IMG/VR virus record: IMGVR_UViG_3300042509_001483
Location: 1 to 60,550 of that record
Strand: one strand, 5' to 3'
Origin: a virus
Taxonomy: Duplodnaviria > Caudoviricetes
Length of the DNA stretch: 60,550 bases
Below are positions 1 to 60,550 of the stretch, piece by piece. The translations under genes and the position numbers were made by a program. Under the pieces are notes generated by a model, which was given only the letters and a program-made list of their open reading frames with translations, had not been told where the DNA came from and searched no databases. Positions within the stretch are counted from its first letter, which is position 1. Each line of letters begins with the position of its first letter.

Positions 1-2501
1 GTGGTGACGGAGATGTTCCCAACTTGTGTAGTGTCTCTAAAAAATTGGAACATCTGGCCATCGCTAGAACGACGGCGGAAGTAACCAACAGGTTGAGCAT
101 CCCGAGAAATAACAAGGGCTGTTGGCTCAATCTGTACACCATCTGTTGTTCCAGATCCGCTACTGATTGCACTGGTCGTCCCAATAAGCACCGTCCCGTT
201 TTGCTGGATCCTCATGCGCTCCGTCGGGCTGCTCGCTCCGTCGGCGGTAGTAGAGAACACTAACCTGCCCGGCATATCGTTGGTGCCGGGAGTGCCGTCT
301 ACGGCGGCAAAGATACGGGCACCAGAAACATTTGCGGATCCATCAGTTCCTTGGAAAACAATGCCACCTAGTTCATCATCGGACTGAACTACAGTGAACC
401 CACCAGAAGTGGTCGAGCGACTCTTTATAAAAACGTGGTTAGAACTAAATGCGTTGTTTGTATAGGTACCAGTATTTGAACTGCCAGATACTTGCAAATT
501 GCCGGTCCCATACGCACTAGACGTGCCAACCAACAACCTGCCGGAGCTGTCGATGCGAGCGCGTTCGGTGCCAGCAATAATTGCCGAGATCGCATTAGCT
601 GCAGGGTTGCCAATACCCGTAGTGTTATTAAACCAAAAACTATAGATAGGCGCAGTGCTGCTGTAACCGTTGCTAACTCTAATTTCTGAGCCGCCGCCGG
701 TAGAGCTAGTGTAATTAAACGTAGCAACGGTGCCGGCGGATGATTGCGCGGCTTGTAACAACGTTGCAGGGCTTGCGGTACCGACCCCTACGTTGCCTGC
801 CGATGTAATCCGCATCCGTTCCGTCGGGCTGCTTGCCCCGTCGGCAGTAGTGGAGAACACTAATCTTCCCGGCATGTCGTTAGTGCCGGGGGTGCCGTCT
901 ACTTCAGTTCGGATCCATGCTGCAATTGGATATGCATTAGAAGCGTTACCAGCAGCACCAGTAAATAGAACTTCACCCAGCACATCTCCACTTTGCACTA
1001 TTGTGTTAGTACCAAGCGAGCCACGGGATTTGGCGAAAGTTAATCTGGGCTTGTCTACGTCATTGGAGAATCGCGCAATCAATAGCTGAGAATTTTCATT
1101 GTTAGTGCCAGCGACTTGCAAATACGCGGAGTCAAGCAGTGATGAGCTAATAGCACTAGACGTGCCAACTAACAACCTGCCGGAGCTGTCGATGCGGGCG
1201 CGTTCAATGTTGCTTGTATTTAACGTAAGCGCGCCTGCTTCAATCGCGCTGATATTTAGGTTGCCAGTACCTCTGTGCAGTAGGTTTGTGTTGCCATTTG
1301 CTCCACCAGAAGTGCGCACAAGTCTTGCGCCGTAATCTGTGTAGGTCGTGTCACCAACTAAATCAATAAAAACAGCTCTATCGCCCGTTGCCCCACCGCC
1401 AAGCTCAAGCGTAACTGCATTAGCATCTTGAGTACCAATTGAAGCATTTCCCCGAACATCTAGGGTCGCGCCAGGACTCGTAGTGCCAATCCCTACGTTG
1501 CCTGCGGAAGTAATGCGGGCGCGTTCGGAGCCATCAATTCTGAAGTCGATAAAACTTGTGGTACCAGAAGAGCCTTCATCAGCTCGTAGGGATAATGTGC
1601 CGTTGTTATTAAGTATTTCAGCGTAAGAAGTGTCAGTTGTGTCCCTTAGTCTTAATGTTGGTAAATCACTAGATAATTCCAGCAATGAGCTAGGGCTACT
1701 AGTCCCCAGACCCAGTCGGCCACTGGAGTCCAGGCGCATGCGTTCGGTGTTATTTGTCCTAAATACAAATGGATGATTGGACCATGTTCCTATTTGTCCT
1801 GCATTTCCCGTAAGCCCCAAAGAGTTAATGCGAACATCAACTCCATTTGTGGTAGCCCTTAATCTCGCTTGAGTATCATCCGCAGTTGCTACATCGAGTT
1901 GAACTGCAGGACTTGCCCCAATTCCAACATTCCCACTCGAATCAACAAACAACCGCCCAGTGCCATTAGTCGAGATGGCTACTTGGTCTGCGCCGGGGGA
2001 GTAGATGCCCGTATTGGGGTCTGATGTAAAACTAATTGATGGGTTTGCAGCAGTACCTGCCGCAAATACACCTGACGTAATGGTATGAGTACCACCGCTG
2101 ATATTAATGAAGTTACCGCTAGTGAAATTTGCAGTGGTACCAGTAACAGTAACACCTGAAATTTGAGTACTAAAAACACCGGATACAAAATTAGCAGTTG
2201 TACCAGATGTCGTTGTTCCCGTTAATGAGGTAAAACTACCGGTCGTATAAGTTGCTGTTGTTCCCTGAAGAGTAGTACCCGTTAACGAAACAAACGTTCC
2301 ACTGGTAAACTGCGCTGTGGTGCCAGTGACAGTAACACCTGAAACTGTTTGTCCTCGTACGGTGTTGCCAGAGATCGTTCCGGTTACTGTTACATTTCCC
2401 GTAAAAGTAGGATTCTGAACTAAGCCAGAAATTGCAACGCTCTTATCAATACCACCATCAGTAAAGGTGATCGTATCAATCTTGATAGTGCCGTACGCCA
2501 T
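1..2501 (-). CDS. Tail fibre protein, modular, 3'-truncated by the window edge (absent from ORF track)
   Basis: ATG at 2501 gives MAYGTIKIDTITFTDGG...; repeated cyanophage fibre motifs ERMR(L/I)DSSG, GNVGIGTTSP and VDGTPGTNDMPGRLVFSTTADGASSPTERMRI; frame spot-checked open to the edge, ending FRDTTQVGNISVT. Confidence 0.85.
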   Translation of the reverse strand, partial: MAYGTIKIDTITFTDGGIDKSVAISGLVQNPTFTGNVTVTGTISGNTVRGQTVSGVTVTGTTAQFTSGTFVSLTGTTLQGTTATYTTGSFTSLTGTTTSGTTANFVSGVFSTQISGVTVTGTTANFTSGNFINISGGTHTITSGVFAAGTAANPSISFTSDPNTGIYSPGADQVAISTNGTGRLFVDSSGNVGIGASPAVQLDVATADDTQARLRATTNGVDVRINSLGLTGNAGQIGTWSNHPFVFRTNNTERMRLDSSGRLGLGTSSPSSLLELSSDLPTLRLRDTTDTSYAEILNNNGTLSLRADEGSSGTTSFIDFRIDGSERARITSAGNVGIGTTSPGATLDVRGNASIGTQDANAVTLELGGGATGDRAVFIDLVGDTTYTDYGARLVRTSGGANGNTNLLHRGTGNLNISAIEAGALTLNTSNIERARIDSSGRLLVGTSSAISSSLLDSAYLQVAGTNNENSQLLIARFSNDVDKPRLTFAKSRGSLGTNTIVQSGDVLGEVLFTGAAGNASNAYPIAAWIRTEVDGTPGTNDMPGRLVFSTTADGASSPTERMRITSAGNVGVGTASPATLLQAAQSSAGTVATFNYTSSTGGGSEIRVSNGYSSTAPIYSFWFNNTTGIGNPAANAISAIIAGTERARIDSSGRLLVGTSSAYGTGNLQVSGSSNTGTYTNNAFSSNHVFIKSRSTTSGGFTVVQSDDELGGIVFQGTDGSANVSGARIFAAVDGTPGTNDMPGRLVFSTTADGASSPTERMRIQQNGTVLIGTTSAISSGSGTTDGVQIEPTALVISRDAQPVGYFRRRSSDGQMFQFFRDTTQVGNISVT
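231..902. repeat. Direct repeat of about 72-82 nt (231-302 and 821-902) inside the tail fibre gene
   Basis: ccgtcgggctgc...gtgccgtctac occurs twice, mostly synonymous changes; encodes VDGTPGTNDMPGRLVFSTTADGASSPT. Confidence 0.85.
515..1205. repeat. Direct repeat of about 50 nt (515-566 and 1154-1205) inside the tail fibre gene
   Basis: cactagacgtgccaacYaacaacctgccggagctgtcgatgcgRgcgcgttc twice; encodes ERARIDSSGRLLVGTSS. Confidence 0.85.
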
Positions 2502-2537
2502 TTTGTTGTCTCTTTTTGTTTATTTTAACTGAAAGAA

Positions 2538-4394
2538 TTAAGGCAGAATAACCAATGGTCCCTGGATAATTAAACCGTTTGCAGCACCACCGGAAATAAC
2601 ACCAGAACACACAATGGCAGGTGTTGCGCCAGAAGGAGTTGTAACTGCAAGTGTGCTGCCGGTAAGCGACGTAAATGCCCCGGTATTACCAGTGACCGTA
2701 GCTCCTGAAAGCTGTGATGTAAAAACACCGGACGTATATGTTGCCGTAACCCCTGTTGTCGTTGTTCCTGTTAAAGAAGTAAAACTACCTGTTGTAAAAG
2801 TAGCCGTAATGCCAGTGGTTGTTGTACCCGTTAGAGAAACAAATGTTCCAGTTGTTGCTTGAACGGTCGTTCCGGTAATGGTCGTACCACTAAGTGTTCC
2901 TGTAATTTGTACACCGGACGCAAAGAAACCGGAACCAAGAACGTTCAAATCACCAGATACGGTTGTATTTGTGAACGATAAGTTGGTTGCTTGAAGGGTG
3001 TTAAAGATACCAGTCGTAGCATTGACCGTTGTTCCTGTAATGGTCGTACCACTGAGGTTGACAAAAACACCTGATGTCCCCTGGACGGTATTACCAGTGA
3101 CTGTGGCACCAGAAACACTTGTGGTGAAGACACCTGCAATACCGGTTAGGTTTGTAAAAGCACCCGTGTTGCCAGTAACGGTCAGGCCAGAAACACTTGT
3201 TGTAAAGGTACCAGTGGTTCCAGTGACGGTTGTGAAGTTTGCGCTGTCTCCGGTAACTGTACTTCCACTGAGGTAACTGCTGAACGTACCAGAGATACCA
3301 TTGACAATTGAAAATAAACCCGAAGCACCTGTAATAGTCATGCCTGAAACACGACTATTAAAAACACCAGATACACCGGAAATTATTGTCGCGTTGACGT
3401 TGGTACCAGTAATAGTTGCACCGGAAAAATTGGTGAATGTCCCCGAAACACCTGTGAGTGTTGTGTAGTTTCCAACATCGCCAGTAATAAAAGCCCCTGA
3501 CAACACCTGGGTAAAAACACCCGAGATGCCGCTGATGTTGCCAAAAGATCCCGTATTTCCTGTTACGGTTGCACCAGAAACCCTGGTCGTAAAGGTACCA
3601 GATACACCGGTAATATTCGAGAAACGTGCTGTATCACCTGTAATGGTGGCACCTGAAAGCACGGTTGTGTAGACTCCAGATACACCAGTAACGGTCGTAA
3701 ATTGAGCTGTAGTTCCGGTAATTGTTGTTCCAGAGAGCGTCCCGGTGGCTTGGATACCGTTTGCAAACTGAGCTGTACCAGTAACAGTCAATCCGCTTGC
3801 AACGGAAAGATTACCACTGACGTTAAGGACGGGAGTACCAAGGGTTTGGAATGTACCCGTCGTTGCGGCAACCGTTGTTCCAGTAATTGTTGTACCGCTT
3901 AGCGCAGTAAAGACGCCACTGGTTGCGGATAGATTGTCTCCAGTGATTGTGGCACCGGACAAGGTTTGGTAACGACCACTGGTAAACAAAGCTGTTGTAC
4001 CGGTTGCAGTCGTTGTTGTTACCGTGCCTGCATTAAGGGTTGTCCCCTGGAGGGCTGCACCTGTGATAGTGGCGCCACTGATGGTTCCGCTGACTGTTGC
4101 ATTGTTTTGAACGATGATGCCACTGAACGTTCCAGTGCCAGACGCCGTTACGGTATTAAATGTGCTGCTGCCTGAAACAGATAAGTTACCAGTAATATCA
4201 ATGTTGCCACTAATGGTTTCACCGCTGATATTTGCGTAGTACTGATCAAGATATGAACGAAACTGCGTAAAGGTAATTTTTTTGTTGCGCAGTACAGGAT
4301 CCACCTCAAAAACGTGGACCAGAGTAAGTAGATCCTGCTCGTCAATATCAATCCCGCTGATGGCAGGAAATTCTGAAATCCTACGGTTTGACAC
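2538..4394 (-). CDS. Thr/Gly/Ser-rich repetitive tail fibre or virion fibre protein
   Basis: 618 aa; N-terminal MSNRRISEFP typical of phage fibres; about 20 aa repeats of the type GVSGTFTTxxSGATVTGNT. Confidence 0.7.
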   Translation of the reverse strand: MSNRRISEFPAISGIDIDEQDLLTLVHVFEVDPVLRNKKITFTQFRSYLDQYYANISGETISGNIDITGNLSVSGSSTFNTVTASGTGTFSGIIVQNNATVSGTISGATITGAALQGTTLNAGTVTTTTATGTTALFTSGRYQTLSGATITGDNLSATSGVFTALSGTTITGTTVAATTGTFQTLGTPVLNVSGNLSVASGLTVTGTAQFANGIQATGTLSGTTITGTTAQFTTVTGVSGVYTTVLSGATITGDTARFSNITGVSGTFTTRVSGATVTGNTGSFGNISGISGVFTQVLSGAFITGDVGNYTTLTGVSGTFTNFSGATITGTNVNATIISGVSGVFNSRVSGMTITGASGLFSIVNGISGTFSSYLSGSTVTGDSANFTTVTGTTGTFTTSVSGLTVTGNTGAFTNLTGIAGVFTTSVSGATVTGNTVQGTSGVFVNLSGTTITGTTVNATTGIFNTLQATNLSFTNTTVSGDLNVLGSGFFASGVQITGTLSGTTITGTTVQATTGTFVSLTGTTTTGITATFTTGSFTSLTGTTTTGVTATYTSGVFTSQLSGATVTGNTGAFTSLTGSTLAVTTPSGATPAIVCSGVISGGAANGLIIQGPLVILP

Positions 4395-4439
4395 CTACTT
4401 TACTGCGCAATCCTTTGTATCAATTATAGGTCTGCTTAT

Positions 4440-4796
4440 TTAGCGCACTTTAATCTCAACACGGGGCAAAACATTGGATAATGCGTTCCAGCTCCACTGA
4501 ATTCCTGTTACAATGCCACAGGAAAGCAGTAGTACCAAAAGGACTTCTGCAACGGTCAAGTTGCGGCGTAAGTAAATAACTTGCGGCGGTTGAGGCGGCT
4601 GCTGTTGTTGAAGGGCAGCTTGCTGAGCAATGGTTTGTTGGATGGCAAGTTCCCTGGCACGAGCCTTCAATTCAGCCAATTGTTCAGGCGTAATTTGACC
4701 TTCCAGGGTCATTTGATTTTGCATCTGCGGAGGCATTGGCATCGGTGGTTGACTAGCGGGAATTTGTTCTTCCATGGTCACAAATTGTTTTCTCAC
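4440..4796 (-). CDS. Hypothetical protein, Q/P-rich, with one C-terminal transmembrane segment
   Basis: ORF track; hydrophobic VAEVLLVLLLSCGIVTGI. Confidence 0.6.
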   Translation of the reverse strand: MRKQFVTMEEQIPASQPPMPMPPQMQNQMTLEGQITPEQLAELKARARELAIQQTIAQQAALQQQQPPQPPQVIYLRRNLTVAEVLLVLLLSCGIVTGIQWSWNALSNVLPRVEIKVR

Positions 4797-4827
4797 AGGT
4801 TAGCATCTAAACAAAGCGTGTGAAGGT

Positions 4828-5265
4828 ATGCAGTACGGACTTCGTAAAAGTTTAGAAGATATTGCGCATGAACTAAAAGGAATCAGAAATATCCTTGGTT
4901 CTATGTGGCACTCCCGTTATTCAAACGGAGAGACAGACGTTTTGAGTCCCCAAGCTTTTGCCGATGAGTACATCTCGACAGAAGAGTGTGGCAGACGGCT
5001 TGGCGTCTCAGATCAAACCATCCGTAACTGGATGTCCATTGGCAGGAAGCAACCAGGAAAGGGCTGGGTAGAAGGCATTCATTATGTCAACGTCTCCCCT
5101 GATCCAAAAAAGAAAGCAGTCTTACGAATCCCTTGGAATCAACTGATCCAATCCTTTTCTAAAAATCCAGAGGTTTTGACGGTTGATCTTAACCCTCAAC
5201 GTCAAGATCGCAAACCAATGTACCAAAAAACGTGGGATCCTACTGAGAATGGCGCACCGTTTTAA
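4828..5265 (+). CDS. Excisionase-like helix-turn-helix DNA-binding protein
   Basis: YISTEECGRRLGVSDQTIRNW...EGIHY winged HTH pattern. Confidence 0.7.
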   Translation: MQYGLRKSLEDIAHELKGIRNILGSMWHSRYSNGETDVLSPQAFADEYISTEECGRRLGVSDQTIRNWMSIGRKQPGKGWVEGIHYVNVSPDPKKKAVLRIPWNQLIQSFSKNPEVLTVDLNPQRQDRKPMYQKTWDPTENGAPF

Positions 5266-5707
5266 TGGTATTGATCTCGATGCAGTAACCGTAGAGAACC
5301 ATGAGGAACTGCTTCCAGAATCTTTGGTCAGGCAAGTGGAGATGTTCTTGCCTCCCAGTGGCTCGTTTGATGACGGATGCCTGCGTCGGTACTTGGAAAA
5401 CTTAAGGAATTATGAAGAAGAAGACGCCAATTCTGGCATGACACTTGCCAATAGGTTGCGTCTTGCTTTCTGTGATTTACAAGCAGATACGATCTGCGGT
5501 AAATTCCCGCAAGCGGAATTACCTCTTAAGCGGAGGTTGCGTTGCGTCGCAGAGTATTTGATCCGCTCTGGAGAATTTGATAAGGTAAGAGATGACTTTG
5601 GTAAGCTCGTCAAAAAACGCGGCGTTCTTGGCAAGTTGGTGGTTATGTACCAGCCGACGCCAAAACTTTTAGAATCACTAAATCGACAAGGGTTACTCGA
5701 AAAATGA
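5249..5707 (+). CDS. Hypothetical protein
   Basis: ORF 5183-5707; likely start ATG at 5249 (MAHRFNG); coupled to neighbours. Confidence 0.6.
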   Translation: MAHRFNGIDLDAVTVENHEELLPESLVRQVEMFLPPSGSFDDGCLRRYLENLRNYEEEDANSGMTLANRLRLAFCDLQADTICGKFPQAELPLKRRLRCVAEYLIRSGEFDKVRDDFGKLVKKRGVLGKLVVMYQPTPKLLESLNRQGLLEK

Positions 5708-6087
5708 ACCGACGTGAAAAATTAATTGCTTCTGTGATCGGTCCAGAGCTGGATGAAACAAAAGCAAAGATGCTCGATGCCACGATGAAATTGATTCTCG
5801 GGGATATGGGCGGATTGTACGTAAAGTTCTGGGAATCAGAAGGTCCGGGAGTCATGTGTTTTCAACCAGACTCAGATCGTACAATGTTTTATTTGACACT
5901 CAAAGAGCTTCACGCTGCTCAAGAACAGGAAGAGCGTGACAATAACGGTGATCTGGCTGAGACGTTCCGACGCATCTTGTCGGCAGCACAAAAGATTGAT
6001 CCAACAGAAAAAGCTGGGTATCTCATTAACGATGCGGGTGGTATCCGTTTTCTTGAAATCGATTACAACAAAGTATCTGATCAATGA
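5704..6087 (+). CDS. Hypothetical protein
   Basis: ATGA overlaps on both sides. Confidence 0.65.
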   Translation: MNRREKLIASVIGPELDETKAKMLDATMKLILGDMGGLYVKFWESEGPGVMCFQPDSDRTMFYLTLKELHAAQEQEERDNNGDLAETFRRILSAAQKIDPTEKAGYLINDAGGIRFLEIDYNKVSDQ

Positions 6088-6680
6088 GCAACGAAGGGCT
6101 TCAACGCACATCCAATCGCCGAGAGGGCATTGAGCTGATCACCAGCTCAGACCTAATCATTGCTGCAAATGAGTTGATGGGTGGCATCACATTAGATGTT
6201 GCTAGTTCCAAAGTTGCCAATGAGTATGTCGGCGCTGAGAGCTTTTACACGCCAGCGGATGATGGACTAAATGCGCAGCAGTGGTACGGCAAGGCTTACT
6301 TGTTTCCACCTGCGGGCATGTACTTTTGGGATAAGAAGAATGGACGCTGGAAAAAAACAAGGGCTTCTGCGGTGTCATTGACATCGTCCCATGCCGTGTG
6401 GTTTCGGCGTATGTACCACGCATGGATCTCGGGGGAGATAGAGCAGGGCCTGTATTTCAGCAACTGTCCTGACATGATTCGTTACGAGCCTAAAATCTTT
6501 AGTTTTCCGATGTGCATTTTACGTACACGACCAGTGCTACAGGAGTATGACGGAAAGAAATTTTCGCGTCGCCAGACGTGCACTTCATTTGTCGTCTACC
6601 TACCTCCCACTGATTTAACAGATGATGCTACCCAACGGTTTAAAAACATCTATGAAGATCGCGGACATATTCTCATCTGA
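6084..6680 (+). CDS. Phage N6-adenine DNA methyltransferase-like protein with altered catalytic motif (FPPA instead of NPPY)
   Basis: ITLDVASS..ANEYV.A..FYT..DDGL..QW.GKAYLFPPAG matches the phage Dam-family layout. Confidence 0.7.
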   Translation: MSNEGLQRTSNRREGIELITSSDLIIAANELMGGITLDVASSKVANEYVGAESFYTPADDGLNAQQWYGKAYLFPPAGMYFWDKKNGRWKKTRASAVSLTSSHAVWFRRMYHAWISGEIEQGLYFSNCPDMIRYEPKIFSFPMCILRTRPVLQEYDGKKFSRRQTCTSFVVYLPPTDLTDDATQRFKNIYEDRGHILI

Positions 6681-6713
6681 TCTCTGTATACTGAAGGACG
6701 ATTACAAGGATCT

Positions 6714-7301
6714 ATGAGCGTCCTGGCCGATTGGGAAATCAAAAAACTTGCTGAAGAAGAGGAGATGATCGCTCCCTTCGTTGATCACTTGGTCAGCAAG
6801 GAAGATGGCCGCAAGCTCTTAAGCTATGGTCTCAGCTCATACGGTTACGACATTCGGCTATCCCCTTCCCAATGCCTAATTTTTGGCAAGGTACAAGCTG
6901 GTGATTGCGATCCAAAGAACTTTGACCCTGACATCCTGAAGCCTGCAGATCTTCTGGAGGATGAACGCGGCCAGTACTTCTTGCTCCCTCCGTACGGCTA
7001 TTGTCTTGGTGTTGCGCAAGAACGCCTGAAGCTTCCCAGGGATGTCACTGTTGTTGCAGTAGGTAAATCTACCTATGCACGTTCAGGCATCTTGGTTAAT
7101 ATCACGCCTGCCGAAAGCGGTTGGGAAGGTTACTTGACGTTGGAGATCAGTAACTGCACTGGGCTCTTCAATCGCATCTATGCAAATGAGGGGATCACGC
7201 AACTGCTGTTCTATCGTGGCAACCCCTGTCACACCACGTACCAAGATCGGAAAGGAAAGTATCAAGACCAACCGAATAACGTAGTCTTTTCTCAGGTTTA
7301 A
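6714..7301 (+). CDS. dcd: dCTP deaminase
   Basis: SYGLSSYGYDIRL, GKSTYARSG, WEGYLTLE, YANEGITQLLF, YQDRKGKYQ motifs; cyanobacterial-type sequence. Confidence 0.95.
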   Translation: MSVLADWEIKKLAEEEEMIAPFVDHLVSKEDGRKLLSYGLSSYGYDIRLSPSQCLIFGKVQAGDCDPKNFDPDILKPADLLEDERGQYFLLPPYGYCLGVAQERLKLPRDVTVVAVGKSTYARSGILVNITPAESGWEGYLTLEISNCTGLFNRIYANEGITQLLFYRGNPCHTTYQDRKGKYQDQPNNVVFSQV

Positions 7302-7651
7302 CCAAAGGCTTTACCAAATTGCTCTTTGGGTTTACGGGCGTAGCCAACGGAACCGGCACGCCCACCTGAATCTCCTAAGGTTGCACTCGTTGGCTCACGT
7401 ACTAAAGCACGTTTCTGGTACTCGCCAGCGCTACGGGCAGCCCGCATGAATTTGGCGACTCGGTTTTGATTGCTGTTGACAGATGCTGCTGAACGCCTAT
7501 CGCCTGCATCTACTCGACGCAAGTCTGTGTCATAAGCCTGCTCAGGACGCAAGTCTGAGACTTCAGCTCCAGAGGTACCGGAGTTGATGCCCGGATCGTA
7601 TGTAGGCTTAAATCTGTTGGCCATATTAACATTGTAGGAGAAGTGAATCAA
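7298..7651 (-). CDS. Hypothetical protein
   Basis: ORF track; likely start at internal ATG (MANRFKP). Confidence 0.55.
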   Translation of the reverse strand: MIHFSYNVNMANRFKPTYDPGINSGTSGAEVSDLRPEQAYDTDLRRVDAGDRRSAASVNSNQNRVAKFMRAARSAGEYQKRALVREPTSATLGDSGGRAGSVGYARKPKEQFGKAFG

Positions 7652-7659
7652 TTAATCCC

Positions 7660-8004
7660 GTGATGCATTCCGCCGCAAGCTTCCTTGACGCATTTGTACA
7701 GGATGAAGTCAAGTGTCGTTGTTTAGATGAAGAAGATTTTGGTGCACCTCTCGATAACAAGCAAAATGATGTACCCTTGTATGATTCCTACAACAGAGGT
7801 TTAGTCGCATGCGAGCAGGGTCTAGAGCGAAATCCATTGAATCTCGAGGGGGCACGTCCTGGAATGACGGGCTATATCCCTTCGATGGAGGAGGGCTTGG
7901 CAATGGGAGCCTCTCCGAAACCAAAGACTCTGGTACTGGAGCTGGAGGAGCCGGACGAGGAGGAACAAATGCTGTCGGCAAAACGTCGTGGTTTGATCCG
8001 ATAA
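7660..8004 (+). CDS. Hypothetical acidic protein
   Basis: ORF track, 114 aa. Confidence 0.5.
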   Translation: MMHSAASFLDAFVQDEVKCRCLDEEDFGAPLDNKQNDVPLYDSYNRGLVACEQGLERNPLNLEGARPGMTGYIPSMEEGLAMGASPKPKTLVLELEEPDEEEQMLSAKRRGLIR

Positions 8005-8327
8005 AAACTGATTCCGTTTCAGAGAACCAACCCGTGATGGAATGTAAGGATGGTGTCTGCCCGGTACCCTGGGCAACCAAAGAAGAAGCACCTGTCGTTC
8101 TTCCAGATGTAGTAAACCATCCTCCGCATTACACGGAAGGTGGTGGTGTGGAATGTATCGAAGCCATCGAATCCTCTCTTACAACTGAAGAGTATCGTGG
8201 CTACTTAAAGGGTAATATCCAAAAGTACTGCTGGCGAGAGCGTCACAAAGGCGGCACAGAATCACTGAAAAAAGCACAGTGGTATCTAGAGCGCCTTATC
8301 CAGCTTGATGAAGCTCAGAAGGGCTGA
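7809..8327 (+). CDS. DUF3310 (SaV / T7 gp1.7-like) protein; start uncertain, possibly 8037
   Basis: DVVNHPPHYT..GVECIEAI...GYLKGNIQKY.WR..HKGG.ESLKKAQWYL. Confidence 0.85.
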   Translation: MRAGSRAKSIESRGGTSWNDGLYPFDGGGLGNGSLSETKDSGTGAGGAGRGGTNAVGKTSWFDPIKTDSVSENQPVMECKDGVCPVPWATKEEAPVVLPDVVNHPPHYTEGGGVECIEAIESSLTTEEYRGYLKGNIQKYCWRERHKGGTESLKKAQWYLERLIQLDEAQKG

Positions 8328-8620
8328 AGCTCATCTTCATCATCGTCGTACTCGTCGTCATCCATGCAGGCGGCGGCGAGTTCGGCTAATTCCAGATCTG
8401 TCGGAGCATCCCAATCCAATTCAATATTTTCACTTGCCATTAAATCTTTAATAGCACACCACTCCATCATGCGTTGATGGTAAAGGCTAAGCAGGGCGTA
8501 ACGCAGTTCCTCCCAAGTCATCTCTTGCGATTGAAGCTCTGCTTTACGCATGGAAAACTGGAGTTCCAGGGGGAGTTCAAATTCCCGTGGCTCAACTGAA
8601 CGCTCCATCCCACTCTGCAT
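8315..8620 (-). CDS. nblA: NblA-like phycobilisome degradation adaptor with acidic C-terminal tail
   Basis: ELPLELQFSMRKAELQSQEMTWEELRYALLSLYHQRMM...IKDLM aligns by eye with the NblA pattern ELSLEQQFxxRxFxxQVxxMSxEQAxxxLxxLYxQMM. Confidence 0.7.
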   Translation of the reverse strand: MQSGMERSVEPREFELPLELQFSMRKAELQSQEMTWEELRYALLSLYHQRMMEWCAIKDLMASENIELDWDAPTDLELAELAAACMDDDEYDDDEDELQPF

Positions 8621-8644
8621 TTGCTTGTTGCAATTATTCTAATC

Positions 8645-9304
8645 CTAGCTAGTGAATAGCAAATCAAGTTCCTGGTCTGGGAAATCGCCCAACTTGTTTT
8701 CATTCACACGAAACGCATTGGCAAACTCTGACAGGATGTAAGGACTGATGCGTTCTTCCAGTTGACGAACTGCACGTACCTCATGGGGAGCGGCGCTGTA
8801 GTTGCGGAAGGCTGTCAGAAGCACTTCAGTGGAAGACCAAGGATTGGCATCGACCTCTTGGAGGAACAGGTTGATCTCTTCCCTGCGGCGGTCCAGAAGG
8901 CCACCAATGACGTTGTGCTCCTCATCACAGATCCAATGGCCCATCTCCTGTGTAGCACCACAGAAGTCCTCTGCCTCGATGCGGTCGATGACGTGGCTGT
9001 ACAGGAAAGGATCCCAGCCGACCGAATGGATGAATGAGATTAAGGCCTGGCGCATGCTGTTGTCCAAACCAAGGTTGAGCTTAGCTAGCTGATTGTCAAT
9101 GACATTGATCTCGTGGAAGAGGTATTCCAGGGCCTTCTCACGAGTACAGCATTGTCCACGCTTGACGGGAGAACCATCGGGATAGAACTGAGTACCAAAC
9201 CCGATGGTGTAGGGATCTTGACCAGTTGTCGGATCGGGGTAGGCTTTTTCGCTATACCCTTCGTATTTGCGGATTAGGTTAACCGCATGCGAAAGATCCG
9301 ACAT
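8645..9304 (-). CDS. GH24 lysozyme (endolysin) with C-terminal extension
   Basis: IRKYEG...AYPDP....YTIGFG catalytic E/D/T triad; ALISF..SVG; GLLDRRREE. Confidence 0.9.
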   Translation of the reverse strand: MSDLSHAVNLIRKYEGYSEKAYPDPTTGQDPYTIGFGTQFYPDGSPVKRGQCCTREKALEYLFHEINVIDNQLAKLNLGLDNSMRQALISFIHSVGWDPFLYSHVIDRIEAEDFCGATQEMGHWICDEEHNVIGGLLDRRREEINLFLQEVDANPWSSTEVLLTAFRNYSAAPHEVRAVRQLEERISPYILSEFANAFRVNENKLGDFPDQELDLLFTS

Positions 9305-9340
9305 AGGAGTAACAATTAGTACTCCTAATATACATAATTT

Positions 9341-9463
9341 TTACTTGCCTTGGCCCCTCATTTTTTTGCGGCCATGATTAGGTAAAGAATTGCGGCCCTG
9401 TCCTTGACGTGTCTTTTTGGGCTTGGACTCAAGTCGCAGTGCGGTTGATTTGGGTTTGGCCAT
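9341..9463 (-). CDS. Small basic protein (40 aa)
   Basis: MAKPKSTALRLESKPKKTRQGQGRNSLPNHGRKKMRGQGK; PKKTRQG..RGQG pattern is common in cyanophages. Confidence 0.7.
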   Translation of the reverse strand: MAKPKSTALRLESKPKKTRQGQGRNSLPNHGRKKMRGQGK

Positions 9464-9489
9464 ACTGGTGAAGCGTCAGCTCGTGCAGT

Positions 9490-9933
9490 TTAGCGGGGAA
9501 CTGAGCTTCTGGCTCTTCGGTTGGCAGCTTGTTCTTTAGCTGTAGCCCATCGAACATTACCTGGCTCGTAGTGGCCAAGATTATTAATACGATCCAAAGA
9601 AGTACCTTCCGGTCTTATGCCAATTTCGTCAACCAACTCCTGTAAAGAAGTAAAGCGAAATTCAACATTTACATAGTAACCTCGATGTCCAGTCTTGCAG
9701 CGATATTTTGCCTTGTAATAACTTGATCTTGTTCTAAGCATCGCTGGATCATTCTTGACCCCTGTTCCCTTGTTTGTAGGTACTTGACCTTGCTTGGTGC
9801 ACGAACGACATCTCCAAGTGCCGTTTCTTCTACTGTATTGATCAATGCGAATACTTCCTTCGCAAGAGCAAGACTCACAAAGAACATTAACAAAACGACT
9901 GTTGGCGTTGGCCATTGGGTTCAAGCGACCCAA
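9490..9933 (-). CDS. Free-standing HNH homing endonuclease
   Basis: RPEGTSLDRINNLGHYEPGNVRWAT..EQAANRR; N-terminal Cys cluster; TGgTATGAT extended -10 just upstream. Confidence 0.85.
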   Translation of the reverse strand: MGRLNPMANANSRFVNVLCESCSCEGSIRIDQYSRRNGTWRCRSCTKQGQVPTNKGTGVKNDPAMLRTRSSYYKAKYRCKTGHRGYYVNVEFRFTSLQELVDEIGIRPEGTSLDRINNLGHYEPGNVRWATAKEQAANRRARSSVPR

Positions 9934-9955
9934 CTATCATACCACTTGACGCTAT

Positions 9956-10255
9956 TTACCATTTTGTTTTATGGCTCCAGTACCTTGCTGACATTTTGTC
10001 AGGGTTAGGATCCTGGGCATTATGCCTAGCGTAATAAGATTTCTTGCGTGCTTTGTCTTTGGCGGTTTGTGGATTTTTACCTGCGCCTTCTACGCCTTGC
10101 TGGCCAAAACGAATGATTTTCTCTTCTCCTCCTTCACAGGCTTTGACCACATGAGATTTGGTTTTATGGCCAGGGGTACGTTGTGGCTTGTTGCAAGGCA
10201 TTGAATCCTTTGCGAGCTTAGCGGCTTTTGCTGCTTTTTTTCGTTTATCTGACAT
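9956..10255 (-). CDS. Conserved basic phage protein
   Basis: KIIRFGQQG...RKKSYYARH...KMSARYWS..KW pattern common in aquatic phages. Confidence 0.75.
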   Translation of the reverse strand: MSDKRKKAAKAAKLAKDSMPCNKPQRTPGHKTKSHVVKACEGGEEKIIRFGQQGVEGAGKNPQTAKDKARKKSYYARHNAQDPNPDKMSARYWSHKTKW

Positions 10256-10261
10256 GTGTTA

Positions 10262-12499
10262 TTAACCGAAGAAAGAGCCAAAGCTGCCAAGAAAATCTTG
10301 AGCAGACGGAGATTTACTAGCTGTTGTCTTGCTACTTCCTATTTTAAAGTATGAGGGCGCACCTTCATCCTCTTCGTCTGCAAAGATGCTGAAATAACTT
10401 TTCTTTGTAGGCAACTCAGGTTCTTTTGCACTGCTGTCTTCAAACATGCTACCGATGGATGACATGGCGGCAAATGGGTCGGACATGTCAGGCATGGAGA
10501 AACCAAATAAACCTTGCATCCCTCCCTTAGTAGCTAACCTGCCGTCTACTTTTCCAAGGTTTTTGTCTTCGTCTGTTGCGTCTGGAAAGAAGTCACGATA
10601 AAACTCAGACTCATTTCCGTTATACCCGGCTTTCTTAAAGATGTTAAAAAGAGCTGTGCCACCGGCTGGTGATTTAGCTTTTTCATCAGTATCCCGCTGA
10701 ATGTAACTAACACCCAATTGTTCTTGCGTAGGCTTAATTTGTTGTTCATTGAGGATGCGAATCTTTTCGCGTATTTCAGAAGCAGGTTCTGTCCTTAAAA
10801 ATTCAGCAAGATAAGCCTTGACTTGATCGGCCGGCGTCTCATTAGGATCCATACCAACACCTTTTAACTGTGTTAGATATTCTTCCGGAAGGTCCTTCAG
10901 GTTTAATTTGTCAACCAGTTCTTGTGTCTTTGTCTCAGCGGAAACAAAGTCTAAGAATACCGGATTACCATACGATGCTTTTTGGTTTTGTAGTGCTGTT
11001 GCTAGGTCCTTTTGAATGAAAGAAGCAAGATCATCTCGTGTATAGGTGTCAGCAACTGGATCATAGCCTTGAGGCTTGCCAATCAATTCGTAATGTAACC
11101 TTGCAAAGTCATCTTTATTGTTGACGTCTAATCCGTATTCATATGCCCACTGTGCCCATGTTTTTCCGTCTTTTACAGCATTAGTAGAGGCTCTATTTTC
11201 CCATGCTCCGTTAACGCTTGCTTTCTGTTGAGCATATAGATTTGCCTTGCTTGTGGCATCTGTACCACTCAGCAATTCAGGATTCAGATAAAACTTAGGA
11301 TCAAATGCTTTACTTGTGGTTTTTGTTGCAAGGTCACTTAAATAGTTATTGGCTTGTTTGTTGGCAAAATCTTTTAATGCACTTGATGCAAGCTGAGTTT
11401 GCAAAACGTTTTGCTCATCTTCTTTCACATCCATATAGCTAACAAATTCCGTGATTGATTTTGATGTATCAAAACGTGGCTTCAAATAATCGTTAATAAA
11501 TTTGTTTGCAAATTCTTGTTCAATCTTGTATGTGGTTGCAGCATCCGTGGGATCTTTAATCTCCTTCATGTTGCGATAACGTTCGGCAAGCGTTTCGTCA
11601 AACCACTTCTGCCAGTTGTATTTAACAGAGGAACCAATCCCTAAACTCTTGTCAAGAGATTTAGAAAGGCTTTGACCAAAACTTGCAAAACCACCGCCGC
11701 CAAGATCGCCAAGAATTGAGTTCTTGATGTCCTGCTTAAAGCCATTGACATCAGGCATACCCATGCCTTGGAACATGGAACTCATCTGCTCTTGTTTAAG
11801 AGTTTTTGAGTATTGGTCCAGGGTTTGCTTGAGGACATCAGCGGAGAGCGCACCAAAGGTTTGTTCCCCTTGGCGGTCAATGTAATCTTGCGTAGAAAGC
11901 TCAACCAAGGAAGTGGGCTGAGCAGACGATGTGCCTAATAAAGTCTCTCGTAAAACTTGACGTTCTCTATCAGTTGGAGGACGCAGTTTTTCTGTGTACT
12001 CGGTAAGCTGTCTTTGTTTACCAGGAAGACCAGCCGGAGAACCAACAAAGCTATAGTCTGCGTGAAGGTAACTATCTAAGTCGGGATATTGTTTGGTGAT
12101 ATCAACGTCTGCAATCTTTTGCCCTGCAAAGGTAACTGCCTTACTTGCTTCTTTCCAGGTCTTAGCTTTATCTGGAACTAAACCAGCGTAAAACTTTGCA
12201 TCAAAGTCAGTAAGATTCTTGCCTTGTTTAGTTGAGTCCCAGGGTTTTATGCCTGCTGCTTTTTCGTAAAATGATTCAATAGTGCCAATGGCATCCGCAT
12301 CGACGATGTCCTTGGACGCAATACCTTTGCTTTGGAGATCTCTATCAATCCCCTCCATCAATGTTTTATAACTTCCTGCAGATCCTTGAAAAGCGTTTAA
12401 GCGCGTAGCAATAAGCTCTGCTGCTTCTTGTTCCTGAGTAGAAGCATCTTCCGCAAGAGCAGGTGTTAAACGCCCGTTGGATACAATAAAACGAATCAT
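10262..12499 (-). CDS. Large hypothetical protein, probably virion-associated
   Basis: 745 aa ORF in the structural arm. Confidence 0.65.
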   Translation of the reverse strand: MIRFIVSNGRLTPALAEDASTQEQEAAELIATRLNAFQGSAGSYKTLMEGIDRDLQSKGIASKDIVDADAIGTIESFYEKAAGIKPWDSTKQGKNLTDFDAKFYAGLVPDKAKTWKEASKAVTFAGQKIADVDITKQYPDLDSYLHADYSFVGSPAGLPGKQRQLTEYTEKLRPPTDRERQVLRETLLGTSSAQPTSLVELSTQDYIDRQGEQTFGALSADVLKQTLDQYSKTLKQEQMSSMFQGMGMPDVNGFKQDIKNSILGDLGGGGFASFGQSLSKSLDKSLGIGSSVKYNWQKWFDETLAERYRNMKEIKDPTDAATTYKIEQEFANKFINDYLKPRFDTSKSITEFVSYMDVKEDEQNVLQTQLASSALKDFANKQANNYLSDLATKTTSKAFDPKFYLNPELLSGTDATSKANLYAQQKASVNGAWENRASTNAVKDGKTWAQWAYEYGLDVNNKDDFARLHYELIGKPQGYDPVADTYTRDDLASFIQKDLATALQNQKASYGNPVFLDFVSAETKTQELVDKLNLKDLPEEYLTQLKGVGMDPNETPADQVKAYLAEFLRTEPASEIREKIRILNEQQIKPTQEQLGVSYIQRDTDEKAKSPAGGTALFNIFKKAGYNGNESEFYRDFFPDATDEDKNLGKVDGRLATKGGMQGLFGFSMPDMSDPFAAMSSIGSMFEDSSAKEPELPTKKSYFSIFADEEDEGAPSYFKIGSSKTTASKSPSAQDFLGSFGSFFG

Positions 12500-12852
12500 G
12501 ATGCTGCTTTATATTCTTGCATGTCAATTAAGTTTACATTCCCTGGTTGCGTCCAGGCTTTTATTGCATCTAACTTGGCTTGATCAAAAAAATCTTGTTG
12601 CTTGTACCAGGTTTCCATATGGGATGAAGCTTTGTTTGCGTTGCAACGGCAACAAGCTGGGATCAAGTTATGTCGATTAGAACACCCTGATTTAAACCGT
12701 GGGATTACGTGGTCAAGACTTGTGGCGTCCTTGCCGCAATAACCACATTTGTAGTCCCAGGCTTGATATATACTTTCTCTGAAACGTTTCTTGGCAAGTT
12801 TTGGAGTTATTTCAACTAGCAGGGCGAGAGGCTCGTGCTGGCTGCAAAACAT
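12496..12852 (-). CDS. HNH endonuclease (McrA / HNH_5 type)
   Basis: CGYCG...SLDHVIPRFKSG.SNRHNLIPACCRCNANK. Confidence 0.9.
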   Translation of the reverse strand: MFCSQHEPLALLVEITPKLAKKRFRESIYQAWDYKCGYCGKDATSLDHVIPRFKSGCSNRHNLIPACCRCNANKASSHMETWYKQQDFFDQAKLDAIKAWTQPGNVNLIDMQEYKAAS

Positions 12853-12935
12853 GCTCTTCGATTGCCGTTAATTCATTTTAAGTTGTCCACACTGTTACAG
12901 GTTTGGGCGTAAAGATAAATTTTAAATAAAGACCC

Positions 12936-12963
12936 TTGACTCCGCGCTGATCTTGTGTATGGT
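12936..12963 (+). promoter_or_regulatory. Putative sigma70-type promoter
   Basis: TTGACT-N16-TATGGT upstream of the ATG at 12988. Confidence 0.45.
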
Positions 12964-12987
12964 AAAAGGGTTGCTACTACCGCCTTC

Positions 12988-13206
12988 ATGGCCTCGCATC
13001 CTGGTTGGGTTTCTGCTCAGAAGCTAGAAGAACTTCTTGGCATTGACCGTAAGACACTCTTCAAGCTCCGCGATGACGGTACCCTTAAGCTTGGTCCCCA
13101 CTATGCGGCATTCCCGGAGACCCGCTCCAGGGATAGCTACCGCTGGAACGTGACGGCAGTACGCAAGCAACTCACAAAAACTGGTATGATGGCAATGGCC
13201 GCCTAG
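12988..13206 (+). CDS. Small HTH DNA-binding protein (excisionase-like)
   Basis: WVSAQKLEELLGIDRKTLFKLR...LKLGPHY...YRWN. Confidence 0.7.
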   Translation: MASHPGWVSAQKLEELLGIDRKTLFKLRDDGTLKLGPHYAAFPETRSRDSYRWNVTAVRKQLTKTGMMAMAA

Positions 13207-13225
13207 GGGACGGCCGGGGGAAAAG

Positions 13226-13257
13226 AAACGGTCCTGTCAGTGATGGGGCCGTTTTTT
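13226..13257. terminator. Intrinsic terminator between convergent genes, possibly bidirectional
   Basis: aaacggtcctgtc-agt-gatggggccgtttttt hairpin with flanking A and T tracts. Confidence 0.7.
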
Positions 13258-14785
13258 ATGGCTTGTAGGGCCTGCCGTCTTTATCAAACATGGTAAAGCC
13301 TTGCATCAAGATAAACTCTGGTGGAACGTTGAATAGCTTCTGCATCATTGGCATCATCATCACGGATTGACAGTTGTAAGGAGGTACATCCATCTGCGCC
13401 AGGGAAAAGTTATTCAACAGGGAGGATTTAATGGATTGCTGTTCACTTTCTGTTTGATCGACAAGGCGTTGTTCCCATGCCGTCATACTTTCTCTCCCAA
13501 CAGGAAAATCAGAAGGCTCTGGTGGAAATGTGTTGTCTGCAAACTTAAGTGCGTAGATATGCTTGCAGTAACGCATCTCATCAAGCAACGGTTCCCAGTT
13601 GTCTGTTAATGAGATAAGCTCTCCTTGCTCAGCAGTATAGTCATTGTATCCAGGTAAGCCTTCTGCCCTGGCGCCTGTAATGCCTGGGTTCGCGGTACTC
13701 CTGATGTAAGTGGCACCAAAGTCAGCGTAGATCCCTGGGTTGTCTCGTGTCGCTTTATTGTCAACGACACTGTCGGCAACATTGTAAGGAAGTTGGAATC
13801 CAGAAGGTGCATAGACCTCCATCTGACGATTGATATTGCCAGGTGTCATGGCACTGTTGTCAATCTCGCCGCCTCTCCTCACTAACTCAAAACGTCCTGG
13901 CTTAACAGAAGATGCGCCACTTCTTGGGAAACGCGTCTTAATGCTCTTCGTGATATCCCGCATGAATGCGTAATCACGGTGCGTAAAATCCTGGCAAGAA
14001 CAACAAAATCGTGCGCCTGTAATGATGTATCGACCAGGGGTAAAACTAATGGGAGATGGCGTTAAGTACTCTTGGTCAGGTGTGACCTGCACAGATCCAG
14101 CCTTACGCAAGGTAAGGATGCCCGTTGTCGGGTTTGTAGCTGTCAGTACAGCTTGTACATAACCATACCGTTTTTGTGTTGTAGGGTCAATCGTGTCCTT
14201 GTCAATAATTTGACCACCTGGAGTGATGACGCGATCTTCGATAATTTCACTGTTCAGTGGAGTGAGCCCCCCTGGTACCCCTGGAACAGCAACATAAAAA
14301 GGCGGAGGAAGCGGGTTGGCTACACTCCAAGATCCCGCAAGCTTTACATACCAATTCTCAGTATCTTCTGTAACCGATTCAATGTAAAGACCGCTTGTTG
14401 TGATGGGATCAACGAGTCGATCACTACGCATGGAACCGGCATAACGCCAGCCAGCCCAATGCATTCCCATCTCTTTGTTCTTGGTCGGGAACCCTACAAA
14501 CGTCCCGGAAATGATTGGTGCAGGGTTTGCAACAGAACTTGGTGTGCCAGATGGAACAGGAATTTGATATTGGAAAGGATATTCGTAGCTGTTGTCGTAG
14601 AAGGTAGCCGTTGCCAACTCATACCCACGACGCCAACGAGACCAGGCTGATTCCCTGTTTGCTGCGTAAATAGAATCTGGTACTGAGCCACGCGAAAACT
14701 CAGTCGTGATCGGCTTTATCCCATTGGGAGCACTGACCACTGACTGAGTGAAATTACCAAAAGAGCTTCCACTCTTTTTGGCCAT
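13256..14785 (-). CDS. Hypothetical protein with a split SWIM-like zinc finger
   Basis: RFCCSCQDF and RYCKHIYAL separated by about 140 aa. Confidence 0.6.
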   Translation of the reverse strand: MAKKSGSSFGNFTQSVVSAPNGIKPITTEFSRGSVPDSIYAANRESAWSRWRRGYELATATFYDNSYEYPFQYQIPVPSGTPSSVANPAPIISGTFVGFPTKNKEMGMHWAGWRYAGSMRSDRLVDPITTSGLYIESVTEDTENWYVKLAGSWSVANPLPPPFYVAVPGVPGGLTPLNSEIIEDRVITPGGQIIDKDTIDPTTQKRYGYVQAVLTATNPTTGILTLRKAGSVQVTPDQEYLTPSPISFTPGRYIITGARFCCSCQDFTHRDYAFMRDITKSIKTRFPRSGASSVKPGRFELVRRGGEIDNSAMTPGNINRQMEVYAPSGFQLPYNVADSVVDNKATRDNPGIYADFGATYIRSTANPGITGARAEGLPGYNDYTAEQGELISLTDNWEPLLDEMRYCKHIYALKFADNTFPPEPSDFPVGRESMTAWEQRLVDQTESEQQSIKSSLLNNFSLAQMDVPPYNCQSVMMMPMMQKLFNVPPEFILMQGFTMFDKDGRPYKP

Positions 14786-14787
14786 GA

Positions 14788-15570
14788 TTAGAAGAAGCCG
14801 CCTTGAGCAACGATGTGAGCGCCAGGGTTGTAGCCAGAGATGTTAGGCCCGTCTGGGAACACACCAACGTAAATACGGTCGCCACGTTCCAGGTAGATAC
14901 CCTTGTTGCGCAGAGGAGCTGTGGAGCCAAGGCCAGCGGTATTGCCTGCTTGTGCCACAGGAGCTGCCAGTTGCGGCATCAGATCCGAACAGTCGACTGT
15001 ACCACTGTTGGCAGGGACTGTCTTGGCAAACAACACACGGTAATCACCTGACGCAGGGATGGGTACCGTCGTTCCACGGGTGTGGTAGAACACGAAGGTG
15101 ACAGCAGGCTGGTAGCCGTAAGCAACACCGTTGTACGTGAAACCACTCGATGTACCACCTGAGTAGTGCAGAGCGGTATTGACGCCCGTCAAGGTCGTTG
15201 CACCGGTGTAGGTGTAGTAACCAACGCCACTGGCCGGTGTGGTTGCAGTGATGACGCCTGTGGTTGTTACATGTACGATCTGTCCACTGACCAGGGAGAT
15301 CACAGTGCCTGAAGTAGAGGCATTGATGATGTAGTCAGGCGAGCGATAGAAGTCGTTACGGCTGATTGTAATCGAATCAACAACGCCACCATTGTTGTTG
15401 TCTTCCTGAATAGCAGCATCCATGTCGACCAGGATCGACGGTGCTTGTCCACCTTGAACAAAAAGGGTATTAGCAGTGGAGCTACCAACCGTCTGTGTGG
15501 TTACTCGAACCGAATCAAATAACGGACGATCGATTAATAGGGGCTGTTTGTTTGTGCTAGTACTCGACAA
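14788..15570 (-). CDS. Putative virion structural protein
   Basis: Beta-rich T/G/S/V composition; structural arm. Confidence 0.6.
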   Translation of the reverse strand: MSSTSTNKQPLLIDRPLFDSVRVTTQTVGSSTANTLFVQGGQAPSILVDMDAAIQEDNNNGGVVDSITISRNDFYRSPDYIINASTSGTVISLVSGQIVHVTTTGVITATTPASGVGYYTYTGATTLTGVNTALHYSGGTSSGFTYNGVAYGYQPAVTFVFYHTRGTTVPIPASGDYRVLFAKTVPANSGTVDCSDLMPQLAAPVAQAGNTAGLGSTAPLRNKGIYLERGDRIYVGVFPDGPNISGYNPGAHIVAQGGFF

Positions 15571-15613
15571 TGTTCTTTACCCTAGTTGTTTACATTATAA
15601 AGCTTGTTTTCAA

Positions 15614-16297
15614 TCAAGCGTACGGATTAAGGTAGCTTGACAAGAAATCAAGGGGGCCTGCCATGGTTTGAGGGGAGAGTAGTTGCCCCATCAATTCCTG
15701 CTTCAGGAGATCTTTCATGGACACTTCCTTGGTATTACTGCCGGACATTGCCGCCATAAAACCTTTCAAGAAGTCGTTGCTAGATAAATCTTGCTGTTGC
15801 TGTCCTTGGGACGCTTGGCCTGCAGAAGGCAAGGTGCCATAGCCTTCAGGTATATCTCCTAAAACACGTTGTGCATTTTTAAAGAGATCTCCACCTTCTT
15901 TGAAGCGTGGTAAAGCACTCCTTACAGATGTCCCAAAAGAATCCTTGGAATCTAGCGATACGTTTGGATTTCCACCAAGGACTGTTGCATAAGCACGCCC
16001 AATATCCATTCCAGGCTTAAAGCCACGGTCTTGAAAATATTTCAAGACAGCAGGCATCTGACCGGCTCTTGTCTGAGGTCCAGTAATGCCGTAAAGCTTT
16101 TGTTCGTTCTGCCCGAATTGAATCAGTCCCTTATGGCGACGTCCTGCACCACCAACAATGTTGGGATCCATATTGGGTCCGGATTCTAAAGAAAGGAATC
16201 CGCCAAACTCATAAGGATGCAAACCTAATTGCTGTGCCCCACGGAAGATTGCCATCCGCTCTTCATGGGGAAGGATACCAACGCGTGGAGTAGACAT
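15614..16297 (-). CDS. Lysozyme-like (SLT-fold) peptidoglycan hydrolase, probably virion-associated
   Basis: LSLESG...DPNI...GLIQF...YATVLGGNP. Confidence 0.65.
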   Translation of the reverse strand: MSTPRVGILPHEERMAIFRGAQQLGLHPYEFGGFLSLESGPNMDPNIVGGAGRRHKGLIQFGQNEQKLYGITGPQTRAGQMPAVLKYFQDRGFKPGMDIGRAYATVLGGNPNVSLDSKDSFGTSVRSALPRFKEGGDLFKNAQRVLGDIPEGYGTLPSAGQASQGQQQQDLSSNDFLKGFMAAMSGSNTKEVSMKDLLKQELMGQLLSPQTMAGPLDFLSSYLNPYA

Positions 16298-16310
16298 AAG
16301 AGCCGAAGTT

Positions 16311-16427
16311 TTATTCTCCTACCCAATTTGATTGTGCTTTGAGACCAGGGATAAAGACTGCTTGTACTGCAACAACCAGGCTTAGTTTGGCAGCAAGGCG
16401 CTTAACAAAATTGGGACAAAGGATCAT
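16311..16427 (-). CDS. Small signal-peptide-like ORF (38 aa)
   Basis: MILCPNFVKRLAAKLSLVVAVQAVFIPGLKAQSNWVGE; preceded by a structured leader. Confidence 0.5.
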   Translation of the reverse strand: MILCPNFVKRLAAKLSLVVAVQAVFIPGLKAQSNWVGE

Positions 16428-16482
16428 TGGTTTAAAGCAACAACACTGGCCCCCGTGAATCAAAAGATTCGTGTCCAGTTGG

Positions 16483-16511
16483 ATTGGGCTTACATGCGAC
16501 GCAATGCCAAT
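16483..16511 (-). repeat. Family A structured element (late-arm copy)
   Basis: Minus strand ATTGGCA-TTGC-gtc-GCAT-GTAAGCCCAAT. Confidence 0.65.
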
Positions 16512-16514
16512 GAA

Positions 16515-17351
16515 TCAAGACTTTGCTTGATTAAGTAAAGCTTGGAACTTCTTCTGCATCTCGGGATCGATATCAATGCCTTGAGCGCCATAGGTAGCAG
16601 AAGGTCCAATGGATTCCACAGCAGGTAAGCCTTGGGGCGTATTGACGCCGGGGGGAGGCGTGAAGATCATCTGCTGGGGCATCTGATAACCAAACCCCTG
16701 AGAAGCAGCTTGTCCTGCCATAGCTCCTTGAATGGCGTCATAACCGGATTGACCGGGCTTGACTTTAGCAGCAAGTGTTGGATTTGCTTTTGCCCACATC
16801 TGCATGCCAATATCTTCTGCAGACTGCACTTGTTCTGCTGTTGCGCCAGGTGCTACGGCTTTCAGACGTGCTGCTTCGTAACGCTGAAGCTCAGGGTCTT
16901 GCGCAGTTAACTGAGCAACACGAGATGCCTCGGATTGATATGCACGTTCTGCAGCGGGAGAATAACCGCTTTGCGGGGAAGAAAAAGAAGTTGCATACCC
17001 AGCATTGCCGCCACTGCCACCACCACCGCCTGCTGCTAAACGTAGCTCGGCATCGCGATAAGATTCCCCATTGGCACTAGGAGGAATTCTACCAATTGCA
17101 GGGCTGGAATAAGGATTCCGTCCTTGCATAAGCTGCCCACCAATGTACTGCAGCTCATTCCAGGCAGCGCGGCCCGCATCAGTATTTTTAGTTGAGGGAA
17201 TAGCTCGCAGTGCTTTATCTAATACTGAACCTGTACGTCCTTGATTAAACAAAACAGCACCCGTGGCCGGTGCTGCAATAAAACGATTTAGTACGCCTCC
17301 CAATCCAGCAAGTTCTTTGCCCATTGCAAAACTAGGCATAACTACCTCCAA
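16515..17351 (-). CDS. Hypothetical A/G/Q-rich protein, putative internal virion protein
   Basis: ORF track, 278 aa. Confidence 0.6.
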   Translation of the reverse strand: MEVVMPSFAMGKELAGLGGVLNRFIAAPATGAVLFNQGRTGSVLDKALRAIPSTKNTDAGRAAWNELQYIGGQLMQGRNPYSSPAIGRIPPSANGESYRDAELRLAAGGGGGSGGNAGYATSFSSPQSGYSPAAERAYQSEASRVAQLTAQDPELQRYEAARLKAVAPGATAEQVQSAEDIGMQMWAKANPTLAAKVKPGQSGYDAIQGAMAGQAASQGFGYQMPQQMIFTPPPGVNTPQGLPAVESIGPSATYGAQGIDIDPEMQKKFQALLNQAKS

Positions 17352-17803
17352 ACCTCATGTAAAAATATGCGAGTGCCGACTGAAACGTCAGCCGGGCCTG
17401 GTAGCGCCTGAATAAACTCAGCGCCTGAACGCTCGTAACGGTAACGAGCTTGGAACGGATCCTTGTAGTTAGGTACGTAAAGGATGCCGGCTAAACGGTT
17501 GGTCTCGTAGAGATAAATCTCATCCCAAACCTTGAGAGCTTCTTTGGCATTACTGGACCGAATTGTACGGTCCACATCACCAACGATGCTTTCTAACCGA
17601 GTGGAGGGCGATGTTGCAACTTCTGTTTTCTTCTCGGCCGTATCACAACGACCAATCTGAATAACAATTTTGTCGTAGAAGTATGAATCCGGAACCGTGT
17701 TCATAGCTTCTTCTAAACGGGCGAAGTCACCCGCCGGCACGGAAACCGTGAAGTAGCCCAGATGATACCGGACCCTACTCTTGTCAAAATCGCTGAGCTG
17801 CAC
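17342..17803 (-). CDS. Putative head-tail connector or adaptor
   Basis: LSDFDKSRVRYHLGY N-terminus resembles adaptor proteins; downstream of capsid genes. Confidence 0.45.
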   Translation of the reverse strand: MQLSDFDKSRVRYHLGYFTVSVPAGDFARLEEAMNTVPDSYFYDKIVIQIGRCDTAEKKTEVATSPSTRLESIVGDVDRTIRSSNAKEALKVWDEIYLYETNRLAGILYVPNYKDPFQARYRYERSGAEFIQALPGPADVSVGTRIFLHEVWR

Positions 17804-17842
17804 AGCTTACTTCCGTATGTTCTCAATTATAGATGAACTGAA

Positions 17843-18508
17843 TTAACCAAACAGTCCACCTGTGGAAGACGACAACAACTGCTGGAACAATGCGCCAGTC
17901 ATATCATTTTGTTGTGGCTGTACCAGCTCTTTAACAAACCCTCGCATCATTTGTGTTTTTGGATCTTCTTTTGGTTCACCTCTCAGCAAAGAACCAAGAA
18001 GATAACCAGATAGCATCCCTTGGAAATCAGAAGGATTTGATACACTGGTGTTAGCAGTGGACGCACCCTGAGAAAGATCTGCTGCCTCTCCCAGTGATTG
18101 CATATGTCCCAAGCGAATTTGATATTTGTTGTCCCCCGTGGTAAACGTAGAAAGGTTTCCGTAAGCTCCTTGGTTGGCTAGAGGAACGTATTTACCGGCA
18201 CCTTCATAAAAGATTGGAGTACCCTCTGGTAAAGCCCAGTCCTCACCTTTGTGCTGCCTTCCTCCACGGGGGCCGTATTTAGACGTAATGGTAATGCCGG
18301 CCTCAGGATTAAATGTAAATTTTCCTTCTGGCGTTTGGATTAATGCTGGAATTCTCTTCTCACCAATTCGTAATCCACTTAAAGGGGTGCGAATTGTTTC
18401 AGGATTTAAGAAGGCGCCTGTTGCAAGATCTTGTACTTCAACATGCAAGTGCGGCCCAGTTGATCTACCAGTGGAACCAACACGCCCTTTAAACGTAATG
18501 CCAGCCAT
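17843..18508 (-). CDS. M23-family peptidase, circularly permuted
   Basis: VGSTGRSTGPHLH at the N-terminus, then ITSKYGPR..RQHKGED.....GTPI, GAYGN, LGHM. Confidence 0.8.
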   Translation of the reverse strand: MAGITFKGRVGSTGRSTGPHLHVEVQDLATGAFLNPETIRTPLSGLRIGEKRIPALIQTPEGKFTFNPEAGITITSKYGPRGGRQHKGEDWALPEGTPIFYEGAGKYVPLANQGAYGNLSTFTTGDNKYQIRLGHMQSLGEAADLSQGASTANTSVSNPSDFQGMLSGYLLGSLLRGEPKEDPKTQMMRGFVKELVQPQQNDMTGALFQQLLSSSTGGLFG

Positions 18509-18541
18509 ATCACGATGATCTTTTATCCTTCATTCTAAAAT

Positions 18542-18565
18542 AAAAACCCCCGGTTTCCCAGGGGT
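18542..18565 (-). terminator. Intrinsic terminator after the capsid operon
   Basis: Minus strand ACCCCTGG-GAAA-CCGGGGG-TTTTT. Confidence 0.8.
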
Positions 18566-18585
18566 ATCTCTACAGAAGGAGTTAG

Positions 18586-19014
18586 TTATACACGGATCAA
18601 GTCAGCGGCGAAGACCGCGTCCCAATCAACTCTTTTGATCTGTTTTAGCTGTTCGAGATTGTTAAACCTTTCACCCGATAAGGACATCTGAAGATCTTTA
18701 ATCTCTCGGGCCGTTTTCAATCCGATACCCTTGATATGATCAGCGATCATTTGAGCGGTAGCGCCATTGATATTTAAACGTGTATCAGGAGGAAAGGTAC
18801 GTGGTTCTTCTTGCGCTGCCTTATCTTTTACTTGAAGAGTCTTGACCTTTTTAGTGGCTTCTTCGTCGGGCTCAATCTCAGTTCTGTAAACGGTAAAAAG
18901 GCGACCATCCTGATCTTCGACCATGAACCAATCGCCTTGATCCCATTCGCTAATAACTTTGACGCGAGCACCTGTTTTTTTATGCTGATAAAGCATTGCT
19001 GCCGTGGTTGACAT
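18586..19014 (-). CDS. Helix-hairpin-helix (ComEA-like) DNA-binding protein
   Basis: RLNINGATAQMI..IKGIGLKTAREI...RFNNLEQLKQI. Confidence 0.75.
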   Translation of the reverse strand: MSTTAAMLYQHKKTGARVKVISEWDQGDWFMVEDQDGRLFTVYRTEIEPDEEATKKVKTLQVKDKAAQEEPRTFPPDTRLNINGATAQMIADHIKGIGLKTAREIKDLQMSLSGERFNNLEQLKQIKRVDWDAVFAADLIRV

Positions 19015-19049
19015 AAGACCAGTGATTAACTGGTCTTAGTTTAACTCAA

Positions 19050-19853
19050 TCAGCTAACAGTGCGGCCCAGGAGGTAACCATCAATGTCTTCGTAGCCAGG
19101 AGCCACATCAGGCTGCACGTAGCAGACTTCCACGACCAGGTAACCGGTGCGACCAGCGGACGAATCACCACTGGAGATGTAGAAGCCGCCAGAGGTAGCA
19201 GTGCTGTTTGCAGTTTCCTTAGCAAAGACACGCAGGGTGGTTGCAGAGGTAACAGCGTAGTTCACGTTACCAGCGGTCACACCGGCTGCGCCGGATGCAA
19301 TCAGGAACGGATTGGTGCTGTAAGCAGCGGAACCACCTGCGAAGAAGATTTCACCAGCCTGGGTACCAGACACGGTGGAAGTCAGGTTGGCCTGGATCAC
19401 ACCTTCGCCAATACCGGAGGCAGCAGTGGGGCTACCACCGTTGCTGCGACCGAAGGAGATCACGTTACCAGTGGCGGCATAAACACCAGAGGAAACACGA
19501 CCGTCACCCCAGCCAGAAGCAACGGAGATGGTGGCGCGGTACACATAAGCAGGCAGGGTGCTGCTACCAGAAATCACCATGCCGGTGATGTCGGGACGGG
19601 TGTCGTCCTGGCGATAAGGCGAAGGAACGATCACTGCAGCAGAAGCCACAGCGCCAGCGCCAGAGGTGGCAGTCACAGGGACGTAACCACGCTGCTGGAA
19701 GTAACGGTAGCCAGGAACAGCCAGCACGGAAGTGGGGCCACCCTTGGAACCATCATCGGTACCAGCGTAGTCGGCATCAATGTTCTTGTACCAACCGTTC
19801 AGGGGTTCTGCCCAGTTACCTGGGTAGATTTTCTTAGCGGACAAATAGGTCAT
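19050..19853 (-). CDS. Putative capsid decoration or minor capsid protein
   Basis: Directly downstream of the capsid gene with similar GC-rich codon usage; beta-rich. Confidence 0.55.
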   Translation of the reverse strand: MTYLSAKKIYPGNWAEPLNGWYKNIDADYAGTDDGSKGGPTSVLAVPGYRYFQQRGYVPVTATSGAGAVASAAVIVPSPYRQDDTRPDITGMVISGSSTLPAYVYRATISVASGWGDGRVSSGVYAATGNVISFGRSNGGSPTAASGIGEGVIQANLTSTVSGTQAGEIFFAGGSAAYSTNPFLIASGAAGVTAGNVNYAVTSATTLRVFAKETANSTATSGGFYISSGDSSAGRTGYLVVEVCYVQPDVAPGYEDIDGYLLGRTVS

Positions 19854-19889
19854 TTATCTTTTCCTATGTTGAGTGTTTATGTTCAGTTA

Positions 19890-21878
19890 TCAGATAGTGC
19901 CGTCATCTTGCACAAAGCTGTAAGCAGTGGTCACGAAGTCCTTGTTCAGGATCTCGAAACCAGCGTACAGTTGCCAAATCAGGATGATAAAGCGGCTGAA
20001 GTCATCGTTGTTGTTGATGAGCACCTGAGCGTTAGGACCGCCGATACCAACACCAACAGACTGAGGACCGAAGAAGTAACCTTGGGCCACTTCACGGGAT
20101 GCATAGGTGGAGCCACCATCGAAGGAAGCAGACACGTTCTTGGTCGGGAAGTTGGTCGACTCGAAGAACTTGACGCCTTCAAACTGCACACCAGTCGGCA
20201 TCACGGGTTCACCAGCCAGGAAGTAGCCCTGACCAGCTTGGGGACCCATGTAGAAGCTGGCGTTGTTAGGCATCATGGGGTTACCCATGTACATGCCTTG
20301 GCCAGGATTGCCGCTGTAACGAGCAATCTCACGGAAGTCTGGGTCACGACGCAGGTGCATCATGAAGGTGGGATCGCAGATGCAGCGATACAGACCATCA
20401 GCGAAGGTAGGAGTATTGCGCTTACGCAGGTCCTTAACAACGGTCAGAAGGTCGGTACGCACCTGGAACTGCTGCACCTCATTACCATACTCAGTGGAGG
20501 TGTAAGAAACACGACCCTGAGAATCTTTGGTCTTACCACCAGCGAAATAGTAACCGCCTTGGGTGGTGGAAGCAGCGCCATTGGCTTCTGCTTTGGCAAG
20601 TTCGTCAATGAAGACGCGGTCACGCCAACGGCGATAGTCGTCGAGCAGCGTCAGGCTACCGATCGACTGGTGGAACATGTTGAGGTTACCGGTGTCCAGC
20701 AGAAGACGCTGGGCGGTAATCAGAGTTTCACGCGCAATCTTGAAGGTCGAAGGCTGGGTCGGATCACCCGGGTCGGCAGGACCAGTGTATTCCTTAAGCA
20801 CCACCAGGACTTTCTCCTTGGTGATGTTACGGCTGTTAGCGGTACCGATCGTTTGGTCGGCAATACGCTCACGGCTGTCCTTCGTACCAGGGGTACCCCA
20901 GAACTTATAGCGGTCTAACTGAACGGTTTGACCGGGCTGACGGGTGAAGTCATGGACCACCACGGGCTCCACTGCCATTTCAGCAATGTAAGCAGGGTGA
21001 GGACGGTAAAGTTCCGCACCCAGAATCTTTGGAAAGTCGTTCTCCTGGTCTCTAGTTTCTTAGAGGGGTGGACTATCTCTTCATCCCTGTGGGATGCCGG
21101 ACGCTAAATCTGGTATTACGTAACAAGAGCGTGTTACACCCAGTAGTCTCTGCACCTTCCAATCACGACTTGATTGGCTTGGCTCAGGATTACCCTCGTC
21201 TTTACGTTAGGGCTTCCCTGAATTCATCCGGTTTGCACCCATCGATTGCTCGGTGGGGTGACAACGTTGAGCGTTCAGTTGAGGCATGCTATGCTTTGGA
21301 AAGCTGTTTATGAACAACATGGATCCAAAACTTGTTCCTGGATTTGGTAACCTTTACTTAACGGAAGAGGGAAAAGCTTTTGAAAAACAACTTGATCCCG
21401 ATAATCAAGAATATTTTCAAGAGATTCCCATTCGTTCAACCAGTGTTTACGACCGCATTTCAGTTCTTGTAGATGGGAAGAGAAAACGTTTTCATCTTCA
21501 TGTCTTGATGGCGGTTGCTTTCTTAGGATTAGATCTTCGTTCACATGGAACTAGTAACTTTTCCTTACAAGTTGATCACAAAGATAATGACAAGAGGAAT
21601 AATCGACTTGACAATCTAGAGATCGTTACCAAACAAGAGAACTTAACAAGAGCCTGGAAGAGCGGTTGTTATAAAAACAATGGCTTTGCCAGTAAAGGAG
21701 CACCGAAGAAATCTTTGAGAAAATTTTCTTCGGAGGATGTGGCTCAGATTAAAGCTTTAAAAGAAGCGGGACTTTCTTATCGAAAGATTGCTGAAAAGTT
21801 TAGCTGTAACCACGGAGCTATTTACCAAATCTTGAAGGGCTATACCTACCAGGATCTGAACTAGCTATCAATAAACAC
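19890..21878 (-). CDS. Major capsid protein, spliced: exon 1 21878-21867 (MFID), exon 2 21041-19890; about 387 aa
   Basis: GGAGG RBS then GTG TTT ATT GAT; splicing gives MFIDNDFPKILGAELYRPHPAYIAEMAVEP...; HK97-like features (GQTVQLDRY, FEGVKFFES, DDFSRF); follows portal and scaffold. Confidence 0.85.
21042..21866 (-). mobile_element. Group I intron (IC3 / trnL-like core) in the major capsid gene
   Basis: P AATTCAGGGAA, Q AATCCTGAGC, R GTGCAGAGACT, S AAGAGATAGTCC; IGS GTTGTCA pairs with TGAT|AGC giving the U-G splice pair; terminal G; splicing restores the frame. Confidence 0.92.
21310..21864 (+). CDS. Intron-encoded HNH homing endonuclease (antisense to the intron) with C-terminal HTH
   Basis: RFHLHVLMAVAF...QVDHKDNDKRNNRLDNLEIVTKQEN; KFSSEDVAQIK..GLSYRKIAEKF; TGcTATGCT extended -10 at 21287-21295. 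Confidence 0.9.
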   Translation: MNNMDPKLVPGFGNLYLTEEGKAFEKQLDPDNQEYFQEIPIRSTSVYDRISVLVDGKRKRFHLHVLMAVAFLGLDLRSHGTSNFSLQVDHKDNDKRNNRLDNLEIVTKQENLTRAWKSGCYKNNGFASKGAPKKSLRKFSSEDVAQIKALKEAGLSYRKIAEKFSCNHGAIYQILKGYTYQDLN

Positions 21879-21976
21879 CTTGGTTTATCCTCCAGTGTCG
21901 ATGTTTTTATCGGGTGAAAGATAAAGACATTTACGTCTTATCTAACACAAATTTTAGCAGGTAGTGAACTTAGATG

Positions 21977-22609
21977 TCACATGTACTGCGTACTAGCGTA
22001 AGGTGTTACGCCATATTTGGCACTTGCCGTGTTGCTAGACCCAGGAGATTCTGGATCAATTGCACCACCTTGACCAAACCCTGGAACACCCATAGAACCA
22101 GGAATCGCGCCAAGAGCAACGCCGCCGAGACCAGCGGTAATTGCTGCGGTAGGTGCTGCAATAACACCTAAACCTCGCTTAAGGCCTGTTTCAATCCCAG
22201 CTCCTGTAACGGAAGGGAGTCCTTGCAAGGCGCCTGCTAATCCCCCGAGGGCAGCGGCACGTTTACTAGAGCCTGCTTTTTGTGCGCGTTCCGCATTGAT
22301 CGCAGCCGCTTTTGCAGCTTCTTCCGCTGTTATTTCCCGCGCAGAGGTTTTTAAAGGAGCGTAGATATTTTGTGAAGCAGTGGTAAGACCGCGAACAGCG
22401 CCTTCGCGGCCAGTATTTACTGCTTTAGCAATGTCTCCTGCATATTTACCGGCAAGAGCCCGAGCACCCAATAAACCCGCACCTGCACCAAGGCCACCGG
22501 CAGCCGCAGCAAGAGCAGCAGATCCAGGATCTTCACTTTGGGAAAGGGCATACCCACCAACGCCTAAAGCAGCGGCAGCAGGTACACCGTATTTAAGAGC
22601 GCCACGCAT
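21977..22609 (-). CDS. Ala/Gly-rich hypothetical protein
   Basis: ORF between scaffold and capsid; GAGG upstream. Confidence 0.6.
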   Translation of the reverse strand: MRGALKYGVPAAAALGVGGYALSQSEDPGSAALAAAAGGLGAGAGLLGARALAGKYAGDIAKAVNTGREGAVRGLTTASQNIYAPLKTSAREITAEEAAKAAAINAERAQKAGSSKRAAALGGLAGALQGLPSVTGAGIETGLKRGLGVIAAPTAAITAGLGGVALGAIPGSMGVPGFGQGGAIDPESPGSSNTASAKYGVTPYASTQYM

Positions 22610-22613
22610 GGCC

Positions 22614-23579
22614 TCACTCCATCACAAACAGTTTGTTGGCAACAACTTGAGGCTGAGCTTGGTTCAGAAGGCGCCAGGCTTGCGCAGGATCTACATCCAT
22701 TTGCTGCTTGAAGGAACCCCAGAAGTTTTCAGGCTGTTGGGGAGCGGAGGCTGCAGGAGGTGCAGGGAATTGACCCAGGGCTTGGTAAGCAGATGTGGTG
22801 GGATAACCACGGGTCTCCAGTTGAGCCTCATCTTCGTACACAGGGTACGGACCTTCGGGACCGAAGAACTTCAGCGTGTAATCGCTCAGTACATCGGGGT
22901 TGGTCAGGATCTCGTTGTAAGCCAGATTCTCTTGGTGCTCAGCAACAGAGAAGTTGGCATAACGCTGCAGGACATCTTGGGCCTTGCTGCCCCAGGCAAC
23001 AGCGCTATCCAGCATCCCTTCCAGTTGAAGGGCGTAGTTATTTAGGATTGCGGGTGCTTCTACCCCGTACGCGTCTACCACGTGGCGCGTTTCCGGACTC
23101 CACTGGAGCAGATCCGCCACGTCCGCCAAGGATTGAACCGAGTAGGTTTGGGAAGAGTTGGGCGAGGAGATCTGGTTGGGTGACCAGGTCTGCTGAGCCG
23201 ATTGTTGCGTAGCTGGGTTGCTGTACTGCTGGCCGTAATTGGCTGGAGCGTATTGAGTCGTCGGAGACGATTGACCCTGGAACGGGGATTGAACTGGTGC
23301 GCTCAGCAGATTCACCACCTTGTTGAACGCCGACTCCCATGGGTTGCTGCTCGGAGCTTCCGGTTGGGATTGGGGGGCGTACTGCGTAGGGGCTGATTGG
23401 TAATTGGGGGCCACCTGAGGCACCGCTTGGGGGTAACTGGTACCCACTTGATACGCCACTGGAGCCGGGCTCTGTGCCACCTGGTAATTGACCGGGGCTG
23501 GAGCCACGTAGCTGCTTGGAGCCACCGCTGCCGGGACTTGGCTCGTCTGTGGGATCGATTGGACGGTAGCGTCCTGCAT
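22614..23579 (-). CDS. Putative capsid scaffolding protein
   Basis: AAGGAG RBS; P/Q/A-rich N-terminus and helical C-terminus; between portal and capsid. Confidence 0.6.
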   Translation of the reverse strand: MQDATVQSIPQTSQVPAAVAPSSYVAPAPVNYQVAQSPAPVAYQVGTSYPQAVPQVAPNYQSAPTQYAPQSQPEAPSSNPWESAFNKVVNLLSAPVQSPFQGQSSPTTQYAPANYGQQYSNPATQQSAQQTWSPNQISSPNSSQTYSVQSLADVADLLQWSPETRHVVDAYGVEAPAILNNYALQLEGMLDSAVAWGSKAQDVLQRYANFSVAEHQENLAYNEILTNPDVLSDYTLKFFGPEGPYPVYEDEAQLETRGYPTTSAYQALGQFPAPPAASAPQQPENFWGSFKQQMDVDPAQAWRLLNQAQPQVVANKLFVME

Positions 23580-25326
23580 AACTCATCTCCTTTTGTAGAG
23601 CTTCTAAGGTTCGATACAGATATGGAGTTAAATCCAATCTTGGATCCGCAGCCATCGGAAGATCCGGTGCTTGCGGGTGAGGAGTCTGCATCATGCCCCC
23701 CACTAAGCGAGCGAATTGAGAGTATGCACCCTGTAATTCGTTCACCATCCTGAATGGGAACCCAGATAACATCTCGGCCCTTTCCTCATCCGTCTTAGAC
23801 GGGAAGAGGTATTTCAGTGCTTCAATGCTATCAACACCTAACTCCTGAAGGTTGCGTACCACGATGGAGTTGTTAAGGATGTCCTGTGTGGAATCCTCGT
23901 AAACAGGTCCCAACCAACGCCACAAAACAGTGACGTCACCATCTGGAATCAAACCAATGACATTGGGCGGAATCTGTTGCGCTTCCACGCAAGCCATCAT
24001 AAGGCTCTTGAGTTGCTCATTGTATTGTTTCTCTGCTGCTTCATAACCAGCTTCGTCCTCTGGTGAAGCATCTGGCGGTAGATCTACAGGCTTTTCAAGT
24101 CCTGCTGCAGATGCAAGTGTCGCTTTAAATAATTGCTCTTCTTGATAAATAATCAATTCAAAACAACGACACAAACCATGTGTATAAATAGCATTTGCTT
24201 TTTTCTTTGATGTTGCAGCAACACGTCCAAACAATGATTTGTACTCAGTTGCTGTCACACCAGCAGAAATTGATAGTTCGTCTACACCACCAAGGGCAGT
24301 GCGAATCTCTTCTCGATACTGACGAGCAAATGCGTTTTGGTCACCAGTGATTGCATCTGGGACGATATAGCCAACACGATCGTTTGGTTCCAGGTTTGCG
24401 ATGACGCGTGGAACGCGGATCTGACCATCAACACCACGGCTGACAGGATCCGCCTTAAACATCGACCGACTCATCGGTGATGGGCTAGTAAAGCCAGAGT
24501 TTGCAGCAATGGACGGACGCTGGACAATAGCATCTCCCCCTGCCTCCATGAGGTCAGTTTTGGGACGAGACGACAACAGCGTTGGGTTACCGAAGAAGGT
24601 GATATTCTTCCGCATCGTACGCATCATTTCGTCATGCGTACAAATATGATTGGCTAGTGCATCAAATTCACCAGTGCCCTCAGAAGAAAAGCCCTGGGGA
24701 TTATTGATAATCTCAACGCACGGGATAAAGCCAAGACTATTTTTAAACGTTTTGGTATGACCGGTCAGTGCATAGGTCGGCATCTCAAACGACATCTCGG
24801 AATCCGAGTGCGTCTCTTCAATCTCTCTGGGCTTGATTGAAAGCCTGATGTAACGCTTTGCACCAGGACTGCCAGTGCTCAAGCCACCTGTCAGCGATGT
24901 GGTTGCAAGCTGATCACCAAAGCCATTAGCCTTGCGAACCTTATAACTGTAGATGATTACAACTTCGTCAAGCTCACCGTCAACGTTGTAGTACGCACGA
25001 TACTCATGTTCGCGGAAATAATAGAGACGATAGTTTTGTTTTGTAGGGCGGATGTAGAAAAGACCTTTGCCATCACACAGGAAATACTCCCAGATCGAAT
25101 CCAGGCGTGTGTCAAGTTTGTTGTACTTGGCTACACGATCGATAAAGTCTTTGCGCTGGTTGCCAAAGTTATCTTGGGACGGGAAGAATTCAACCCCTTG
25201 GCGAATGCCAAAGAGTTTCATCTGTGCGATATGAGACGCAACAACGCCAGTGTCTACAACAACGTCACTATCTTTGTCGAGATAGGCATTGATGATTTCT
25301 TGAAGCCTGGCTTTAGCGTCTGCCAT
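23038..25326 (-). CDS. Portal protein; C-terminal tail overlaps the scaffold gene
   Basis: NSLGFIPCVEIINNP....GTGEF, NITFFGNP motifs; position downstream of terminase and upstream of scaffold/capsid. Confidence 0.75.
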   Translation of the reverse strand: MADAKARLQEIINAYLDKDSDVVVDTGVVASHIAQMKLFGIRQGVEFFPSQDNFGNQRKDFIDRVAKYNKLDTRLDSIWEYFLCDGKGLFYIRPTKQNYRLYYFREHEYRAYYNVDGELDEVVIIYSYKVRKANGFGDQLATTSLTGGLSTGSPGAKRYIRLSIKPREIEETHSDSEMSFEMPTYALTGHTKTFKNSLGFIPCVEIINNPQGFSSEGTGEFDALANHICTHDEMMRTMRKNITFFGNPTLLSSRPKTDLMEAGGDAIVQRPSIAANSGFTSPSPMSRSMFKADPVSRGVDGQIRVPRVIANLEPNDRVGYIVPDAITGDQNAFARQYREEIRTALGGVDELSISAGVTATEYKSLFGRVAATSKKKANAIYTHGLCRCFELIIYQEEQLFKATLASAAGLEKPVDLPPDASPEDEAGYEAAEKQYNEQLKSLMMACVEAQQIPPNVIGLIPDGDVTVLWRWLGPVYEDSTQDILNNSIVVRNLQELGVDSIEALKYLFPSKTDEERAEMLSGFPFRMVNELQGAYSQFARLVGGMMQTPHPQAPDLPMAADPRLDLTPYLYRTLEALQKEMSYAGRYRPIDPTDEPSPGSGGSKQLRGSSPGQLPGGTEPGSSGVSSGYQLPPSGASGGPQLPISPYAVRPPIPTGSSEQQPMGVGVQQGGESAERTSSIPVPGSIVSDDSIRSSQLRPAVQQPSYATIGSADLVTQPDLLAQLFPNLLGSILGGRGGSAPVESGNAPRGRRVRGRSTRNPK

Positions 25327-25359
25327 TATCTATTCTTGTGTTAGTTAAAGCTTAGCAGT

Positions 25360-25713
25360 TCAAGAGACGTATTTAGCATCAAAGTTTGCAGGAGCCGATG
25401 CCTGTAAGCCAAGAGGGTTTGATTTTAAATAGTTTTTAATTTCTTGCCTGAACGAACCTGGCGCCTGATACTTTTTATTGAAACGCAATTCTTCAACTTC
25501 TCGTTGAAACTGATCTTGCGTCATAGGGAAACGAGGATCTTGAAAAGCAGGAATACCCTGAGCAAGCGGTTGTATTTCTACTGGAGCGCCGTAATAAGGC
25601 ATAGGCATTGCTTGAACGGGCTCTCCACGATACACAAGATCATTCAGCGCACCTGCGCTAACCGGAAAATTTCCTGGGGCGCCAGGGACATTAGCCATAC
25701 CGCTGTAACGCAT
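25360..25713 (-). CDS. Hypothetical protein
   Basis: ORF track. Confidence 0.55.
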   Translation of the reverse strand: MRYSGMANVPGAPGNFPVSAGALNDLVYRGEPVQAMPMPYYGAPVEIQPLAQGIPAFQDPRFPMTQDQFQREVEELRFNKKYQAPGSFRQEIKNYLKSNPLGLQASAPANFDAKYVS

Positions 25714-25738
25714 CTAACTACCTATCGATCTTTTTATT

Positions 25739-25921
25739 TTACTCTTCTATAACCTCGTAGCCAGCAGCGTCATTTACTTTGCTGAGAACAATGCCGTTAC
25801 TGCGTACGTCCCAATTGAGGATATCGCCTTCTTGCCAGCCCAAATCTTCGATCACCTCGTCGGGAAGAACAATATACTGGTCTCCGTTTTCGTCCTCCTG
25901 GACCTCAAGGATGTAGCTCAT
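25739..25921 (-). CDS. AbrB/MazE/SpoVT-like small DNA-binding protein
   Basis: GDQYIVLPDEVIEDLGWQEGDILNW. Confidence 0.7.
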   Translation of the reverse strand: MSYILEVQEDENGDQYIVLPDEVIEDLGWQEGDILNWDVRSNGIVLSKVNDAAGYEVIEE

Positions 25922-26214
25922 TTACTGTCAAGCATCTTATCGATCAGTTTATCAAGTTTATTATTAATCTCGCGAAAATTATCATGCATATCTTGAATTT
26001 CTCTTAAGAAGTCAACCTTTAACACATATTCCAATGGCATGCGTTTTAGGTCTTCTTCCAAAACATCAATCCTTCGTTTTTGGGACCCGATGTAACTATA
26101 GGCTTGCTGAACCTGATCGTTGTATCGATTCAAGATTTTAGATGCGGCCCAGCCACCGCCTGTGATGGCCGATATAACGGCTGTCAAGCCGATGGCCAAG
26201 TATTCGGGTCCCAT
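25918..26214 (-). CDS. Membrane-anchored coiled-coil protein, holin-like candidate
   Basis: N-terminal TM helix; YVLKVDF...INNKLDKL. Confidence 0.55.
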   Translation of the reverse strand: MGPEYLAIGLTAVISAITGGGWAASKILNRYNDQVQQAYSYIGSQKRRIDVLEEDLKRMPLEYVLKVDFLREIQDMHDNFREINNKLDKLIDKMLDSK

Positions 26215-26215
26215 G

Positions 26216-26908
26216 TCACACCAGGTCCTTCAAGTAACGGTTAAGAAAAGATTGTGGATCAGCTTTTTGACTATAGAGCCAATTCTTATATGTTTCATCT
26301 TTACGCTTATCCATGATATTAGTAATCTCTGGATTAAAGTCCTCTCTTGCGTTTGCCTCGGGACGAGAAGAGGCATAAGAATAGAAATCCTCTTTAGATA
26401 AACTATTAATACTTGGCCCTTTATTCCAAGTTCCGGCTGCATCTTGGCTGTTAATAAAACCTGTCATGAAATTCAACAGGCCAGAAGAAGAGCGATAAGG
26501 ACGCCCTGCGCCACCTCCTACAGGAGTAGGTTCTCCCCCGTAAAGAGCGTCAAAAGCTTGTTGTCCAACTTTATAACGCCCTTTTTCGATGCCAGTGCGG
26601 ATGTCTTGGTCAGAAACTCCGGCTGCCCTGGCTCGTTCGACAGCGGCCAATCCAATAGAGCCGTAGTTATCTTTGTTGAATTGTTCGAGCTGACCAATCT
26701 GTTGTTGATAGTCTTTATGAACAGACATTGAGTAGGCAGGATCAAATCCTCCTCCCCACGTTTTTGCTTTTTCACCTACGTTATAACCAGAGCTTTGTAA
26801 ACGACTCAGCTCATCTCTGATTTCTTTTTGACTACGTCCGGCGGCAATAGCGCGGTCAATGTCTGCTCGACCTACGCCACCGCTTTGGTTTGTATCTAAC
26901 CAAGACAT
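26216..26908 (-). CDS. Hypothetical protein with an internal duplicated motif
   Basis: VGRADIDRAIAAGRSQKEIR...YNVGEKA and IGLAAVERARAAGVSDQDIR...YKVGQQA. Confidence 0.6.
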   Translation of the reverse strand: MSWLDTNQSGGVGRADIDRAIAAGRSQKEIRDELSRLQSSGYNVGEKAKTWGGGFDPAYSMSVHKDYQQQIGQLEQFNKDNYGSIGLAAVERARAAGVSDQDIRTGIEKGRYKVGQQAFDALYGGEPTPVGGGAGRPYRSSSGLLNFMTGFINSQDAAGTWNKGPSINSLSKEDFYSYASSRPEANAREDFNPEITNIMDKRKDETYKNWLYSQKADPQSFLNRYLKDLV

Positions 26909-26937
26909 CTGTAAATTCTTTTTTCTAATTCTAGGTC

Positions 26938-28464
26938 TTAGTAATCAAGCTGAAGTTGCCCCTTACGCATCAATCCGGTCAACAGGTAAACCAAGGCGTC
27001 AACGCAGTCGTCATGACTGCTGACACCAAAGTTAGTCAACTCTTCAAACATAGCTGTGAAGTTACGAAAACGATTAAAGATAATCTTGCGATCCTCAAAC
27101 ATGCCCATGCAACCACGGAAACGTGCCAGCTTATCGGCGCGGAATCCTTTGACGGCATGCCAGTTCAAGTTGTACAAGCTTTCGTTGGTGAGGCATACAC
27201 GTTTGAAGTCAGCCTCTAGAGATGCCTGGTACGCAACCGCTTCACTCCAGATGTCACACGTGGAATAAGTCGGGAAGTAATGGCCGCCTTCATCTTTGCC
27301 GAGGATTGACCAATCATTTAGCAACTCCTTGAGGGCATCCAGTTTTTCTAGGTTGCCCATGACGCGTAGACGCCTGTAATCAATGATGTGAATCTGATCG
27401 CCAATGCGGCCACCAAGAACCATAACAGTGTAATCATTTTTTTCTTTTGTGCCAACCGAAAGATCAACCCCAATCCCAAGAGCATCAAACTCTGTTGCAA
27501 TCTCCGCCTTAACAATCAGCTCTGGCGCCAACGACAACTCGTTTTGCCTGATGACTTGATTCATGTACTGGAACGAGAAAGCAATTGGAGCTTGTCGTTT
27601 CTTTTCCTTCAAGTAATCCAAGGACCACATCGATGGCCAGTACGACATTTCATCCCCTGTTTTGGGATCATTGATAATTGCGGAAAGAACAATTTGCAAC
27701 CAATTGTTTTGTGGGTTGAAGGTCGTGGCATGAATGTCATCATGTCTAAAGCGCGTACCAAGGCAGATCGCCCGGCCCCCTTCAAACATGGTGGGTGCAA
27801 TCACAGCATTCCAGTTGTCCTGCATCTGTTTCCGGATGTCAGGGTTGGAAATATCTGCAGCAGATTTAATGGCGTCATCGATGATGACCAGATGGGAACG
27901 CTTGGAGGTCACCGAGCCCTTGAGACCTGCAGCGCAAAGTGTAAATTGTTCCTCACCAGTGGTATCAATGCCTGCAAATTTATGGTCAATGGACCAGTAC
28001 TCATTACTGGTGACGTTCTTTAGAAGGCGTACGGTTGGGAAAACTTCTTGGTATCGCTTGCTTTCAATGATGCGTTTAATGGTTGCTGATTTGGAACGCG
28101 CAATATCGACTGTGTACGACAAATACAGGATCTGCAGCGGTAACTTGGCTGCCGTATGAACACCAATGGCCCAAGCGGTAAACAAACCTAAGACTGTTGA
28201 TTTAGCAGAACCACGGGGTGCCAGGAGATCAACGTTTGGTCCTGCAATCTTTCGCAAGCAGCTACTGTCTTCGTTGGTGACAAAGTGACGATGCCATTCT
28301 TTGTGGTGGTCAGCCGGAGGTTTATCTGCTACGTACTCACAAAAAAATCCAAAATCTTCCCTTGCTTTCTCCAGGGATTCAAGATTTCGTGGGATTCGAA
28401 TTTGTTGCCTGCGAGCAGCCGCTTGTGCGTTACGGCGGTATGCAAGATGTTGATACGCAGGCAC
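26938..28464 (-). CDS. terL: Terminase large subunit
   Basis: Walker A LAPRGSAKST, Walker B LVIIDD, GTRF..DD, RNase H-like GVDL..., HDDCVDA. Confidence 0.93.
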   Translation of the reverse strand: MPAYQHLAYRRNAQAAARRQQIRIPRNLESLEKAREDFGFFCEYVADKPPADHHKEWHRHFVTNEDSSCLRKIAGPNVDLLAPRGSAKSTVLGLFTAWAIGVHTAAKLPLQILYLSYTVDIARSKSATIKRIIESKRYQEVFPTVRLLKNVTSNEYWSIDHKFAGIDTTGEEQFTLCAAGLKGSVTSKRSHLVIIDDAIKSAADISNPDIRKQMQDNWNAVIAPTMFEGGRAICLGTRFRHDDIHATTFNPQNNWLQIVLSAIINDPKTGDEMSYWPSMWSLDYLKEKKRQAPIAFSFQYMNQVIRQNELSLAPELIVKAEIATEFDALGIGVDLSVGTKEKNDYTVMVLGGRIGDQIHIIDYRRLRVMGNLEKLDALKELLNDWSILGKDEGGHYFPTYSTCDIWSEAVAYQASLEADFKRVCLTNESLYNLNWHAVKGFRADKLARFRGCMGMFEDRKIIFNRFRNFTAMFEELTNFGVSSHDDCVDALVYLLTGLMRKGQLQLDY

Positions 28465-28494
28465 AAGAAGTATCGTTCAGTGTATTACTGAATA

Positions 28495-28845
28495 CTACCT
28501 CATTCTTTGTCCTTGCTGTCTTTCTTTTGTTCCTGGTACTTCCGAGCTTTGTCCAATGCTGCTTTCCTCTTCTCCTTGTCCGACATTTCGCTGCCGTCCT
28601 CCCTCTTGGCCTCCTTCTTTTTGAAGTGCTCCAGGAGTTCTGGCGGCATCTTGTTTTTGCTCATCTTGTTTATTGGCTTGTAAAGCGGCGATGACTTTTT
28701 CCCCGTCAGCTACCTTATCAATAACGGGTGTGGGACGACGAAAACCAGTTACGCGCTCACGATTCTTTTGAAGTTGGCGAGCAACGTCAAATAATCGTCC
28801 AGCGATATTTTCCCCGTATTGAGGTTTTTGTGCCGGTTGGTTCAT
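28495..28845 (-). CDS. Hypothetical protein; 3' half overlaps a nested ORF
   Basis: ORF track. Confidence 0.5.
   Translation of the reverse strand: MNQPAQKPQYGENIAGRLFDVARQLQKNRERVTGFRRPTPVIDKVADGEKVIAALQANKQDEQKQDAARTPGALQKEGGQEGGRQRNVGQGEEESSIGQSSEVPGTKERQQGQRMR
28500..28664 (-). CDS. Small charged protein (54 aa), nested in another frame
   Basis: MSKNKMPPELLEHFKKKEAKREDGSEMSDKEKRKAALDKARKYQEQKKDSKDKE. Confidence 0.6.
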   Translation of the reverse strand: MSKNKMPPELLEHFKKKEAKREDGSEMSDKEKRKAALDKARKYQEQKKDSKDKE

Positions 28846-28863
28846 CCTTCAAGTTTACTTGGT

Positions 28864-29469
28864 CTATTCTTCGAGTTGCATATGAGCCCAGACGCTCATT
28901 GAGGCTTCTTCCAAGGGAACTTCAATTGGATCATCTTTGAAAATGGTAAGAAGCTCACGTATAGCACGATCCGCACCAGCCATAAGCAAGCCCTTGCGAT
29001 CCTTATTGGCCGTGCTCAGTTCAACTTGTGCAATGGTCCCACGCAATTCTTTTTGCATGCCAGCGATACGTGCAACGCCGGCGTCACGTTTAACAATGCC
29101 GTCATCAACGTCCGCACGAAGCTTACGAATATCTTCCTGCATCTCTTCAATTTCATTCAAAAGAACTGCCCTGTGATCAGGCTTGGGATAGTTCTTTTGA
29201 ACCCATAGATCACAACCTGCAATGCTGCCAGTGTAACCAAGGAAGCGGGCGTAAAGATAGCACTCAATTACCGAATAGTTTTCAGAGCAAAAACCCGTGA
29301 ACGCTTCTTCGGTTGGTGCATCAAGATTATCGACCCATTGGCCGAAGATCTCAATATCGATATGCCCTTTGGGACTGATTATAGTCTCGTGCTTCGTCTT
29401 CCTGAGCGAAGCGCTGGGCTTGAGCTGCTGTCTCACGTTGTTGTTCACCAGAGGTTCCAATGGTTGCAC
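28864..29469 (-). CDS. Helical protein, candidate terminase small subunit; start uncertain
   Basis: Coiled-coil protein upstream of terL; only GTG/TTG starts, inside the upstream gene. Confidence 0.45.
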   Translation of the reverse strand: MQPLEPLVNNNVRQQLKPSASLRKTKHETIISPKGHIDIEIFGQWVDNLDAPTEEAFTGFCSENYSVIECYLYARFLGYTGSIAGCDLWVQKNYPKPDHRAVLLNEIEEMQEDIRKLRADVDDGIVKRDAGVARIAGMQKELRGTIAQVELSTANKDRKGLLMAGADRAIRELLTIFKDDPIEVPLEEASMSVWAHMQLEE

Positions 29470-29647
29470 GTTGCTGAGCGCCTTCTTCCTTCATCTTTTC
29501 CTTGGTAGAACCAACGGAAACATCTTGGAAAATCTTAACGGCAGACGCAGCTTTACGAGCCTTATCCTCGTCAAACAGTAGATCGTATGGATCAAGATTT
29601 TCGGGTGTCTCCCAATCAGATGGGGTACCCGTATAGGAGGATGTCAT
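29351..29647 (-). CDS. Hypothetical protein
   Basis: ORF track. Confidence 0.6.
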   Translation of the reverse strand: MTSSYTGTPSDWETPENLDPYDLLFDEDKARKAASAVKIFQDVSVGSTKEKMKEEGAQQRATIGTSGEQQRETAAQAQRFAQEDEARDYNQSQRAYRY

Positions 29648-29814
29648 TTTTGAACCTCTTCTTTTTCAGGGCCAAACGCTGACTCGTCTTCCTTGTCCTC
29701 AGGTTTTACCTTGGACTCAAGCTTGTTCTTTGCGTAGCGATAGGCTACGTCTGCAGCCTGCCGATATCGGTTGAGTTCAGCTTGTTCAGTTGAGCCAGCG
29801 TTGTCGCCCTTCAT
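29644..29814 (-). CDS. Hypothetical protein (56 aa)
   Basis: MKGDNAGSTEQAELNRYRQAADVAYRYAKNKLE...; ATGA coupling to the next gene. Confidence 0.6.
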   Translation of the reverse strand: MKGDNAGSTEQAELNRYRQAADVAYRYAKNKLESKVKPEDKEDESAFGPEKEEVQK

Positions 29815-29818
29815 GTCA

Positions 29819-30097
29819 TCAGAAATTAGTCATCATGCTGGCGAGACCACCGGCCATGACGTCGCGTTGGCGAGCACGGTTACCTTGAGCAGCCTGACGC
29901 ATCTTGGAACCTTCCAGACGACCGATAAGAGTCTCAAAGTCCTGAAGCTCGGCACGCGACATGCCACCACCGTATTCACGGGAGCCAATGGAATTGATGA
30001 GTTCCGTAGCTTCGGCATCAGTCATGCCTTCAGCAAGGAGCTGTGCTTTGGTGGGGCGGCTGCGATTGCCAGCGGCAGGATTCACGCTGTAAGTCAT
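29819..30097 (-). CDS. Hypothetical protein
   Basis: AAAGGA upstream; ORF track. Confidence 0.65.
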   Translation of the reverse strand: MTYSVNPAAGNRSRPTKAQLLAEGMTDAEATELINSIGSREYGGGMSRAELQDFETLIGRLEGSKMRQAAQGNRARQRDVMAGGLASMMTNF

Positions 30098-30138
30098 GTG
30101 TCCTTTAAGAGGTATAAAGATATTTTAGTACAAACAAC

Positions 30139-30831
30139 TTAGAAGTTGAATGCACCCATGATGCTAGAGAACATATTTGAACCCCGTTCGATATTGGCAA
30201 TGTTCTTGTAGCCAGCATTAACAATGCCTTGGAGATCTAGCTTTCCTTTTACTTCTGCACCCGTGACAGCAAGATTGTTTTCATTTATGAGTTTTTGGCG
30301 TTCAGTCTGACCAGCTTGGCGGAGCTGCTCAATCTGGCGCTGCATGTCCAGATTAGCTTTATCTAATCCTGCTTCATATTCAAGGTCAGTAACATAACCT
30401 TCGGGCACTTCCGATAAAACATCATTAGTGCCGATACCTCTCTCATTTAGAATGTCTTCAAAAACTTGATGAGTAGCAGCGACATCAGAATCTGCTTTAG
30501 CCTGAGCAGCTGCCGAAGCTGCGGCTTTAAACGTATCCTTGGCACCTGAACCAATTGCTATATCCTTTCCCCGAACTTTTTGTTGAATTTGAGAAAGATT
30601 GGCAGCAGGAACAGCAGCTTGAATCCTAGTAATATCTCCAGCACCAAAAGTCTTACCTACATCAAAAGATTGACCGGCAACCTTAATAGTTCGGCCTCCT
30701 CCGCCAGGGGATGGGCTGCTTACTCCGCGTGATTGATTAGCAGCCTGTGTAGAAAGAGGGTTTTTACCTCTAGCCGTATTCCCTGCTGGACCGCGATCAT
30801 TTTTTTTCGCTGGAGCGTTTTTCTTAGACAT
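30139..30831 (-). CDS. Putative internal virion or ejection protein
   Basis: A/G/Q-rich helical protein in a run of similar genes. Confidence 0.5.
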   Translation of the reverse strand: MSKKNAPAKKNDRGPAGNTARGKNPLSTQAANQSRGVSSPSPGGGGRTIKVAGQSFDVGKTFGAGDITRIQAAVPAANLSQIQQKVRGKDIAIGSGAKDTFKAAASAAAQAKADSDVAATHQVFEDILNERGIGTNDVLSEVPEGYVTDLEYEAGLDKANLDMQRQIEQLRQAGQTERQKLINENNLAVTGAEVKGKLDLQGIVNAGYKNIANIERGSNMFSSIMGAFNF

Positions 30832-30837
30832 TTTTGA

Positions 30838-31452
30838 TCACCCTAAAATCATTTGTGCAACAGTATTAGCAGAGCCAGGCCTAAATACTTTAAAGCCACG
30901 AATTCTTTCGCCGCTTTCAGATACCGGCATCGGACCAAATCTTTGCTCCCATTCAATATCACCCGGTGTTTTTGCTTTACCAGATGCAATTAGATCGCTA
31001 CGCACAATATCCGAAAGAGCTTCTGGACTGCGGACGCCAGTTGCTTTAGCAAGATTAATATATTTCTGGAAAGCGTCCTCAGATAGATTTAAACCTTGCT
31101 GCCCATAAGCATAAGAGGCTACATCACGATATGGACCAGACTCAAAATCAATAGGTGTTTTGTAACTTTTTGCTAATCGTTTTTCAATGAAGGGAGAAGC
31201 AAACTTGCCAACATAGCTTTGAAGAAAAGCTTCTTTAGCACCAGGAGAGCCATAGGTTGCGGCTTCTTTTAAGATCGCTTGTTTCTGTGATTTTGTAGGC
31301 TTTATTTGTTTTTCAGCATAGCCACCAAGTAACTCCATGAGCTTTGAAGGCTCATAGGTAGGTACGTCATTTCCTCCGAAAAGACCGCCTAATAATGAGC
31401 CACCTGCGCTAGAGGCGAGGCCAGCTCCAATTGCAGCCAATGGGAAAGCCAT
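30838..31452 (-). CDS. Putative internal virion protein
   Basis: N-terminal AAIGAGLASSAGGSLLGGLFGG, typical of pilot/ejection proteins. Confidence 0.55.
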   Translation of the reverse strand: MAFPLAAIGAGLASSAGGSLLGGLFGGNDVPTYEPSKLMELLGGYAEKQIKPTKSQKQAILKEAATYGSPGAKEAFLQSYVGKFASPFIEKRLAKSYKTPIDFESGPYRDVASYAYGQQGLNLSEDAFQKYINLAKATGVRSPEALSDIVRSDLIASGKAKTPGDIEWEQRFGPMPVSESGERIRGFKVFRPGSANTVAQMILG

Positions 31453-31500
31453 TTATTTTATAAAACCTTACACGTTATCTGTATTTTAACCGAAATGATT

Positions 31501-31971
31501 TTATACAGGAGAATACGAGAAAGCGCCAAAACTGCCATATTTACCTGCAAGGTCTGGCAGATTAGCCTTAGCCAAAGAAAGCCTGTACGGCCCTATGTTA
31601 TTTGCAACCTGTGCTCCACGAATTGGACCTAATAAAGAACTAGATTGATTCCATTTTTGCGCTAAAATGTCTTTACCAACCCCAGCATCAAACATTGCGT
31701 TTTGAGCCGCAAATTGATTCTGGGCTGCAGCGTTTAAATTCTTTTGTTTAATAGCATCGGCAAATGATTGCGCGGCGTTAAGGCCCATCATCATGCCGCC
31801 CATGTTGCCGAATGCGCCAGTTGCAACATTACCGCCGTAAGAAGGGGCAGCACCACCAAAGCTACCAACATTCAGACCGCCGTAACCGCCAAAGGGATTG
31901 TTTCCTAAATTGGCACCAATAGCGCCAAAAACACCATTGTTATCAACTCCAAAACCACTATTCCAGCTCAT
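31501..31971 (-). CDS. Gly-rich putative internal virion protein
   Basis: ORF track. Confidence 0.55.
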   Translation of the reverse strand: MSWNSGFGVDNNGVFGAIGANLGNNPFGGYGGLNVGSFGGAAPSYGGNVATGAFGNMGGMMMGLNAAQSFADAIKQKNLNAAAQNQFAAQNAMFDAGVGKDILAQKWNQSSSLLGPIRGAQVANNIGPYRLSLAKANLPDLAGKYGSFGAFSYSPV

Positions 31972-31974
31972 GAT

Positions 31975-32409
31975 TTAAAGGCTCACGTAACTACGATTGG
32001 AAAAAGGAATGGCTCGATCAATACCCCGTTGAATGGTCTGCATGGTCTCGGGAAGGTAATAATGACCAGCAAGACGTGCGTCGCTCATTCTTTGAGGGAA
32101 ATTTACAAAACCAGCAAAAAGGCTGGACTCCATTCCAAGGCGTTGATTCTCTTTTGCAATCTCCCTTTGATACGGGCCAATCACATCAAGCATTTCCTTG
32201 ATGCGTTGTGGATCAGACGCTTGTGAACGCTGTTGCTCAAGCAGGTATGCCATGGCACCAAGATCGCTACCAAATGCATCCTTGTATTGCTGGATGCGAT
32301 CTTTATCAAAGTTTAGAAACCGGCCAGCAACTGGTGTCGGGCTTGGTTGTGCGGCACCAAAACCTGAAACATTTAGTTGACCGTAGCTAGGAGTATTCAT
32401 TGTGATCAC
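31975..32409 (-). CDS. Hypothetical protein
   Basis: ORF track; overlaps the upstream stop. Confidence 0.55.
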   Translation of the reverse strand: MITMNTPSYGQLNVSGFGAAQPSPTPVAGRFLNFDKDRIQQYKDAFGSDLGAMAYLLEQQRSQASDPQRIKEMLDVIGPYQREIAKENQRLGMESSLFAGFVNFPQRMSDARLAGHYYLPETMQTIQRGIDRAIPFSNRSYVSL

Positions 32410-33299
32410 CCAAAGCGAATTTGAGGAGCTTGGATAGTAGAGCCTGCGTACGGATTATTGGTCAATGCTGTTTGCGTTAAACCGTAACTACCAGCTTGTG
32501 CGCCTTGTGCCAGGGAACCGGCAGTGGCTAACACGCCAAGTTGGCCTTGGATATTACCTTGAAGTGCCATTGCTGATTGGTAACGAATGAAATCATTGCG
32601 CTTAGCTTTTTCAATCTCAGGCGCCATTGCCTTGAATTGGTCAACTTGAGCTTGGTTATAGAACTGAGTCAAATCTTTGATGTTGCTTGTGCGGACACCA
32701 AGTTCACGATTCAACATGCTCAAGTCTTGCTCGGTAATCTTACCGCGCATTGCAAGTTGAGTACTGAAGGAGTCACTACCAGTAGTTGGTTCACCAGTAG
32801 CCTTTTGCTTTGCCGACTCAACACCTTTAGCTGCTGCGCCGGGGAGAAGTGCGCCAAGACCCATCAGACCGTAGCCTGCAACCCTAGCAAGAGGATGAGG
32901 TGCCATCGCCAGTCCTGTACCGACAGCGCTCAATGCCCCTGGAGCAAGAGCACCTAAAGCACCTGCAGGACGACCGGCTTCAAGTTCAGAGAGAGCAGTT
33001 GTTGCGCCTGGTACAAGAGAAGCCGCTCCAATCGCAACTGGTGCGTATTTGCCATATTTACCAAGGAATTGCTGAGCAGCTTCTTTGCCTCGACCTATGG
33101 CTTGTCCTGTGGCATCCACCCCTTGCCGAAACGTTTGTCTAGCTTGTTGTTGAAGATCAGTTCGTGGGCCAATCGGTGTTGCGCCACGGGGATTCAATGC
33201 TTCAGGTGGAAGTTCACCAGCCAGTACACGTGCACGAAGGTTCGGATCGTATACTTCTTCTGCGCCAGCTTGCAATAAGGCTAACTGTTCCGGTGTCAT
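32406..33299 (-). CDS. Ala/Gly-rich putative ejection protein
   Basis: Hydrophobic GA-rich helices. Confidence 0.55.
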   Translation of the reverse strand: MTPEQLALLQAGAEEVYDPNLRARVLAGELPPEALNPRGATPIGPRTDLQQQARQTFRQGVDATGQAIGRGKEAAQQFLGKYGKYAPVAIGAASLVPGATTALSELEAGRPAGALGALAPGALSAVGTGLAMAPHPLARVAGYGLMGLGALLPGAAAKGVESAKQKATGEPTTGSDSFSTQLAMRGKITEQDLSMLNRELGVRTSNIKDLTQFYNQAQVDQFKAMAPEIEKAKRNDFIRYQSAMALQGNIQGQLGVLATAGSLAQGAQAGSYGLTQTALTNNPYAGSTIQAPQIRFG

Positions 33300-33331
33300 T
33301 TATAAATAGGACCTTATTTAAATAAATTCTA

Positions 33332-34261
33332 TCACTGCATTATTTCATACTGACCGATGGTTGGTAGTTTTTGCTCAGTTGCTTTTGCGGCAAGTGCGGT
33401 GTTAGCTAAGTTGCCTGCGATGATGCCAGCACCAGAACCTAATGCAGCGCCTGCTAAGCCACGCTTGAAGGAACCTCCCAATTTGGGAGCAGTCCGTATC
33501 GCAGCAGCAGCGCCCGCAATACCACCAACAGCCGTGGTAACAGAAGGAATAGTCACTGGATAACCAAGGAGCCGAGCTTCTGGTACGCCTTCTAAGTTCT
33601 CAGGTGTTGCTTTTAGGATGCCAAGGAATCCCTTGTCTTGATAGTAGTTGCGTAGGTAATTGCCGTAGCGTTCAGGTGTTAAGGAGGGAATATCTTTTTG
33701 TGCTTCTTCGTATGCAAGAGGGCGTCCTGTGCGGCCAAGGAAAAAACGTTCAAACAGTTCAGGTACGGGCTGTGTTGTTTCTCTGCGATCTTCTGAACCT
33801 TCACCTGCATACGCTTGAGCAAAACCCTTTGGCCTAAACATTTCACCAGGATTGGCAATGTTGTATGCACCGGCAAGAGCAGTAGCGGGTACAACAATAC
33901 TGGCAGTAATAAGACCTGTCTTTGCGGGTCCCAGGGCTTCGTATGCCTCTTTACCAATGGCAGCCTTGGCGCCTGTCTCCAAGATTGCTAGGGGGTGGTT
34001 ATAACGCCAATAGATGCCGCGTGTTCCGTCATTTGTGACATCAGTCATCAGACGGGTCGCAAAAGCACCTACGGCTTGAACAGGTGTTTCAGAAAGAGAA
34101 ACACCTAACTTTTTAAGGTTTTGGTGGTACTCACCACGAAGACCTGGAGCACTTTTAAGAATCGTTGGATTGCGCTCACCCTGCAAGTAAGCAAGGCGAC
34201 TAGCTTCAGCGCTTTTGCTTGCACCAGTGGAAAGGTCATTGAGTAGCTGCTGGAACCCCAT
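33332..34261 (-). CDS. Putative internal virion protein
   Basis: 309 aa; glycine-zipper-like C-terminus. Confidence 0.55.
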   Translation of the reverse strand: MGFQQLLNDLSTGASKSAEASRLAYLQGERNPTILKSAPGLRGEYHQNLKKLGVSLSETPVQAVGAFATRLMTDVTNDGTRGIYWRYNHPLAILETGAKAAIGKEAYEALGPAKTGLITASIVVPATALAGAYNIANPGEMFRPKGFAQAYAGEGSEDRRETTQPVPELFERFFLGRTGRPLAYEEAQKDIPSLTPERYGNYLRNYYQDKGFLGILKATPENLEGVPEARLLGYPVTIPSVTTAVGGIAGAAAAIRTAPKLGGSFKRGLAGAALGSGAGIIAGNLANTALAAKATEQKLPTIGQYEIMQ

Positions 34262-34782
34262 TACACCACGCCTCCCATAGTTTGTTGAATTAAAGCTTGA
34301 TCTTCAGGGCTTAAGTATTGAGTCCAGTTATTGCGTTGATTTAAAAGCTGTTGAAAATTTTCAGGGTCAGGCATTCCTGCCATTTGAAAATTAGTGCCAG
34401 GGGATAGGAGCTGTCCTTGTCCCAGGTTATTAACTAAAGCACGTTGCTCAACTTGTTGCGCAATCTGTTGAGATTGTGGTGCCAATGCCTGATTACCGTA
34501 AAGCAAGTTACTTGCAACAAGAGTAGATCCAAGAGATGCTCCAATATTTGCTGTGTTTTCTGCTGCACCCCTGATCCAAGGTGTCTTTACATTACGCGTC
34601 AAAGCACGGGCTGCCATTGTTGCTGGGAAAGCAGCCGCTGCGTCCGCAAGGCCATAGGTCAGTGCTGCGCCAGGGCCTTCAAGCATACCAAATCCCCCGG
34701 CCAGTAAACTGCCGGGGAGAACGGACTTTGCAACGTCACCAGCATTGCGTCCAACAAAACTTAATAACCGCTGGAAAGACAC
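34261..34782 (-). CDS. Putative internal virion protein
   Basis: ORF track; TAATG coupling. Confidence 0.55.
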   Translation of the reverse strand: MSFQRLLSFVGRNAGDVAKSVLPGSLLAGGFGMLEGPGAALTYGLADAAAAFPATMAARALTRNVKTPWIRGAAENTANIGASLGSTLVASNLLYGNQALAPQSQQIAQQVEQRALVNNLGQGQLLSPGTNFQMAGMPDPENFQQLLNQRNNWTQYLSPEDQALIQQTMGGVV

Positions 34783-34810
34783 CTATCTACTCTTTTTCTT
34801 TATTATAGAC

Positions 34811-35368
34811 CTAGGCTTTTTCTGGCTCTTCCTTGTTGTCTTCTTCTGAAGGTTTATTAAGTAGTTGAGCAACAGACTTATTGTCTTCCACCTCATTTAA
34901 TGCACGCTTCTCTGCTGATGCCATCATATAACCCTTGGGATCAGGGTTGGTCATACGTGGCATTGGATTACTTGCGCGCTTATCTGGATTAACGGTCGGA
35001 CTAATGCGATAAGCTTCTACCCACACAGGAGAAAAGCCTGGCTGGTCTTCAGGACGCAAGGCTGTCAAAGCACGCCCTTCATTAAAGTCATAACTTTCGT
35101 TGCGTACAAAACGACCGATGTCAGCAAACACCTCATATTCTTCTGGTGTTTTACCAACAAAATTAAGGCCAGGGTTAAGTCTTAACTTACGTGTTTGAAT
35201 GCGACGCAATAAGTCCGATTGCTCGAATCGACTTGGCATCCACGGTGCGGCACCACTGGATGGCTTAGATGCAAAAGAATCGTCAAAGTTAACTTGACGT
35301 TTTTTAAGAAAAGGATCTTTTGTGTAATCAATATAACGATCTAAAGCTAAGCGATGATCCTTTGCCAT
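34811..35368 (-). CDS. Hypothetical protein
   Basis: ORF track; TAATG coupling. Confidence 0.6.
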   Translation of the reverse strand: MAKDHRLALDRYIDYTKDPFLKKRQVNFDDSFASKPSSGAAPWMPSRFEQSDLLRRIQTRKLRLNPGLNFVGKTPEEYEVFADIGRFVRNESYDFNEGRALTALRPEDQPGFSPVWVEAYRISPTVNPDKRASNPMPRMTNPDPKGYMMASAEKRALNEVEDNKSVAQLLNKPSEEDNKEEPEKA

Positions 35369-35583
35369 TACTTCTTATCTTTACGTTTTTTCAATCCTAC
35401 CAACGTCTGACGAAGCCGTGCTTGTTTCACTGTTTTTTCATCGTACTCATCTGGATTGGATAGCACGTTTTCCTGGAGTTGAGCAGTGGTAATGCCTTTG
35501 CGTTTTGCTTTAGCAGTAAAGGCCCCCTCCTTCATCTCCATGCCTTGAATCCACTTTTTGTCTTTCTTTTTCTTTTCAGTCAT
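35368..35583 (-). CDS. Small basic conserved phage protein
   Basis: KKWIQ..MKEGAFTAKAKRKG...KQARL.QTL. Confidence 0.7.
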   Translation of the reverse strand: MTEKKKKDKKWIQGMEMKEGAFTAKAKRKGITTAQLQENVLSNPDEYDEKTVKQARLRQTLVGLKKRKDKK

Positions 35584-35585
35584 AT

Positions 35586-38500
35586 TTAACCCCTTTGGAA
35601 AAATACATTACGTTGTTTGGGCCTCGTAACTTGACTCAGTGGAACCAATTTACCTTGTCTACGAACGAGACGTTCTTGAGGTTGATTAGCTGCAAGTTGA
35701 GCAGCTTCTTGTTGTAAGGTACGTTCATAAAAATCAAGTGTTGGGTTAGGGCTGTACCCACGCTCGTTTAAGGGAGAACCTTCCAGGACACCTGGAATTA
35801 CAGGCTGCCTAGAACCACCGGTAGACGGTACTTGAGGAGCAGCGGAAACACTAGTTGGGCCAGAAGGAAGATTGCGACGTTGTGCTGCCTGATCCATGAG
35901 CTGTCTACCAAACTGCTGTAATTGTCCACCGGTTAGTCCGTAGCGTTGAATGGTTTGGGACTCGGTTAGATTTCCAAGGCCTGCATTAATAATACCAAGA
36001 TTTCCGCTGAGATTTAAAGCACCTGCTTTAACACGTCCACCGGGAGTAAGATTTGCAGCTAATGCAAACCTATTACGTTCTTGTTGTTGACGTGGTGATG
36101 TCGGCTCAAGATCAACTGTTAATTGAGGATCTGTGTATTGATAATTACCAGAAATAACACGTGATGCGGGTCCCATGGCAGGTGCGGCAGGTCCTGTATA
36201 AGGATTTTGTGTCCGCGCAAAAGAACCAATATTCATAGTCGAGACTTGCTGGCGGCCAATAACATTTCCTGTTCTCGGGTCTCTGACAGGAACAGTGCGC
36301 ATGCCTTCACCCGTTTGGGGCGTTGACATTTGATTACGCAAGGCAGTCATTAAATTACCAGTGGGGGTGCCTGCTACCAAGGGTGAGGCCAATACTCCAA
36401 TAGGATTGGAAACCGCGCCAATCATTGAAGATGCCGGGATGTCAAGAGTTTTACCTAACTGCATGACTTTAGATTGAGAAGCCGTATCAACGCGTGGTGT
36501 GTAATAAGAAACACTACCTTTTTCGTATTCATCCGCAATGGTCATTGGATCAACACCCCCGCCGCCGGTTACGTCATATTTTCCGGGAACTGCAACTTTC
36601 TTGCCAGTGGTCTGATAAATGACATAACCACCTCTATTGGTCATGATCTTGCCTTGGTCATCCCTGAGCGGAATTCGCTGTCCAGTATTAGGATCAATTA
36701 AAAATTGTTCACCAAAGACAGGTGTATTTTTCTCTGTCTTAAGTAAATTCATTGCAAAAGTACTTGCTTCCTTATTTAAGCGTTGCGCACCGGTTACTTT
36801 ATCGATATCCGGCTTTAAGAAAGGAAGATCAATCCCTTCATTTTCCATTAACTGTTTATCGAGTTGCTGCGTAATAAATCCTTGGTAATCGTAAGGCTCG
36901 CCAATCTCGGCCAATGTTTTACCCTGCGCTCTTCCAAGTTCCAGAGCTTCTGGATTACGTTCTTGAAGGTAACGTAACTTAGCCGATGGATCATTGAAAT
37001 ATGCATTTTTTGCATCCTCTGCATATTGCTGTAACGTCTGACGCGATAATGTCAAAGGGACGGGAGTTGCATCTGGTGGCGTTTCAAACCCAATGCGCCT
37101 CTCTCTTCCTGTTGTCGGATCTATTTGGATAATAGGAGTACGTTTGAAGCCAATCAGGGGTTGCTCACCAACAACTTCAAGGCCAACAGCGGAATATAAT
37201 TTGCCATCAGAGCCACGGATAACCCCGCCTTCTTGACGCCATTCTGTCAAAGGCAGTGTACTAATTGCATCTGATACATTTGATTCCGCCGTTTCAAAAC
37301 CACCCACAAGTCTTGTTCCTTGTGCACTGAGATCTTCCGAGGTCAAACGTCCACCTTGCCGGTAACCCACGTTTTGAGCGCGAAGTTGACGAGCAAAAGG
37401 CATTTCCGGGTTAGCAACAACGTCAAGGCCTGACGTTTGCTGCCCTTCCGCTGTGCGGCGTAATGGAGTGACAACATCGGAAAAACGTTCCTGACGTTCT
37501 GATCCACCGCGTAATCCCGACATTTGTTGAACAGCGCCTGGGATTTGAGTTGTTCCTTGATTGGTGCGCTCGCGGAAAGATTCTGTTTCAATCAAAAGAT
37601 TGCCAACACCTTCTGTGTCTCCATAATCAGTACCCATTTGAGGACCGCGAGACATGTATTCCGTAGGATCTAAATCAGGAATATCTTCTTCCTGTAAGTA
37701 ATTGCCTGTATTTGGATCATAGGTAAAACCAGCTTGTTCTAACTTTTCTTTTTGTTGCAACTGTTTTAAATTAGTTGTATCTGCGTATGTCAAGCCCTGG
37801 CCGCCAACTGTAGCGGTTTGCAGTTCTTCGACGTTTGCTCCAGTCATTGACGCACGTGCACCACCTGCGATCTCCATCGTTGGGTTGATGCTTACTGCAC
37901 CACCACGAACTTGCGGAGTACGCCCCAAGAACTGAGAAAGTGTTAATTGCTCAGGTGTTGCGTACTTACGCACTAACGCAGGATTTTTAATTGCACCAGC
38001 CTCATAAAGGCGATCCGCATTCTCCGACACGTACTTGTTTAAATAAGTATCACGTGCTTCAACTGGACCAAGGGGGATTACATCAGAAAGTTTGACGGAA
38101 GGGTCCAGGAGCATGTCACGTATTTCACGTGGATATGAAGCCGCAGCCATCGTACGCTCCAAGATTTCGTTAGGCGTGAAGCGGTTAACACCAATACCTT
38201 CGCGTGTGGGGGTATCAGAAAATTGACTTAACTGAACACCACGTCCCTGGCGGACATTGATGCCAGATTTACGTAATTGTCTACCAAGGGCCGGAGAAAC
38301 CTCAAGCTCTCCTGTTAAATCTGCAACGGTACGACCGCCACGTTCATAACGCGAGCCAAGAAATTCTTGGGCCTGACGACCACCTTCTTCAAGTAACTCT
38401 TCAAGTTCCCAAGGATTGCCTGATACAACACCCTGGCGTACTTGTGCGACATTAGCAACTTCAGTTGGAAATTGGTTTGTTAACTCTTGAAGACGCGCTT

Positions 38501-39050
38501 CACGGATAATACGGTCAACATCCTGACTGAATAGCTTAAAACCGTTGACTTGACGTTGTTCGGGAATAACTGACAAATTAGTAATAGCTTGATCAAGACC
38601 GCCGTCTACAGCTTCTGTCGCTTGAACAACAACATTAGGGTTTTGCGTTTGTTGAATTGTTGTTAAATCAACAGTTGACCGAGGAATTGCAGTTGGAGCA
38701 CCCCATGGATCAGCCACTTTTGAAGGAGCAGGTGCTGTTGACCGCAAAGGAGTCTCTTTGACCTTGGTAAGATCAGTCAGATTCACGCCCAAGGGGGCTT
38801 GTGGTGTTTTTTGCGCCTCTCGCCCACGTAATGCACGGACGCCAAGGAACCCACCACCTAAAATACCAGCGCCGGCAAGTGCAGCTCCCACAGCACCAAG
38901 GAGATTACCGCCTTGATCAGGGGCTTTGAGCTGATTACGGCGGAATTCCAGGACTTCTGGAGCCATTTCAGCCCTTTCCTCCGGATCTTCTGGTACCGGC
39001 ACCCCGGTTGCACGGCTGTAGGCGTAAAAATCAGCGGGTGCTAGTGCCAT
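35586..39050 (-). CDS. Very large hypothetical protein (1154 aa), probably virion-associated
   Basis: AAAGGA RBS; long ORF heading the minus-strand arm. Confidence 0.65.
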   Translation of the reverse strand: MALAPADFYAYSRATGVPVPEDPEERAEMAPEVLEFRRNQLKAPDQGGNLLGAVGAALAGAGILGGGFLGVRALRGREAQKTPQAPLGVNLTDLTKVKETPLRSTAPAPSKVADPWGAPTAIPRSTVDLTTIQQTQNPNVVVQATEAVDGGLDQAITNLSVIPEQRQVNGFKLFSQDVDRIIREARLQELTNQFPTEVANVAQVRQGVVSGNPWELEELLEEGGRQAQEFLGSRYERGGRTVADLTGELEVSPALGRQLRKSGINVRQGRGVQLSQFSDTPTREGIGVNRFTPNEILERTMAAASYPREIRDMLLDPSVKLSDVIPLGPVEARDTYLNKYVSENADRLYEAGAIKNPALVRKYATPEQLTLSQFLGRTPQVRGGAVSINPTMEIAGGARASMTGANVEELQTATVGGQGLTYADTTNLKQLQQKEKLEQAGFTYDPNTGNYLQEEDIPDLDPTEYMSRGPQMGTDYGDTEGVGNLLIETESFRERTNQGTTQIPGAVQQMSGLRGGSERQERFSDVVTPLRRTAEGQQTSGLDVVANPEMPFARQLRAQNVGYRQGGRLTSEDLSAQGTRLVGGFETAESNVSDAISTLPLTEWRQEGGVIRGSDGKLYSAVGLEVVGEQPLIGFKRTPIIQIDPTTGRERRIGFETPPDATPVPLTLSRQTLQQYAEDAKNAYFNDPSAKLRYLQERNPEALELGRAQGKTLAEIGEPYDYQGFITQQLDKQLMENEGIDLPFLKPDIDKVTGAQRLNKEASTFAMNLLKTEKNTPVFGEQFLIDPNTGQRIPLRDDQGKIMTNRGGYVIYQTTGKKVAVPGKYDVTGGGGVDPMTIADEYEKGSVSYYTPRVDTASQSKVMQLGKTLDIPASSMIGAVSNPIGVLASPLVAGTPTGNLMTALRNQMSTPQTGEGMRTVPVRDPRTGNVIGRQQVSTMNIGSFARTQNPYTGPAAPAMGPASRVISGNYQYTDPQLTVDLEPTSPRQQQERNRFALAANLTPGGRVKAGALNLSGNLGIINAGLGNLTESQTIQRYGLTGGQLQQFGRQLMDQAAQRRNLPSGPTSVSAAPQVPSTGGSRQPVIPGVLEGSPLNERGYSPNPTLDFYERTLQQEAAQLAANQPQERLVRRQGKLVPLSQVTRPKQRNVFFQRG

Positions 39051-39078
39051 GGGTCCTTTATTTACTTATGTGATCCTG

Positions 39079-39092
39079 TTATCTGTATTTTA
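39079..39092 (-). promoter_or_regulatory. Putative late promoter motif TAAAATACAGATAA (identical copy at 31475-31488)
   Basis: Same 14-mer about 22-28 nt upstream of two minus-strand starts; contains a -10-like TAAAAT. Confidence 0.5.
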
Positions 39093-39172
39093 GGGTATTA
39101 AAACGCACGTAGATGCGTTAAAGTAGTAGCAGAAGACGTAAAAATACCCTGAATCTAGGGCGTTAACACAAG

Positions 39173-39379
39173 ATGAACCCTAAAAACCGGGCAGAACGCG
39201 TTGTTGCGTTAGATGCAATTACCCAAGAAGCTGAAAAGTTAGCAGCAGGTGGTGCTGATCCCCTTACCGTCAAGAGTTTTACGGTTGGTGCCAGGAAAGA
39301 ACTAGCCGATCAACGGCCAGATGTGGAAAATTACTTTGATGCAGCCGTTGCAGCAAAGAAAGCAAAGAACAGTTTTTGA
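39173..39379 (+). CDS. Hypothetical protein
   Basis: ORF track; followed by a terminator. Confidence 0.6.
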   Translation: MNPKNRAERVVALDAITQEAEKLAAGGADPLTVKSFTVGARKELADQRPDVENYFDAAVAAKKAKNSF

Positions 39380-39411
39380 TTTTAGGTAAAACAAAAGTAA
39401 ATTTACACACA

Positions 39412-39437
39412 GCCGGGGATAATACCCCGGCATTTTT
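39412..39437 (+). terminator. Intrinsic terminator
   Basis: gccgggg-ataata-ccccggc-attttt. Confidence 0.75.
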
Positions 39438-39670
39438 GTCTGTAAATTAGGGTAAAACCTTAGATACCACGACACTTTTTAGGTTTTGGTACGTTGTGAT
39501 ACAAAAGAAGGCCCCCTATAGGGTCAAAAAAGGATAAAAAATTATCTGAGCCTTCTCCAACACCCCACGCGTAGTGAATTGCGTATAGAAAAAAAGAAAG
39601 GTGTGATGGGTATATAAGTTATCGGGGGCTGCGCATCCGTATCACGCAGAGTACCATCGCGTTTAGTTCA

Positions 39671-39982
39671 ATGGCAACAGTGATTGCAACGATTTCAGCT
39701 GAAGAGCTTGACTATCGTATTGAGATGTCAGCTTACAACTTGATTGAAGGCAAGAAGCTTTGGTTAGCGCCAGGTTTCTTCCGTGCTGCTGGCATTACGC
39801 CGAAGGAGTTTATGAATAAGATGCTCCAGCAGTTGTATCAGGAAGAGCTAGAGCTAGCACAAGCTGAGCTTTACGCTAACAGCTACGATCAAGGTTACGT
39901 GAACATCCGCCAATGGCGGGTGATGATAACACGAAAGCCTGAAGATCTTAGCTTCGTTGTTACAGCAACTTGCATTGATTGA
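39671..39982 (+). CDS. Hypothetical early protein
   Basis: First ORF after the AT-rich strand-switch gap. Confidence 0.6.
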   Translation: MATVIATISAEELDYRIEMSAYNLIEGKKLWLAPGFFRAAGITPKEFMNKMLQQLYQEELELAQAELYANSYDQGYVNIRQWRVMITRKPEDLSFVVTATCID

Positions 39983-40229
39983 CGGTTATCTCTTCCCCTG
40001 GGCGACCAGGGGTTTATATAGCCCTCTTTCTGATACGAATTCGTATCGCGCGTGCGGGTTTTAGGCTTTCCGCGGCACCGATTCGCCAAGAATCGTTCTC
40101 GCGCAAGGGATCTCAGCGATTGCTCGTCAAGCTGGACGTTAAACGCAGCAGACAACTCGGCGGTTGGTCACGACCTTGGCATCCACACTTCAGTGGTGTA
40201 AGCCCAATCTCACCCTACGGAGTAACACC

Positions 40230-40391
40230 GTGACCATCAACCCCACCAAGCTGCTCTCTCGCGAAGAGGTTGGCGACAAGATCATGCTCGAGATCCTTGA
40301 TCTCCTTGAGCATGGTCATAGCCAGACTCTTGGAGCGCAGCACCTCCAGGTCATCAAGTCCTACGTGGACGAGATGCTGGAGAACAACTGA
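40230..40391 (+). CDS. Hypothetical early protein
   Basis: GGAG then GTG at 40230 (MTINPTKLLSREEV...). Confidence 0.6.
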   Translation: MTINPTKLLSREEVGDKIMLEILDLLEHGHSQTLGAQHLQVIKSYVDEMLENN

Positions 40392-40697
40392 TCCGTTAAA
40401 GCGGGTGACCAGGTGCAAACCCTGGTCCAGTTATTGCCACCCATTGAAGGTGGCTTATACAACACCATGACTATTCAACAAGAGACAGTAAGCACTACGT
40501 ACGCAGAACTGCGTAAGTACTTTACTGAACAAGAGTTAGATGACGCTGCTGTTATTGCGCGTCATTTACAACACCATGAAGAACACTTGAACTATGCAGA
40601 GATCTACATCCAAGTCTTGCTTGAGATGAGAAGCTGATCCGTCAAAGCGGGAGGCAGGGTGCAAACCCCTGCCCAGTTATTGCCACAACTCAGTGGC
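40386..40697 (+). repeat. Family B: two T-loop three-way-junction elements (40386-40454 and 40632-40697)
   Basis: ARCTGATCCGTYAAAGCGGG-[7 bp stem, loop TGCAAAC]-CAGTTATTGCCAC...GTGGC with compensatory stem changes. Confidence 0.8.
40467..40637 (+). CDS. Hypothetical early protein
   Basis: ATG at 40467 after element B. Confidence 0.6.
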   Translation: MTIQQETVSTTYAELRKYFTEQELDDAAVIARHLQHHEEHLNYAEIYIQVLLEMRS

Positions 40698-40718
40698 ATT
40701 CACCTACACCACACCACC

Positions 40719-40907
40719 GTGATCAAAGGCGAATCCGTATTTGCATCCATCATCGTTACTGCATTTGGGCTAGGCATCCTTGCTGGCCCAGTCGCTGGGT
40801 ACTTCATTGATCGGGCAACTGCCGAGCAGTGTCGTACGCATGACTGGCCTAAGGAGGCTAACCAAGTGCATCGTGATTGGTGCATTACCAACGGCTACAA
40901 GATCTAA
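40719..40907 (+). CDS. Small membrane protein
   Basis: GTG at 40719; TM helix then QCRTHDWP..HRDWC. Confidence 0.6.
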   Translation: MIKGESVFASIIVTAFGLGILAGPVAGYFIDRATAEQCRTHDWPKEANQVHRDWCITNGYKI

Positions 40908-40981
40908 CAGACTCCTGCTCTGGGGACTACGGTCCCCTCAACAGGACTCAACATCCTGTATCCCACTACTAACTCAACACT

Positions 40982-41215
40982 ATGTTGATTTACCAGCCTG
41001 AGTTCGATAGACTCCATCGCGTCATCTGGAATGGAGGTGAAAGCTCTATGCTTCACTTCCAGAAACTGAAAGATGGCGAATGGAAGTACCTCGACACGAT
41101 GTCATTCATGTCAGGGATACCGACAGGTACCAAGGAGTTATACGACGAGATGCGCGAGTACTACAACTACTCTATGACCATGATTCAAGACATTATGTAT
41201 GCGATAGCATTCTGA
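40982..41215 (+). CDS. Hypothetical early protein
   Basis: ORF between structured elements. Confidence 0.65.
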   Translation: MLIYQPEFDRLHRVIWNGGESSMLHFQKLKDGEWKYLDTMSFMSGIPTGTKELYDEMREYYNYSMTMIQDIMYAIAF

Positions 41216-41309
41216 CTCCTGCACTTAACCCTTTCGTTGTGGTATGTATGTACTACGACGGTAGGTTTTCTGCAGGCAATCAAGCCTGCTATTCAACTCA
41301 ACTCAGCTC

Positions 41310-41498
41310 ATGACTGCACTCAACATCCGCAAGAACATTGCTGCTGCACTGTTTAACACAGCGGCAGCTATCGACAATGCCAAGCTTCCTACCAAGGAAG
41401 ATATCGGTACTAAGGTGAATGAGTATCGTCTGCGTGCAGCGGCACTCATGATGCCGAACGATATGGCATTTGTCATCACTCCTAAGCAAGGCAACTGA
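41310..41498 (+). CDS. Hypothetical early protein
   Basis: CAACTCAACTCAGCTC leader. Confidence 0.65.
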   Translation: MTALNIRKNIAAALFNTAAAIDNAKLPTKEDIGTKVNEYRLRAAALMMPNDMAFVITPKQGN

Positions 41499-41500
41499 TC

Positions 41501-41704
41501 ATGCAACGTAATTACTTTTCTGACGCCTGTGTTGCTATCGTTTGTGGGACTGGTCTTGGCTTACTCTTATCTGTTGGAGCGCAGAAAGTTCTCAACAGGC
41601 ACTACAAGGCCACGTGCCACAACCAACCAGGACATAACCTGATCTACACCAAGTCTTTCCTTGGTGATACGTACTACTGCATCGATGCAAAGTACATGAA
41701 CTGA
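41501..41704 (+). CDS. Small membrane protein
   Basis: N-terminal TM helix and a Cys pair. Confidence 0.6.
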   Translation: MQRNYFSDACVAIVCGTGLGLLLSVGAQKVLNRHYKATCHNQPGHNLIYTKSFLGDTYYCIDAKYMN

Positions 41705-41808
41705 TCTCTGCACTTAACCTTTCCGTCTTGATACGAATTCATATCGGACGGTAGGTTTTCTGCAGGGTTCTCCCTGCATACACCACACGACACCACCAGG
41801 ACTCAACC

Positions 41809-42054
41809 ATGACTCCTAAAGCTGTTGAACATCTCCTGACCCAAGACGCTCGTCTGCTCGCCAGGAGAGATGCCCCTTGCATCGACCAAGAACTTGAGGC
41901 GCAGCGTCAAGCTGCTCTCGAGTTGTTCTTCGAGTGGCAAGACGGTATGCGTCAATTCCAAGACCTTGTTCCCTTCGTTGCCATCGTGCAGCGTAAAGTA
42001 GATCTCAACCGGGATCTGCTGCGGTGGGAACGCAAGCAACTGGAACAAGACTGA
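41809..42054 (+). CDS. Hypothetical early protein
   Basis: ORF between structured elements. Confidence 0.65.
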   Translation: MTPKAVEHLLTQDARLLARRDAPCIDQELEAQRQAALELFFEWQDGMRQFQDLVPFVAIVQRKVDLNRDLLRWERKQLEQD

Positions 42055-42126
42055 CGACTACACTGAGGGGCTTCGGCCCTTCTCTGTAGTCCTCAACGAG
42101 GGCTACTACACCATTGCTACTACACT

Positions 42127-42399
42127 ATGGCTATTAGCATTGACCACCACGACATCACGCAGGCATTACAAGAGTTCAAACTTGAGGTGACTGACTATTA
42201 CCTCGAGTTTACTGACCAGTGCATTTATATGTACTGGGTTGCATGCCCCAGTGATATTGAAGAGTATTTAGCAAAAGGTGACTGGGCGTGTCTTGACTTC
42301 CAGATCAAAGGTACATGGAAGTCTGCTGAAGAGCTGTTCGCAGAACCTTTTACAGAACGTCCTTTCACTAACTGCCGTTACATCCTCGCCACTAACTGA
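42127..42399 (+). CDS. Hypothetical early protein
   Basis: ORF track. Confidence 0.6.
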   Translation: MAISIDHHDITQALQEFKLEVTDYYLEFTDQCIYMYWVACPSDIEEYLAKGDWACLDFQIKGTWKSAEELFAEPFTERPFTNCRYILATN

Positions 42400-42400
42400 A

Positions 42401-42613
42401 ATGAAGACTATTTATTCCATGGGAAGAGGCAAGTACATCACACTTGACTCCTATCATTCTTACGGTGAGTCTCATGAGAATCGCCGTTGGTCAGTGTGCA
42501 TTGCCCTCTTCTCCATCATCATCGCCACCATCAGTGCTACAGCACTTCTTGGCGTTGATATCACACAAGTCAATCCTCAACCTACCAAGGAGCAAATCAA
42601 TGCGACTCGATGA
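42401..42613 (+). CDS. Small membrane protein
   Basis: ATG at 42401; one TM helix. Confidence 0.55.
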   Translation: MKTIYSMGRGKYITLDSYHSYGESHENRRWSVCIALFSIIIATISATALLGVDITQVNPQPTKEQINATR

Positions 42614-42947
42614 ACACACACAAGTGCTTGAGGCACGAATCGATGGCTTGCTCAACAAGATCATCGAGAAGTACACCAAGCAATACGGCTATAACGACTT
42701 GGCCTTTGACATTGTTAAAGGCACCAAGTACTACAAGATTATCCAACGATCCATCAAACGAACGAATCTAGGTGGTGATGGTGGCTTTGTCCATGCATTC
42801 ATCCACCGTCAATCAGGTGCTGTCCACAAGCCTGCGTCGTGGAAAGCACCGGCCAAGCATGTGAGATACAATCTGCTTGACGAAGCATCGTATGAGACCT
42901 GTCTCCATAATGCTGACTGTCATGGCGGCTATCTCTACATGAAGTAA
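42600..42947 (+). CDS. Conserved phage early protein
   Basis: AAGGAG RBS; GTKYYKI...VHAFI....G.VHKPASWKAPAKHVRYNL motif widespread in aquatic phages. Confidence 0.75.
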   Translation: MRLDEHTQVLEARIDGLLNKIIEKYTKQYGYNDLAFDIVKGTKYYKIIQRSIKRTNLGGDGGFVHAFIHRQSGAVHKPASWKAPAKHVRYNLLDEASYETCLHNADCHGGYLYMK

Positions 42948-43036
42948 CGTCAATCAACTGGGCAGTTGCGATTGATTCTCAATATCAATTGCAACATAAG
43001 TCCCAGTCCTATCTCAAACACCACAGCAACCAATCA

Positions 43037-43411
43037 ATGCGTACTCGAATCTCAATCGTCAAAGAAGATAGGATCTGGAACCTTAGGTGCCAGGGCTATC
43101 GCTATGACTCCATTGCACAAATCGTTAATTGCAAACCGGTATCCATTACACAAGTCATTAGACGTGTACGTAATCGTCCTCCGTACGAGCAAGATCCTGT
43201 GCGTCGTGGAAGATTTAATTCTTTCTTGAGCGATGCACAGATAGAAGATATTCGTACCCGTAAAGCACACGGTGTACCTGCTTCCGAACTTGCAGAGGAT
43301 TACTACGTCACTATTGCAGCTATCTATCACATCACTTCATATCGCACTTACAAGAATCCTTGTGGTGACGGTGGTTATCAATTCAATTTCAATAACCGTT
43401 TAATGGCCTAA
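43037..43411 (+). CDS. Double HTH DNA-binding protein
   Basis: QGYRYDSIAQIV..SITQVI and LSDAQIEDIR..GVPASELAEDY.VT..AIYHI. Confidence 0.65.
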   Translation: MRTRISIVKEDRIWNLRCQGYRYDSIAQIVNCKPVSITQVIRRVRNRPPYEQDPVRRGRFNSFLSDAQIEDIRTRKAHGVPASELAEDYYVTIAAIYHITSYRTYKNPCGDGGYQFNFNNRLMA

Positions 43412-43478
43412 TCACTGGGCATCCACACTATGTGTGGTGTAAGTCCCATGTTCAATTTTCCACTTACCTCAACTCAAC

Positions 43479-43703
43479 ATGGGCGCACTAATGGATCAGA
43501 CTGAAGACAACAAGCGGTATCACCTCATCATCAACGTTGATGAGAAGTATGCCATCGTCAACGCACTAGCCTTCTATCATGCACATCACACCTTGGGTGC
43601 ACTGATGGATGAGGATGAGCGTGAACAATACATGCTCGCATTCCAAGAAGATGGTCCAACTCTTGTTGATTCTTTAGCAACAAGAGTGGCCAATACCTTC
43701 TGA
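43479..43703 (+). CDS. Hypothetical early protein
   Basis: CTCAACTCAAC leader. Confidence 0.6.
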   Translation: MGALMDQTEDNKRYHLIINVDEKYAIVNALAFYHAHHTLGALMDEDEREQYMLAFQEDGPTLVDSLATRVANTF

Positions 43704-43776
43704 TCCCTGGGCAGCACCGACGTAAGTATGGTGTGTAAGTCCCAGGGTTTATTGTCCATTCACTTCAACTCAAGTA

Positions 43777-43914
43777 ATGCCTGAACTCGATCCCAACTAC
43801 AACGCTGATTTGCTTGACGCCATGGCTGATCTTGCGTACCAGCAAGAACAAGCCATGCGTGAAGAATATGAACTCAACCCACCTGAACTGGAGACCTACG
43901 ATGACCAAGCCTAA
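43777..43914 (+). CDS. Small acidic protein (45 aa)
   Basis: MPELDPNYNADLLDAMADLAYQQEQAMREEYELNPPELETYDDQA after element A. Confidence 0.6.
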   Translation: MPELDPNYNADLLDAMADLAYQQEQAMREEYELNPPELETYDDQA

Positions 43915-44389
43915 GTACACACTGCGTCAAGCATGGGATGACGGTGACATCATTGTCATCCTGATCGCAATCATTTCAATCATCATCACAGAGTTTGCAT
44001 CATGTCTTACATCTCAGAACTCAAGAAGTTCTACCCCAAGTCCTACAAAGCACGCTTTGCAATCAATGCCTACAACGTGCACAAGTACTTTGAGCACAAA
44101 GACCCAACGGTCGTCACGGTCCACGAAACCTATCTCAGGTACGGCGGACCCGAAGAAGGGGGTTGGGATTGGATTCAAGGATACCCAATCCTTACCCATT
44201 GCATCTTCTCCAAGAAGCAAGCAATCCAAACCTACATCCACTACTTTGAAGAGTACGAAATCGAAGAGCAAGCAAGCCTCAGCATCTCAACAACGTTCTC
44301 AAACTATGACATCTGCTTTGGTAGTGACTACGCAAAGCTGTACCCTACAGAACGACCTCGATATTGCTGATGAACAAGCCATTGCCTAG
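43901..44389 (+). CDS. TM protein with Ser/Thr/Lys-rich tail, overlapping 44002-44370
   Basis: GGAG then ATG at 43901 (MTKPKYTLRQAWDDGDIIVILIAIISIII...). Confidence 0.4.
   Translation: MTKPKYTLRQAWDDGDIIVILIAIISIIITEFASCLTSQNSRSSTPSPTKHALQSMPTTCTSTLSTKTQRSSRSTKPISGTADPKKGVGIGFKDTQSLPIASSPRSKQSKPTSTTLKSTKSKSKQASASQQRSQTMTSALVVTTQSCTLQNDLDIADEQAIA
44002..44370 (+). CDS. Conserved hypothetical phage protein
   Basis: YGGPEEGGW...YPTERPRYC motif. Confidence 0.7.
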   Translation: MSYISELKKFYPKSYKARFAINAYNVHKYFEHKDPTVVTVHETYLRYGGPEEGGWDWIQGYPILTHCIFSKKQAIQTYIHYFEEYEIEEQASLSISTTFSNYDICFGSDYAKLYPTERPRYC

Positions 44390-44879
44390 CCAGCAAGAAC
44401 TACAAGCTTTGTTTGAATACAGCCCCACTACGGGGCTGTTTACTTACAAAGTCAAGCCTAATTTCAGAATCAAGATTGGTTCTATTGCTGGCACAGTCAA
44501 GAAGACTGGTAAGTGTAAAGGCTATTGCTTTATTAAAATCAATGGCCAATTGTATCAAGCAAGTCGTCTTGCTTGGCTGTATGTATATGGCATTGATCCA
44601 GGGTATTTAACTGTTGATCACATTGACAGAAATCCTTCGAACAATGCAATAAACAATTTAAGACTTGCAACAATGAGTGAACAATCGTTTAACCGCCACT
44701 CAACAAACAAGTTGGGTGTGCGTGGTGTTTACTACAGTGAAAGCAAAGATGTTTATATTGCTCATGTTAATTTCCGAAAAGCTGGTATATGTACTAGCAA
44801 ACAGTTTGCAACAATAGAAGAAGCATCTGAATGGTATGAAGATATGCGTAAACAATATGGTAAACAGTTTGCTTCCTGA
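44364..44879 (+). CDS. HNH homing endonuclease (HNH_3 plus AP2-like C-terminus)
   Basis: YSPTTGLF, ASRLAWLYVYG, VDHIDRNPSNNAINNLRLAT..Q..NR, GVRGV. Confidence 0.9.
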   Translation: MLMNKPLPSQQELQALFEYSPTTGLFTYKVKPNFRIKIGSIAGTVKKTGKCKGYCFIKINGQLYQASRLAWLYVYGIDPGYLTVDHIDRNPSNNAINNLRLATMSEQSFNRHSTNKLGVRGVYYSESKDVYIAHVNFRKAGICTSKQFATIEEASEWYEDMRKQYGKQFAS

Positions 44880-44882
44880 TTC

Positions 44883-45122
44883 ATGACAACTGCAACACCT
44901 GCACTCAGTATCAATCAACGCAATCTCTATGCGTATTACTTGAACCACAAGAAGAAGTATGGGAACACACCATGCTTTGTACCTAAGCTTCCAGCGCAAA
45001 GCTCAAGGCTTGAACAATATCTCCAGGCCTTGGTGCGACTGGAAGAATACGGATTGATACGTGTAGACAGAAGCAGTGATAACTACACAGCATGGATCAT
45101 GCTTGCACCTAAGAATGCATGA
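44883..45122 (+). CDS. Winged-helix-like small protein
   Basis: LSINQRNLY...LQALVRLEEYGLIRV. Confidence 0.55.
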   Translation: MTTATPALSINQRNLYAYYLNHKKKYGNTPCFVPKLPAQSSRLEQYLQALVRLEEYGLIRVDRSSDNYTAWIMLAPKNA

Positions 45123-45258
45123 CGTAGGTATTTATACTTAATATTGTTCGCTATTCGCAAATAGCGAATACATGCCAATACTTCAGTCATAGCTTCAATC
45201 CTGGGCAGCACCGACGTAAGTACAGTGCGTAAGTCCCAGGCTTTACTGTGATATTTCA

Positions 45259-45891
45259 ATGACACAAGTAACAGGCTCAACACGTGCAGCACAAGGTGGT
45301 AAATCTATTTACTGCCCGCATTGCAACAATCGGACAACTGTTTATCACTTCCAGTGGACAGCGCTTCAGTGCAATCACTGTGAAGCAATGGTAAACAAAC
45401 ACGACTGGTATCTTCAACCCGACTTCACATCAACCATGGAACAAACCAAGCAAACTCCAATTGAAAAGCTCAAGCTTTCCACTGGTATTCACAATATACT
45501 CAAGCGCCATCGTCTTGATTATATTGAACAGATCGTGGACATGAAGATGGAAGACTTTATGTCACTGAATCGATGTGGACAAGCTAAAGCTCAAGAAGTT
45601 ATCCTTGCTCTTTCCAAATTCACTACTCAACACATCATGGCTCAAAACGAATACTCCAAACTGCAAGAAGTGGTAGATCTCCTTAAGGCAATCCAAGAAC
45701 GTGAGAGTAAGCGTCATCAAATGGACGAGCACCTCGATCCGCATACAGCAGATGTTGTGCTAGAGGTGATCGGCATGCTTGAAGACGAGATCGACTATGA
45801 TCCAACACCTAACGAACCTGGTGAACCACCTATGACAATGAATGAAATGCACAGTGCTGCATGGAAAGAACACCATGAGATGCATCGGTAA
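45259..45891 (+). CDS. Zn-ribbon plus RNA polymerase alpha-CTD-like domain plus acidic domain
   Basis: CPHC...CNHC; PIEKLKLSTGIHNILKRHRLDYIEQIV..MEDFMSLNRCGQAKAQEVILAL. Confidence 0.75.
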   Translation: MTQVTGSTRAAQGGKSIYCPHCNNRTTVYHFQWTALQCNHCEAMVNKHDWYLQPDFTSTMEQTKQTPIEKLKLSTGIHNILKRHRLDYIEQIVDMKMEDFMSLNRCGQAKAQEVILALSKFTTQHIMAQNEYSKLQEVVDLLKAIQERESKRHQMDEHLDPHTADVVLEVIGMLEDEIDYDPTPNEPGEPPMTMNEMHSAAWKEHHEMHR

Positions 45892-46044
45892 CAGCCAACT
45901 AGGGGGACTAGTACACAAGTACTTCCCCCCTCAAACTCCCCCGTTGGAGCACCAGGGAATCCTTGGATTTATATAAGACATCCTTATGTTCCAATCCTTG
46001 ACTTCTCTGGTAGACTAACATCGTTAATCAACTCATCTCAACTC

Positions 46045-46254
46045 ATGACTGACAACACTCCCCGCATACCAGACTCTATGGATATGCAAAGACTTCAAGC
46101 TATGCAACTTGTTGCCAAGATGAAGGAATCTGCAGAAAGACATGGCATTGGATTCATTGGTGGATTCATCTCACCTAACGGTGAGAAGTTTGTTATGACC
46201 AACATGACAGACGACGATGACATCAATGCACTAATGCCCGAAGATCTTAAATAA
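46045..46254 (+). CDS. Hypothetical protein
   Basis: CTCAACTC leader. Confidence 0.65.
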   Translation: MTDNTPRIPDSMDMQRLQAMQLVAKMKESAERHGIGFIGGFISPNGEKFVMTNMTDDDDINALMPEDLK

Positions 46255-46256
46255 AC

Positions 46257-46451
46257 ATGAAGAAATCACACGTAAGTTTTGACAAAACTATCGCAGGATT
46301 TAATGTTACCGAGCGCGGTGTGCGCTCGTACAGTAAATCAATTAAGCTTGGTCCGCTCCAGGTCACACTTAATGCTCGTGAATCTGGTGTCCGTGGTACG
46401 ATCAGTATCCCAGGCACAGGACTAAGCATTCCAAGTATTAAATTATTCTAA
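46257..46451 (+). CDS. DUF4236-like small protein
   Basis: KSIKLGP...TISIPGTGLS. Confidence 0.55.
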   Translation: MKKSHVSFDKTIAGFNVTERGVRSYSKSIKLGPLQVTLNARESGVRGTISIPGTGLSIPSIKLF

Positions 46452-46511
46452 AGATCCTGGGCATCCTTACGGTGTAAGTCCCAGGTCTTATCCATCAACT
46501 CAACTCAACTC

Positions 46512-46697
46512 ATGTCTGCTTACGTCAACTACCTCAACATGTTTGATCGCATCAATCTTGCTGCCTGCGCAAAGCGCAGAGCAACAGACAATCTATTGGA
46601 TTCAACTCGTTGGGAAGGCGAGTACGACACAGCACGTCTGTGGATGAAGTACCGCCTTATCAAGACCACCACTCATTCCTACATCGACGAAGACTGA
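46512..46697 (+). CDS. Hypothetical protein
   Basis: (CAACT)3 leader after element A. Confidence 0.65.
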   Translation: MSAYVNYLNMFDRINLAACAKRRATDNLLDSTRWEGEYDTARLWMKYRLIKTTTHSYIDED

Positions 46698-46957
46698 TGA
46701 CTGTACTTGCAATCGAAAACATTGTCTTTGGTGATCACAATGCAACAGTTACAGCAGTTGTTGAAGACATGCGCCTGCTCTATCGGGCGACTCGCTTCGA
46801 GCCTGAAGAATGGGCTCCTGCATTGTGTCAAGCAACTATTGAGCTGGATCCAGAGGAACCGATTCCTCTTGACGAAGATGGCTTCTGCAGCTATCTTGAT
46901 CAGCTCGATCCTCACTGGCAACTCGTTGACACCTCTGACTACGCTCTAGATTCATGA
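46697..46957 (+). CDS. Hypothetical acidic protein
   Basis: TGATG coupling; MTVLAIEN... Confidence 0.6.
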   Translation: MTVLAIENIVFGDHNATVTAVVEDMRLLYRATRFEPEEWAPALCQATIELDPEEPIPLDEDGFCSYLDQLDPHWQLVDTSDYALDS

Positions 46958-47157
46958 TTGGTTTTTCAATTGAATTCAAACGCTGGTACTTTGTACTGCG
47001 TGGTCCCAAGGGTCGAGTATACCTGGCGACTGGTTTTGCTAAACGCATGCCAGTCATAACACTGACTGGTGCTTACATGCTAGACCAGTGCATTGGTACA
47101 TGGCCTGGTGATGAGACTGATGAAGAACTTCTTGATCAGTTGAAAGACATCCGTTAA
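46954..47157 (+). CDS. Hypothetical protein
   Basis: ATGA coupling. Confidence 0.55.
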   Translation: MIGFSIEFKRWYFVLRGPKGRVYLATGFAKRMPVITLTGAYMLDQCIGTWPGDETDEELLDQLKDIR

Positions 47158-47212
47158 TCAAACGTCCTGGACATGACGCTAAACTGTCCTTTCCATTTAC
47201 CTACACCACACC

Positions 47213-48949
47213 ATGAAATTCGCTCTGCCTTCTAACCTTCAGACTGAACTCTTGGCTTATGACCCAAAGCTTAAGGCTTTGGCTAAGCAAGCTAACAAAC
47301 CAGCAGCCAAGAAACCTACGTATCCACTTGGCAAGATTCCTTGTTTGATACCAACGCACATTGTGCGTGAAACTGATCAGCAAGATGCAATTGCTCAGAT
47401 CAATCAGCGTCCAGCACCACAGCGTTATCAAGTCTTTACCAGGCCTGTAGATGTGGCAACACCACAGGCTAGGCTCAAGGTCATTGCCATCTTGTATCAC
47501 TACGAACAGGTGTGGTACGCGGCATGGTTACCTTCCAAGCAAGAGAAAGATCAATATGTGTATGGCCATGCTTACGCATTCAAGAACACATCAACTACAC
47601 AGAAGATTGCACCAACTTGGATATGGAATAGCAAAGATGATTGCGTTGTTCACGACATTGGGCGTGGCTCGCAACTTTTTGTCTACACCAATACAGCAAC
47701 CATAGAAGATATCCGTGGGAAAGATTACGATAGCTGGCGCAGTTACCCATGGCGAGCAGGTAACCTTTACTGCCAAAAGGGTTATACAATTCGTGATAAT
47801 GTTGTCAATGAATTTGATAACAGCCTGAGGGAAGATCTCCCAACATGGGAGGATTCACGTGGATTGTTTGATCGTATACGTTGCAAGAATATCTTTGATG
47901 CAGCAAACATACCATCAATGATGTCAAAGCATCTTGATGAACGTCAAGGCTTGACTGTTGATAACTTCATTGCTGCTTCACTTGCATTCAAAGAAGAACA
48001 TGGTTATAGCTCCATGACATACTCCGTTGTCACAAAAATCCAACACATTGTTACTAAGCCTACCATCAAGAAACTATTGCAAGCAGAGTTAAACCGTAGC
48101 GTTGATGCATACAATGATCCTAATAACAAACAACAGCAACCTATTAAGCAAGGCTTTGCAACCTTTGTTCAAATCATTAATTCAATTGAATGGATCAATA
48201 ACATTTGGCCAGACTGCCCTATTGATTACTATCAGACTTACTTCAAGGAGCTTAAGTATCTTCGCTTGACTGAAGTGCGTATAGGTAGTTCAGTTATACA
48301 AGATACAAACTTAATCAACTGGCTGCGTGAACACATGCCCATTGCATCGTTGTTTACAATCATGCGTAAGTACTTGGATAGACAACTCACTGAATACAAT
48401 GGCCGTTGGGTTGATAACGAGGTTGGCTACCAGCGTCAACGCTTTGGTGAACTCAACGATACATTCTCCATGATGCTTAAGATCCTGCATGTTGGTAATA
48501 CACTGGAGCCACCGAAGCGTTGGCGTTTGACTGAGTTCCATGACTACGTACAATCCGAAGCATGGAAGATTGAGAATCCAAAGGAATCTCTACGGCAAGA
48601 TCTATTCCCTGAACCTATTAAAGTTACACGTCTTGATAAAGTATGGACATTCTTCCAGCCTCATGACACACATCAACTATCCATGTGGGGTCAAGCCGTA
48701 CGTAATTGCGTTGGCTCTGCATCCCACTATGCCGATGACATCAAGAAACGTAAGCACTTCATTGTGTTATGTATGATTGATAACAAACCCACCTTCACAA
48801 TTCAATTGGTTGTGGACCAGGGTATGATGTCGGTTAAGCAGATTGCTGGCGTTGGCAATCGGAGTCTTGACGCATGGGAGCGCGATGCTTACACGGAAGC
48901 TTTCCGTGAGGTCTTGCAGCAACGCGAGAAGCAGCTAGCATGTAGCTGA
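47213..48949 (+). CDS. PcfJ-like domain protein
   Basis: C-terminal EFHDYV...QLSMWGQAVRNCVGS..Y...TIQL...QIAG..N. Confidence 0.75.
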   Translation: MKFALPSNLQTELLAYDPKLKALAKQANKPAAKKPTYPLGKIPCLIPTHIVRETDQQDAIAQINQRPAPQRYQVFTRPVDVATPQARLKVIAILYHYEQVWYAAWLPSKQEKDQYVYGHAYAFKNTSTTQKIAPTWIWNSKDDCVVHDIGRGSQLFVYTNTATIEDIRGKDYDSWRSYPWRAGNLYCQKGYTIRDNVVNEFDNSLREDLPTWEDSRGLFDRIRCKNIFDAANIPSMMSKHLDERQGLTVDNFIAASLAFKEEHGYSSMTYSVVTKIQHIVTKPTIKKLLQAELNRSVDAYNDPNNKQQQPIKQGFATFVQIINSIEWINNIWPDCPIDYYQTYFKELKYLRLTEVRIGSSVIQDTNLINWLREHMPIASLFTIMRKYLDRQLTEYNGRWVDNEVGYQRQRFGELNDTFSMMLKILHVGNTLEPPKRWRLTEFHDYVQSEAWKIENPKESLRQDLFPEPIKVTRLDKVWTFFQPHDTHQLSMWGQAVRNCVGSASHYADDIKKRKHFIVLCMIDNKPTFTIQLVVDQGMMSVKQIAGVGNRSLDAWERDAYTEAFREVLQQREKQLACS

Positions 48950-48963
48950 GTCCGCACGGCTTA

Positions 48964-48996
48964 CCAGCCTTAGCCTCGTTACTAAGGCTGGTTTCT
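48964..48996 (+). terminator. Intrinsic terminator
   Basis: accagccttag-cctcgtta-ctaaggctggt-ttct. Confidence 0.65.
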
Positions 48997-49000
48997 ATCC

Positions 49001-49243
49001 ATGACTGACTACACCGACGATCAACTACTTGCCATGGCTATGGCCAACATTGGTGAGTACATCACAGACAACTCACCACAGTACATCTTGATTGAAGAAG
49101 ATCCTCGTAATGAGGATGACTATGATAGCTGGACTTACGGAATGGAAGTCCTACCTCAAGATCACACTTGGCAGCATGCGTCAATTGACGTAAGCGTAAG
49201 CCCAAGTGATGGGGACGTAGCCCAATCGGAAGTAGGCAAGTGA
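49001..49243 (+). CDS. Acidic hypothetical protein whose 3' end runs through element A into the tRNA
   Basis: ORF track. Confidence 0.5.
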   Translation: MTDYTDDQLLAMAMANIGEYITDNSPQYILIEEDPRNEDDYDSWTYGMEVLPQDHTWQHASIDVSVSPSDGDVAQSEVGK

Positions 49244-49288
49244 CTTAAAATCACTCAAGTACGAGTTCGAATCTCGTCGTCCCTACCA
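49211..49288 (+). tRNA. trnL: tRNA-Leu(UAA) with short variable loop and encoded CCA
   Basis: Acceptor GGGGACG/CGTCCCT; anticodon arm AGTGA-CTTAAAA-TCACT; T arm ACGAG-TTCGAAT-CTCGT; discriminator A then CCA. Confidence 0.92.
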
Positions 49289-49310
49289 ACCCATCCAATC
49301 AATTCACGTC

Positions 49311-49676
49311 ATGCAAATCTTTGCTGCCTTTAAACATCTCATCCCTGAACTACATGCATTCAGTGATGAAGACCAACGTTACAACCTTGGTGCTACATGG
49401 ACTGATAAGAATGGTCTCAGGGATTACCACAACCTTGAGCTGCGTTATCAGTACAACTCCGAGAAGCTTGCCATCGAGCAAGGCCAGCCGCAGCCCGATG
49501 GGTCATGGCAGTACATTGAGCCTTGCGGTCGGGTACACACCATGAGTGCTGACCGTGCCAGGGCATTCATGGAGCAGACGCAAGCGCATGCCACACTCAT
49601 GGTCAACATGCTGGATCGTCTCAAAGACTCCGGCTTGTTGGACCAGGTGGTTGACACGACTGCTCAGCCAACTTAA
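49311..49676 (+). CDS. Hypothetical protein
   Basis: ORF track. Confidence 0.65.
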   Translation: MQIFAAFKHLIPELHAFSDEDQRYNLGATWTDKNGLRDYHNLELRYQYNSEKLAIEQGQPQPDGSWQYIEPCGRVHTMSADRARAFMEQTQAHATLMVNMLDRLKDSGLLDQVVDTTAQPT

Positions 49677-49679
49677 GAT
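49651..49679 (+). promoter_or_regulatory. Sigma70-type promoter
   Basis: TTGACA-N17-TAAGAT. Confidence 0.6.
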
Positions 49680-49700
49680 TCATTTGCCAAGGAACCTATC

Positions 49701-49727
49701 GACCCCTGCGTAAGCGGGGGTCTTTCT
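49701..49727 (+). terminator. Hairpin, putative terminator
   Basis: gacccctgc-gtaa-gcgggggtc-tttct. Confidence 0.6.
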
Positions 49728-49729
49728 CT

Positions 49730-50050
49730 ATGACACACGACTCCATTGATCTTGACCTTGTTGACAAGACCATTGCGTTAATACCAAAGCAAGCTTGGAC
49801 TCAAGTGAGACAAGCAATTGTTACAGCCTTGGTTGATAACATGCCTGGCTCTGTGATCCAACATCTGACTGGTTCTTATGATGACTTTGATCGTGCAGAA
49901 GAAATTCTGTACGATTACTACGAACTTCCTGCACTGTCGCATGAACTAATTGCAGATGCATTCAAGATCATGGGCGAAGTCAATTGTCTTGAACTCCTTC
50001 ATTCATTGAACCTCACTGAAGATGAATTGCAGACAATGCAACAGCAGTAA
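49730..50050 (+). CDS. Hypothetical protein
   Basis: ORF track. Confidence 0.65.
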   Translation: MTHDSIDLDLVDKTIALIPKQAWTQVRQAIVTALVDNMPGSVIQHLTGSYDDFDRAEEILYDYYELPALSHELIADAFKIMGEVNCLELLHSLNLTEDELQTMQQQ

Positions 50051-50357
50051 CACACGCGTTACTTGTACTGAACATCTAGGGCCTGATGTAACCAAGCGTT
50101 ATTGTCGTTGTCTTGATTGTGGTTGCAAGTATCGCACTGTTGAACGGTACGAAGTTGCTAAGCCAATTCCATTAAAAGTCTACAAACCTGTTGGCACTAG
50201 GAATGGAAACTCTTTTTTGACTGACAATGATGTGTTGATGATTCGTCATCTACATCAAAAGGGATTGAGCAATGGTCAGATAGCGATACGCTATGACACT
50301 GCTCGCAGTACAATCTCACGTATTGTCAACTACAAAACTTACACCAACATCAAATGA
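50022..50357 (+). CDS. NrdR/Ogr-like Zn ribbon fused to an HTH
   Basis: MNCRQCNS.NTRV...RYCRCLDCGCKYRTVE; LTDNDVLMIR...GLSNGQIA..STISRI. Confidence 0.7.
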   Translation: MNCRQCNSSNTRVTCTEHLGPDVTKRYCRCLDCGCKYRTVERYEVAKPIPLKVYKPVGTRNGNSFLTDNDVLMIRHLHQKGLSNGQIAIRYDTARSTISRIVNYKTYTNIK

Positions 50358-50728
50358 CACAACAACACCCAATTGTCCCACCATGGGAACTTGTGCAGCA
50401 GTGGCGAGAAGCGCCCGAGTTTTCTGCGTTGTCTCCGTGTGTAATAGTAACTGTTACTACTACCAAGCTGCAAGACATTGCCACTCGCGCTGCTCAATGG
50501 GGCAGCGACCAAGAGCTAGATGCGTGCTGTGAGTGGATTAACTCATTCCAAAACAAATTTGTTCATGCCCATGATCTTCGTCTTGTCCGCCGGCCCAAGG
50601 CGCCAAGCTTGAAGGAGCAGGCGTTACAAGCACTTGCTGAAGCCGACGTTGGTCTAACAGAATTGGAGTGGCCTCAATGTTCCGACACCATCCGCCGCGC
50701 TCTTGAACAACTTCCCGACAACAACTAA
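50354..50728 (+). CDS. Conserved cyanophage hypothetical protein
   Basis: PPWELVQQW...AAQWGSDQELDACCEW...RRPKAPSLKEQAL. Confidence 0.7.
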   Translation: MTQQHPIVPPWELVQQWREAPEFSALSPCVIVTVTTTKLQDIATRAAQWGSDQELDACCEWINSFQNKFVHAHDLRLVRRPKAPSLKEQALQALAEADVGLTELEWPQCSDTIRRALEQLPDNN

Positions 50729-50736
50729 TTACTACA

Positions 50737-51036
50737 ATGACAACCAAGCCTCAATACCGTTACGCAATTGGTGATCGCGTAGCTGAACGGCCCAAGACCC
50801 ATGGGTTATTCACCAATCAACCTAAGGTTGTAGAGCGCATTGCTCAGTACCGTAAGCAACGATACGGCACTGTGGTTGGTATGACAACCAAGCTTGCTGC
50901 TAAGAACCGCAAGGTTAAATTCCTTTTGATCCAATGGGATAATCTCAAGACTCCTACTGAACATGCCAAGATGCGCATCTGTCCTATCTCTGAACTTGAT
51001 AGACTGACTAGAGAAACTATTGTGCCAGGAGAATGA
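50737..51036 (+). CDS. Hypothetical SH3-like protein
   Basis: IGDRVAE...YGTVVG...IQWD. Confidence 0.6.
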   Translation: MTTKPQYRYAIGDRVAERPKTHGLFTNQPKVVERIAQYRKQRYGTVVGMTTKLAAKNRKVKFLLIQWDNLKTPTEHAKMRICPISELDRLTRETIVPGE

Positions 51037-51239
51037 AAAGCAGGGAGGTTACTGAACTACTTGTTGTCAGTGCTGTGTCTTGCCTAATTGCTTTTGTGTT
51101 TGTTGTGTTGCTTTCTTATGGTGGAAATTCTTCTCCACCTAAAGAACGCTTTGCCATTGTTGATCAGTACCAAGGCTGTGATGTCGTACGGTACACTGAT
51201 CCTTCTAGTCGGTACCACTATCTATTGAAGTGCTCATGA
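51033..51239 (+). CDS. Small membrane protein
   Basis: TM helix; VDQYQGCDVVRY. Confidence 0.6.
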   Translation: MKSREVTELLVVSAVSCLIAFVFVVLLSYGGNSSPPKERFAIVDQYQGCDVVRYTDPSSRYHYLLKCS

Positions 51240-52753
51240 GTAATGCCAATCTTGTTTGGGTAACGCCCAATGCAGAAGAGATGATTGTCAAGATGGCACG
51301 CGTCTCTGCACCCAAGAATCAAGACAACATGGATACCGCACCCAATTTGTTGCGTTATCTGATTAAACATCAGCACTGGTCACCGTACGAAATGGCCAAC
51401 ATGTGTGTTGAAATCAACACAACACGTGCAATCTCACCGCAGATCCTTAGGCATCGGTCCTTCTCGTTCCAGGAATTTTGTTTAGCTGGCAATGTGCGTA
51501 TCACTATCTCAACCGAATCAGGAGTAGTTCAACGCTTGCCTATTGAAGAGTTGTATTCTAAATGGAATAAAAGCTCTTTCCGGGCAAGGTATGCACGTTC
51601 TTATGATCCAGAAGCGGAGCGTTTTATTTCAGCTCCCATACTTTCTGTTTATCAGTCAGGAGAAAAACCTATTTATCAGTACACTATAGAAGCGCCGGAT
51701 TCATACAAAACAATTGACTGTACTCAAGAGCATCGTATTTTCACAAAGGAAAAAGGATTTGTAGCTTTTAAAGAAGCTTATGAACAAGGTTTATCAGTTG
51801 CTTTAAATGGAAAAGAAACTTTTCCTTTGCCTTATCAAAATCCCGATGTTTTAAAAGAGAACGCTTGGATGGGTTCAACAGCTTTTGCTGAAGCGTATGG
51901 AATTAAAGATGTGACTGCACGTAAATGGTTTCGTAAACATGGCATTGTCCCTGCTAAACCAAACAATGCAGCCTCTAGTAGGATTGACATTTCATTTGAA
52001 GCAAAGAAATCTTCATTCATGAAATGGGCAAGATCTACAATGCTTCAGCAAAGCTGTGAGTGTTGTGGGCATGATGGTTCTGTATCGCGTCTTGAATTAA
52101 GCCATATTACTGCACACGATAATAACGAAGAATTATGTTTTGATGAAACTAATTTGCAAACATTATGTGCATCATGCCATCGCAAGTATGACATTGCCAT
52201 ACAAGGCAAACAGTATGGATGGACTTTAGGGATGACTGCTAAATGGGGAAAAATTACAGAAGAAAAATATTTAGGTATTCAAATGACGTACGATATTGAA
52301 ATGGACCATCCAACTCATAACTTTGTTGCCAATGGAATTGTTGTTCATAACAGTCAACGTTACGCAGACACCAGTGAACTTGGCTCAGCTATTATTCCTC
52401 ATCTGCGTCGACAAGACTTTAAGAATCGTCAAAACAGTATTGATGATTTGTCTGCTGATGCAATCAGTGGTTATTACCGTCGCATTAGCAAGTTGTATGA
52501 AGACGCTGAACATCTCTACCGTGAGATGGTTAGCAGCGGCGTTGCAAAAGAATGTGCCAGGTCTATCCTGCCACTTTCAACACAGACCCGTCTCTTTATG
52601 AACGGCACCATCAGATCTTGGATCCATTATCTACAACTGCGGACACATGAATCAACCCAACTTGAACACAGAGAAATTGCAGAAGCAATCAAAGGAATCT
52701 TCTGCAAAGAATTCCCAATCATCGGAGAGGCTGTGTTCTCAACAGATCAATGA
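51236..52753 (+). CDS. thyX: Flavin-dependent thymidylate synthase, intein-containing
   Basis: HWSPYEM, QILRHRSFSFQEF|SQRY, GVAKECARSILP, GTIRSWIHYLQLR, TQLEH. Confidence 0.95.
   Translation: MSNANLVWVTPNAEEMIVKMARVSAPKNQDNMDTAPNLLRYLIKHQHWSPYEMANMCVEINTTRAISPQILRHRSFSFQEFCLAGNVRITISTESGVVQRLPIEELYSKWNKSSFRARYARSYDPEAERFISAPILSVYQSGEKPIYQYTIEAPDSYKTIDCTQEHRIFTKEKGFVAFKEAYEQGLSVALNGKETFPLPYQNPDVLKENAWMGSTAFAEAYGIKDVTARKWFRKHGIVPAKPNNAASSRIDISFEAKKSSFMKWARSTMLQQSCECCGHDGSVSRLELSHITAHDNNEELCFDETNLQTLCASCHRKYDIAIQGKQYGWTLGMTAKWGKITEEKYLGIQMTYDIEMDHPTHNFVANGIVVHNSQRYADTSELGSAIIPHLRRQDFKNRQNSIDDLSADAISGYYRRISKLYEDAEHLYREMVSSGVAKECARSILPLSTQTRLFMNGTIRSWIHYLQLRTHESTQLEHREIAEAIKGIFCKEFPIIGEAVFSTDQ
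51479..52351 (+). mobile_element. Intein (291 aa) with an HNH endonuclease domain
   Basis: Starts CLAG; block B TQEHRIFT; ends TYDIEM..HNFVANGIVVHN then Ser+1; internal CECCG..LELSHI..NLQTLCASCH. Confidence 0.93.
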
Positions 52754-52888
52754 TCTGATTGAGAGGTACAAAGAGCCAGAGCAAGCACGCCAGTTTCTTG
52801 TGGGGGCTGGCATCATTGATGAGAATGGAGACCTCATGCCTCCATATCAAAACACCTCAACGTAAGTAACCATTACTACTAATCACTT

Positions 52889-53104
52889 ATGACACGACAA
52901 AAACTTGTCAATTGTTCCACTGTTACTCAAAAAGTATATGATGCATTTTGGCCACTTGGTATGTATCCAGATGATATGGATGCTGATAATCTTGCGCTAG
53001 CTTTGCGAGTTGTTGCTAGTCAGCTTGGTTATGAGCTGTTGGGTGTGCGTGTTGTCGACTGCTCACAACTCCTTGCTATCGCCGATGAACTTGAATCTCA
53101 GTAA
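52889..53104 (+). CDS. Hypothetical protein
   Basis: LALALRVVA...LLAIADELE. Confidence 0.65.
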   Translation: MTRQKLVNCSTVTQKVYDAFWPLGMYPDDMDADNLALALRVVASQLGYELLGVRVVDCSQLLAIADELESQ

Positions 53105-53220
53105 GCATTAAAAGGTTGCAGCACTTTGCTTCTTCAGTTCCGTGACGGCATGCTTGGACTCCACATCCTTGCGTGCCAGCTTTTTCCGTTTGTCCACCAG
53201 GTAGACGATCAGTGCCTTGT

Positions 53221-53373
53221 TCATTTGATTTGTCCTCCAGTGACATAAGGAAAGTAACAAATGTTACGGTAGGTCAGGCAAAGCCATGGACGGTGTGCTA
53301 AGTTCCACCAGGCTTTGTCCTTCCTGGCCTGATCCTCTTGGTTGTATTTGCAACCACGATACGTTAACGTCAT
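53221..53373 (-). CDS. DUF4278 small protein
   Basis: MTLTYRGCKY...LTYRNICY, a doubled LxYRG-type motif. Confidence 0.75.
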   Translation of the reverse strand: MTLTYRGCKYNQEDQARKDKAWWNLAHRPWLCLTYRNICYFPYVTGGQIK

Positions 53374-53380
53374 GGCTTTA

Positions 53381-53394
53381 GTATCTATTGATAC
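53381..53394. promoter_or_regulatory. NtcA-like operator overlapping the DUF4278 gene transcription start
   Basis: GTATC-TATT-GATAC palindrome (GTA-N8-TAC) 4 nt downstream of a minus-strand TATACT -10 (53399-53404). Confidence 0.55.
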
Positions 53395-53456
53395 GGAAAG
53401 TATATGATGATTGATGTATATGATGTCGTTCACCATGTAACACAACTCAAGGTTTA

Positions 53457-53756
53457 ATGAGAGGTTTTAGTTCAACTCAACAATCAACAAAGTCAGCATC
53501 CTATTGGGTTGCTTCTTACACCAAGGACAATGAGGATGAACCACTTGGCATTCACAAAAAAGTTTTGTCCTACAAACCAGGGCAAGACAAAGAACTCTTG
53601 ATGATTCGTTACTGCAATTCAATCATGAAGATCAACCAAAACATATGGGAGATCCTGGTCCACCAAGGACCAGGTGATACTCCAGACTCTGGTGACCAAA
53701 TTGTTTTACGTCTATCCAGGGGAAAATTTAACGGTTCTATACAAATCAAAAACTAA
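53457..53756 (+). CDS. Hypothetical protein
   Basis: ORF track. Confidence 0.6.
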   Translation: MRGFSSTQQSTKSASYWVASYTKDNEDEPLGIHKKVLSYKPGQDKELLMIRYCNSIMKINQNIWEILVHQGPGDTPDSGDQIVLRLSRGKFNGSIQIKN

Positions 53757-53776
53757 ACAAACTTGGAGCTACACTA

Positions 53777-54100
53777 ATGAGCCTTGACGTACATCTTGAA
53801 GACGAAAGCGGTAATAATCTTTACTGGCGCAACATCACCCACAATCTCACAACAATGGCCAGCACGGCTGGTCTTTATGAGTGTCTATGGCGCCCTGAAG
53901 AAATTGGCATTACAACTGCGCATCAGTTAATTGAACCTATCTCCAAAGGCATTGCATTCCTAGCAATGCACCGCCATTTGTGCGAACAAGACAACTCGCC
54001 TAACGGCTGGGGTACTTGGCAAGGTTTGTATGATTTCTGCTGTGACTATCTCAAAGCTTGTACTGAACATCCTTTAGCAACCATTCGCGTATGTCGATAA
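53777..54100 (+). CDS. Conserved phage hypothetical protein
   Basis: MSLDV.L...NITHNL..MA..AGLY..LWRPEE...PNGWG. Confidence 0.75.
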   Translation: MSLDVHLEDESGNNLYWRNITHNLTTMASTAGLYECLWRPEEIGITTAHQLIEPISKGIAFLAMHRHLCEQDNSPNGWGTWQGLYDFCCDYLKACTEHPLATIRVCR

Positions 54101-54207
54101 CTAACAAACTTTGCCGCGCACTAGAACAGTTTAACGACTGATTACTTTTATTAATATATCCGTCCTGGGTATGACGCTAAACTGCCTTCTCAACTCAACT
54201 CAACACC

Positions 54208-54972
54208 ATGAAACTCCTCAAGTTTTCCACCGGTAACGGCAAGCTCAAGAACCGTCTCATCTTCAATCTGCCTGCTGGGTACGCATGCCCTCACGCTGGT
54301 GTATGCAAGACCTTTGCTGATCGCACCACAGGGCAGATCACTGACTTGCCTCAGTACACAGGCGTGACGGCAACACAGGACTACCGTTGCTTTGCTGCCA
54401 TGGCAGAGACACGGCCTACTGTACGGGAAGCACGCTGGCACAACTGGGATTTGTTGCGTGAAACTATTCACATGAATGGGAACCAGGCTGTGCTACTGCG
54501 TGATCTGATCGACCTATCACTTTTAATGCAACCAGCTAAAGATCTGATTCGCATCCATGAGTCTGGTGACTTCTGGACAGAAAACTATATGCGGGCTTGG
54601 ATCATGGTTGCCCAAGGTCGACCACAACAAAAGTTCTACGCATACACTAAGTCTCTTGGTATGTGGTACAACTTGCGTGACATTATTCCTTCCAACTTCT
54701 ATCTCACTGCATCACACGGTGGTACGCTTGACTACTTGATCGACAAGTATCCTGAGGTGTACCAGCGGGTTGCTCATGTTGTGTACACAGAAGAGGAAGC
54801 AGCAGAGCGTGGGCTATCTGTGGATCATGACGACAGCCATTGTTTAGGTGACAAGCCGTTTGCACTCTTGGTCCATGGATCCCAACGTGCTGGGTCCGAT
54901 GCCATGGCTGCTATCACACAACGCAAGAAAGAGGGCAAGTTCGTAGGGTACAGCAAGAAGAATCAGAAATGA
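54208..54972 (+). CDS. GP88-family protein (radical-SAM-like fold)
   Basis: GNGKL...FNLPAG.ACP.AG.C, CFA, RIHESGDF, FYAYTKS. Confidence 0.75.
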   Translation: MKLLKFSTGNGKLKNRLIFNLPAGYACPHAGVCKTFADRTTGQITDLPQYTGVTATQDYRCFAAMAETRPTVREARWHNWDLLRETIHMNGNQAVLLRDLIDLSLLMQPAKDLIRIHESGDFWTENYMRAWIMVAQGRPQQKFYAYTKSLGMWYNLRDIIPSNFYLTASHGGTLDYLIDKYPEVYQRVAHVVYTEEEAAERGLSVDHDDSHCLGDKPFALLVHGSQRAGSDAMAAITQRKKEGKFVGYSKKNQK

Positions 54973-55034
54973 TTCCGTAGGCACTTGCGGATCAGGTGAA
55001 ATCAGATATCATCTATCTGTCTTTCATCTGATCC

Positions 55035-55268
55035 ATGGCTTACGTCATTGCCTGTACCCGCTGGGGTGTACCGCACGCCATTACAGCAAACAGTAAAACC
55101 AATAGGTTTGAGTTGATTCCACTAGACTCTGATGTAGCTTTAAACAAGATCTTCTCTCATCCCTACAGGGCAGGAGCACAGCAGATCTTGACGTGGATCA
55201 ACAACAATGACGAAGACCTTGCCAGTAAAGAACTCCAAGTTTCAGATGAAGCCCAATTCCGCAAGTGA
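55035..55268 (+). CDS. Hypothetical protein
   Basis: ORF track; preceded by a long hairpin at 54989-55034. Confidence 0.6.
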   Translation: MAYVIACTRWGVPHAITANSKTNRFELIPLDSDVALNKIFSHPYRAGAQQILTWINNNDEDLASKELQVSDEAQFRK

Positions 55269-57069
55269 CAAGTTTTATGTCTTTGACTTGGAATCCGATG
55301 GTCTTTATGACAAGGTTACTAAGATCCACTGCATTGTCATTTATGACATCACCGGCCAACAAACTTTTAGTTATGGGCCTGATCGCATTACTGATGCTAT
55401 TGCTCATCTGGCAACCGCTGATGTTTTGATAGGTCACAATATTCTTTTTTTCGACATTCCTGTTCTGCAAAAGTTGCATTCATTTGACTGCAAAGCACGC
55501 ATCATTGACACACTCATTTGCACACGATTGATTTGGCCTAAGGAAAAACTCTATGAACTTGACACGGAACAATATCCGCAGGTTCCACCGAACCAGCGGG
55601 GTGCTGCATCACTTAAGGCCTGGGGATGGAGATTGGCCGATCATAAGATCGACTTCAAAGACTTCTCCGAATATTCTCAGGAGATGTTGGACTACTGTAT
55701 CCAGGACGTTGCGGTTACAACGAAACTTTGGGAGCACATCACCAGGCAAAACTATCCGGAACCTGCGCTTAGGCTTGAGCACGACTTTGCTTTTGCGATT
55801 AACAAGCAAATTAGAGCAGGTGTTCCTTTTGATGTGGATGCAGCTCTTGATCTTGTGGATGATCTCCGAGCAAAAGAAGCACAGCTTGAGCCACAACTAA
55901 AAGAAATCTTTCCACCAATCAAGCACACCACATGGTTTACACCTAAGGTAAACAACGCCAAACGTGGTTACGTCAAAGGAGTTCCATTTGAAAAAGTACG
56001 ATACGAAGAATTCAATCCTGGATCTCGTGACCAAATTGCTGATCGACTCAAGAGCAAGTACGGATGGCAACCAGAAAAATTTACTGAAAAAGGAAATCCA
56101 GTCGTTGATGATGAGGTGCTAGAGCAGTTGCCTTATCCAGAGGCAAAAGCTTTGGCAGAATACATGCTTGTCAAGAAACGGCTTGGTCAGATCACTAATG
56201 GCAACAATGCTTGGCTCAAGTTGGTTAATCATGACAGCGGTCGCATGCACGGTGACGTTGTTACTAATGGTTGTATCACTGGGCGTTGTTCTCACCGATA
56301 CCCAAATATGGGTCAGGTGCCAGCAGGTTATTCGCCGTACGGTAAAGAATGCCGTGCATTATTTCATGCACCGCAAGGGTGGGACATGATTGGTATTGAT
56401 GCCAAAGCATTGGAGCTACGTTGTCTTGCAGGGTACCTTGCTTATTGGGACCAGGGGGAATATGCGCGTGTGGTTACAAATCCTGAGATTGATATCCATG
56501 TCTACAACCAAGAAAGGTTTGGTGTAGCAACACGGGACATTAGTAAGCGTTTGCTTTATGCTGTACTGTATGGTGCCGGCCACCTAAAGGCCGGTACTAT
56601 TATTAACCCGAATGAAAAAAATGAAGAAGTTCTTCGTCAACTAGGAAGAACTGCAATCAATTCATTCATGAACGGGGTGCCAGCTCTTAAATCACTTAAG
56701 GAAAAGATTGATGAAAACATTGGATCCAGGGGTTATCTCATTGGCCTTGATCGTCGTATTTTATATTGTCGCTCAGCGTTCAAAGGATTGAATGTATTAC
56801 TGCAATCAGCAGGTGCAATTCTGATGAAGCAAGTTGTTATTAACATTCACAACAACATTGAACAAAACCTTGGCTTGACCCACGGCAAAGACTGGGAACA
56901 GGTCTTGATGGTGCACGACGAAGTACAGCTTGTCTGTAATCCTCGATACACAGAACGCATCCGTGACCAAGCCATGGCAGCTTTCCCGCAAGCTCAGAAA
57001 TTCTTTGGGTTCCAATGCGAAATTGATGGCGACTCTCGTGTAGGATCCTCATGGGCTGAAACGCACTGA
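55246..57069 (+). CDS. polA: T7-type family A DNA polymerase with 3'-5' exonuclease
   Basis: FDLESDG, GHNILFFD, YCIQDV, DAKALELR, RDISKRLLYAVLYG (Tyr at the 762-equivalent position), VHDE. Confidence 0.96.
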   Translation: MKPNSASDKFYVFDLESDGLYDKVTKIHCIVIYDITGQQTFSYGPDRITDAIAHLATADVLIGHNILFFDIPVLQKLHSFDCKARIIDTLICTRLIWPKEKLYELDTEQYPQVPPNQRGAASLKAWGWRLADHKIDFKDFSEYSQEMLDYCIQDVAVTTKLWEHITRQNYPEPALRLEHDFAFAINKQIRAGVPFDVDAALDLVDDLRAKEAQLEPQLKEIFPPIKHTTWFTPKVNNAKRGYVKGVPFEKVRYEEFNPGSRDQIADRLKSKYGWQPEKFTEKGNPVVDDEVLEQLPYPEAKALAEYMLVKKRLGQITNGNNAWLKLVNHDSGRMHGDVVTNGCITGRCSHRYPNMGQVPAGYSPYGKECRALFHAPQGWDMIGIDAKALELRCLAGYLAYWDQGEYARVVTNPEIDIHVYNQERFGVATRDISKRLLYAVLYGAGHLKAGTIINPNEKNEEVLRQLGRTAINSFMNGVPALKSLKEKIDENIGSRGYLIGLDRRILYCRSAFKGLNVLLQSAGAILMKQVVINIHNNIEQNLGLTHGKDWEQVLMVHDEVQLVCNPRYTERIRDQAMAAFPQAQKFFGFQCEIDGDSRVGSSWAETH

Positions 57070-57072
57070 CCT

Positions 57073-57237
57073 ATGGACTTCCTTAACTTCAAACAACCTG
57101 TACTTAATGTTGTTTGTCCTAAGCACGGTAAACATAATCAATATATTGAAAGCACCATTAAAGACCATGAAGGACATTGGTGCATGATCTGTTGGCTTGA
57201 AAGTCTTGGTGATCCATTACCTACGATTGAAGAATAA
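57073..57237 (+). CDS. Small Cys/His protein (54 aa)
   Basis: VCPKHG...HWCMIC. Confidence 0.6.
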   Translation: MDFLNFKQPVLNVVCPKHGKHNQYIESTIKDHEGHWCMICWLESLGDPLPTIEE

Positions 57238-57329
57238 ATCCATCTCCTAATTTGGAGAAAATTAGGAGATGATTAGGAGTTCGTCCTAAGCATGACGTTA
57301 AACTGCTTTAACACAACCCTTTTGATCCG

Positions 57330-58145
57330 ATGAATTACGTTGATGTTTGCGCAATCCTGAACGAGAATCCTCGTCAGGTGTACACCAGTTCAACCACATT
57401 CAACTACTGTGCTGAAGTAACACTTCCGCCGGTTGGCAACAAAGCTCCTACCATCCTTGTCCTCAATGTTTACGGGAAAACCGGAGATGCTTTCAGATCC
57501 CTCAACAAAGGAGACCGTGTGTACATTCACGGCTCCAAGCTACGGTTTGATCTCGAATCAAAGACGTACTCGCTCAATGGAGGAGTTGTTGCTCAAGTTA
57601 CTGAAGCATTCCCTGTCTTCAACGACGTTATCTTGACGGGTCGTTGCATCAAGGACATTGACCAAACAGATGCACGTGCCTTCAAGACAACTGCAGATGG
57701 TTTGATGATTGCCAATCAAACACTGTCAGTTAACACTGGACGCAATCAAGCTGATCTGTTTAACTTTTACGCAATCAACACTGCACAAGATAAGTTCAAT
57801 CAAGCTGAACTTCTTGTGAACATGACGCGTAAAGGCACTGGTCTTACCATTCGTGCCAGGATTGTGACCGATGCCTGGACTGATAAAGAAACCAACCAGC
57901 GCCGTAGCGTTACCAAGCTGCAGCTTGTGCAGATGACACTGGCCCCTAAGACAAGTGAGTCTCAAACAAAACAAGTGACATCCCAAACAACCGTGGCATC
58001 CACGGAGAATGTTGCTAGTCTATGGGGCGGCAAGACCGTTGAGGAGACCAGTGATCCCTGGAATGCAGGCCCCAACACTGGGCTGCCTGATCTCCCCGGT
58101 CAGTACGGCAACGCACCTGAATTCAACGACGAACCCCCATTTTGA
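57330..58145 (+). CDS. ssb: Single-stranded DNA-binding protein, probably two OB folds
   Basis: LNKGDRVYIHG; NDVILTGR...KGTGLTI...DAWTDKETNQRRS; acidic C-terminus NDEPPF. Confidence 0.8.
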   Translation: MNYVDVCAILNENPRQVYTSSTTFNYCAEVTLPPVGNKAPTILVLNVYGKTGDAFRSLNKGDRVYIHGSKLRFDLESKTYSLNGGVVAQVTEAFPVFNDVILTGRCIKDIDQTDARAFKTTADGLMIANQTLSVNTGRNQADLFNFYAINTAQDKFNQAELLVNMTRKGTGLTIRARIVTDAWTDKETNQRRSVTKLQLVQMTLAPKTSESQTKQVTSQTTVASTENVASLWGGKTVEETSDPWNAGPNTGLPDLPGQYGNAPEFNDEPPF

Positions 58146-58399
58146 TGTCAACTCAACCCGAAGATCAATTTACTCTTCTCTATGAGGACGGTAAACGAAA
58201 GGTGCTGCATGAGTTCCAGTGCATTGGTACGGATGAAATTGTTGATGAGTTCATTAACTTCATGCGTGGTGTTGGCCATCTTGAACTGAACATCATCGAG
58301 CGCATGCACGAAATCTCAAAACAGTATCTTGAACTTTATAACTCAAACAAAGAAATGTTTCTTGAGCTTCAACAAGAAGAACTCAACGTAATAGAGTAA
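58142..58399 (+). CDS. Hypothetical protein
   Basis: EF....DEIVDEFINFMRGVG. Confidence 0.6.
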   Translation: MMSTQPEDQFTLLYEDGKRKVLHEFQCIGTDEIVDEFINFMRGVGHLELNIIERMHEISKQYLELYNSNKEMFLELQQEELNVIE

Positions 58400-58453
58400 C
58401 TTCTCGTCCTCTGGTATGACGTTAAACTGCCTGTCTTTAACTACGAAACAATC

Positions 58454-59557
58454 ATGCTTACAGCTCCGACTGACATGATGAGTGAATCCTGGATGGATGA
58501 ACTCGAAGCTGAAACAACCTCTGCCCCTTCTCTGAAAACACCTAACAAAATGACCGCCAACAAAACCTCTGCACTTGCAACACGTGGACTGGATTCCTTC
58601 AAACTTTTTCAAGATAAAAAGTTTGTGTCCGGATACCAGAATCTCGTTACCATCCAACCTCTCAACAAATCAAAGATCCGAGGTTGGTTCGTGCGGAAGT
58701 CAGACCTTGACACTTGTGGATGGAACGCCACTGAAGATCAATTTGCTAAGGGTTCAGTTATCTGGGACTACAAGCAAACTTTTGGTATGGCTCCCAACAC
58801 TTCAATTGAAGAAGGACTCAATTTCACTGAGCCTCGTTTGCAGATCCTTCTACGTTCTCCCCTTATGGTTGAGGAAACCACAGGGATGAGGCAGACGATC
58901 GGGACCTTTGAGGATCCTGATGTCAAGGCTGCATTTGATAACGACAAGCTAGCCGCTGATCTTGCCAATAGCAAAGGTGAGATGTACAAGCGTAAGTACA
59001 GTGTACGTACAAAGTACCTGGTCTATGTCCTGACCGAGGACAACAAGCGTGCTCATAAGATCCCGATGGTGCTCACACTCAAAGGTCTTAACGGTACTGA
59101 TGTCAGCGACAAAGTCAAGCTGTACGAAAAGGAGATGTCCAAATGCTTGAGCAAAGCGCTGGACTCTGAGGTACCTCTGGCATTCAACGAGAAGTTCTAT
59201 GCCACCACTGTGTTTGTACCCGTGCTTGCCAACGAGATGCGAGGTGCTAACAACGTAGAGATCTGTGCAATTGAATCGTTTGAGATTCCTGATTACAGCT
59301 CTCAAGATGAAGCGATTATTTCGCTTAATCGCCTCAGCATCCCTGATGAAGATCGTGAATCAACCTGGAAGTATCAGGACATGTTCAGTGATTACATCAA
59401 TCAACATGCACGGCAAGACGCACAAAAGCTTGGCGGTGCATACGGAATCAAAGAAGGAGTTGAGATCCTTCCTGTCTCTCGGACCACGGACACAGTTGAT
59501 GTGAAGGCATTGCCTGCCCGTGATCCGCTGACTGGTGAGGATGCAGACCTGATGTGA
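58454..59557 (+). CDS. Hypothetical replication-module protein (possibly DUF5895-like)
   Basis: PRLQILLRSPL...KYLVYVL..DN..AH.IP.VLTLKG; adjacent to ssb. Confidence 0.5.
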   Translation: MLTAPTDMMSESWMDELEAETTSAPSLKTPNKMTANKTSALATRGLDSFKLFQDKKFVSGYQNLVTIQPLNKSKIRGWFVRKSDLDTCGWNATEDQFAKGSVIWDYKQTFGMAPNTSIEEGLNFTEPRLQILLRSPLMVEETTGMRQTIGTFEDPDVKAAFDNDKLAADLANSKGEMYKRKYSVRTKYLVYVLTEDNKRAHKIPMVLTLKGLNGTDVSDKVKLYEKEMSKCLSKALDSEVPLAFNEKFYATTVFVPVLANEMRGANNVEICAIESFEIPDYSSQDEAIISLNRLSIPDEDRESTWKYQDMFSDYINQHARQDAQKLGGAYGIKEGVEILPVSRTTDTVDVKALPARDPLTGEDADLM

Positions 59558-59785
59558 TTAGTCTTTGACTGCAGGGAGCTTGTGTGAGTAATTCTCTTGC
59601 ATAAGCTCCATAGCATCAGCTACTAATCCTTTGATTGCAATCTGACGCTGCGTGGCAATCTTCGTTAGTAAGGTTGCCATTTCTTTTAGCTCACTCATAG
59701 AGTTGCAATCATTGATGCTACGTATCATCTTTTCTTGCCAGAACATATCCTCTGGCGACATTTCAAATTTCAACATGTTATTCAA
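59558..59785 (-). CDS. Second NblA-like small helical protein
   Basis: FEMSPEDMFWQEKMIRSINDCNSMSELKEMATLLTKIATQRQIAIKGLV; two-helix pattern with the conserved E..F spacing. Confidence 0.45.
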   Translation of the reverse strand: MNNMLKFEMSPEDMFWQEKMIRSINDCNSMSELKEMATLLTKIATQRQIAIKGLVADAMELMQENYSHKLPAVKD

Positions 59786-59855
59786 TTGGTTGAGTTTATT
59801 CTACGCCTTCATTTAAACTTGATTTGATTCCACTGAATGTGTTAAGGATTACCAA

Positions 59856-60059
59856 ATGAAACCTGAAGACAAAGCTGCACTCAAGGTTGGTGCTGCCACT
59901 GCCATAGTGGTTGGTACTATTGCGTTTTGCGTACCAAACCCCGCTGCTTGGGCCGCTGTGATCTGGGGATCGTATAGGATGGGTAAGCAAGCCAGAGATC
60001 GAGAGATCGAACGGCAAGCCAGGGATCGCTGGTCTTCTGACCAAAATCACTTCATCTAA
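59856..60059 (+). CDS. Small membrane protein
   Basis: ORF track; hydrophobic core. Confidence 0.55.
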   Translation: MKPEDKAALKVGAATAIVVGTIAFCVPNPAAWAAVIWGSYRMGKQARDREIERQARDRWSSDQNHFI

Positions 60060-60062
60060 CTC

Positions 60063-60227
60063 ATGCTGAAACTATTTCAACTTTTGTTAGTTGGTCATGT
60101 ACACAAATGGAAGATCATCAAAGAAAGTAAATTTGAGTATGAAGGTGACTTCACTAGCTACACCTGCACTCGTTACCATCTTCAATGTCAGGTATGTGGT
60201 GATGTAAAAGTACGCGACATGCGCTGA
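60063..60227 (+). CDS. Small Cys/His protein (54 aa)
   Basis: GHVHKWKII...LQCQVCG. Confidence 0.55.
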   Translation: MLKLFQLLLVGHVHKWKIIKESKFEYEGDFTSYTCTRYHLQCQVCGDVKVRDMR

Positions 60228-60252
60228 CAACTTATTCAATTCAACTCAACTC

Positions 60253-60550
60253 ATGACAACTCAACTTCAGCAACAAGAACTTAACGCTGCTCAGTCTCTG
60301 ATCTACACACGTACTAACATCAGTCGTGCGTTCCAGGATTTTGATGACACCGAAATTGCTGGCATTTATTTGCGAGATGACAATTGTCTCGTGGTGCGTC
60401 GTGATGGTAGTGAGCAAACTTATCCACGGGAGCTGATCAAACTAGCCTTTACTAACTACACCCACCGTCTCAAAGATTTCTTTTCTTACCTTGGTCCTAA
60501 TTATCGTGGCCCTAGTGTATGGCACAACAATGCTTACGTATTGTTTAAGG
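60253..60550 (+). CDS. Hypothetical protein, truncated by the window edge
   Basis: TCAACTCAACTC leader; MTTQLQQQELN... open to the end. Confidence 0.6.
   Translation, partial: MTTQLQQQELNAAQSLIYTRTNISRAFQDFDDTEIAGIYLRDDNCLVVRRDGSEQTYPRELIKLAFTNYTHRLKDFFSYLGPNYRGPSVWHNNAYVLFK

What the first reader, a model, noticed from the sequence alone, without database searches (positions are those of the whole stretch)
21042..21878. Group I intron after codon 4 of the major capsid gene, with its HNH gene antisense inside the P1 loop
Seen: exon 1 is only 12 nt. The IGS (GTTGTCA, about 21260-21266) lies roughly 600 nt from the 5' splice site because an opposite-strand HNH ORF fills loop L1; its stop codon is 2 nt from the splice site and it has its own extended -10. 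The core resembles the cyanobacterial tRNA-Leu(UAA) IC3 intron. Known: phage group I introns mostly sit in nucleotide-metabolism and replication genes with sense-strand endonuclease genes. Inference: capsid synthesis depends on splicing, and the endonuclease mRNA is antisense to P1, so it could time capsid expression. ORF callers truncate this capsid protein by 25 aa.
Basis: partly seen in the sequence, partly recalled or inferred. Interest (0 to 1): 0.8.

Follow-up and report, generated by a model that had tools for sequence, protein, structure and literature searches.

The report
Capsid-gene intron with backward endonuclease gene
The coat-protein gene of this freshwater cyanophage is interrupted four codons after its start by a genuine, mobile self-splicing (group I) intron that carries its DNA-cutting "homing" gene backwards in its first loop; it is a well supported new example of a layout already shown in another phage.

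Summary
Rfam finds a full-length group I intron at 21049-21291 (-), 90.3 bits. The inserted block is 825 nt (21042-21866). Exon 1 is 12 nt with a GTG start, not ATG.

An I-HmuI-like HNH gene lies on the opposite strand between the two strands of P1.

Evidence that the intron is spliced:
- Phage S-EIVl, which lacks the intron, and 112 of 120 database homologues read exactly as the predicted ligated exons.
- Across 59 distinct copies, 17 ribozyme pairs show compensatory changes, against 3.7 in shuffles.
- The HNH gene has dN/dS of about 0.10.
- The 21 exon-2 codons that only a spliced mRNA can translate vary almost only at third positions.
- Lake metatranscriptome contigs hold the exact 825-nt skip, plus two permuted junctions at the predicted terminal G, as expected of intron circles.

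Versions of the intron without the HNH gene (271-277 nt) also exist.

Not supported: the resemblance to the IC3 tRNA-Leu intron. Untested: the idea that antisense transcription times capsid expression.

A capsid intron with a bottom-strand endonuclease gene is published for mycobacteriophage LittleE (PMC3706429). This scan has already reported this same element on other genomes. It is a new member of a known kind.

The parts
21951..21980 (-). Promoter-like site upstream of the capsid gene (GTGACA, 18 nt, TAAAAT, with TG before the second hexamer)
   Evidence: Consensus scan, 10 of 12 matches. A similar CTGCTAAAAT is seen upstream in S-EIVl. Function not shown.
21889..21893 (-). Shine-Dalgarno GGAGG of the capsid gene
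   Evidence: Read from the sequence. GGAGGAT is kept in every intron-less and intron-carrying locus printed.
21867..21878 (-). Exon 1: GTG start plus three codons (12 nt)
   Evidence: Intron-less relatives read straight from these 12 nt into exon 2.
21042..21866 (-). Group I intron, 825 nt; its 3'-terminal G is at 21042
   Evidence: Rfam RF00028, 90.3 bits. The insertion is bounded by comparison with 58 intron-less loci. RNA contigs skip exactly 825 nt.
21864..21870 (-). 5' strand of P1 (last 4 nt of exon 1 plus first 3 nt of the intron), with U.G at the splice site
   Evidence: 7 of 7 pairs, unchanged in 59 of 59 distinct copies.
21856..21861 (-). 5' strand of the P1 extension (P1a), which helps close the long loop
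   Evidence: 6 pairs, 100% paired, one compensatory G-C to A-U change. Also present in the copies without the HNH gene.
21319..21864 (+). HNH homing-endonuclease gene, 181 aa from the start shared by all copies (ATGs at 21286 and 21310 also lie in frame); antisense to the intron
   Evidence: Pfam HNH_3 3.6e-10. PHROG 59 2.3e-26. I-HmuI (1U3E) E 8.1e-5 over residues 46-178. The ORF is intact in 58 of 58 distinct copies. Median dN/dS 0.099.
21267..21295 (+). Likely promoter of the HNH gene: TTGAGC, 17 nt, TATGCT with TG upstream
   Evidence: Read from the sequence. Kept across copies: TAnnnT 58 of 58, TGnTAnnnT 55 of 58, TTGAGN 16-18 nt upstream 53 of 58. Below the threshold of the scan. Activity not shown.
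21273..21278 (-). 3' strand of P1a
21259..21266 (-). Internal guide sequence: 3' strand of P1 (21259-21265) and the P10 partner of exon 2 (21263-21266)
   Evidence: Unchanged in 59 of 59 copies.
21049..21258 (-). Ribozyme core, P2 to P9, including an extra hairpin between P7 and the 3' strand of P3 (21110-21143)
   Evidence: Rfam alignment. 17 of 75 pairs show compensatory change against 3.7 +/- 1.1 in shuffles.
19890..21041 (-). Exon 2 of the major head protein gene (383 codons plus stop)
   Evidence: Open frame. PHROG 1357 'major head protein', E 3.3e-17.

Best explanation
This is a working, mobile group I intron, 825 nt long, inserted after codon 4 of the major head protein gene of an S-EIV1-like freshwater cyanophage.

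How it most likely works:
1. The pre-mRNA folds so that the end of the 12-nt exon 1 pairs with a guide sequence 601 nt downstream (P1). An extension helix (P1a) helps close the long loop between them.
2. The core (P2-P9) removes the intron. P10 lines up exon 2, giving an mRNA for the 387-aa protein.
3. Unspliced RNA can yield only a 5-residue peptide, or a protein lacking 25 N-terminal residues.
4. The loop between the P1 strands holds, on the opposite strand, an I-HmuI-like HNH endonuclease gene, probably with its own extended -10 promoter. Its expression would thus be uncoupled from the strong late capsid transcript.
5. Its inferred role is to nick or cut intron-less capsid alleles of co-infecting relatives, so that repair copies the intron in (homing).

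Shown here: the anatomy, selection on the RNA structure, selection on both reading frames, polymorphism for the intron, and RNA junctions.
Inferred: the endonuclease activity and its target, the promoter activity, and homing itself.
For: - Rfam RF00028: 90.3 bits, full model.
- P1 and P10 can be drawn with U.G at the 5' splice site and G at the 3' end, unchanged in 59 of 59 distinct copies.
- Ribozyme structure: 96.8% of cells paired. 17 pairs show compensatory change, against 3.7 +/- 1.1 in shuffles (0 of 500 reach it) and 1-4 in the slid controls.
- S-EIVl has an uninterrupted ORF that reads across the site.
- 112 of 120 listed homologues start (M/V)F(I/L)D(N/T/S)DFPK.
- Of the 80 best IMG/VR capsid loci: 58 have no intron, 14 have the full intron, 1 has a 276-nt form without the HNH gene, and 7 are cut inside the intron by a contig end.
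- All 80 HNH loci lie in this intron at this site.
- Exon-2 codons 1-21 in intron-carrying alleles vary at codon positions 4/1/20.
- HNH gene: ORF intact in 58 of 58 distinct copies; median dN/dS 0.099 over 1631 pairs; variable sites by codon position 74/46/147.
- On a tree of 113 distinct exon-2 sequences, intron presence needs 22 changes of state.
- RNA-library contigs from one study: the joint 21040->21866 skips 825 nt in runs X17 (2 contigs) and X18 (1 contig). Two joints go back: 21273->21042, and 21307->21040, which with its 2-nt play can be read as 21309->21042. Both end at the predicted terminal G, as circular intron RNA would.
Against: - No experiment on this phage.
- All RNA evidence comes from assembled contigs of two runs of one study. 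The permuted contigs have low depth (2.9 and 4.7).
- The libraries may contain DNA, and I laid no silent control stretch.
- Intron-less alleles occur in the same sample: a loose end in run X18 carries an exon-1 variant seen only in intron-less loci. The 825-nt skip alone therefore does not prove splicing.
- Runs X15 and X16 hold contigs that run unbroken across intron and exon.
- P1 and P10 never vary, so covariation cannot test them.
- The HNH match to I-HmuI is weak (25.5 bits), and the helix-turn-helix hits are below Pfam's cut-offs.
- The promoter scan did not list the proposed HNH promoter.
Confidence: 0.9

Rival explanations
1. The insertion is a dead or non-splicing element. The phage makes a capsid protein shortened by 25 residues from the internal ATG at 20978 (MAVEP), as gene callers predict.
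For: An ATG lies at that place in all relatives. Two database entries are annotated this way.
Against: - The 21 codons upstream of that ATG stay under third-position-only variation in 46 distinct intron-carrying alleles.
- They cannot be reached by any start codon in unspliced RNA.
- The ribozyme shows compensatory changes in 17 pairs.
- RNA contigs hold junctions at the terminal G.
Confidence: 0.03
2. One reading: the HNH mRNA, which is antisense to the 5' part of the intron, to exon 1 and to the capsid ribosome-binding site, delays or tunes capsid synthesis by blocking P1 formation or by head-on transcription.
For: - A conserved promoter-like element faces the capsid promoter.
- No terminator-like site lies on the + strand between 21864 and 22200.
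- A precedent in another cyanophage, seen only as a reference title: an antisense RNA linking psbA to a homing-endonuclease gene in S-PM2 (reference list of PMC3428280).
Against: - No strand-specific or time-resolved data exist; contigs cannot show strand.
- 58 of 80 relatives do without the intron, and at least 16 contigs carry the intron without the HNH gene. Any such control is therefore dispensable.
- Antisense placement is explained more simply as a way to escape the capsid transcript and its ribosomes.
Confidence: 0.1
3. The RNA junctions are not products of the ribozyme. The 825-nt skip would come from intron-less alleles (RNA or contaminating DNA), and the permuted joints from assembly or reverse-transcription artefacts.
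For: Intron-less alleles are present in the same run. The libraries may hold DNA. Depths are low, and both runs belong to one study.
Against: Two different permuted joints, in two runs, both end at the predicted 3'-terminal G (one exactly, one within its 2-nt play). Their sides are 65 and 35 letters. Linear phage DNA gives no such joint.
Confidence: 0.15

Closest known systems
Major capsid gene intron of mycobacteriophage LittleE (Cluster J; Pope et al. 2013, PMC3706429; section 19 and passages of the figure 10 legend read)
   Same: An intron of about 820 bp in a phage major capsid gene, with U before the 5' splice site and G at the intron's end. The endonuclease reading frame is on the bottom strand ('transcribed in the leftwards direction'). 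A related endonuclease-less intron exists (BAKA tail gene). Splicing was shown there by RT-PCR and N-terminal sequencing.
   Different: - No DNA similarity: no Mycobacterium phage is among the 33 records matched.
- The paper's text likens that reading frame to a LAGLIDADG enzyme; here it is an I-HmuI-like HNH.
- The type of that intron was left 'most likely group I'; here it scores 90 bits on RF00028.
- Here the intron sits 12 nt after the start codon and the gene fills the P1 loop. The position of the LittleE gene within its ribozyme is not given in what I read.
I-HmuI, the HNH nicking homing endonuclease (PDB 1U3E). That it comes from the Bacillus phage SPO1 DNA polymerase intron is recalled, not from a call.
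   Same: The HNH core aligns, including the D-H ... N ... N pattern. The length is similar (181 against 174 aa), with a C-terminal helix-turn-helix-like part.
   Different: Only 25.5 bits, E 8.1e-5. I-HmuI is encoded on the sense strand of its intron (recalled). The target and the nicking behaviour of this enzyme are unknown.
Cyanophage Pf-WMP3 DNA polymerase intron with I-PfoP3I (PMC3428280; abstract and passages read)
   Same: A freshwater cyanophage group I intron of the phage type, with extra helices after P7, carrying an HNH endonuclease gene. It was shown to self-splice.
   Different: There the ORF is on the sense strand and runs from P6a to P7.2, the host gene is the DNA polymerase, and P2 is absent. 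Here the ORF is antisense in the P1 loop, the host gene is the capsid gene, and P2 is present and covaries.
Antisense endonuclease genes in nuclear rDNA group I introns, e.g. I-DirII of Didymium (passage in PMC3073962)
   Same: An endonuclease gene on the strand opposite to the intron, expressed from its own promoter.
   Different: Eukaryotic nuclear rDNA, an RNA polymerase II promoter, a spliceosomal intron and a poly(A) tail. No protein-coding host gene.

Membership tests
Group I intron (Rfam RF00028) | Covariance-model score above the curated gathering score over the whole core | tested here: met
   90.3 bits against 50, model positions 1-253 of 253. The copy without the HNH gene scores 90.5 bits.
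Group I intron (Rfam RF00028) | 5' splice site after a U that forms U.G with the guide sequence (P1), G as the last intron base, and P10 with the 3' exon | tested here: met
   Drawn from the sequence. P1 is paired in 59 of 59 distinct copies, but it never varies, so covariation does not test it.
Group I intron (Rfam RF00028) | Conserved core helices P3-P9 maintained by compensatory change | tested here: met
   17 of 75 pairs change on both sides, against 3.7 +/- 1.1 in shuffles (0 of 500) and 1-4 in slid controls. This includes P2, P6, P6a, P7, P8 and P9.
Group I intron (Rfam RF00028) | Precise removal at the RNA level and guanosine-dependent self-splicing | tested here: inconclusive
   RNA-library contigs hold the exact 825-nt skip and two permuted joints at the terminal G. 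They are contigs from one study, and intron-less alleles are present in the same run. In vitro splicing is not testable here.
HNH homing endonuclease, I-HmuI-like | HNH motif and family match | tested here: met
   Pfam HNH_3: 39.8 bits against a cut-off of 24.8. PHROG 59: 2.3e-26. 1U3E: E 8.1e-5.
HNH homing endonuclease, I-HmuI-like | C-terminal helix-turn-helix DNA-binding module | tested here: inconclusive
   HTH_38 22.1, HTH_23 21.4 and HTH_7 17.4 bits, all below their cut-offs.
HNH homing endonuclease, I-HmuI-like | Cuts or nicks the intron-less allele and drives homing | not testable with these tools
   Indirect evidence only:
- Alleles with and without the intron coexist.
- 22 changes of state on the capsid tree.
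- 23 of 39 distinct intron-less flank combinations keep the identical site.
- Upstream flanks of intron-carrying alleles are more alike: 0.93 against 0.83 identity in the first 50 nt.
   - No direct comparison was possible, because no IC3 sequence was on hand.
- Against it: an extra covarying hairpin between P7 and the 3' strand of P3, the place where PMC3428280 puts the IA2-defining P7.1/P7.2.
- The best DNA matches are phage introns.
- The P4-P5 pattern gave 0 matches in genome contigs.
Phage capsid-gene intron with opposite-strand endonuclease gene (LittleE type) | Host gene is the major capsid gene, and the endonuclease ORF is on the other strand inside the intron | tested here: met
   PHROG 1357 'major head protein', E 3.3e-17. 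The ORF is on the + strand inside an intron on the - strand. This is the same layout, not shared descent: no DNA match to mycobacteriophages.

The most novel reading that the evidence does not exclude
The intron-endonuclease pair is more than a passenger. It may act as a weapon between co-infecting S-EIV1-like phages. The HNH enzyme, made early from its own promoter, would cut the start of the capsid gene of intron-less relatives. Their capsid production would be crippled while the carrier's own gene, whose target site is split by the intron, stays immune. Head-on antisense transcription could add a delay to the carrier's own capsid expression. The many switches of intron state across the capsid tree, and the lineage of introns without the HNH gene, would then reflect an arms race rather than neutral homing cycles.
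Probability: 0.2. Interest if true: 0.65.

Novelty: new member of a known kind. Interest (0 to 1): 0.4.

Why it matters
**Annotation.** Gene callers shorten the major head protein of this widespread freshwater cyanophage lineage by 25 residues, and assemblies often break inside the intron. Of the 160 loci fetched, 13 end there. The published S-EIVl record also lacks the capsid ORF in its annotation.

**A natural system for homing dynamics.** One uncultured lineage offers all three allele states in public data:
- no intron
- intron without the endonuclease gene
- intron with a backward endonuclease gene

Each state has dozens of diverged copies. That is good material for studying how such elements spread and decay, and why an endonuclease gene would sit antisense inside a very highly expressed late gene.

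**A splicing question.** The 5' splice site lies only 12 nt from the start codon. Ribosome binding and P1 formation should therefore compete on the same stretch of RNA.

**Limits.** It does not reveal a new kind of element. The layout is in print for LittleE, and this scan has already reported the same element on other genomes.

Tried and rejected
I used the search for related loci on IMG/VR instead.
- **Capsid fold.** A single-sequence AlphaFold model of the 387-aa homologue P0002 had mean pLDDT 31.6 and is useless, so I ran no fold search. The PDB sequence search gave only a chance-level hit, E 0.26. Pfam gave nothing for the capsid protein. The capsid identity therefore rests on PHROG 1357 and on gene order.
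- **Bacterial genomes.** No relative of the HNH protein turned up by the close-relative method, and there was no exact match to a P4-P5 core pattern. Both searches are narrow, so they are weak evidence of absence.
- **Phage isolates.** The only protein-level relative of the HNH is a 29% match in Vibrio phage JSF38.
- **Depth tables.** Exon 2 is deeper than the intron in X17 and X18, and some bins have no cover. I did not use this as evidence, because contig depths cannot rank parts of a gene.
- **Origin of the copies without the HNH gene.** I considered that L088 is a one-off deletion. I rejected this because 16 contigs carry 10 different short loops whose stems change in a compensatory way. 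On a poorly resolved ribozyme-core tree (2 of 44 branches starred) the state with or without the gene needs 8 changes, and at least 3 are forced by starred branches. The direction, gain or loss, stays open.
- **Flank comparison.** The upstream gene is so diverged (identity 0.37-0.59) that the alignment there is unreliable. Only the first 100 nt carry weight.
- **Literature.** Searches for S-EIV1 together with intron found 6 papers. I opened two of them and neither describes this intron; the other four I saw only in the listing. The S-EIV1 genome paper (PMC4542036) is not held. PMC11620839 (intron endonuclease in phage competition) I saw only as the start of its abstract in the listing.
Full report
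**What is there**

On the minus strand, Rfam's group I intron model matches 21291..21049 over its whole length: 90.3 bits against a gathering score of 50, E 7.8e-22. It is the only intron in the 60,550-bp virus record.

The called capsid ORF is 19890..20978 (-), 362 aa, starting MAVEP. The same frame stays open upstream to 21041.

Further upstream, at 21878..21867, a GTG preceded by GGAGG opens four codons. An in-frame TAG follows two codons into the inserted block. The block 21866..21042 is 825 nt. It begins after a U and ends in G.

On the plus strand, an ORF ending at 21864 lies between the two strands of P1. It matches HNH_3 (39.8 bits against a cut-off of 24.8) and PHROG 59 (2.3e-26). It also matches the solved nicking endonuclease I-HmuI (1U3E, E 8.1e-5 over residues 46-178).

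**The splice junction**

The nearest isolate is Synechococcus phage S-EIVl (82.5% identity over the flanks). It has no insertion. An uninterrupted GTG-started ORF reads from the same four codons straight into the exon-2 sequence.

Of the 120 best database homologues:
- 112 begin (M/V)F(I/L)D(N/T/S)DFPK and are 386-389 aa long.
- 2 begin at MAVEP (362 aa).
- 6 begin ten residues in, at a different called start.

The guide sequence pairs with the last four bases of exon 1 and the first three of the intron, with U.G at the splice site. The four bases 5' of it pair with the first four of exon 2. So P1 and P10 place both exons side by side.

**Is the ribozyme kept by selection?**

I aligned 59 distinct copies covering exon 1, the intron and 12 nt of exon 2 (alignment A1), and counted a hand-drawn structure of 75 pairs.
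- 96.8% of cells are paired.
- 17 pairs change on both sides, against 3.7 +/- 1.1 in shuffles (0 of 500 reach it) and 1-4 when the partners are slid.
- Compensatory changes fall in P1a, P2, P6, P6a, P7, P8, P9 and the hairpin between P7 and the 3' strand of P3.
- P1 itself is unchanged in all 59 copies, so it is compatible with the structure but not tested by covariation.
- Diversity is 0.044 in the core, against 0.113 in the endonuclease gene.

**Is the capsid protein made from spliced RNA?**

In 46 distinct intron-carrying alleles, the first 21 codons of exon 2 vary at codon positions 4/1/20. In 39 intron-less alleles the figures are the same, 4/3/21. These codons are therefore translated in intron carriers.

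In unspliced RNA they are preceded by an in-frame TAA seven codons upstream, with no start codon between. Only ligation to exon 1 can bring them into a reading frame.

**RNA data**

Six RNA libraries hold part of the stretch. I laid the contigs of four of them.

In two runs of one study, contigs join 21040 to 21866 with one base of play, which is the exact 825-nt removal: X17 with 2 contigs, X18 with 1. This alone is ambiguous. Intron-less alleles are in the same sample, since a loose end carries an exon-1 variant seen only in intron-less loci. The libraries may also hold DNA.

More telling are two joints that go back:
- 21273->21042 in X17 (side 65 letters, no play).
- 21307->21040 in X18 (side 35, two bases of play, so 21309->21042 fits as well).

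Read on the RNA strand, the predicted last G of the intron is linked to an internal intron position, giving circles of 232 and 268 nt. Circularisation by the terminal G is a known side reaction of group I introns (established knowledge, recalled).

By my own reading of the sequence, the second site follows a U in a pentamer that matches the end of exon 1 in 4 of 5 bases. The first site follows a tetramer that matches in 3 of 4.

Both contigs have low depth (2.9 and 4.7) and come from one study, so this is supporting evidence, not proof. Runs X15 and X16 hold contigs that run unbroken across the intron.

**The endonuclease gene**

All 80 IMG/VR loci found with the HNH protein (88-99% identity; 118 relatives in all) carry it in this intron at this site. 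Of these, 74 are complete and 6 are cut by a contig end.

The ORF is intact in 58 of 58 distinct copies. The start shared by all corresponds to 21319, giving 181 aa. Median dN/dS is 0.099 over 1631 pairs, and variable sites by codon position are 74/46/147.

Upstream, TGnTAnnnT is kept in 55 of 58 copies and TAnnnT in 58 of 58, while the three inner bases vary. TTGAGN lies 16-18 nt further up in 53 of 58. My regular expression allowed some play in position. The -35-like hexamer is the complement of ribozyme sequence between P1a and P1, which is also present in copies without the gene. The -10 belongs to the inserted cassette.

The palindrome CTAG at 21861-21864 supplies the stop codon of the HNH gene on one strand and the stop of the unspliced capsid frame on the other.

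**Three allele states**

- 58 have no intron.
- 14 have the full intron.
- 1 has a 276-nt intron without the gene.
- 7 break inside the intron.

A pattern search found 16 contigs with such short introns (271-277 nt where complete). They carry 10 different loop sequences, whose stems change in a compensatory way. One loop type shares both of its ends with the sequence flanking the HNH cassette. The cassette therefore sits in the terminal loop of that hairpin.

On a tree of 113 distinct exon-2 sequences, intron presence needs 22 changes, against 37.9 +/- 2.7 in shuffles (0 of 300 as low). Presence is thus clustered but switched many times.

On a weakly resolved core tree, presence of the gene needs 8 changes, at least 3 of them forced by well supported branches.

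Intron-carrying alleles resemble the window more than intron-less ones do in the first 50 nt upstream (0.93 against 0.83 identity) but not downstream. This would fit one-sided co-conversion.

All 46 distinct intron-carrying flank combinations keep the bases needed for P1 and P10. Of the 39 intron-less ones, 23 have the identical site and 16 have variants.

**Mechanism**

The best-supported reading is an active homing intron.
- Shown: the anatomy, selection on the RNA structure and on both reading frames, the polymorphism, and the RNA junctions.
- Inferred: that the enzyme nicks or cuts the intron-less site, that its promoter works, and that antisense placement serves to uncouple it from the capsid transcript.

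The many relatives without the gene, or without the intron, show that it is dispensable.

**Subgroup**

The claimed likeness to the cyanobacterial tRNA-Leu IC3 intron is not supported.
- The core has a covarying hairpin between P7 and the 3' strand of P3. This is where PMC3428280 places the helices that define IA2.
- Its best DNA matches are introns of Vibrio, Klebsiella, Escherichia, Staphylococcus and Ralstonia phages. These include endonuclease-less introns that split a Vibrio phage terminase gene.
- A core pattern found nothing in one genome each of 185,579 species.
- I could not run a direct comparison with an IC3 intron.

**Comparison with what is known**

Group I introns in phage capsid genes are in print: Tuc2009, cited in PMC3706429, and LittleE. 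The LittleE intron carries its endonuclease frame on the bottom strand and was shown to splice (PMC3706429, section 19 and figure legend passages).

Antisense endonuclease genes with their own promoters are also known in nuclear rDNA introns (PMC3073962 passage).

I found no paper describing this intron in S-EIV1-like phages, but the S-EIV1 genome paper is not held.

This scan has already reported the same element on other genomes, with the same closest relative. I reached LittleE through my own search before seeing those notes.

**Verdict**

This is a new member of a known kind, of moderate interest. Its value lies in correcting annotation and in offering a rich natural data set on intron and endonuclease turnover.

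Noticed in passing
window 21861-21864: The palindrome CTAG gives the stop codon of the HNH gene on the + strand. On the - strand it gives the in-frame stop that ends translation of unspliced capsid RNA after five codons.
   Followed up: partly
L164, L166-L180 (IMG/VR contigs), e.g. L164 1824-2099: A lineage of 271-277-nt introns at the same capsid site without the endonuclease gene. Their P1 loop is capped by a short hairpin whose stem changes in a compensatory way (10 loop variants in 16 contigs).
   Followed up: partly
L009, L042, L064 (A1 columns 740-775) and L174: The hairpin between P7 and the 3' strand of P3 is replaced as a block by a different hairpin of similar size in a few copies. 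This looks like a modular swap rather than point changes.
   Followed up: no
L082, L095, L097, L099, L127, L141, L156 and L002, L014, L019, L032, L043, L057: 13 of the 160 fetched contigs begin or end inside the intron. Assemblies seem to break there, probably because alleles with and without the intron coexist in one sample.
   Followed up: no
L001 (KJ410740.1, S-EIVl) 1585-2736: The deposited annotation of S-EIVl has only short 'hypothetical protein' CDSs on both strands here. It misses the 383-aa major head protein ORF.
   Followed up: partly
window 21920-21942 and 21951-21980 (-): A promoter-like site and an A/U-rich hairpin lie in the capsid 5' leader. A similar arrangement is seen in S-EIVl.
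   Followed up: no
window 21977-22609 (-): The Gly/Ala-rich 210-aa ORF just upstream of the capsid gene has no family match. It is far more diverged among relatives (identity 0.37-0.59) than the capsid gene (0.8-0.9).
   Followed up: no
L163 (MG592553.1, Vibrio phage 1.187.O) 225-2063: A terminase gene is annotated in three pieces separated by gaps of about 225-235 bp. The gaps hold cores related to this intron, and a GIY-YIG nuclease gene lies just downstream.
   Followed up: no
window 49211-49285 (+): A tRNA gene (Rfam tRNA, 60.2 bits).
   Followed up: no

What the first reader, a model, noticed from the sequence alone, without database searches (positions are those of the whole stretch)
39990..58454. 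Early/middle arm built as cassettes: structured RNA element, then an SD-less C/A-rich leader, then a gene (four element families, about 18 copies)
Seen: most non-coupled gene junctions from 40.1 to 47.2 kb, plus sites at 49.2, 54.2, 57.3 and 58.4 kb, carry one of four repeated elements: A (7 copies here, 1 more at 16.5 kb), P (5), B (2) and C/D (4). They often begin at or just after the upstream stop codon and usually end 12-30 nt before the next start. Stems vary in sequence but keep pairing, which points to selection on RNA structure rather than on DNA sequence. Known: T7 and SPO1/SP82 cut early polycistronic RNA at repeated RNase III hairpins, and cyanobacteria have RNase E and the 5'-3' exonuclease RNase J. 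Inference: this is a phage post-transcriptional system that marks or protects individual cistrons (processing sites, exonuclease blocks or translation enhancers). I do not recognise these motifs as described families.
Basis: partly seen in the sequence, partly recalled or inferred. Interest (0 to 1): 0.9.

Follow-up and report, generated by a model that had tools for sequence, protein, structure and literature searches.

The report
Cyanophage RNA knots between genes
Between the early and replication genes of this lake cyanophage sit four families of small folded RNA signals, one of which closely resembles a plant-virus RNA knot that stops RNA-degrading enzymes, so they probably fence off each gene's message, though this has not been tested.

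Summary
The window is an S-EIV1-like cyanophage record. Its plus-strand arm carries 18 intergenic elements in four families: P (5 copies), A (7), B (2) and C/D (4). Compensatory base changes in relatives support each fold, and matches lie almost only on the coding strand (P 78 of 79, A 98 of 98). The leaders that follow are G-poor and lack a Shine-Dalgarno sequence. Rfam 15 matches none of the elements.

P is a 27-nt H-type pseudoknot. It shares the core GUC..GAC-GUUAAACU with the coremin motif (xrRNA-C) of plant RNA viruses, which stalls Xrn1 and ribosomes. P also occurs in phages and prophages of many phyla. In one Firmicutes contig it sits directly before four hammerhead ribozymes. It is present in 87 Staphylococcus phage records.

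P never lies closer than 5 nt to the upstream stop codon, and it lies 19-22 nt before the next start. A abuts tRNA-Leu. A and P swap places before orthologous genes.

My best reading is that these are RNA boundary modules that stop exonucleases or ribosomes from crossing between cistrons. No RNA data exist, so the mechanism and its direction are inferred.

Other windows of this scan have already noted P and A. I found no paper describing them in phages.

The parts
40125..40149 (+). P copy 1 (variant: S1 CGUC/GACG, S2 GCUG/CAGC), in the long leader before the first small gene. An A copy follows 25 nt later.
   Evidence: pattern; R1, 28.5 bits, E 3e-5. The same tandem P-A pair is present in L012, L014, L018 and L023.
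47163..47189 (+). P copy 2. It lies 5 nt after the TAA at 47155-47157 and 23 nt before the ATG of the PcfJ-like gene (47213).
   Evidence: (45.4 bits); Pfam PcfJ.
54161..54187 (+). P copy 3, 20 nt before the GP88-family gene (54208).
   Evidence: (42.6 bits); Pfam GP88.
57282..57308 (+). P copy 4, 21 nt before the SSB gene (57330). The site is conserved in S-EIV1 (L001:24991).
   Evidence: (43.1 bits); Pfam SSB.
58405..58432 (+). P copy 5. It lies 5-6 nt after the TAA and 21 nt before the DUF5895 gene (58454).
   Evidence: (35.8 bits); Pfam DUF5895.
40175..40208 (+). A copy 1 (CUUGG/CCAAG outer-stem variant). It is thermodynamically weak.
   Evidence: 15.7 bits, E 0.17; z -0.31. Homologues in L018, L023, L012 and L014 have E 9e-5 to 2e-3.
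42958..43006 (+). A copy 2, with a long apical hairpin. It precedes the 124-aa HTH-like gene (43037).
   Evidence: 25.1 bits; z -5.63.
43415..43449 (+). A copy 3. It starts 3 nt after the stop codon and precedes the gene at 43479.
   Evidence: 27.8 bits.
43705..43747 (+). A copy 4. It starts directly after the TGA at 43701-43703.
   Evidence: 29.9 bits; z -3.66.
45200..45240 (+). A copy 5, before the 210-aa gene with an RNA polymerase alpha-CTD-like domain (45259).
   Evidence: 32.9 bits; A precedes this gene family in 36 cases, P in 1.
46455..46485 (+). A copy 6, the minimal form with a 3-bp inner stem and a tetraloop.
   Evidence: 52.2 bits; z -3.27.
49165..49208 (+). A copy 7 (CUUGG variant), ending 2 nt before tRNA-Leu.
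   Evidence: z -3.26. It falls below E 1 with R2 in the window. The equivalent copy abuts the tRNA in 11 of 12 relatives that have the tRNA.
49211..49288 (+). tRNA-Leu(UAA), the only non-coding gene placed behind an element.
16479..16515 (-). Marginal A-like copy on the minus strand. It starts at the stop codon of the minus-strand ORF 17351-16515.
   Evidence: Read by eye; ORFs; fold no better than shuffles (z +0.18). R2 does not find it at E<=1.
40386..40454 (+). B copy 1: a three-way junction (40386-40432) with the upstream gene's stop codon (UGA 40389-40391) inside the closing helix, followed by the hairpin 40436-40454.
   Evidence: (D6).
40632..40697 (+). B copy 2: the junction at 40632-40678 contains the UGA at 40635-40637, followed by the hairpin 40682-40697.
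40913..40960 (+). C/D copy 1 (short form): X, a GC hairpin, X', a conserved loop ACUCAACAU, then X2.
41216..41290 (+). C/D copy 2 (long form): CCUGCA..AACC..long hairpin..GGUAGGUU..CUGCAGG, then a hairpin closed by CCUGC.
   Evidence: (D16).
41706..41778 (+). C/D copy 3 (long form).
   Evidence: (D16, D18).
42056..42106 (+). C/D copy 4 (short form). All three X segments have changed together (GACUACA / UGUAGUC / GGCUAC).
47190..47212 (+). Example of the G-poor, SD-less leader. The other P leaders are at 54188-54207, 57309-57329 and 58433-58453; the A leaders include 46486-46511, which contains CAACUCAACUCAACUC.

Best explanation
The plus-strand early and replication arm is probably read as long multi-gene RNAs. 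Sigma-70-like sites are depleted inside it, which fits this; the transcripts themselves are inferred.

Each non-overlapping gene junction carries a compact folded RNA module, followed by a roughly 20-nt leader that cannot fold because it has almost no G and that lacks a Shine-Dalgarno sequence. I read the modules as boundary barriers. They stay folded between the ribosome terminating upstream and the ribosome initiating downstream. They stop processive machines (exoribonucleases, and for P also ribosomes) from running from one cistron into the next. Each gene, or the tRNA, would then have its own protected RNA end and its own lifetime.

P is the clearest case. It is a 27-nt H-type pseudoknot with a G+C-rich 4-bp stem 1, a 5-7-bp stem 2 and a conserved UUAAAC strand. 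Its core matches the coremin/xrRNA-C motif, which has been shown to stall the 5'-3' exonuclease Xrn1 and ribosomes. In a cyanobacterium the equivalent enzyme would be RNase J.

A, B and C/D begin at or inside the stop codon, so every terminating ribosome must open them. C/D has a built-in alternative pairing. These three are therefore translation-sensitive versions of the same boundary function.

Shown: the folds, the coding-strand restriction, the spacing, the gene associations, the wide distribution of P and the sequence match to coremin.

Inferred: that anything is blocked, by which enzyme, and in which direction.
For: 1. RNA-level folds.
- Compensatory changes occur in both stems of P. Stem 1 CGUC/GACG becomes UGUC/GACA in S-EIV1 and GGAC/GUCC in L013, L014 and L021.
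- There are 52 distinct stem-2 helices in 106 instances.
- The same holds for A, B and C/D.
- G-U outnumbers A-C by 67 to 6.

2. The spacing of P equals two ribosome half-footprints.
- The gap to the upstream stop is never below 5 nt in 114 IMG/VR contexts; the mode is 5 nt, in 27 of them.
- P is 5-6 nt from the stop in 45 of 79 relatives' copies and 19-22 nt from the start in 61 of 79.
- This fits an object that ribosomes neither open nor tolerate inside their footprint. The footprint sizes are recalled, not tested here.

3. Match to coremin.
- P shares GUC..GAC-GUUAAACU with coremin, the same stem-1 to A-rich-strand order, and a Watson-Crick stem 2 like the xrRNA-WCC variant.
- Those RNAs stall Xrn1, block scanning ribosomes and stimulate -1 frameshifting (PMC6546385 Results part 1; PMC10520033 passages; PMC10321173 passages).

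4. P is generic rather than gene-specific.
- 131 of 149 IMG/VR pattern matches have at least 4 stem-2 pairs.
- 50 of 90 matches in prokaryote genomes have at least 5.
- The cyanophage-built model finds 24 copies in 11 diverse loci.
- 106 cultured-phage records match, 87 of them Staphylococcus.

5. Elements stand immediately 5' of known RNA cut sites.
- All 4 P copies in L305 abut type III hammerheads.
- A ends 0-3 nt before tRNA-Leu, the RNase P site, in the window and in 11 of 12 relatives.

6. A and P replace each other before orthologous genes in 7 of the 20 downstream-gene clusters that have at least 2 distinct proteins.

7. In Staphylococcus phage B166, P lies between the head-morphogenesis gene and the scaffold-like and capsid genes. 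Differential RNA stability would be useful at that position.
Against: - No RNA data exist. No RNA run was listed, so no ends, half-lives or cleavage products were seen.

- Coremin membership is incomplete:
  - the loop does not follow YGAD/YGNNAD (position 2 is U or C);
  - spacer position 20 is G, not the essential A;
  - the downstream hairpin hp2, which Xrn1 resistance requires, is absent in the window.

- The direction is ambiguous. Before hammerheads and the tRNA, the element ends up on the 3' end of the upstream product, which suits a block to 3'-5' exonucleases. Coremin blocks from the 5' side.

- Outside cyanophages P follows stops more faithfully than it precedes starts. It is within 22 nt of the stop in 26 of 36 cases, but within 30 nt of a start in only 12 of 37.

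- RNase J passed the family cut-off in only 2 of 5 genomes that carry P. One more has a 320-bit match. The Firmicutes genome that has P with hammerheads shows none. Completeness and contamination were not reported for these genomes, and four of the five records are labelled MAGs.

- Strong class preference also fits class-specific regulators: P precedes PcfJ-like 35:3, SSB 27:1 and GP88 15:1, while A precedes the alpha-CTD-like gene 36:1.

- A, B and C/D have conserved unpaired nucleotides, which suggest a specific partner I could not identify.
Confidence: 0.5

Rival explanations
1. The elements are translational operators or enhancers. Each family would be the binding site of a different phage or host protein that sets the translation of a temporal gene class. 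For example, P would be an operator of the replication genes, repressed by the phage SSB as T4 gp32 represses its own mRNA through a pseudoknot plus an unstructured leader. Alternatively the folds would dock the 30S subunit or protein S1 in place of a Shine-Dalgarno sequence.
For: - The distance to the start codon is fixed: P at 19-22 nt in 61 of 79, A at 22-28 nt in 67 of 98.
- The leaders are SD-less and G-poor.
- Family-to-gene association is strong: P before PcfJ-like, SSB, GP88 and DUF5895; A before the small early genes and the alpha-CTD-like gene. It is conserved in S-EIV1.
- The unpaired nucleotides of A, B and P are conserved.
- The T4 gene 32 operator is a 5' pseudoknot followed by an unstructured leader (PMC3014915 passages).
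Against: - An A copy directly precedes a tRNA in the window and in 11 of 12 relatives.
- A and P swap before orthologous genes.
- Outside cyanophages P is often more than 70 nt from the next start and sits upstream of ordinary SD sites.
- P abuts hammerheads that would cut it away from the downstream gene.
- P occurs in phages of many phyla, so a lineage-specific repressor is unlikely.
Confidence: 0.2
2. The elements are recognition signals for an endoribonuclease (host RNase E, RNase III or RNase P-like, or a phage enzyme) that cuts the long transcript into single-gene RNAs, as RNase III does in T7 early RNA. The structures would then be cut rather than acting as blocks.
For: - They are placed at almost every non-overlapping junction.
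- A has a conserved asymmetric internal loop (CA opposite RUAAGU) on a variable hairpin.
- B looks like a small tRNA-shaped junction with a T-loop-like heptaloop. The T-loop resemblance is my recalled comparison.
- Other phages use ribozymes at the same positions.
Against: - The commonest A form has about 8+3 base pairs. That is short for RNase III, which as I recall needs about two helical turns.
- B is not called a tRNA by ARAGORN or Rfam. A cut at the 5' edge of its closing helix would remove the stop codon of the upstream gene.
- In L305 the cut is provided by the hammerhead next to P, so P itself need not be a cleavage signal.
- No cleavage data exist.
Confidence: 0.15
3. P, or the two-state C/D element, is a small-ligand riboswitch (P is about the size of the preQ1-I pseudoknot) that tunes replication-gene expression to a metabolite.
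For: - P has highly conserved unpaired nucleotides in a compact pseudoknot.
- C/D has two mutually exclusive pairings, and both keep complementarity.
Against: - No Rfam riboswitch model matches, even at E<=5-10.
- The single nucleotide between stem 2 and stem 1 varies among U, A and C.
- P carries no expression platform. The leader stays unpaired in every state.
- P occurs in many copies per genome before unrelated genes.
Confidence: 0.05
4. The repeats act on DNA. They would be promoters (the TAAACT in P acting as a -10 box), hairpin promoters, or PeSL-like promoter and stem-loop cassettes that drive modular recombination.
For: - One phage annotation labels the P site a predicted promoter (BPROM).
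- Ends of synteny blocks fall within 15 nt of elements 3 times more often than their share of the region (67 of 309 ends against 7.0%).
- The cassette layout recalls the PeSLs of T4-like phages (PMC4122927 passages).
Against: - No sigma-70-like site overlaps any element, and such sites are depleted in the arm (16 against 31.8 expected).
- The spacing between the conserved halves of A varies from 8 to about 50 nt while pairing is kept.
- G-U against A-C is 67 to 6, which shows that the sense strand folds.
- There is no SD sequence.
- Within intergenic DNA the synteny break ends are hardly enriched at elements (55 of 101 against 43% coverage).
Confidence: 0.04

Closest known systems
Coremin motif (xrRNA-C) and its Watson-Crick variant xrRNA-WCC, found in beny- and cucumoviruses and other eukaryotic RNA viruses (PMC6546385, PMC10520033, PMC10321173)
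   Same: - P shares the stem GUC/GAC, the first loop base C, and the following strand GUUAAACU (8 of the 10 spacer bases).
- Like xrRNA-WCC, P pairs the loop with the 3' end of that strand to form an H-type pseudoknot.
- It is similarly small (20-30 nt).
- Coremin is also found in untranslated and intergenic regions, and it acts as a mechanical block to Xrn1 and ribosomes.
   Different: - The hosts are bacteria and the genome is DNA.
- The loop is 7-9 nt and does not follow YGAD/YGNNAD.
- Stem 2 has 5-7 bp instead of 0-3.
- Spacer position 20 is G and is paired.
- The required second hairpin is absent from the window.
- There are several copies per genome, placed between genes.
- Nuclease resistance has not been tested.
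- The two searches I ran found no paper linking coremin to phages.
Hammerhead ribozymes clustered between genes of phages and prophages (Rfam RF00008; Perreault et al. 2011, PMC3088659, seen only as a search listing)
   Same: They hold the same place in the operon, just after a stop codon and between genes. In L305 four hammerheads each directly follow a P copy.
   Different: The window has no ribozyme, and neither do 13 other IMG/VR loci that carry P. P has no known catalytic core.
T4 gene 32 mRNA operator (a pseudoknot plus an unstructured leader; PMC3014915)
   Same: Both have an H-type pseudoknot at the 5' edge of an unstructured leader before an SSB gene.
   Different: P precedes at least four other gene families and lies in phages of many phyla. 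It is 20 nt from the start rather than about 40-70 nt. It swaps with A.
PeSL promoter and stem-loop cassettes of T4-like phages (PMC2839356 seen as a listing; PMC4122927 read as passages)
   Same: Both are repeated composite cassettes (stem-loop, then leader, then start) between small early genes in a plastic region. Synteny breaks fall nearby.
   Different: Here there is no -35/-10 promoter and no SD sequence. The conserved part is an RNA fold with covariation, not a promoter.
RNase III processing hairpins of T7 early RNA and the SP82/SPO1 sites (properties recalled, no paper read)
   Same: Both are repeated hairpins with an internal loop between early cistrons.
   Different: The helices of A are much shorter in the common form. 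A's conserved loop sequence is different. No cleavage is known.

Membership tests
Coremin / xrRNA-C | 5' hairpin hp1 with a 3-4 bp stem GUC/GAC | tested here: met
   P stem 1 is (C)GUC/GAC(G) in 39-45 of 54 distinct rows per pair. Compare the motif as printed in PMC10520033 Methods.
Coremin / xrRNA-C | hp1 loop follows YGAD (4 nt) or YGNNAD (6 nt) | tested here: not met
   The P loop has 7-9 nt. It begins CU or CC and ends A plus U, A or C. The paper notes that one octaloop variant is still resistant.
Coremin / xrRNA-C | Conserved 10-nt spacer whose positions 16-20 are essential | tested here: inconclusive
   GUUAAACU is shared. Position 20 is G in P, where it is paired in stem 2, not A. A20U abolishes resistance in coremin.
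Coremin / xrRNA-C | Second hairpin hp2 directly after the spacer, required for Xrn1 stalling | tested here: not met
   In the window the sequence after P is a leader with 6% G and no hairpin. In L305 a hammerhead helix follows.
xrRNA-WCC | [quoted passage not shown] | tested here: met
   Stem 2 has 5-7 bp, and all 6 modelled pairs show compensatory changes. There are 52 distinct helices.
Coremin / xrRNA-C | Stalls a 5'-3' exoribonuclease | not testable with these tools
PeSL (T4-like phages) | Sigma-70-like -35/N17/-10 promoter inside the cassette | tested here: not met
   None of the 16 promoter-like sites overlaps an element; 31.8 were expected.
PeSL (T4-like phages) | Shine-Dalgarno sequence and start codon at the 3' end | tested here: not met
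   SD-like words occur in 2 of 51 P leaders, 5 of 63 A leaders, and before 6 of 35 genes of the arm.
PeSL (T4-like phages) | Located at indel or exchange boundaries | tested here: inconclusive
   67 of 309 block ends lie at elements (7% of the region). Within intergenic DNA the figure is 55 of 101 against 43% coverage.
T7-type RNase III site | About two turns of interrupted double helix (criterion recalled) | tested here: not met
   45 of the 73 distinct A copies with inner segments of 8-14 nt have the 35-nt form: an outer stem of up to 8 bp plus a 3-bp inner stem.
T4 gene 32 operator | Autogenous: confined to the SSB gene's own leader | tested here: not met
   P precedes the PcfJ-like, GP88, DUF5895 and other gene families as well as SSB.
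Pistol ribozyme / preQ1-I riboswitch / other Rfam families | Match to the family's covariance model | tested here: not met
   No hit on any element at gathering score or at E<=5 in the window. No hit at E<=10 on L305, which has 4 P copies.
tRNA-like element (for B) | Recognised as tRNA-shaped by tRNA finders | tested here: not met
   ARAGORN and Rfam tRNA call only 49211-49288. The T-loop-like heptaloop UGCAAAC is a resemblance by eye.

The most novel reading that the evidence does not exclude
P is a true exoribonuclease-resistant RNA of bacterial viruses. It would be the same knot as the coremin motif of plant and fungal RNA viruses, stalling RNase J (and ribosomes) in hosts from cyanobacteria to staphylococci. 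Together with A, B and the two-state C/D element it would form an RNA 'punctuation code' that gives each cistron or tRNA of a phage operon its own protected end and lifetime. That would make it the first xrRNA class shared between phages and eukaryotic viruses.
Probability: 0.35. Interest if true: 0.9.

Novelty: new variant of a known kind. Interest (0 to 1): 0.78.

Why it matters
Nuclease-blocking RNA knots are known from eukaryotic RNA viruses. I recalled no counterpart from phages or bacteria, and my two searches found none.

If P works like coremin, several things would follow:
- Phages would be setting gene-by-gene RNA stability inside operons with a 27-nt module.
- The same module would work in hosts as far apart as Synechococcus and Staphylococcus.
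- Biologists would gain a portable RNA stabiliser or insulator for bacteria.
- It would raise the question of how one knot came to be used across domains of life.

A, B and C/D are further uncatalogued folds. Their covariation is clean enough to justify new Rfam families.

The architecture also bears on how genes without a Shine-Dalgarno sequence are translated in cyanobacteria, where each start is preceded by a leader built to stay unpaired.

Tried and rejected
RNA evidence: a search for sequencing runs holding 39990-49900 listed no RNA holder. I therefore did not use read laying.

Rfam:
- Gathering scores on the window, E<=5 on 39900-60550 and E<=10 on L305 gave nothing on the elements.
- The only overlap is a chance-level SpF41 hit over B (25.7 bits against a cut-off of 52).

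Pistol and preQ1-I: I considered both because of the P1-UUAAA-pseudoknot layout. I rejected them because there is no model match and no P2 or P3 stem.

For A I compared the internal loop by eye with the K-turn, the UAA/GAN motif and the 11-nt tetraloop receptor, using recalled consensus sequences. None fits, and I did not test them with a tool.

I dropped the idea that the CAACUC leader words pair with the 16S rRNA 5' end. At most 5 bp would form, to a buried region. This rests on recalled sequence and was not tested.

The first G-U against A-C count, on the model alignments, was uninformative because some rows were misaligned. I replaced it with an anchored count.

RNase J in five genomes that carry P: 2 passed the cut-off, 1 had a long sub-threshold match and 2 had none. 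This is inconclusive.

Ribozymes next to P in aquatic phages: none in 13 IMG/VR loci. Adjacency to hammerheads was seen only in L305. L317 has a RAGATH-1 hammerhead about 600 nt away.

PeSL-like recombination: break ends are enriched at elements only as much as at intergenic DNA in general.

Stop-codon readthrough: I checked one copy by eye (47155 onward), and the downstream ATG is out of frame. I did not pursue it further.

Limits of what I read: supplements of the coremin papers are closed and may bear on the hp2 and loop-size requirements. The original S-EIV1 genome paper was not among the 15 listed of 32 hits of my search, and I did not read it.

Full report
**What the window is**

The window is a whole IMG/VR virus record of 60,550 bases, estimated 76% complete. 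Its nearest cultured relative is Synechococcus phage S-EIV1: 14% of the 39990-47300 stretch aligns at 73% identity.

From about 39.9 kb onward the genes run on the plus strand. This arm holds many small ORFs, followed by a PcfJ-like protein, ThyX with an intein, a GP88-family protein, a family A DNA polymerase, SSB and a DUF5895 protein.

At gathering scores Rfam finds only a group I intron at 21049-21291 (minus strand) and tRNA-Leu(UAA) at 49211-49288. At E<=5 it adds nothing on the elements.

**Checking the observation**

P is CGUC, 1-2 nt, the 5' strand of stem 2, 1 nt, GACG, YUAAAC, then the 3' strand of stem 2. It has five copies (40125, 47163, 54161, 57282, 58405).

A is CUGGGCA, a variable hairpin, then RUAAGUCCCAG. 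It has seven copies (40175, 42958, 43415, 43707, 45201, 46457, 49167). A marginal minus-strand copy lies at 16479-16515.

B has two copies (40386, 40632) and C/D has four (40913, 41216, 41706, 42056).

Two A copies are weak: the folds at 40175 and 16479 are no better than shuffles (z -0.31 and +0.18), whereas four others score z -3.3 to -5.6.

**Relatives and covariation**

A search with the PcfJ-like protein fetched 18 related IMG/VR loci at 64-93% identity. I built covariance models from the P copies and from the short A copies. I searched both strands of 20 sources: the window, S-EIV1 and the 18 loci.

P gave 79 hits, 78 on the coding strand. The single minus-strand hit is weak (E 0.019). 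A gave 98 hits, all on the coding strand.

| Family | Cells paired | Shuffled control | Partner slid | Pairs with two-sided changes |
|---|---|---|---|---|
| P | 84.9% | 74.5% (0 of 500 shuffles as high) | 25-48% | 8 of 10 |
| A | 81.1% | 68.3% | 23-54% | 8 of 11 |
| B (36 sequences) | 98.5% | 82.0% | 23-49% | 12 of 15 |
| C/D long-range pairing plus inner hairpin | 96.0% | 78.2% | 33-53% | 7 of 13 |
| C/D alternative local hairpin | 78.8% | 71.2% (1 of 500 shuffles as high) | 22-46% | 2 of 6 |

Both stems of P covary. Stem 1 is UGUC/GACA in three S-EIV1 copies and GGAC/GUCC in L013, L014 and L021.

The local C/D hairpin is the weakest case, partly because six rows are misaligned.

In 106 distinct P instances, the five stem-2 pairs give 432 Watson-Crick cells, 67 G-U, 6 A-C and 21 others. 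The strand that folds is therefore the sense strand.

The alignments for A and P were fitted to the models, which leans them towards the structure. The P stem-2 count and the B and C/D alignments (plain MAFFT) do not share that bias.

**Anatomy of the cassette**

The 3' end of P lies 19-22 nt before the start codon in 61 of 79 hits. Its 5' end lies 5-6 nt after the upstream stop in 45 of 79. In 114 further IMG/VR contexts the gap to the stop is never below 5 nt, and 5 nt is the mode (27 cases).

A ends 22-28 nt before the start in 67 of 98 hits. It begins 0-2 nt after the stop in 37 of 98.

B carries the stop codon inside its closing helix in every copy. The helix covaries around it: CUGA becomes UUAA or UUGA with matching changes on the other strand.

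C/D begins 3-4 nt after the stop.

The leaders are 6% G after P and 8% G after A. SD-like words occur in 2 of 51 and 5 of 63 distinct leaders. Over the whole arm 6 of 35 genes have one, which equals the 16% background. The word CAACTCAACTCA is enriched, 23 occurrences against 7.35 expected.

No sigma-70-like site overlaps an element, and such sites are depleted in the arm (16 found against 31.8 expected).

**What follows the elements**

I clustered the ORFs downstream of 327 element instances in all loci held at that point.
- P precedes PcfJ-like (35 P, 3 A), SSB (27, 1), GP88 (15, 1) and DUF5895 (10, 0).
- A precedes the alpha-CTD-like protein (36 A, 1 P), a 66-aa protein (36, 0) and a 104-aa protein (25, 5).

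Class preference is therefore strong but not absolute. Seven of the 20 clusters with at least 2 distinct proteins have both elements.

These loci were found with patterns of the elements themselves, so the counts show association, not frequency.

The seventh A copy stands 2 nt before tRNA-Leu. The same arrangement, with a gap of 0-3 nt, holds in 11 of the 12 relatives that have the tRNA; L017 is the exception.

**P outside this lineage**

A pattern that fixes stem 1 and the A-rich strand but leaves stem 2 free hit 117 IMG/VR stretches, where the scan stopped at its limit. Of the 149 matches, 131 have at least 4 contiguous stem-2 pairs.

The same kind of pattern hit 82 stretches in the prokaryote genome collection. 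Of 90 matches, 50 have at least 5 stem-2 pairs. The records carrying them are labelled Bacillota, Saccharibacteria, Phytoplasma, Alphaproteobacteria, Chloroflexota, Bacteroidota, Synechococcus and others.

My cyanophage-built model finds 24 copies in 11 such loci, up to 7 in one 6.9-kb piece.

In L305, four P copies each begin 6-12 nt after a stop codon. Each directly abuts a type III hammerhead ribozyme (50.7, 49.7, 48.4 and 42.0 bits; the Rfam cut-off is 48.5).

Among cultured phages 106 records match, 87 of them Staphylococcus phages. In phage B166, P lies 9 nt after the stop of the head-morphogenesis gene and 59 nt before the next gene. Its stem 1 has changed to CGAC/GUCG. The annotators had marked the site as a predicted promoter.

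In these other lineages P keeps close to the stop but not to the next start. It is within 22 nt of the stop in 26 of 36 cases, and within 30 nt of a start in 12 of 37.

**The coremin link**

Earlier notes of this scan on other windows pointed to the coremin motif, and I checked that lead myself.

According to the papers, the motif is a 3-4-bp hairpin (GUC/GAC) with a YGAD or YGNNAD loop, a conserved 10-nt spacer and a required second hairpin. It stalls Xrn1, blocks scanning ribosomes and stimulates -1 frameshifting. A Watson-Crick variant forms a 3-bp pseudoknot between the loop and the end of the spacer. My sources were:
- PMC6546385: abstract and the first part of Results.
- PMC10520033: abstract and passages.
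- PMC10321173: passages.

P shares GUC..GAC-GUUAAACU and the pseudoknot topology. It differs in loop rule, spacer position 20, stem-2 length and the missing second hairpin, so I do not file it as a member.

My two searches for the link in print gave one incidental paper (coremin plus bacteriophage) and no paper at all (exoribonuclease-resistant plus RNase J plus phage). PMC12397905 does not mention phages or RNase J.

**How it most likely works**

The 5-nt floor after the stop and the roughly 19-nt floor before the start are what one expects if P is never opened by ribosomes. It would be packed as tightly as the terminating and the initiating ribosome allow. The footprint sizes here are recalled knowledge.

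Several observations point to a generic boundary barrier rather than a class-specific operator:
- the coremin-like core of P;
- the placement of P and A directly before RNA cut sites (hammerhead, RNase P site);
- the interchange of A and P before orthologous genes;
- the spread of P through unrelated phages.

In this reading the barrier blocks exonucleases, and for P also ribosomes, at the cistron border.

The direction is open. The coremin analogy, the B166 context (P before the scaffold-like and capsid genes) and the tandem P-A pair in the first leader at 40.1 kb suggest shielding of the downstream RNA from a 5'-3' enzyme such as RNase J. The positions before cut sites, and P's fidelity to stops, suggest shielding of the upstream RNA's 3' end.

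The RNase J test was inconclusive: 2 of 5 genomes carrying P passed the cut-off.

A, B and C/D must be opened by each terminating ribosome. C/D keeps two alternative pairings. They may report upstream translation, but I could not connect either state to the downstream start, which stays unpaired in both.

**Comparison and novelty**

The elements are not PeSLs, because they have no promoter and no SD sequence. The common A form is too short to be an RNase III site of the T7 type (the criterion is recalled). P is not a gene 32-type autogenous operator, because it precedes many gene families. None is in Rfam 15.

This scan has met P and A before in other cyanophage windows and reached similar readings. 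Those are unchecked AI notes, not independent evidence.

I rate the finding a new variant of a known kind: a coremin-like knot in phages, used as operon punctuation. With it come three further uncatalogued folds of unknown partner.

Noticed in passing
window 21049-21291 (-): A group I intron (Rfam RF00028, 90.3 bits) lies in the late arm.
   Followed up: no
window 51230-52753 (+): The ThyX gene (Pfam Thy1, 136.8 bits) is interrupted by an intein-like segment with an HNH endonuclease domain. The intein match (26.1 bits) is below Pfam's cut-off of 35.8.
   Followed up: no
window 45259-45891 (+): A 210-aa early protein has an RNA polymerase alpha C-terminal-domain-like region (PF03118, 30.1 bits). 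It is the gene most faithfully preceded by A, in 36 of 37 cases.
   Followed up: partly
window 44364-44879 (+): An HNH_3 homing-endonuclease-like gene is embedded among the early genes. A related HNH_3+AP2 gene follows P in other loci.
   Followed up: no
window 39040-39670: The divergent region between the two arms holds several copies of a TTAGG(G)TAAAAC-like word and two terminator-like hairpins (39412-39431 and 39995-40012). These are candidate early promoters or operators. I saw the words by eye; the hairpins are.
   Followed up: no
window 40033-40048, 41731-41746 and relatives: The palindrome GATACGAATTCGTATC (or a 1-2-nt variant) recurs as the apical hairpin of long C/D elements and in the first leader. 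It also occurs in many relatives (D18, 75).
   Followed up: partly
L305:2089-5672 (-), a contig labelled Firmicutes: Four units in tandem order (gene, stop, P, type III hammerhead, then a leader of about 140 nt with an SD sequence) lie within 3.6 kb.
   Followed up: partly
L262 (a 6.9-kb piece labelled Selenomonadaceae MAG): The model finds seven P copies in one short stretch, the densest array I saw.
   Followed up: no
L330:1502-1528 (Staphylococcus phage B166): P lies in the late structural operon between the head-morphogenesis gene and the scaffold-like gene. The depositors annotated it as a BPROM-predicted promoter. 87 Staphylococcus phage records match the P query.
   Followed up: partly
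window 39990-58500 against L001 and L006-L023: Gene order is mosaic. For example, the A copy at 43706-43751 is most like the A copy before a different gene in L012. Synteny block ends cluster in intergenic DNA (101 of 309 ends in 14% of the region).
   Followed up: partly
L294 and L310 (a chromosome labelled Gloeomargaritales cyanobacterium): Two identical P-like copies with a 6-bp GC-only stem 2 and a 2-nt linker lie in a cyanobacterial chromosome, possibly in a prophage.
   Followed up: no

What the first reader, a model, noticed from the sequence alone, without database searches (positions are those of the whole stretch)
47163..58431. Family P: a 27-nt H-type pseudoknot 20-23 nt upstream of the PcfJ-like, GP88, SSB and 58454 genes
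Seen: CGTC/GACG stem 1, invariant YTAAAC linker, and a stem 2 that changes in concert (GGACA/TGTCC, GGGTA/TGCCT, AAGCA/TGCTT, GGTA/TGCC; fifth copy GCTG/CAGC at 40125). Spacing to the ATG is nearly fixed. Known: T4/T2 gene 32 (SSB) mRNA uses a leader pseudoknot for autogenous translational control, and compact pseudoknots block 5'-3' exonucleases in RNA viruses. Inference: a shared operator (possibly SSB-nucleating) or an exonuclease-resistant RNA coordinating larger replication-related genes.
Basis: partly seen in the sequence, partly recalled or inferred. Interest (0 to 1): 0.8.

Follow-up and report, generated by a model that had tools for sequence, protein, structure and literature searches.

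The report
Coremin-like RNA knot before cyanophage genes
Four genes of this lake cyanophage are each preceded by the same tiny knotted RNA fold, which also occurs in many unrelated phages and bacteria and shares its core with a plant-virus RNA that physically stops RNA-degrading enzymes, so it probably shields or insulates the message behind it.

Summary
Four copies of a 27-28-nt H-type pseudoknot (CGUC-CU-S2a-U-GACG-YUAAAC-S2b) lie 23, 20, 21 and 21 nt before the ATGs of the PcfJ-like, GP88, SSB and DUF5895 genes; none is expected by chance. Across S-EIV1 and ten uncultured relatives both stems covary: 6 of 9 pairs show compensatory changes and 97% of cells are paired. G-U far outnumbers A-C, so the sense RNA folds. 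The fifth copy (40125) is a divergent but conserved subtype.

The knot is not specific to this phage. Scans that left stem 2 free found it in over 117 viral contigs and many bacterial genomes. Named carriers include Staphylococcus, Lactobacillus, Geobacillus, Arthrobacter and Nostoc phages and S-CRM01. Rfam has no match.

Its invariant core (GUCC...GACGUUAAACU) equals the 'coremin' Xrn1-resistant RNA of plant and fungal RNA viruses. Upstream ORFs often stop exactly 5 nt before it, and almost never closer.

Best reading (about 0.5): a protein-independent 5'-to-3' roadblock that insulates the following message. An SSB operator is unlikely. No RNA end has been measured.

This scan met the same knot earlier on other genomes. 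I found no paper describing it in phages.

The parts
47163..47189 (+). Knot copy 1: S1 47163-66/47175-78 (CGTC/GACG), L1 CT, S2 47169-73/47185-89 (GGACA/TGTCC), junction T, L3 CTAAAC
   Evidence: (47.3 bits)
47190..47212 (+). 23-nt leader without G, unstructured, up to the ATG of the PcfJ-like gene
   Evidence: MFE 0 kcal/mol
47213..48949 (+). PcfJ-like gene (578 aa)
46954..47157 (+). Upstream ORF whose stop ends exactly 5 nt before S1 of copy 1
54161..54187 (+). Knot copy 2: S2 GGGTA/TGCCT (two G-U pairs), L3 CTAAAC
   Evidence: (45.4 bits)
54188..54207 (+). 20-nt leader without G (CAACT repeats) before the GP88 gene
54208..54972 (+). GP88-family gene (254 aa)
57241..57271 (+). Stable 13-bp hairpin 10 nt upstream of knot copy 3 (-17.9 kcal/mol, z -4.2), a likely 3' structure of the DNA polymerase unit
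57282..57308 (+). Knot copy 3: S2 AAGCA/TGCTT, L3 TTAAAC
   Evidence: (48.5 bits)
57309..57329 (+). 21-nt G-poor leader before SSB, conserved among relatives (TAACAC...GATC)
57330..58145 (+). SSB gene (271 aa; OB fold at residues 97-203)
58142..58399 (+). ORF whose stop ends exactly 5 nt before S1 of copy 4
58405..58432 (+). Knot copy 4 (28 nt): longer L1 (CTC/CTCT), S2 GGTA/TGCC, L3 TTAAAC
   Evidence: (27.7 bits)
58433..58453 (+). 21-nt leader before the DUF5895 gene
58454..59557 (+). DUF5895 gene (367 aa)
40125..40149 (+). Divergent knot subtype: S1 CGTC/GACG, L1 AA, S2 GCTG/CAGC (4 bp), no junction base, L3 TTAAACG; lies in a ~250-nt non-coding stretch

Best explanation
The repeats are transcribed copies of a compact H-type RNA pseudoknot. 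Stem 1 is CGUC/GACG, loop 1 is CU, stem 2 is 5 bp of free sequence, the junction is one base, and an A-rich loop 3 (YUAAAC) crosses stem 1. The knot belongs to a very large, uncatalogued family of phage and bacterial knots whose invariant core is the core of the coremin (xrRNA-C) element of eukaryotic RNA viruses.

It most likely works without any protein or ligand, as a rigid obstacle to whatever moves 5' to 3' along the RNA. Candidates are a 5'-to-3' exoribonuclease of the RNase J type, a 5'-end-dependent scanning endonuclease, and ribosomes coming from the upstream ORF. On this reading the segment behind it (unstructured G-poor leader plus ORF) is insulated from decay and from upstream translation, and is translated by fresh initiation.

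Shown: the fold (covariation), its strand, its wide distribution, its identity with the coremin core, and the spacing rules. Inferred: that it blocks nucleases or ribosomes in bacteria, and that the protected side is the downstream gene.
For: 1. Structure. On 48 gap-free copies (45 distinct) 97.3% of cells pair and 6 of 9 pairs show changes on both sides (69 cells). No shuffle of 500 reached the paired percentage or the covariation score, and slid registers pair only 20-50% (for 39 copies). Stem 1 pair 1 is CG 33, GC 7, UA 4, AU 1. Stem 1 pair 3 is UA 37, AU 8. Neither has a mismatch.
2. Strand. In 11 records (the window's own and 10 others) every pattern match lies on the gene strand; the 10 others have 3-5 each, and the backwards control gave 0-1. 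In the IMG/VR set G-U/U-G cells number 76 against about 7 A-C/C-A.
3. Breadth. With stem 2 left as N, 119 of 139 IMG/VR instances and 67 of 122 genome instances form all 5 stem-2 pairs. Re-pairing the arms gives means of 35.8 (max 52) and 23.8 (max 35).
4. Coremin. The motif is printed as GUCCGAAGACGUUAAACUAC (PMC10520033, passage). Pairing of hp1 and A16-A20 of the spacer are essential for Xrn1 stalling with pure enzyme (PMC6546385, results). A Watson-Crick variant forms a true stem 2 and stimulates -1 frameshifting, in a screen run in E. coli (PMC10321173, results). Coremin blocks scanning ribosomes (PMC10520033, section 15). A flaviviral xrRNA stops bacterial RNase J1 (PMC5760640, passages).
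5. Spacing. An ORF of at least 50 codons ends exactly 5 nt before S1 in 21 of 42 family instances. A stop triplet sits at gap 5 in 45 of 116 IMG/VR instances, against 4-13 at the other gaps. No long ORF ends at gap 0-4 in 102 IMG/VR instances. The ATG follows at 20-23 nt in 80 of 150 instances.
6. The knot travels with the downstream gene. SSB, GP88 and PcfJ orthologues keep a knot and a conserved leader while the sequence upstream is unalignable. A separate stable hairpin precedes the knot at SSB, and at GP88 in relatives.
7. Context elsewhere. In S-CRM01 the knot starts within 4 nt of the 3' end of tRNA-Tyr (the 31-base match 1 nt after it) and lies 25 nt before a CDS. In S. aureus phage B166 it lies between the head-morphogenesis gene and the scaffold and capsid genes.
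Against: No RNA end, half-life or nuclease assay exists for any phage copy, and no RNA run was listed for this window.

The hairpin hp2, which coremin strictly needs for Xrn1 resistance (PMC6546385, PMC10321173), is absent after all four window copies. The loop does not fit the YGAD/YGNNAD rule.

Outside the cyanophage group the knot lies nearer the upstream stop than the next start. In 60 IMG/VR instances, 30 lie 5-30 nt after the stop (4 more have the stop inside the knot), and 10 lie within 30 nt of a start. This fits a gene-end role at least as well.

Ordinary frameshifting pseudoknots of similar size do not stop Xrn1 (PMC10321173), so resemblance alone does not prove resistance.
Confidence: 0.5

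Rival explanations
1. Gene-end module: the knot caps the 3' end of the upstream message, acting as a barrier to 3'-to-5' exonucleases or as a terminator substitute, rather than serving the gene behind it.
For: Stops lie exactly 5 nt upstream in about half of the family instances. In non-cyanophage contexts 30 of 60 knots lie 5-30 nt after the upstream stop (4 more have the stop inside the knot), but only 10 of 60 lie within 30 nt of the next start. Several bacterial copies are followed directly by a terminator. Earlier agents read T4-like cases this way (unchecked here).
Against: In this family the knot and leader stay with the downstream gene while the upstream flank turns over. A separate strong hairpin already stands 10 nt upstream at SSB, and 3-4 nt upstream at GP88 in relatives. 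No U-run follows the knot in the window. In 2 of the 4 window copies the upstream ORF ends 44 and 60 nt away. The known activity of the coremin core is directional, 5' to 3'.
Confidence: 0.2
2. Riboswitch-like aptamer: a tiny ligand-binding pseudoknot, as in preQ1-I, that tunes translation of the gene behind it.
For: Invariant unpaired bases with freely covarying stems across many phyla are the signature of an aptamer. In Firmicutes-type copies stem 2 abuts a GGAGG Shine-Dalgarno sequence.
Against: The downstream genes are heterogeneous: SSB, scaffold, PcfJ-like, small peptides and others. The window copies have no expression platform, since the leader is unstructured and the knot is 20-23 nt from the ATG. 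No Rfam riboswitch matched, even at E up to 10 on an 84-nt stretch. The same core works on pure Xrn1 without any ligand (PMC6546385).
Confidence: 0.06
3. Translational operator for the phage SSB or another phage protein, on the model of T4 gene 32.
For: One copy heads the SSB gene, and the leaders are unstructured and G-poor (6.5% G against 15% in controls). SSB-type proteins could coat such a leader. The T4 gene 32 precedent is recalled, not read here.
Against: The same sequence occurs in phages and bacteria that lack this SSB family, and in RNA viruses of plants and fungi. Within the family it also heads four non-SSB gene types. The knot does not overlap the start region.
Confidence: 0.05
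4. Recoding signal: the knot, 5 nt after a stop codon, makes ribosomes shift frame or read through.
For: The 5-nt spacing is the spacing of frameshift signals. Coremin drives 22-30% -1 frameshifting in vitro (PMC10321173).
Against: No slippery heptamer precedes the window copies. The distance from stop to the next ATG (56 or 58 nt) gives no constant frame. Two of the four window copies have no long ORF ending there.
Confidence: 0.04
5. DNA element: a promoter (TAAACT as a -10 box) or a site for a DNA-binding protein.
For: TAAACT fits TAnnnT. BPROM-based 'promoter' features cover the motif in some S. aureus phage records. Some copies follow T-runs directly.
Against: Interleaved compensatory changes in two stems make no sense for duplex DNA. 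G-U far exceeds A-C. The scan predicted no sigma-70-like site at any of the four knots. In several copies a transcript starting after TAAACT would lose its own Shine-Dalgarno sequence.
Confidence: 0.03

Closest known systems
Coremin motif / xrRNA-C of beny-, cucumo- and other RNA viruses, and its Watson-Crick variant xrRNA-WCC (Dilweg et al. 2019 PMC6546385; 2023 PMC10520033; 2023 PMC10321173)
   Same: Same stem 1 sequence (CGUC/GACG). Same pyrimidine as the first loop base. Same spacer UUAAACU directly after stem 1. Loop-to-spacer pairing makes an H-type knot in the WCC form. Both are compact, about 27-29 nt. In coremin, pairing in stem 1 matters more than sequence, and the phage family shows the same by natural covariation.
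   Different: The phage loop is 8-9 nt (C-U-N5-U), not YGAD or YGNNAD. Stem 2 is 4-6 bp and starts at U19, not 3 bp at 18-20. Position 20 is G, not A. There is no hp2 hairpin. The knot lies in DNA phages and bacteria, mostly between genes, and not in RNA-virus UTRs. The host has no Xrn1. Nuclease resistance is untested.
T2/T4/RB69 gene 32 translational operator pseudoknot (recalled, not read here)
   Same: An H-type pseudoknot upstream of an SSB gene, followed by an unstructured leader.
   Different: The T-even operator is specific to gene 32 and is bound by its own product. Here the knot heads five or more gene families within the lineage and occurs in unrelated phages, bacteria and RNA viruses. 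The sequence is unrelated.
5' mRNA stabilisers of bacteria, i.e. 5'-terminal stem-loops and stalled ribosomes that block RNase J1 or RNase E entry (recalled, not read here)
   Same: Proposed job: a structure at the head of a message segment that stops 5'-end-dependent decay.
   Different: Those are lineage-specific hairpins or ribosome sites without a conserved sequence. This is one conserved pseudoknot used across phyla.
Small frameshift-stimulating pseudoknots such as BWYV (as discussed in PMC10321173)
   Same: Size and topology: short loop 1, one junction base and an A-rich loop 3 in the minor groove of stem 1. Spacing from the A-site codon is 5-8 nt.
   Different: No slippery site, and a stop codon where the shift site would be. 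BWYV-type knots did not resist Xrn1.

Membership tests
Coremin / xrRNA-C | hp1 (stem 1) of 3-4 bp, CGUC/GACG, with pairing required | tested here: met
   Stem 1 is 100% paired in 45 distinct copies, with compensatory changes at 2 of 4 pairs. The coremin requirement is in PMC6546385.
Coremin / xrRNA-C | hp1 loop consensus YGAD (4 nt) or YGNNAD (6 nt) | tested here: not met
   The loop is C-U-N5-U (8 nt), or 9 nt in copy 4. Only the first pyrimidine agrees.
Coremin / xrRNA-C | Conserved spacer UUAAACUAC with A16-A20 essential | tested here: inconclusive
   Y-W-A-A-A-C-U is conserved (AAA invariant, C and U at least 90%). Position 20 is G and pairs in stem 2, whereas A20U kills BNYVV coremin.
Coremin / xrRNA-C | Second hairpin hp2 directly downstream, required for Xrn1 resistance | tested here: not met
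   Leaders fold at 0 to -3.2 kcal/mol, no better than shuffles.
Coremin / xrRNA-C | Stalls a 5'-to-3' exoribonuclease in vitro | not testable with these tools
   Needs an RNase J or Xrn1 digestion assay.
xrRNA-WCC (Watson-Crick coremin) | Antiparallel stem 2 between hp1 loop and spacer (nt 6-8 with 18-20), and G at loop position 5 | tested here: inconclusive
   A true stem 2 exists and covaries (4 of 5 pairs). It is 5 bp, shifted by one (C18 unpaired), and loop position 5 is C, not G (for the G5 requirement).
T4 gene 32-type autogenous operator | Element confined to the SSB gene's own leader and recognised by that SSB | tested here: not met
   In this lineage it heads PcfJ-like, GP88, SSB, DUF5895 and a 37-aa peptide gene. 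It also occurs in unrelated phages and bacteria. Binding was not testable.
Any Rfam 15 family (including preQ1-I, pistol, hammerhead) | Match to a covariance model | tested here: not met
   No hit on the knots at gathering threshold, at E up to 10 over 11.8 kb, or at E up to 10 over 84 nt (only a 12.6-bit snoRNA match, taken as noise).
Sigma-70-type promoter | -35 and -10 hexamers at 16-18 bp | tested here: not met
   None of the 12 promoter-like sites in 46500-60550 lies at a knot; fewer sites were found than in shuffles.
-1 programmed frameshift signal | Slippery heptamer X XXY YYZ 5-8 nt upstream of the knot | tested here: not met
   None is seen upstream of the four copies. A stop codon occupies that place in 2 of 4.

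The most novel reading that the evidence does not exclude
This is a prokaryotic counterpart of viral exoribonuclease-resistant RNA. One protein-independent 27-nt knot, sharing its core with coremin of plant and fungal RNA viruses, would be used by phages of many bacterial phyla (and by some bacteria) as universal punctuation of polycistronic messages. It would stop RNase J-type exonucleases and ribosomes, so that each gene behind a knot gets its own stability and its own translation rate. The 5-nt rule after stop codons would then mark the closest approach at which a terminating ribosome leaves the knot folded.
Probability: 0.4. Interest if true: 0.85.

Novelty: new variant of a known kind. 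Interest (0 to 1): 0.8.

Why it matters
If the knot really stops 5'-to-3' decay or ribosomes in bacteria, it would be the first exoribonuclease-resistant-type RNA described for DNA phages. It would also be one of the smallest and most widespread cis-acting RNA modules known.

It would explain how compact phage operons give SSB, scaffold or capsid messages their own stability without separate promoters.

It would link phages and eukaryotic RNA viruses through one RNA fold, whether by convergence or common origin. It would also give a 27-nt portable part for stabilising or insulating messages in synthetic operons.

The question can be tested directly with a short synthetic RNA and purified RNase J.

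Tried and rejected
Expression data: the look-up of sequencing runs (kind rna, window 53000-59600) listed no RNA holder, so read laying could not be used. This says nothing about expression.

Rfam: four scans gave nothing on the knot. That includes 18 bacterial loci, where a hammerhead-looking stretch after the knot in L228 was not called at gathering threshold.

Nested folding does not find the knot, because the tool has no pseudoknot model. It served only to show that no strong competing fold exists.

RNase J distribution: a search with TIGR00649 only reported that the 14 control genomes 'ring in 13, over the cut-off in 8', without naming the eight. That the named hosts carry RNase J therefore rests on recall. 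I dropped a planned class-by-class frequency test because the expected number of hits per 400 genomes was too low to be informative.

MAFFT placed the gap of the five 28-nt copies (L1 = CTC) inside stem 1. I left these 5 of 44 copies out of the gap-free alignments A2 and A3. I also left out two GP88-slot variants with a loop one base shorter (L013:74, L014:1816) and the duplicate L006 copy.

The wide scans fixed stem 1 and CTG, so they cannot inform on stem 1. About a third of the genome hits (36 of 125 with 3 or fewer stem-2 pairs) look like chance matches.

Pfam and NCBIfam gave nothing for the tiny bacterial ORF family.

Literature. 'coremin motif' + 'phage' returned 0 papers. 'xrRNA' + 'bacteriophage' returned 42 papers; none of the 15 listed titles concerns a phage element. 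The motif strings GACGUUAAAC(U) and GACGTTAAAC(T) returned 19 papers, and only the coremin paper uses the string as an RNA motif, judged by title. 'pseudoknot' + 'phage genomes' + 'intergenic' + 'RNA motif' returned 6 papers, 4 listed, none relevant by title. Supplements were closed and could hold motif lists that I did not see.

Pistol-ribozyme and preQ1-I resemblances were recalled leads only. Rfam did not support them.

Full report
WHAT THE WINDOW IS. The window is a 60.5-kb fragment of an uncultured virus (IMG/VR record, 76% complete by CheckV). Its only nucleotide match among deposited phages is Synechococcus phage S-EIV1, at 80.5% identity over the DUF5895 gene. S-EIV1 is syntenic for the PcfJ-like, GP88, DNA polymerase, SSB and DUF5895 genes. 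The + strand from about 39 kb onward carries small early genes and replication genes. Pfam names the four genes of the finding PcfJ, GP88, SSB and DUF5895.

THE OBSERVATION.
- The pattern CGTCCN{7,8}GACGYTAAACTG occurs four times, at 47163, 54161, 57282 and 58405, always on the + strand. It occurred in none of 100 shuffles.
- The layout is S1a CGTC, L1 CT, S2a five bases, one junction base, S1b GACG, L3 YTAAAC, S2b five bases.
- The ATGs follow at 23, 20, 21 and 21 nt.
- Copy 4 has one extra base in L1 and only four stem-2 pairs.

COMPARATIVE TEST OF THE FOLD.
- I fetched relatives through the SSB protein, not through the motif: ten IMG/VR loci at 77-98% SSB identity, plus S-EIV1.
- Each of the ten whole records searched besides the window's own has 3-5 pattern matches, all on the gene strand; the window's record has 3 (copy 4, with its longer loop, escaped that fixed-length pattern). 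The pattern read backwards gave 0-1.
- That gave 44 distinct instances with 25 distinct cores.
- On 39 gap-free copies, 98.8% of cells pair and 5 of 9 pairs change on both sides. No shuffle of 500 reached the observed pairing or covariation score.
- The GP88 slot of most relatives holds a variant with stem 1 GGAC/GUCC. S. aureus phage B166 has CGAC/GUCG, and S-CRM01 has AGUC/GACU.
- With these added (48 copies, 45 distinct), stem 1 is 100% paired. Pair 1 shows four pair types and pair 3 shows two. Stem 2 is 95% paired with four covarying pairs. Slid registers pair only 20-50%.
- Left out of these counts: the five 28-nt copies that MAFFT gapped inside stem 1, two shorter-loop variants and one duplicate.
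- G-U pairs are common and A-C is rare (76 against about 7 cells). The folding strand is therefore the sense strand, that is, the RNA.

THE FIFTH COPY. The element at 40125 scores only 9.9 bits, and only partially, against the model of the canonical type. Yet it is conserved at 91-95% in 4 of 5 relatives, in different flanks. Two of those place a G-poor leader and an ATG about 22 nt behind it. I read it as a real second subtype: S2 of 4 bp, no junction base, 7-nt L3. In the window it sits in a ~250-nt non-coding stretch, about 80 nt before a probable GTG start (the start is my inference).

THE FAMILY IS FAR WIDER THAN THIS PHAGE.
Of 139 distinct instances, 119 form all five stem-2 pairs. Re-pairing the arms at random gives a mean of 35.8 and at most 52.
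Of 122 distinct instances, 67 are fully paired, against a mean of 23.8 and a maximum of 35. They come from Saccharibacteria, Firmicutes, Delta-, Alpha- and Betaproteobacteria, Chloroflexota, Actinomycetota, Bacteroidota and others. About a third of these genome hits look like chance.
- Named phages with the knot in unannotated gaps include many S. aureus temperate phages. Others are Lactobacillus phiEF-1.1 and phig1e, Geobacillus GR1, Arthrobacter Molivia, Nostoc NMeng1, S-CRM01 and a microvirus. Roseobacter SIO1 and Streptococcus Javan phages gave weaker hits (E 0.03-4) that I did not inspect.
- I saw no convincing hit in enterobacterial or Pseudomonas phages, although those dominate that collection. 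The three queries each carried one stem-2 variant, so this absence is weak evidence.

WHAT IS KNOWN THAT LOOKS LIKE IT.
- Rfam 15 has no matching family.
- A note from earlier agents of this scan pointed to the coremin motif. I checked this in the papers.
- Coremin is GUCCGAAGACGUUAAACUAC (PMC10520033, passage). Its hp1 stem is C1-G12, G2-C11, U3-A10, C4-G9, followed by the spacer U13 U14 A15 A16 A17 C18 U19 A20 C21.
- Pairing in hp1 and bases A16-A20 are essential for stalling purified Xrn1, and a second hairpin hp2 is required (PMC6546385; abstract, introduction, methods and results read).
- A Watson-Crick variant pairs loop bases 6-8 with 18-20. It stimulates -1 frameshifting at about 30%, without needing hp2, in a screen done in E. 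coli (PMC10321173, results read).
- Coremin also slows scanning ribosomes (PMC10520033, section 15).
- A flaviviral xrRNA halts B. subtilis RNase J1, which argues for a purely mechanical block (PMC5760640, passages).
- The window copies share with coremin stem 1, the first loop pyrimidine and the spacer UUAAACU.
- They differ in loop length and rule, in a longer stem 2 shifted by one base, and in lacking hp2.
- So the phage knot works like, and is probably related to or convergent with, coremin. It fails three of coremin's defining features and is better called a new variant.

SPACING RULES.
- In 42 family instances, an ORF of at least 50 codons ends exactly 5 nt before S1 in 21 cases. The ATG follows at 21 nt in 18 cases and at 20-23 nt in 25.
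- A stop triplet at gap 5 is found in 19 of 32 family instances and 45 of 116 IMG/VR instances, against 4-13 at the other gaps in the IMG/VR set. The bacterial-genome set shows no such peak (10 of 67).
- No long ORF ends 0-4 nt before the knot in 102 IMG/VR instances.
- In the window, copies 1 and 4 obey the 5-nt rule. Copies 2 and 3 lie 60 and 44 nt after the previous ORF.
- From recalled work on the ribosome's helicase entry, about 11 nt past the first P-site base (not read here), 5 nt is the closest distance at which a ribosome sitting on the stop codon need not open stem 1.
- I therefore read the sharp lower bound as selection to keep the knot folded, or as ribosomes being unable to pass it cheaply.
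- The leaders are G-poor (6.5% G against 15% upstream of 43 other ORFs) and unstructured. This suits initiation without a Shine-Dalgarno sequence and avoids competition with the C-rich arms.

WHICH SIDE DOES THE KNOT SERVE? Points for the downstream gene, in this lineage:
- SSB, GP88 and PcfJ orthologues keep the knot and a conserved leader, while the upstream flank is unalignable.
- In L005 and L007 an HNH-AP2 homing endonuclease gene has entered just behind the knot and leader. The knot still heads the unit.
- A strong 13-bp hairpin (-17.9 kcal/mol, z -4.2) stands 10 nt before the SSB knot, and small hairpins stand 3-4 nt before the GP88 knots of relatives. A 3' structure for the upstream unit therefore already exists.
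- In S-CRM01 the knot starts within 4 nt of the 3' end of a tRNA gene (the 31-base match 1 nt after it). tRNA processing should leave a 5'-monophosphate end at that point.
- In phage B166 it lies inside the late operon just before the scaffold (DUF4355) and capsid genes.

Points against: outside the cyanophage group the knot sits closer to the upstream stop than to the next start. Several earlier agents read it as a gene-end cap. I keep that reading as the main rival.

OTHER READINGS.
- An SSB operator is unlikely, given the distribution of the knot.
- A riboswitch is possible in form, but there is no coherent gene set and no expression platform.
- A promoter is contradicted by the interleaved covariation, by the G-U excess and by the promoter scan.
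- Recoding lacks a slippery site and a constant reading frame.

VERDICT.
- The knot is a member of a very large uncatalogued family whose nearest known relative is coremin.
- The function is inferred, not shown.
- This scan has met the same knot on other genomes.
- My searches found no paper describing it in phages or bacteria. The coremin survey paper holds no word beginning 'bacteri' or 'prokaryot'.

Noticed in passing
L173:3086-3151, L184, L185, L197, L222, L232, L248 (bacterial genome loci): A tiny conserved ORF, M[KR]RFxxPR[VI]AHC[SNK][DE]GC..., runs into the knot and stops at the UGA of AUGACG or the UAA of loop 3, often followed by a terminator. TRASH/YHS-like proteins and a 904-aa protein with a metal-binding N-terminus lie nearby in L206 and L222. 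Pfam and NCBIfam have no family for the peptide.
   Followed up: partly
L182, L210, L275 (bacterial genome loci): The knot sequence lies between direct repeats that look like CRISPR repeats, so it appears to sit in a spacer. Hosts would then be targeting this conserved phage element. Judged by eye from the flanks only.
   Followed up: no
L005:381-920 (and the matching place in L007): An HNH_3 + AP2 homing-endonuclease gene is inserted directly behind the knot and leader, after a two-codon remnant (MQ-stop) of the PcfJ-like gene, which restarts downstream.
   Followed up: partly
L228 (Butyrivibrio contig), directly after the knot: A hammerhead-looking stretch (CUGAUGA ... GAAA flanked by complementary arms) follows the knot. 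Rfam did not call it at gathering threshold.
   Followed up: partly
L206 and L248 (Anaerolineales contigs): A second, degenerate knot (GGTCCTAGGCACGACCATAAACTGCCC) follows the first in tandem.
   Followed up: no
window 21049-21291 (-): Group I intron (Rfam RF00028, 90.3 bits) within the structural-gene arm.
   Followed up: no
window 51230-52753 (+): The ThyX (Thy1) gene is interrupted by an intein-like segment with an HNH endonuclease domain. The intein hit (26.1 bits) is below Pfam's cut-off (35.8).
   Followed up: no
window 49211-49285 (+): A tRNA gene (Rfam 60.2 bits) among the replication genes; no knot lies next to it.
   Followed up: no
window 39983-40230 (+): A ~250-nt non-coding stretch between the early ORF ending at 39982 and a probable GTG start at 40230. 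It holds the variant knot and several hairpin-like repeats, and its downstream part is conserved in two relatives.
   Followed up: partly
L005:14926-15036 and orthologues, beyond the window's 3' end: A fifth knot-headed gene of the lineage encodes a 37-aa hydrophobic peptide (MFESLF...). The window ends before this locus.
   Followed up: partly
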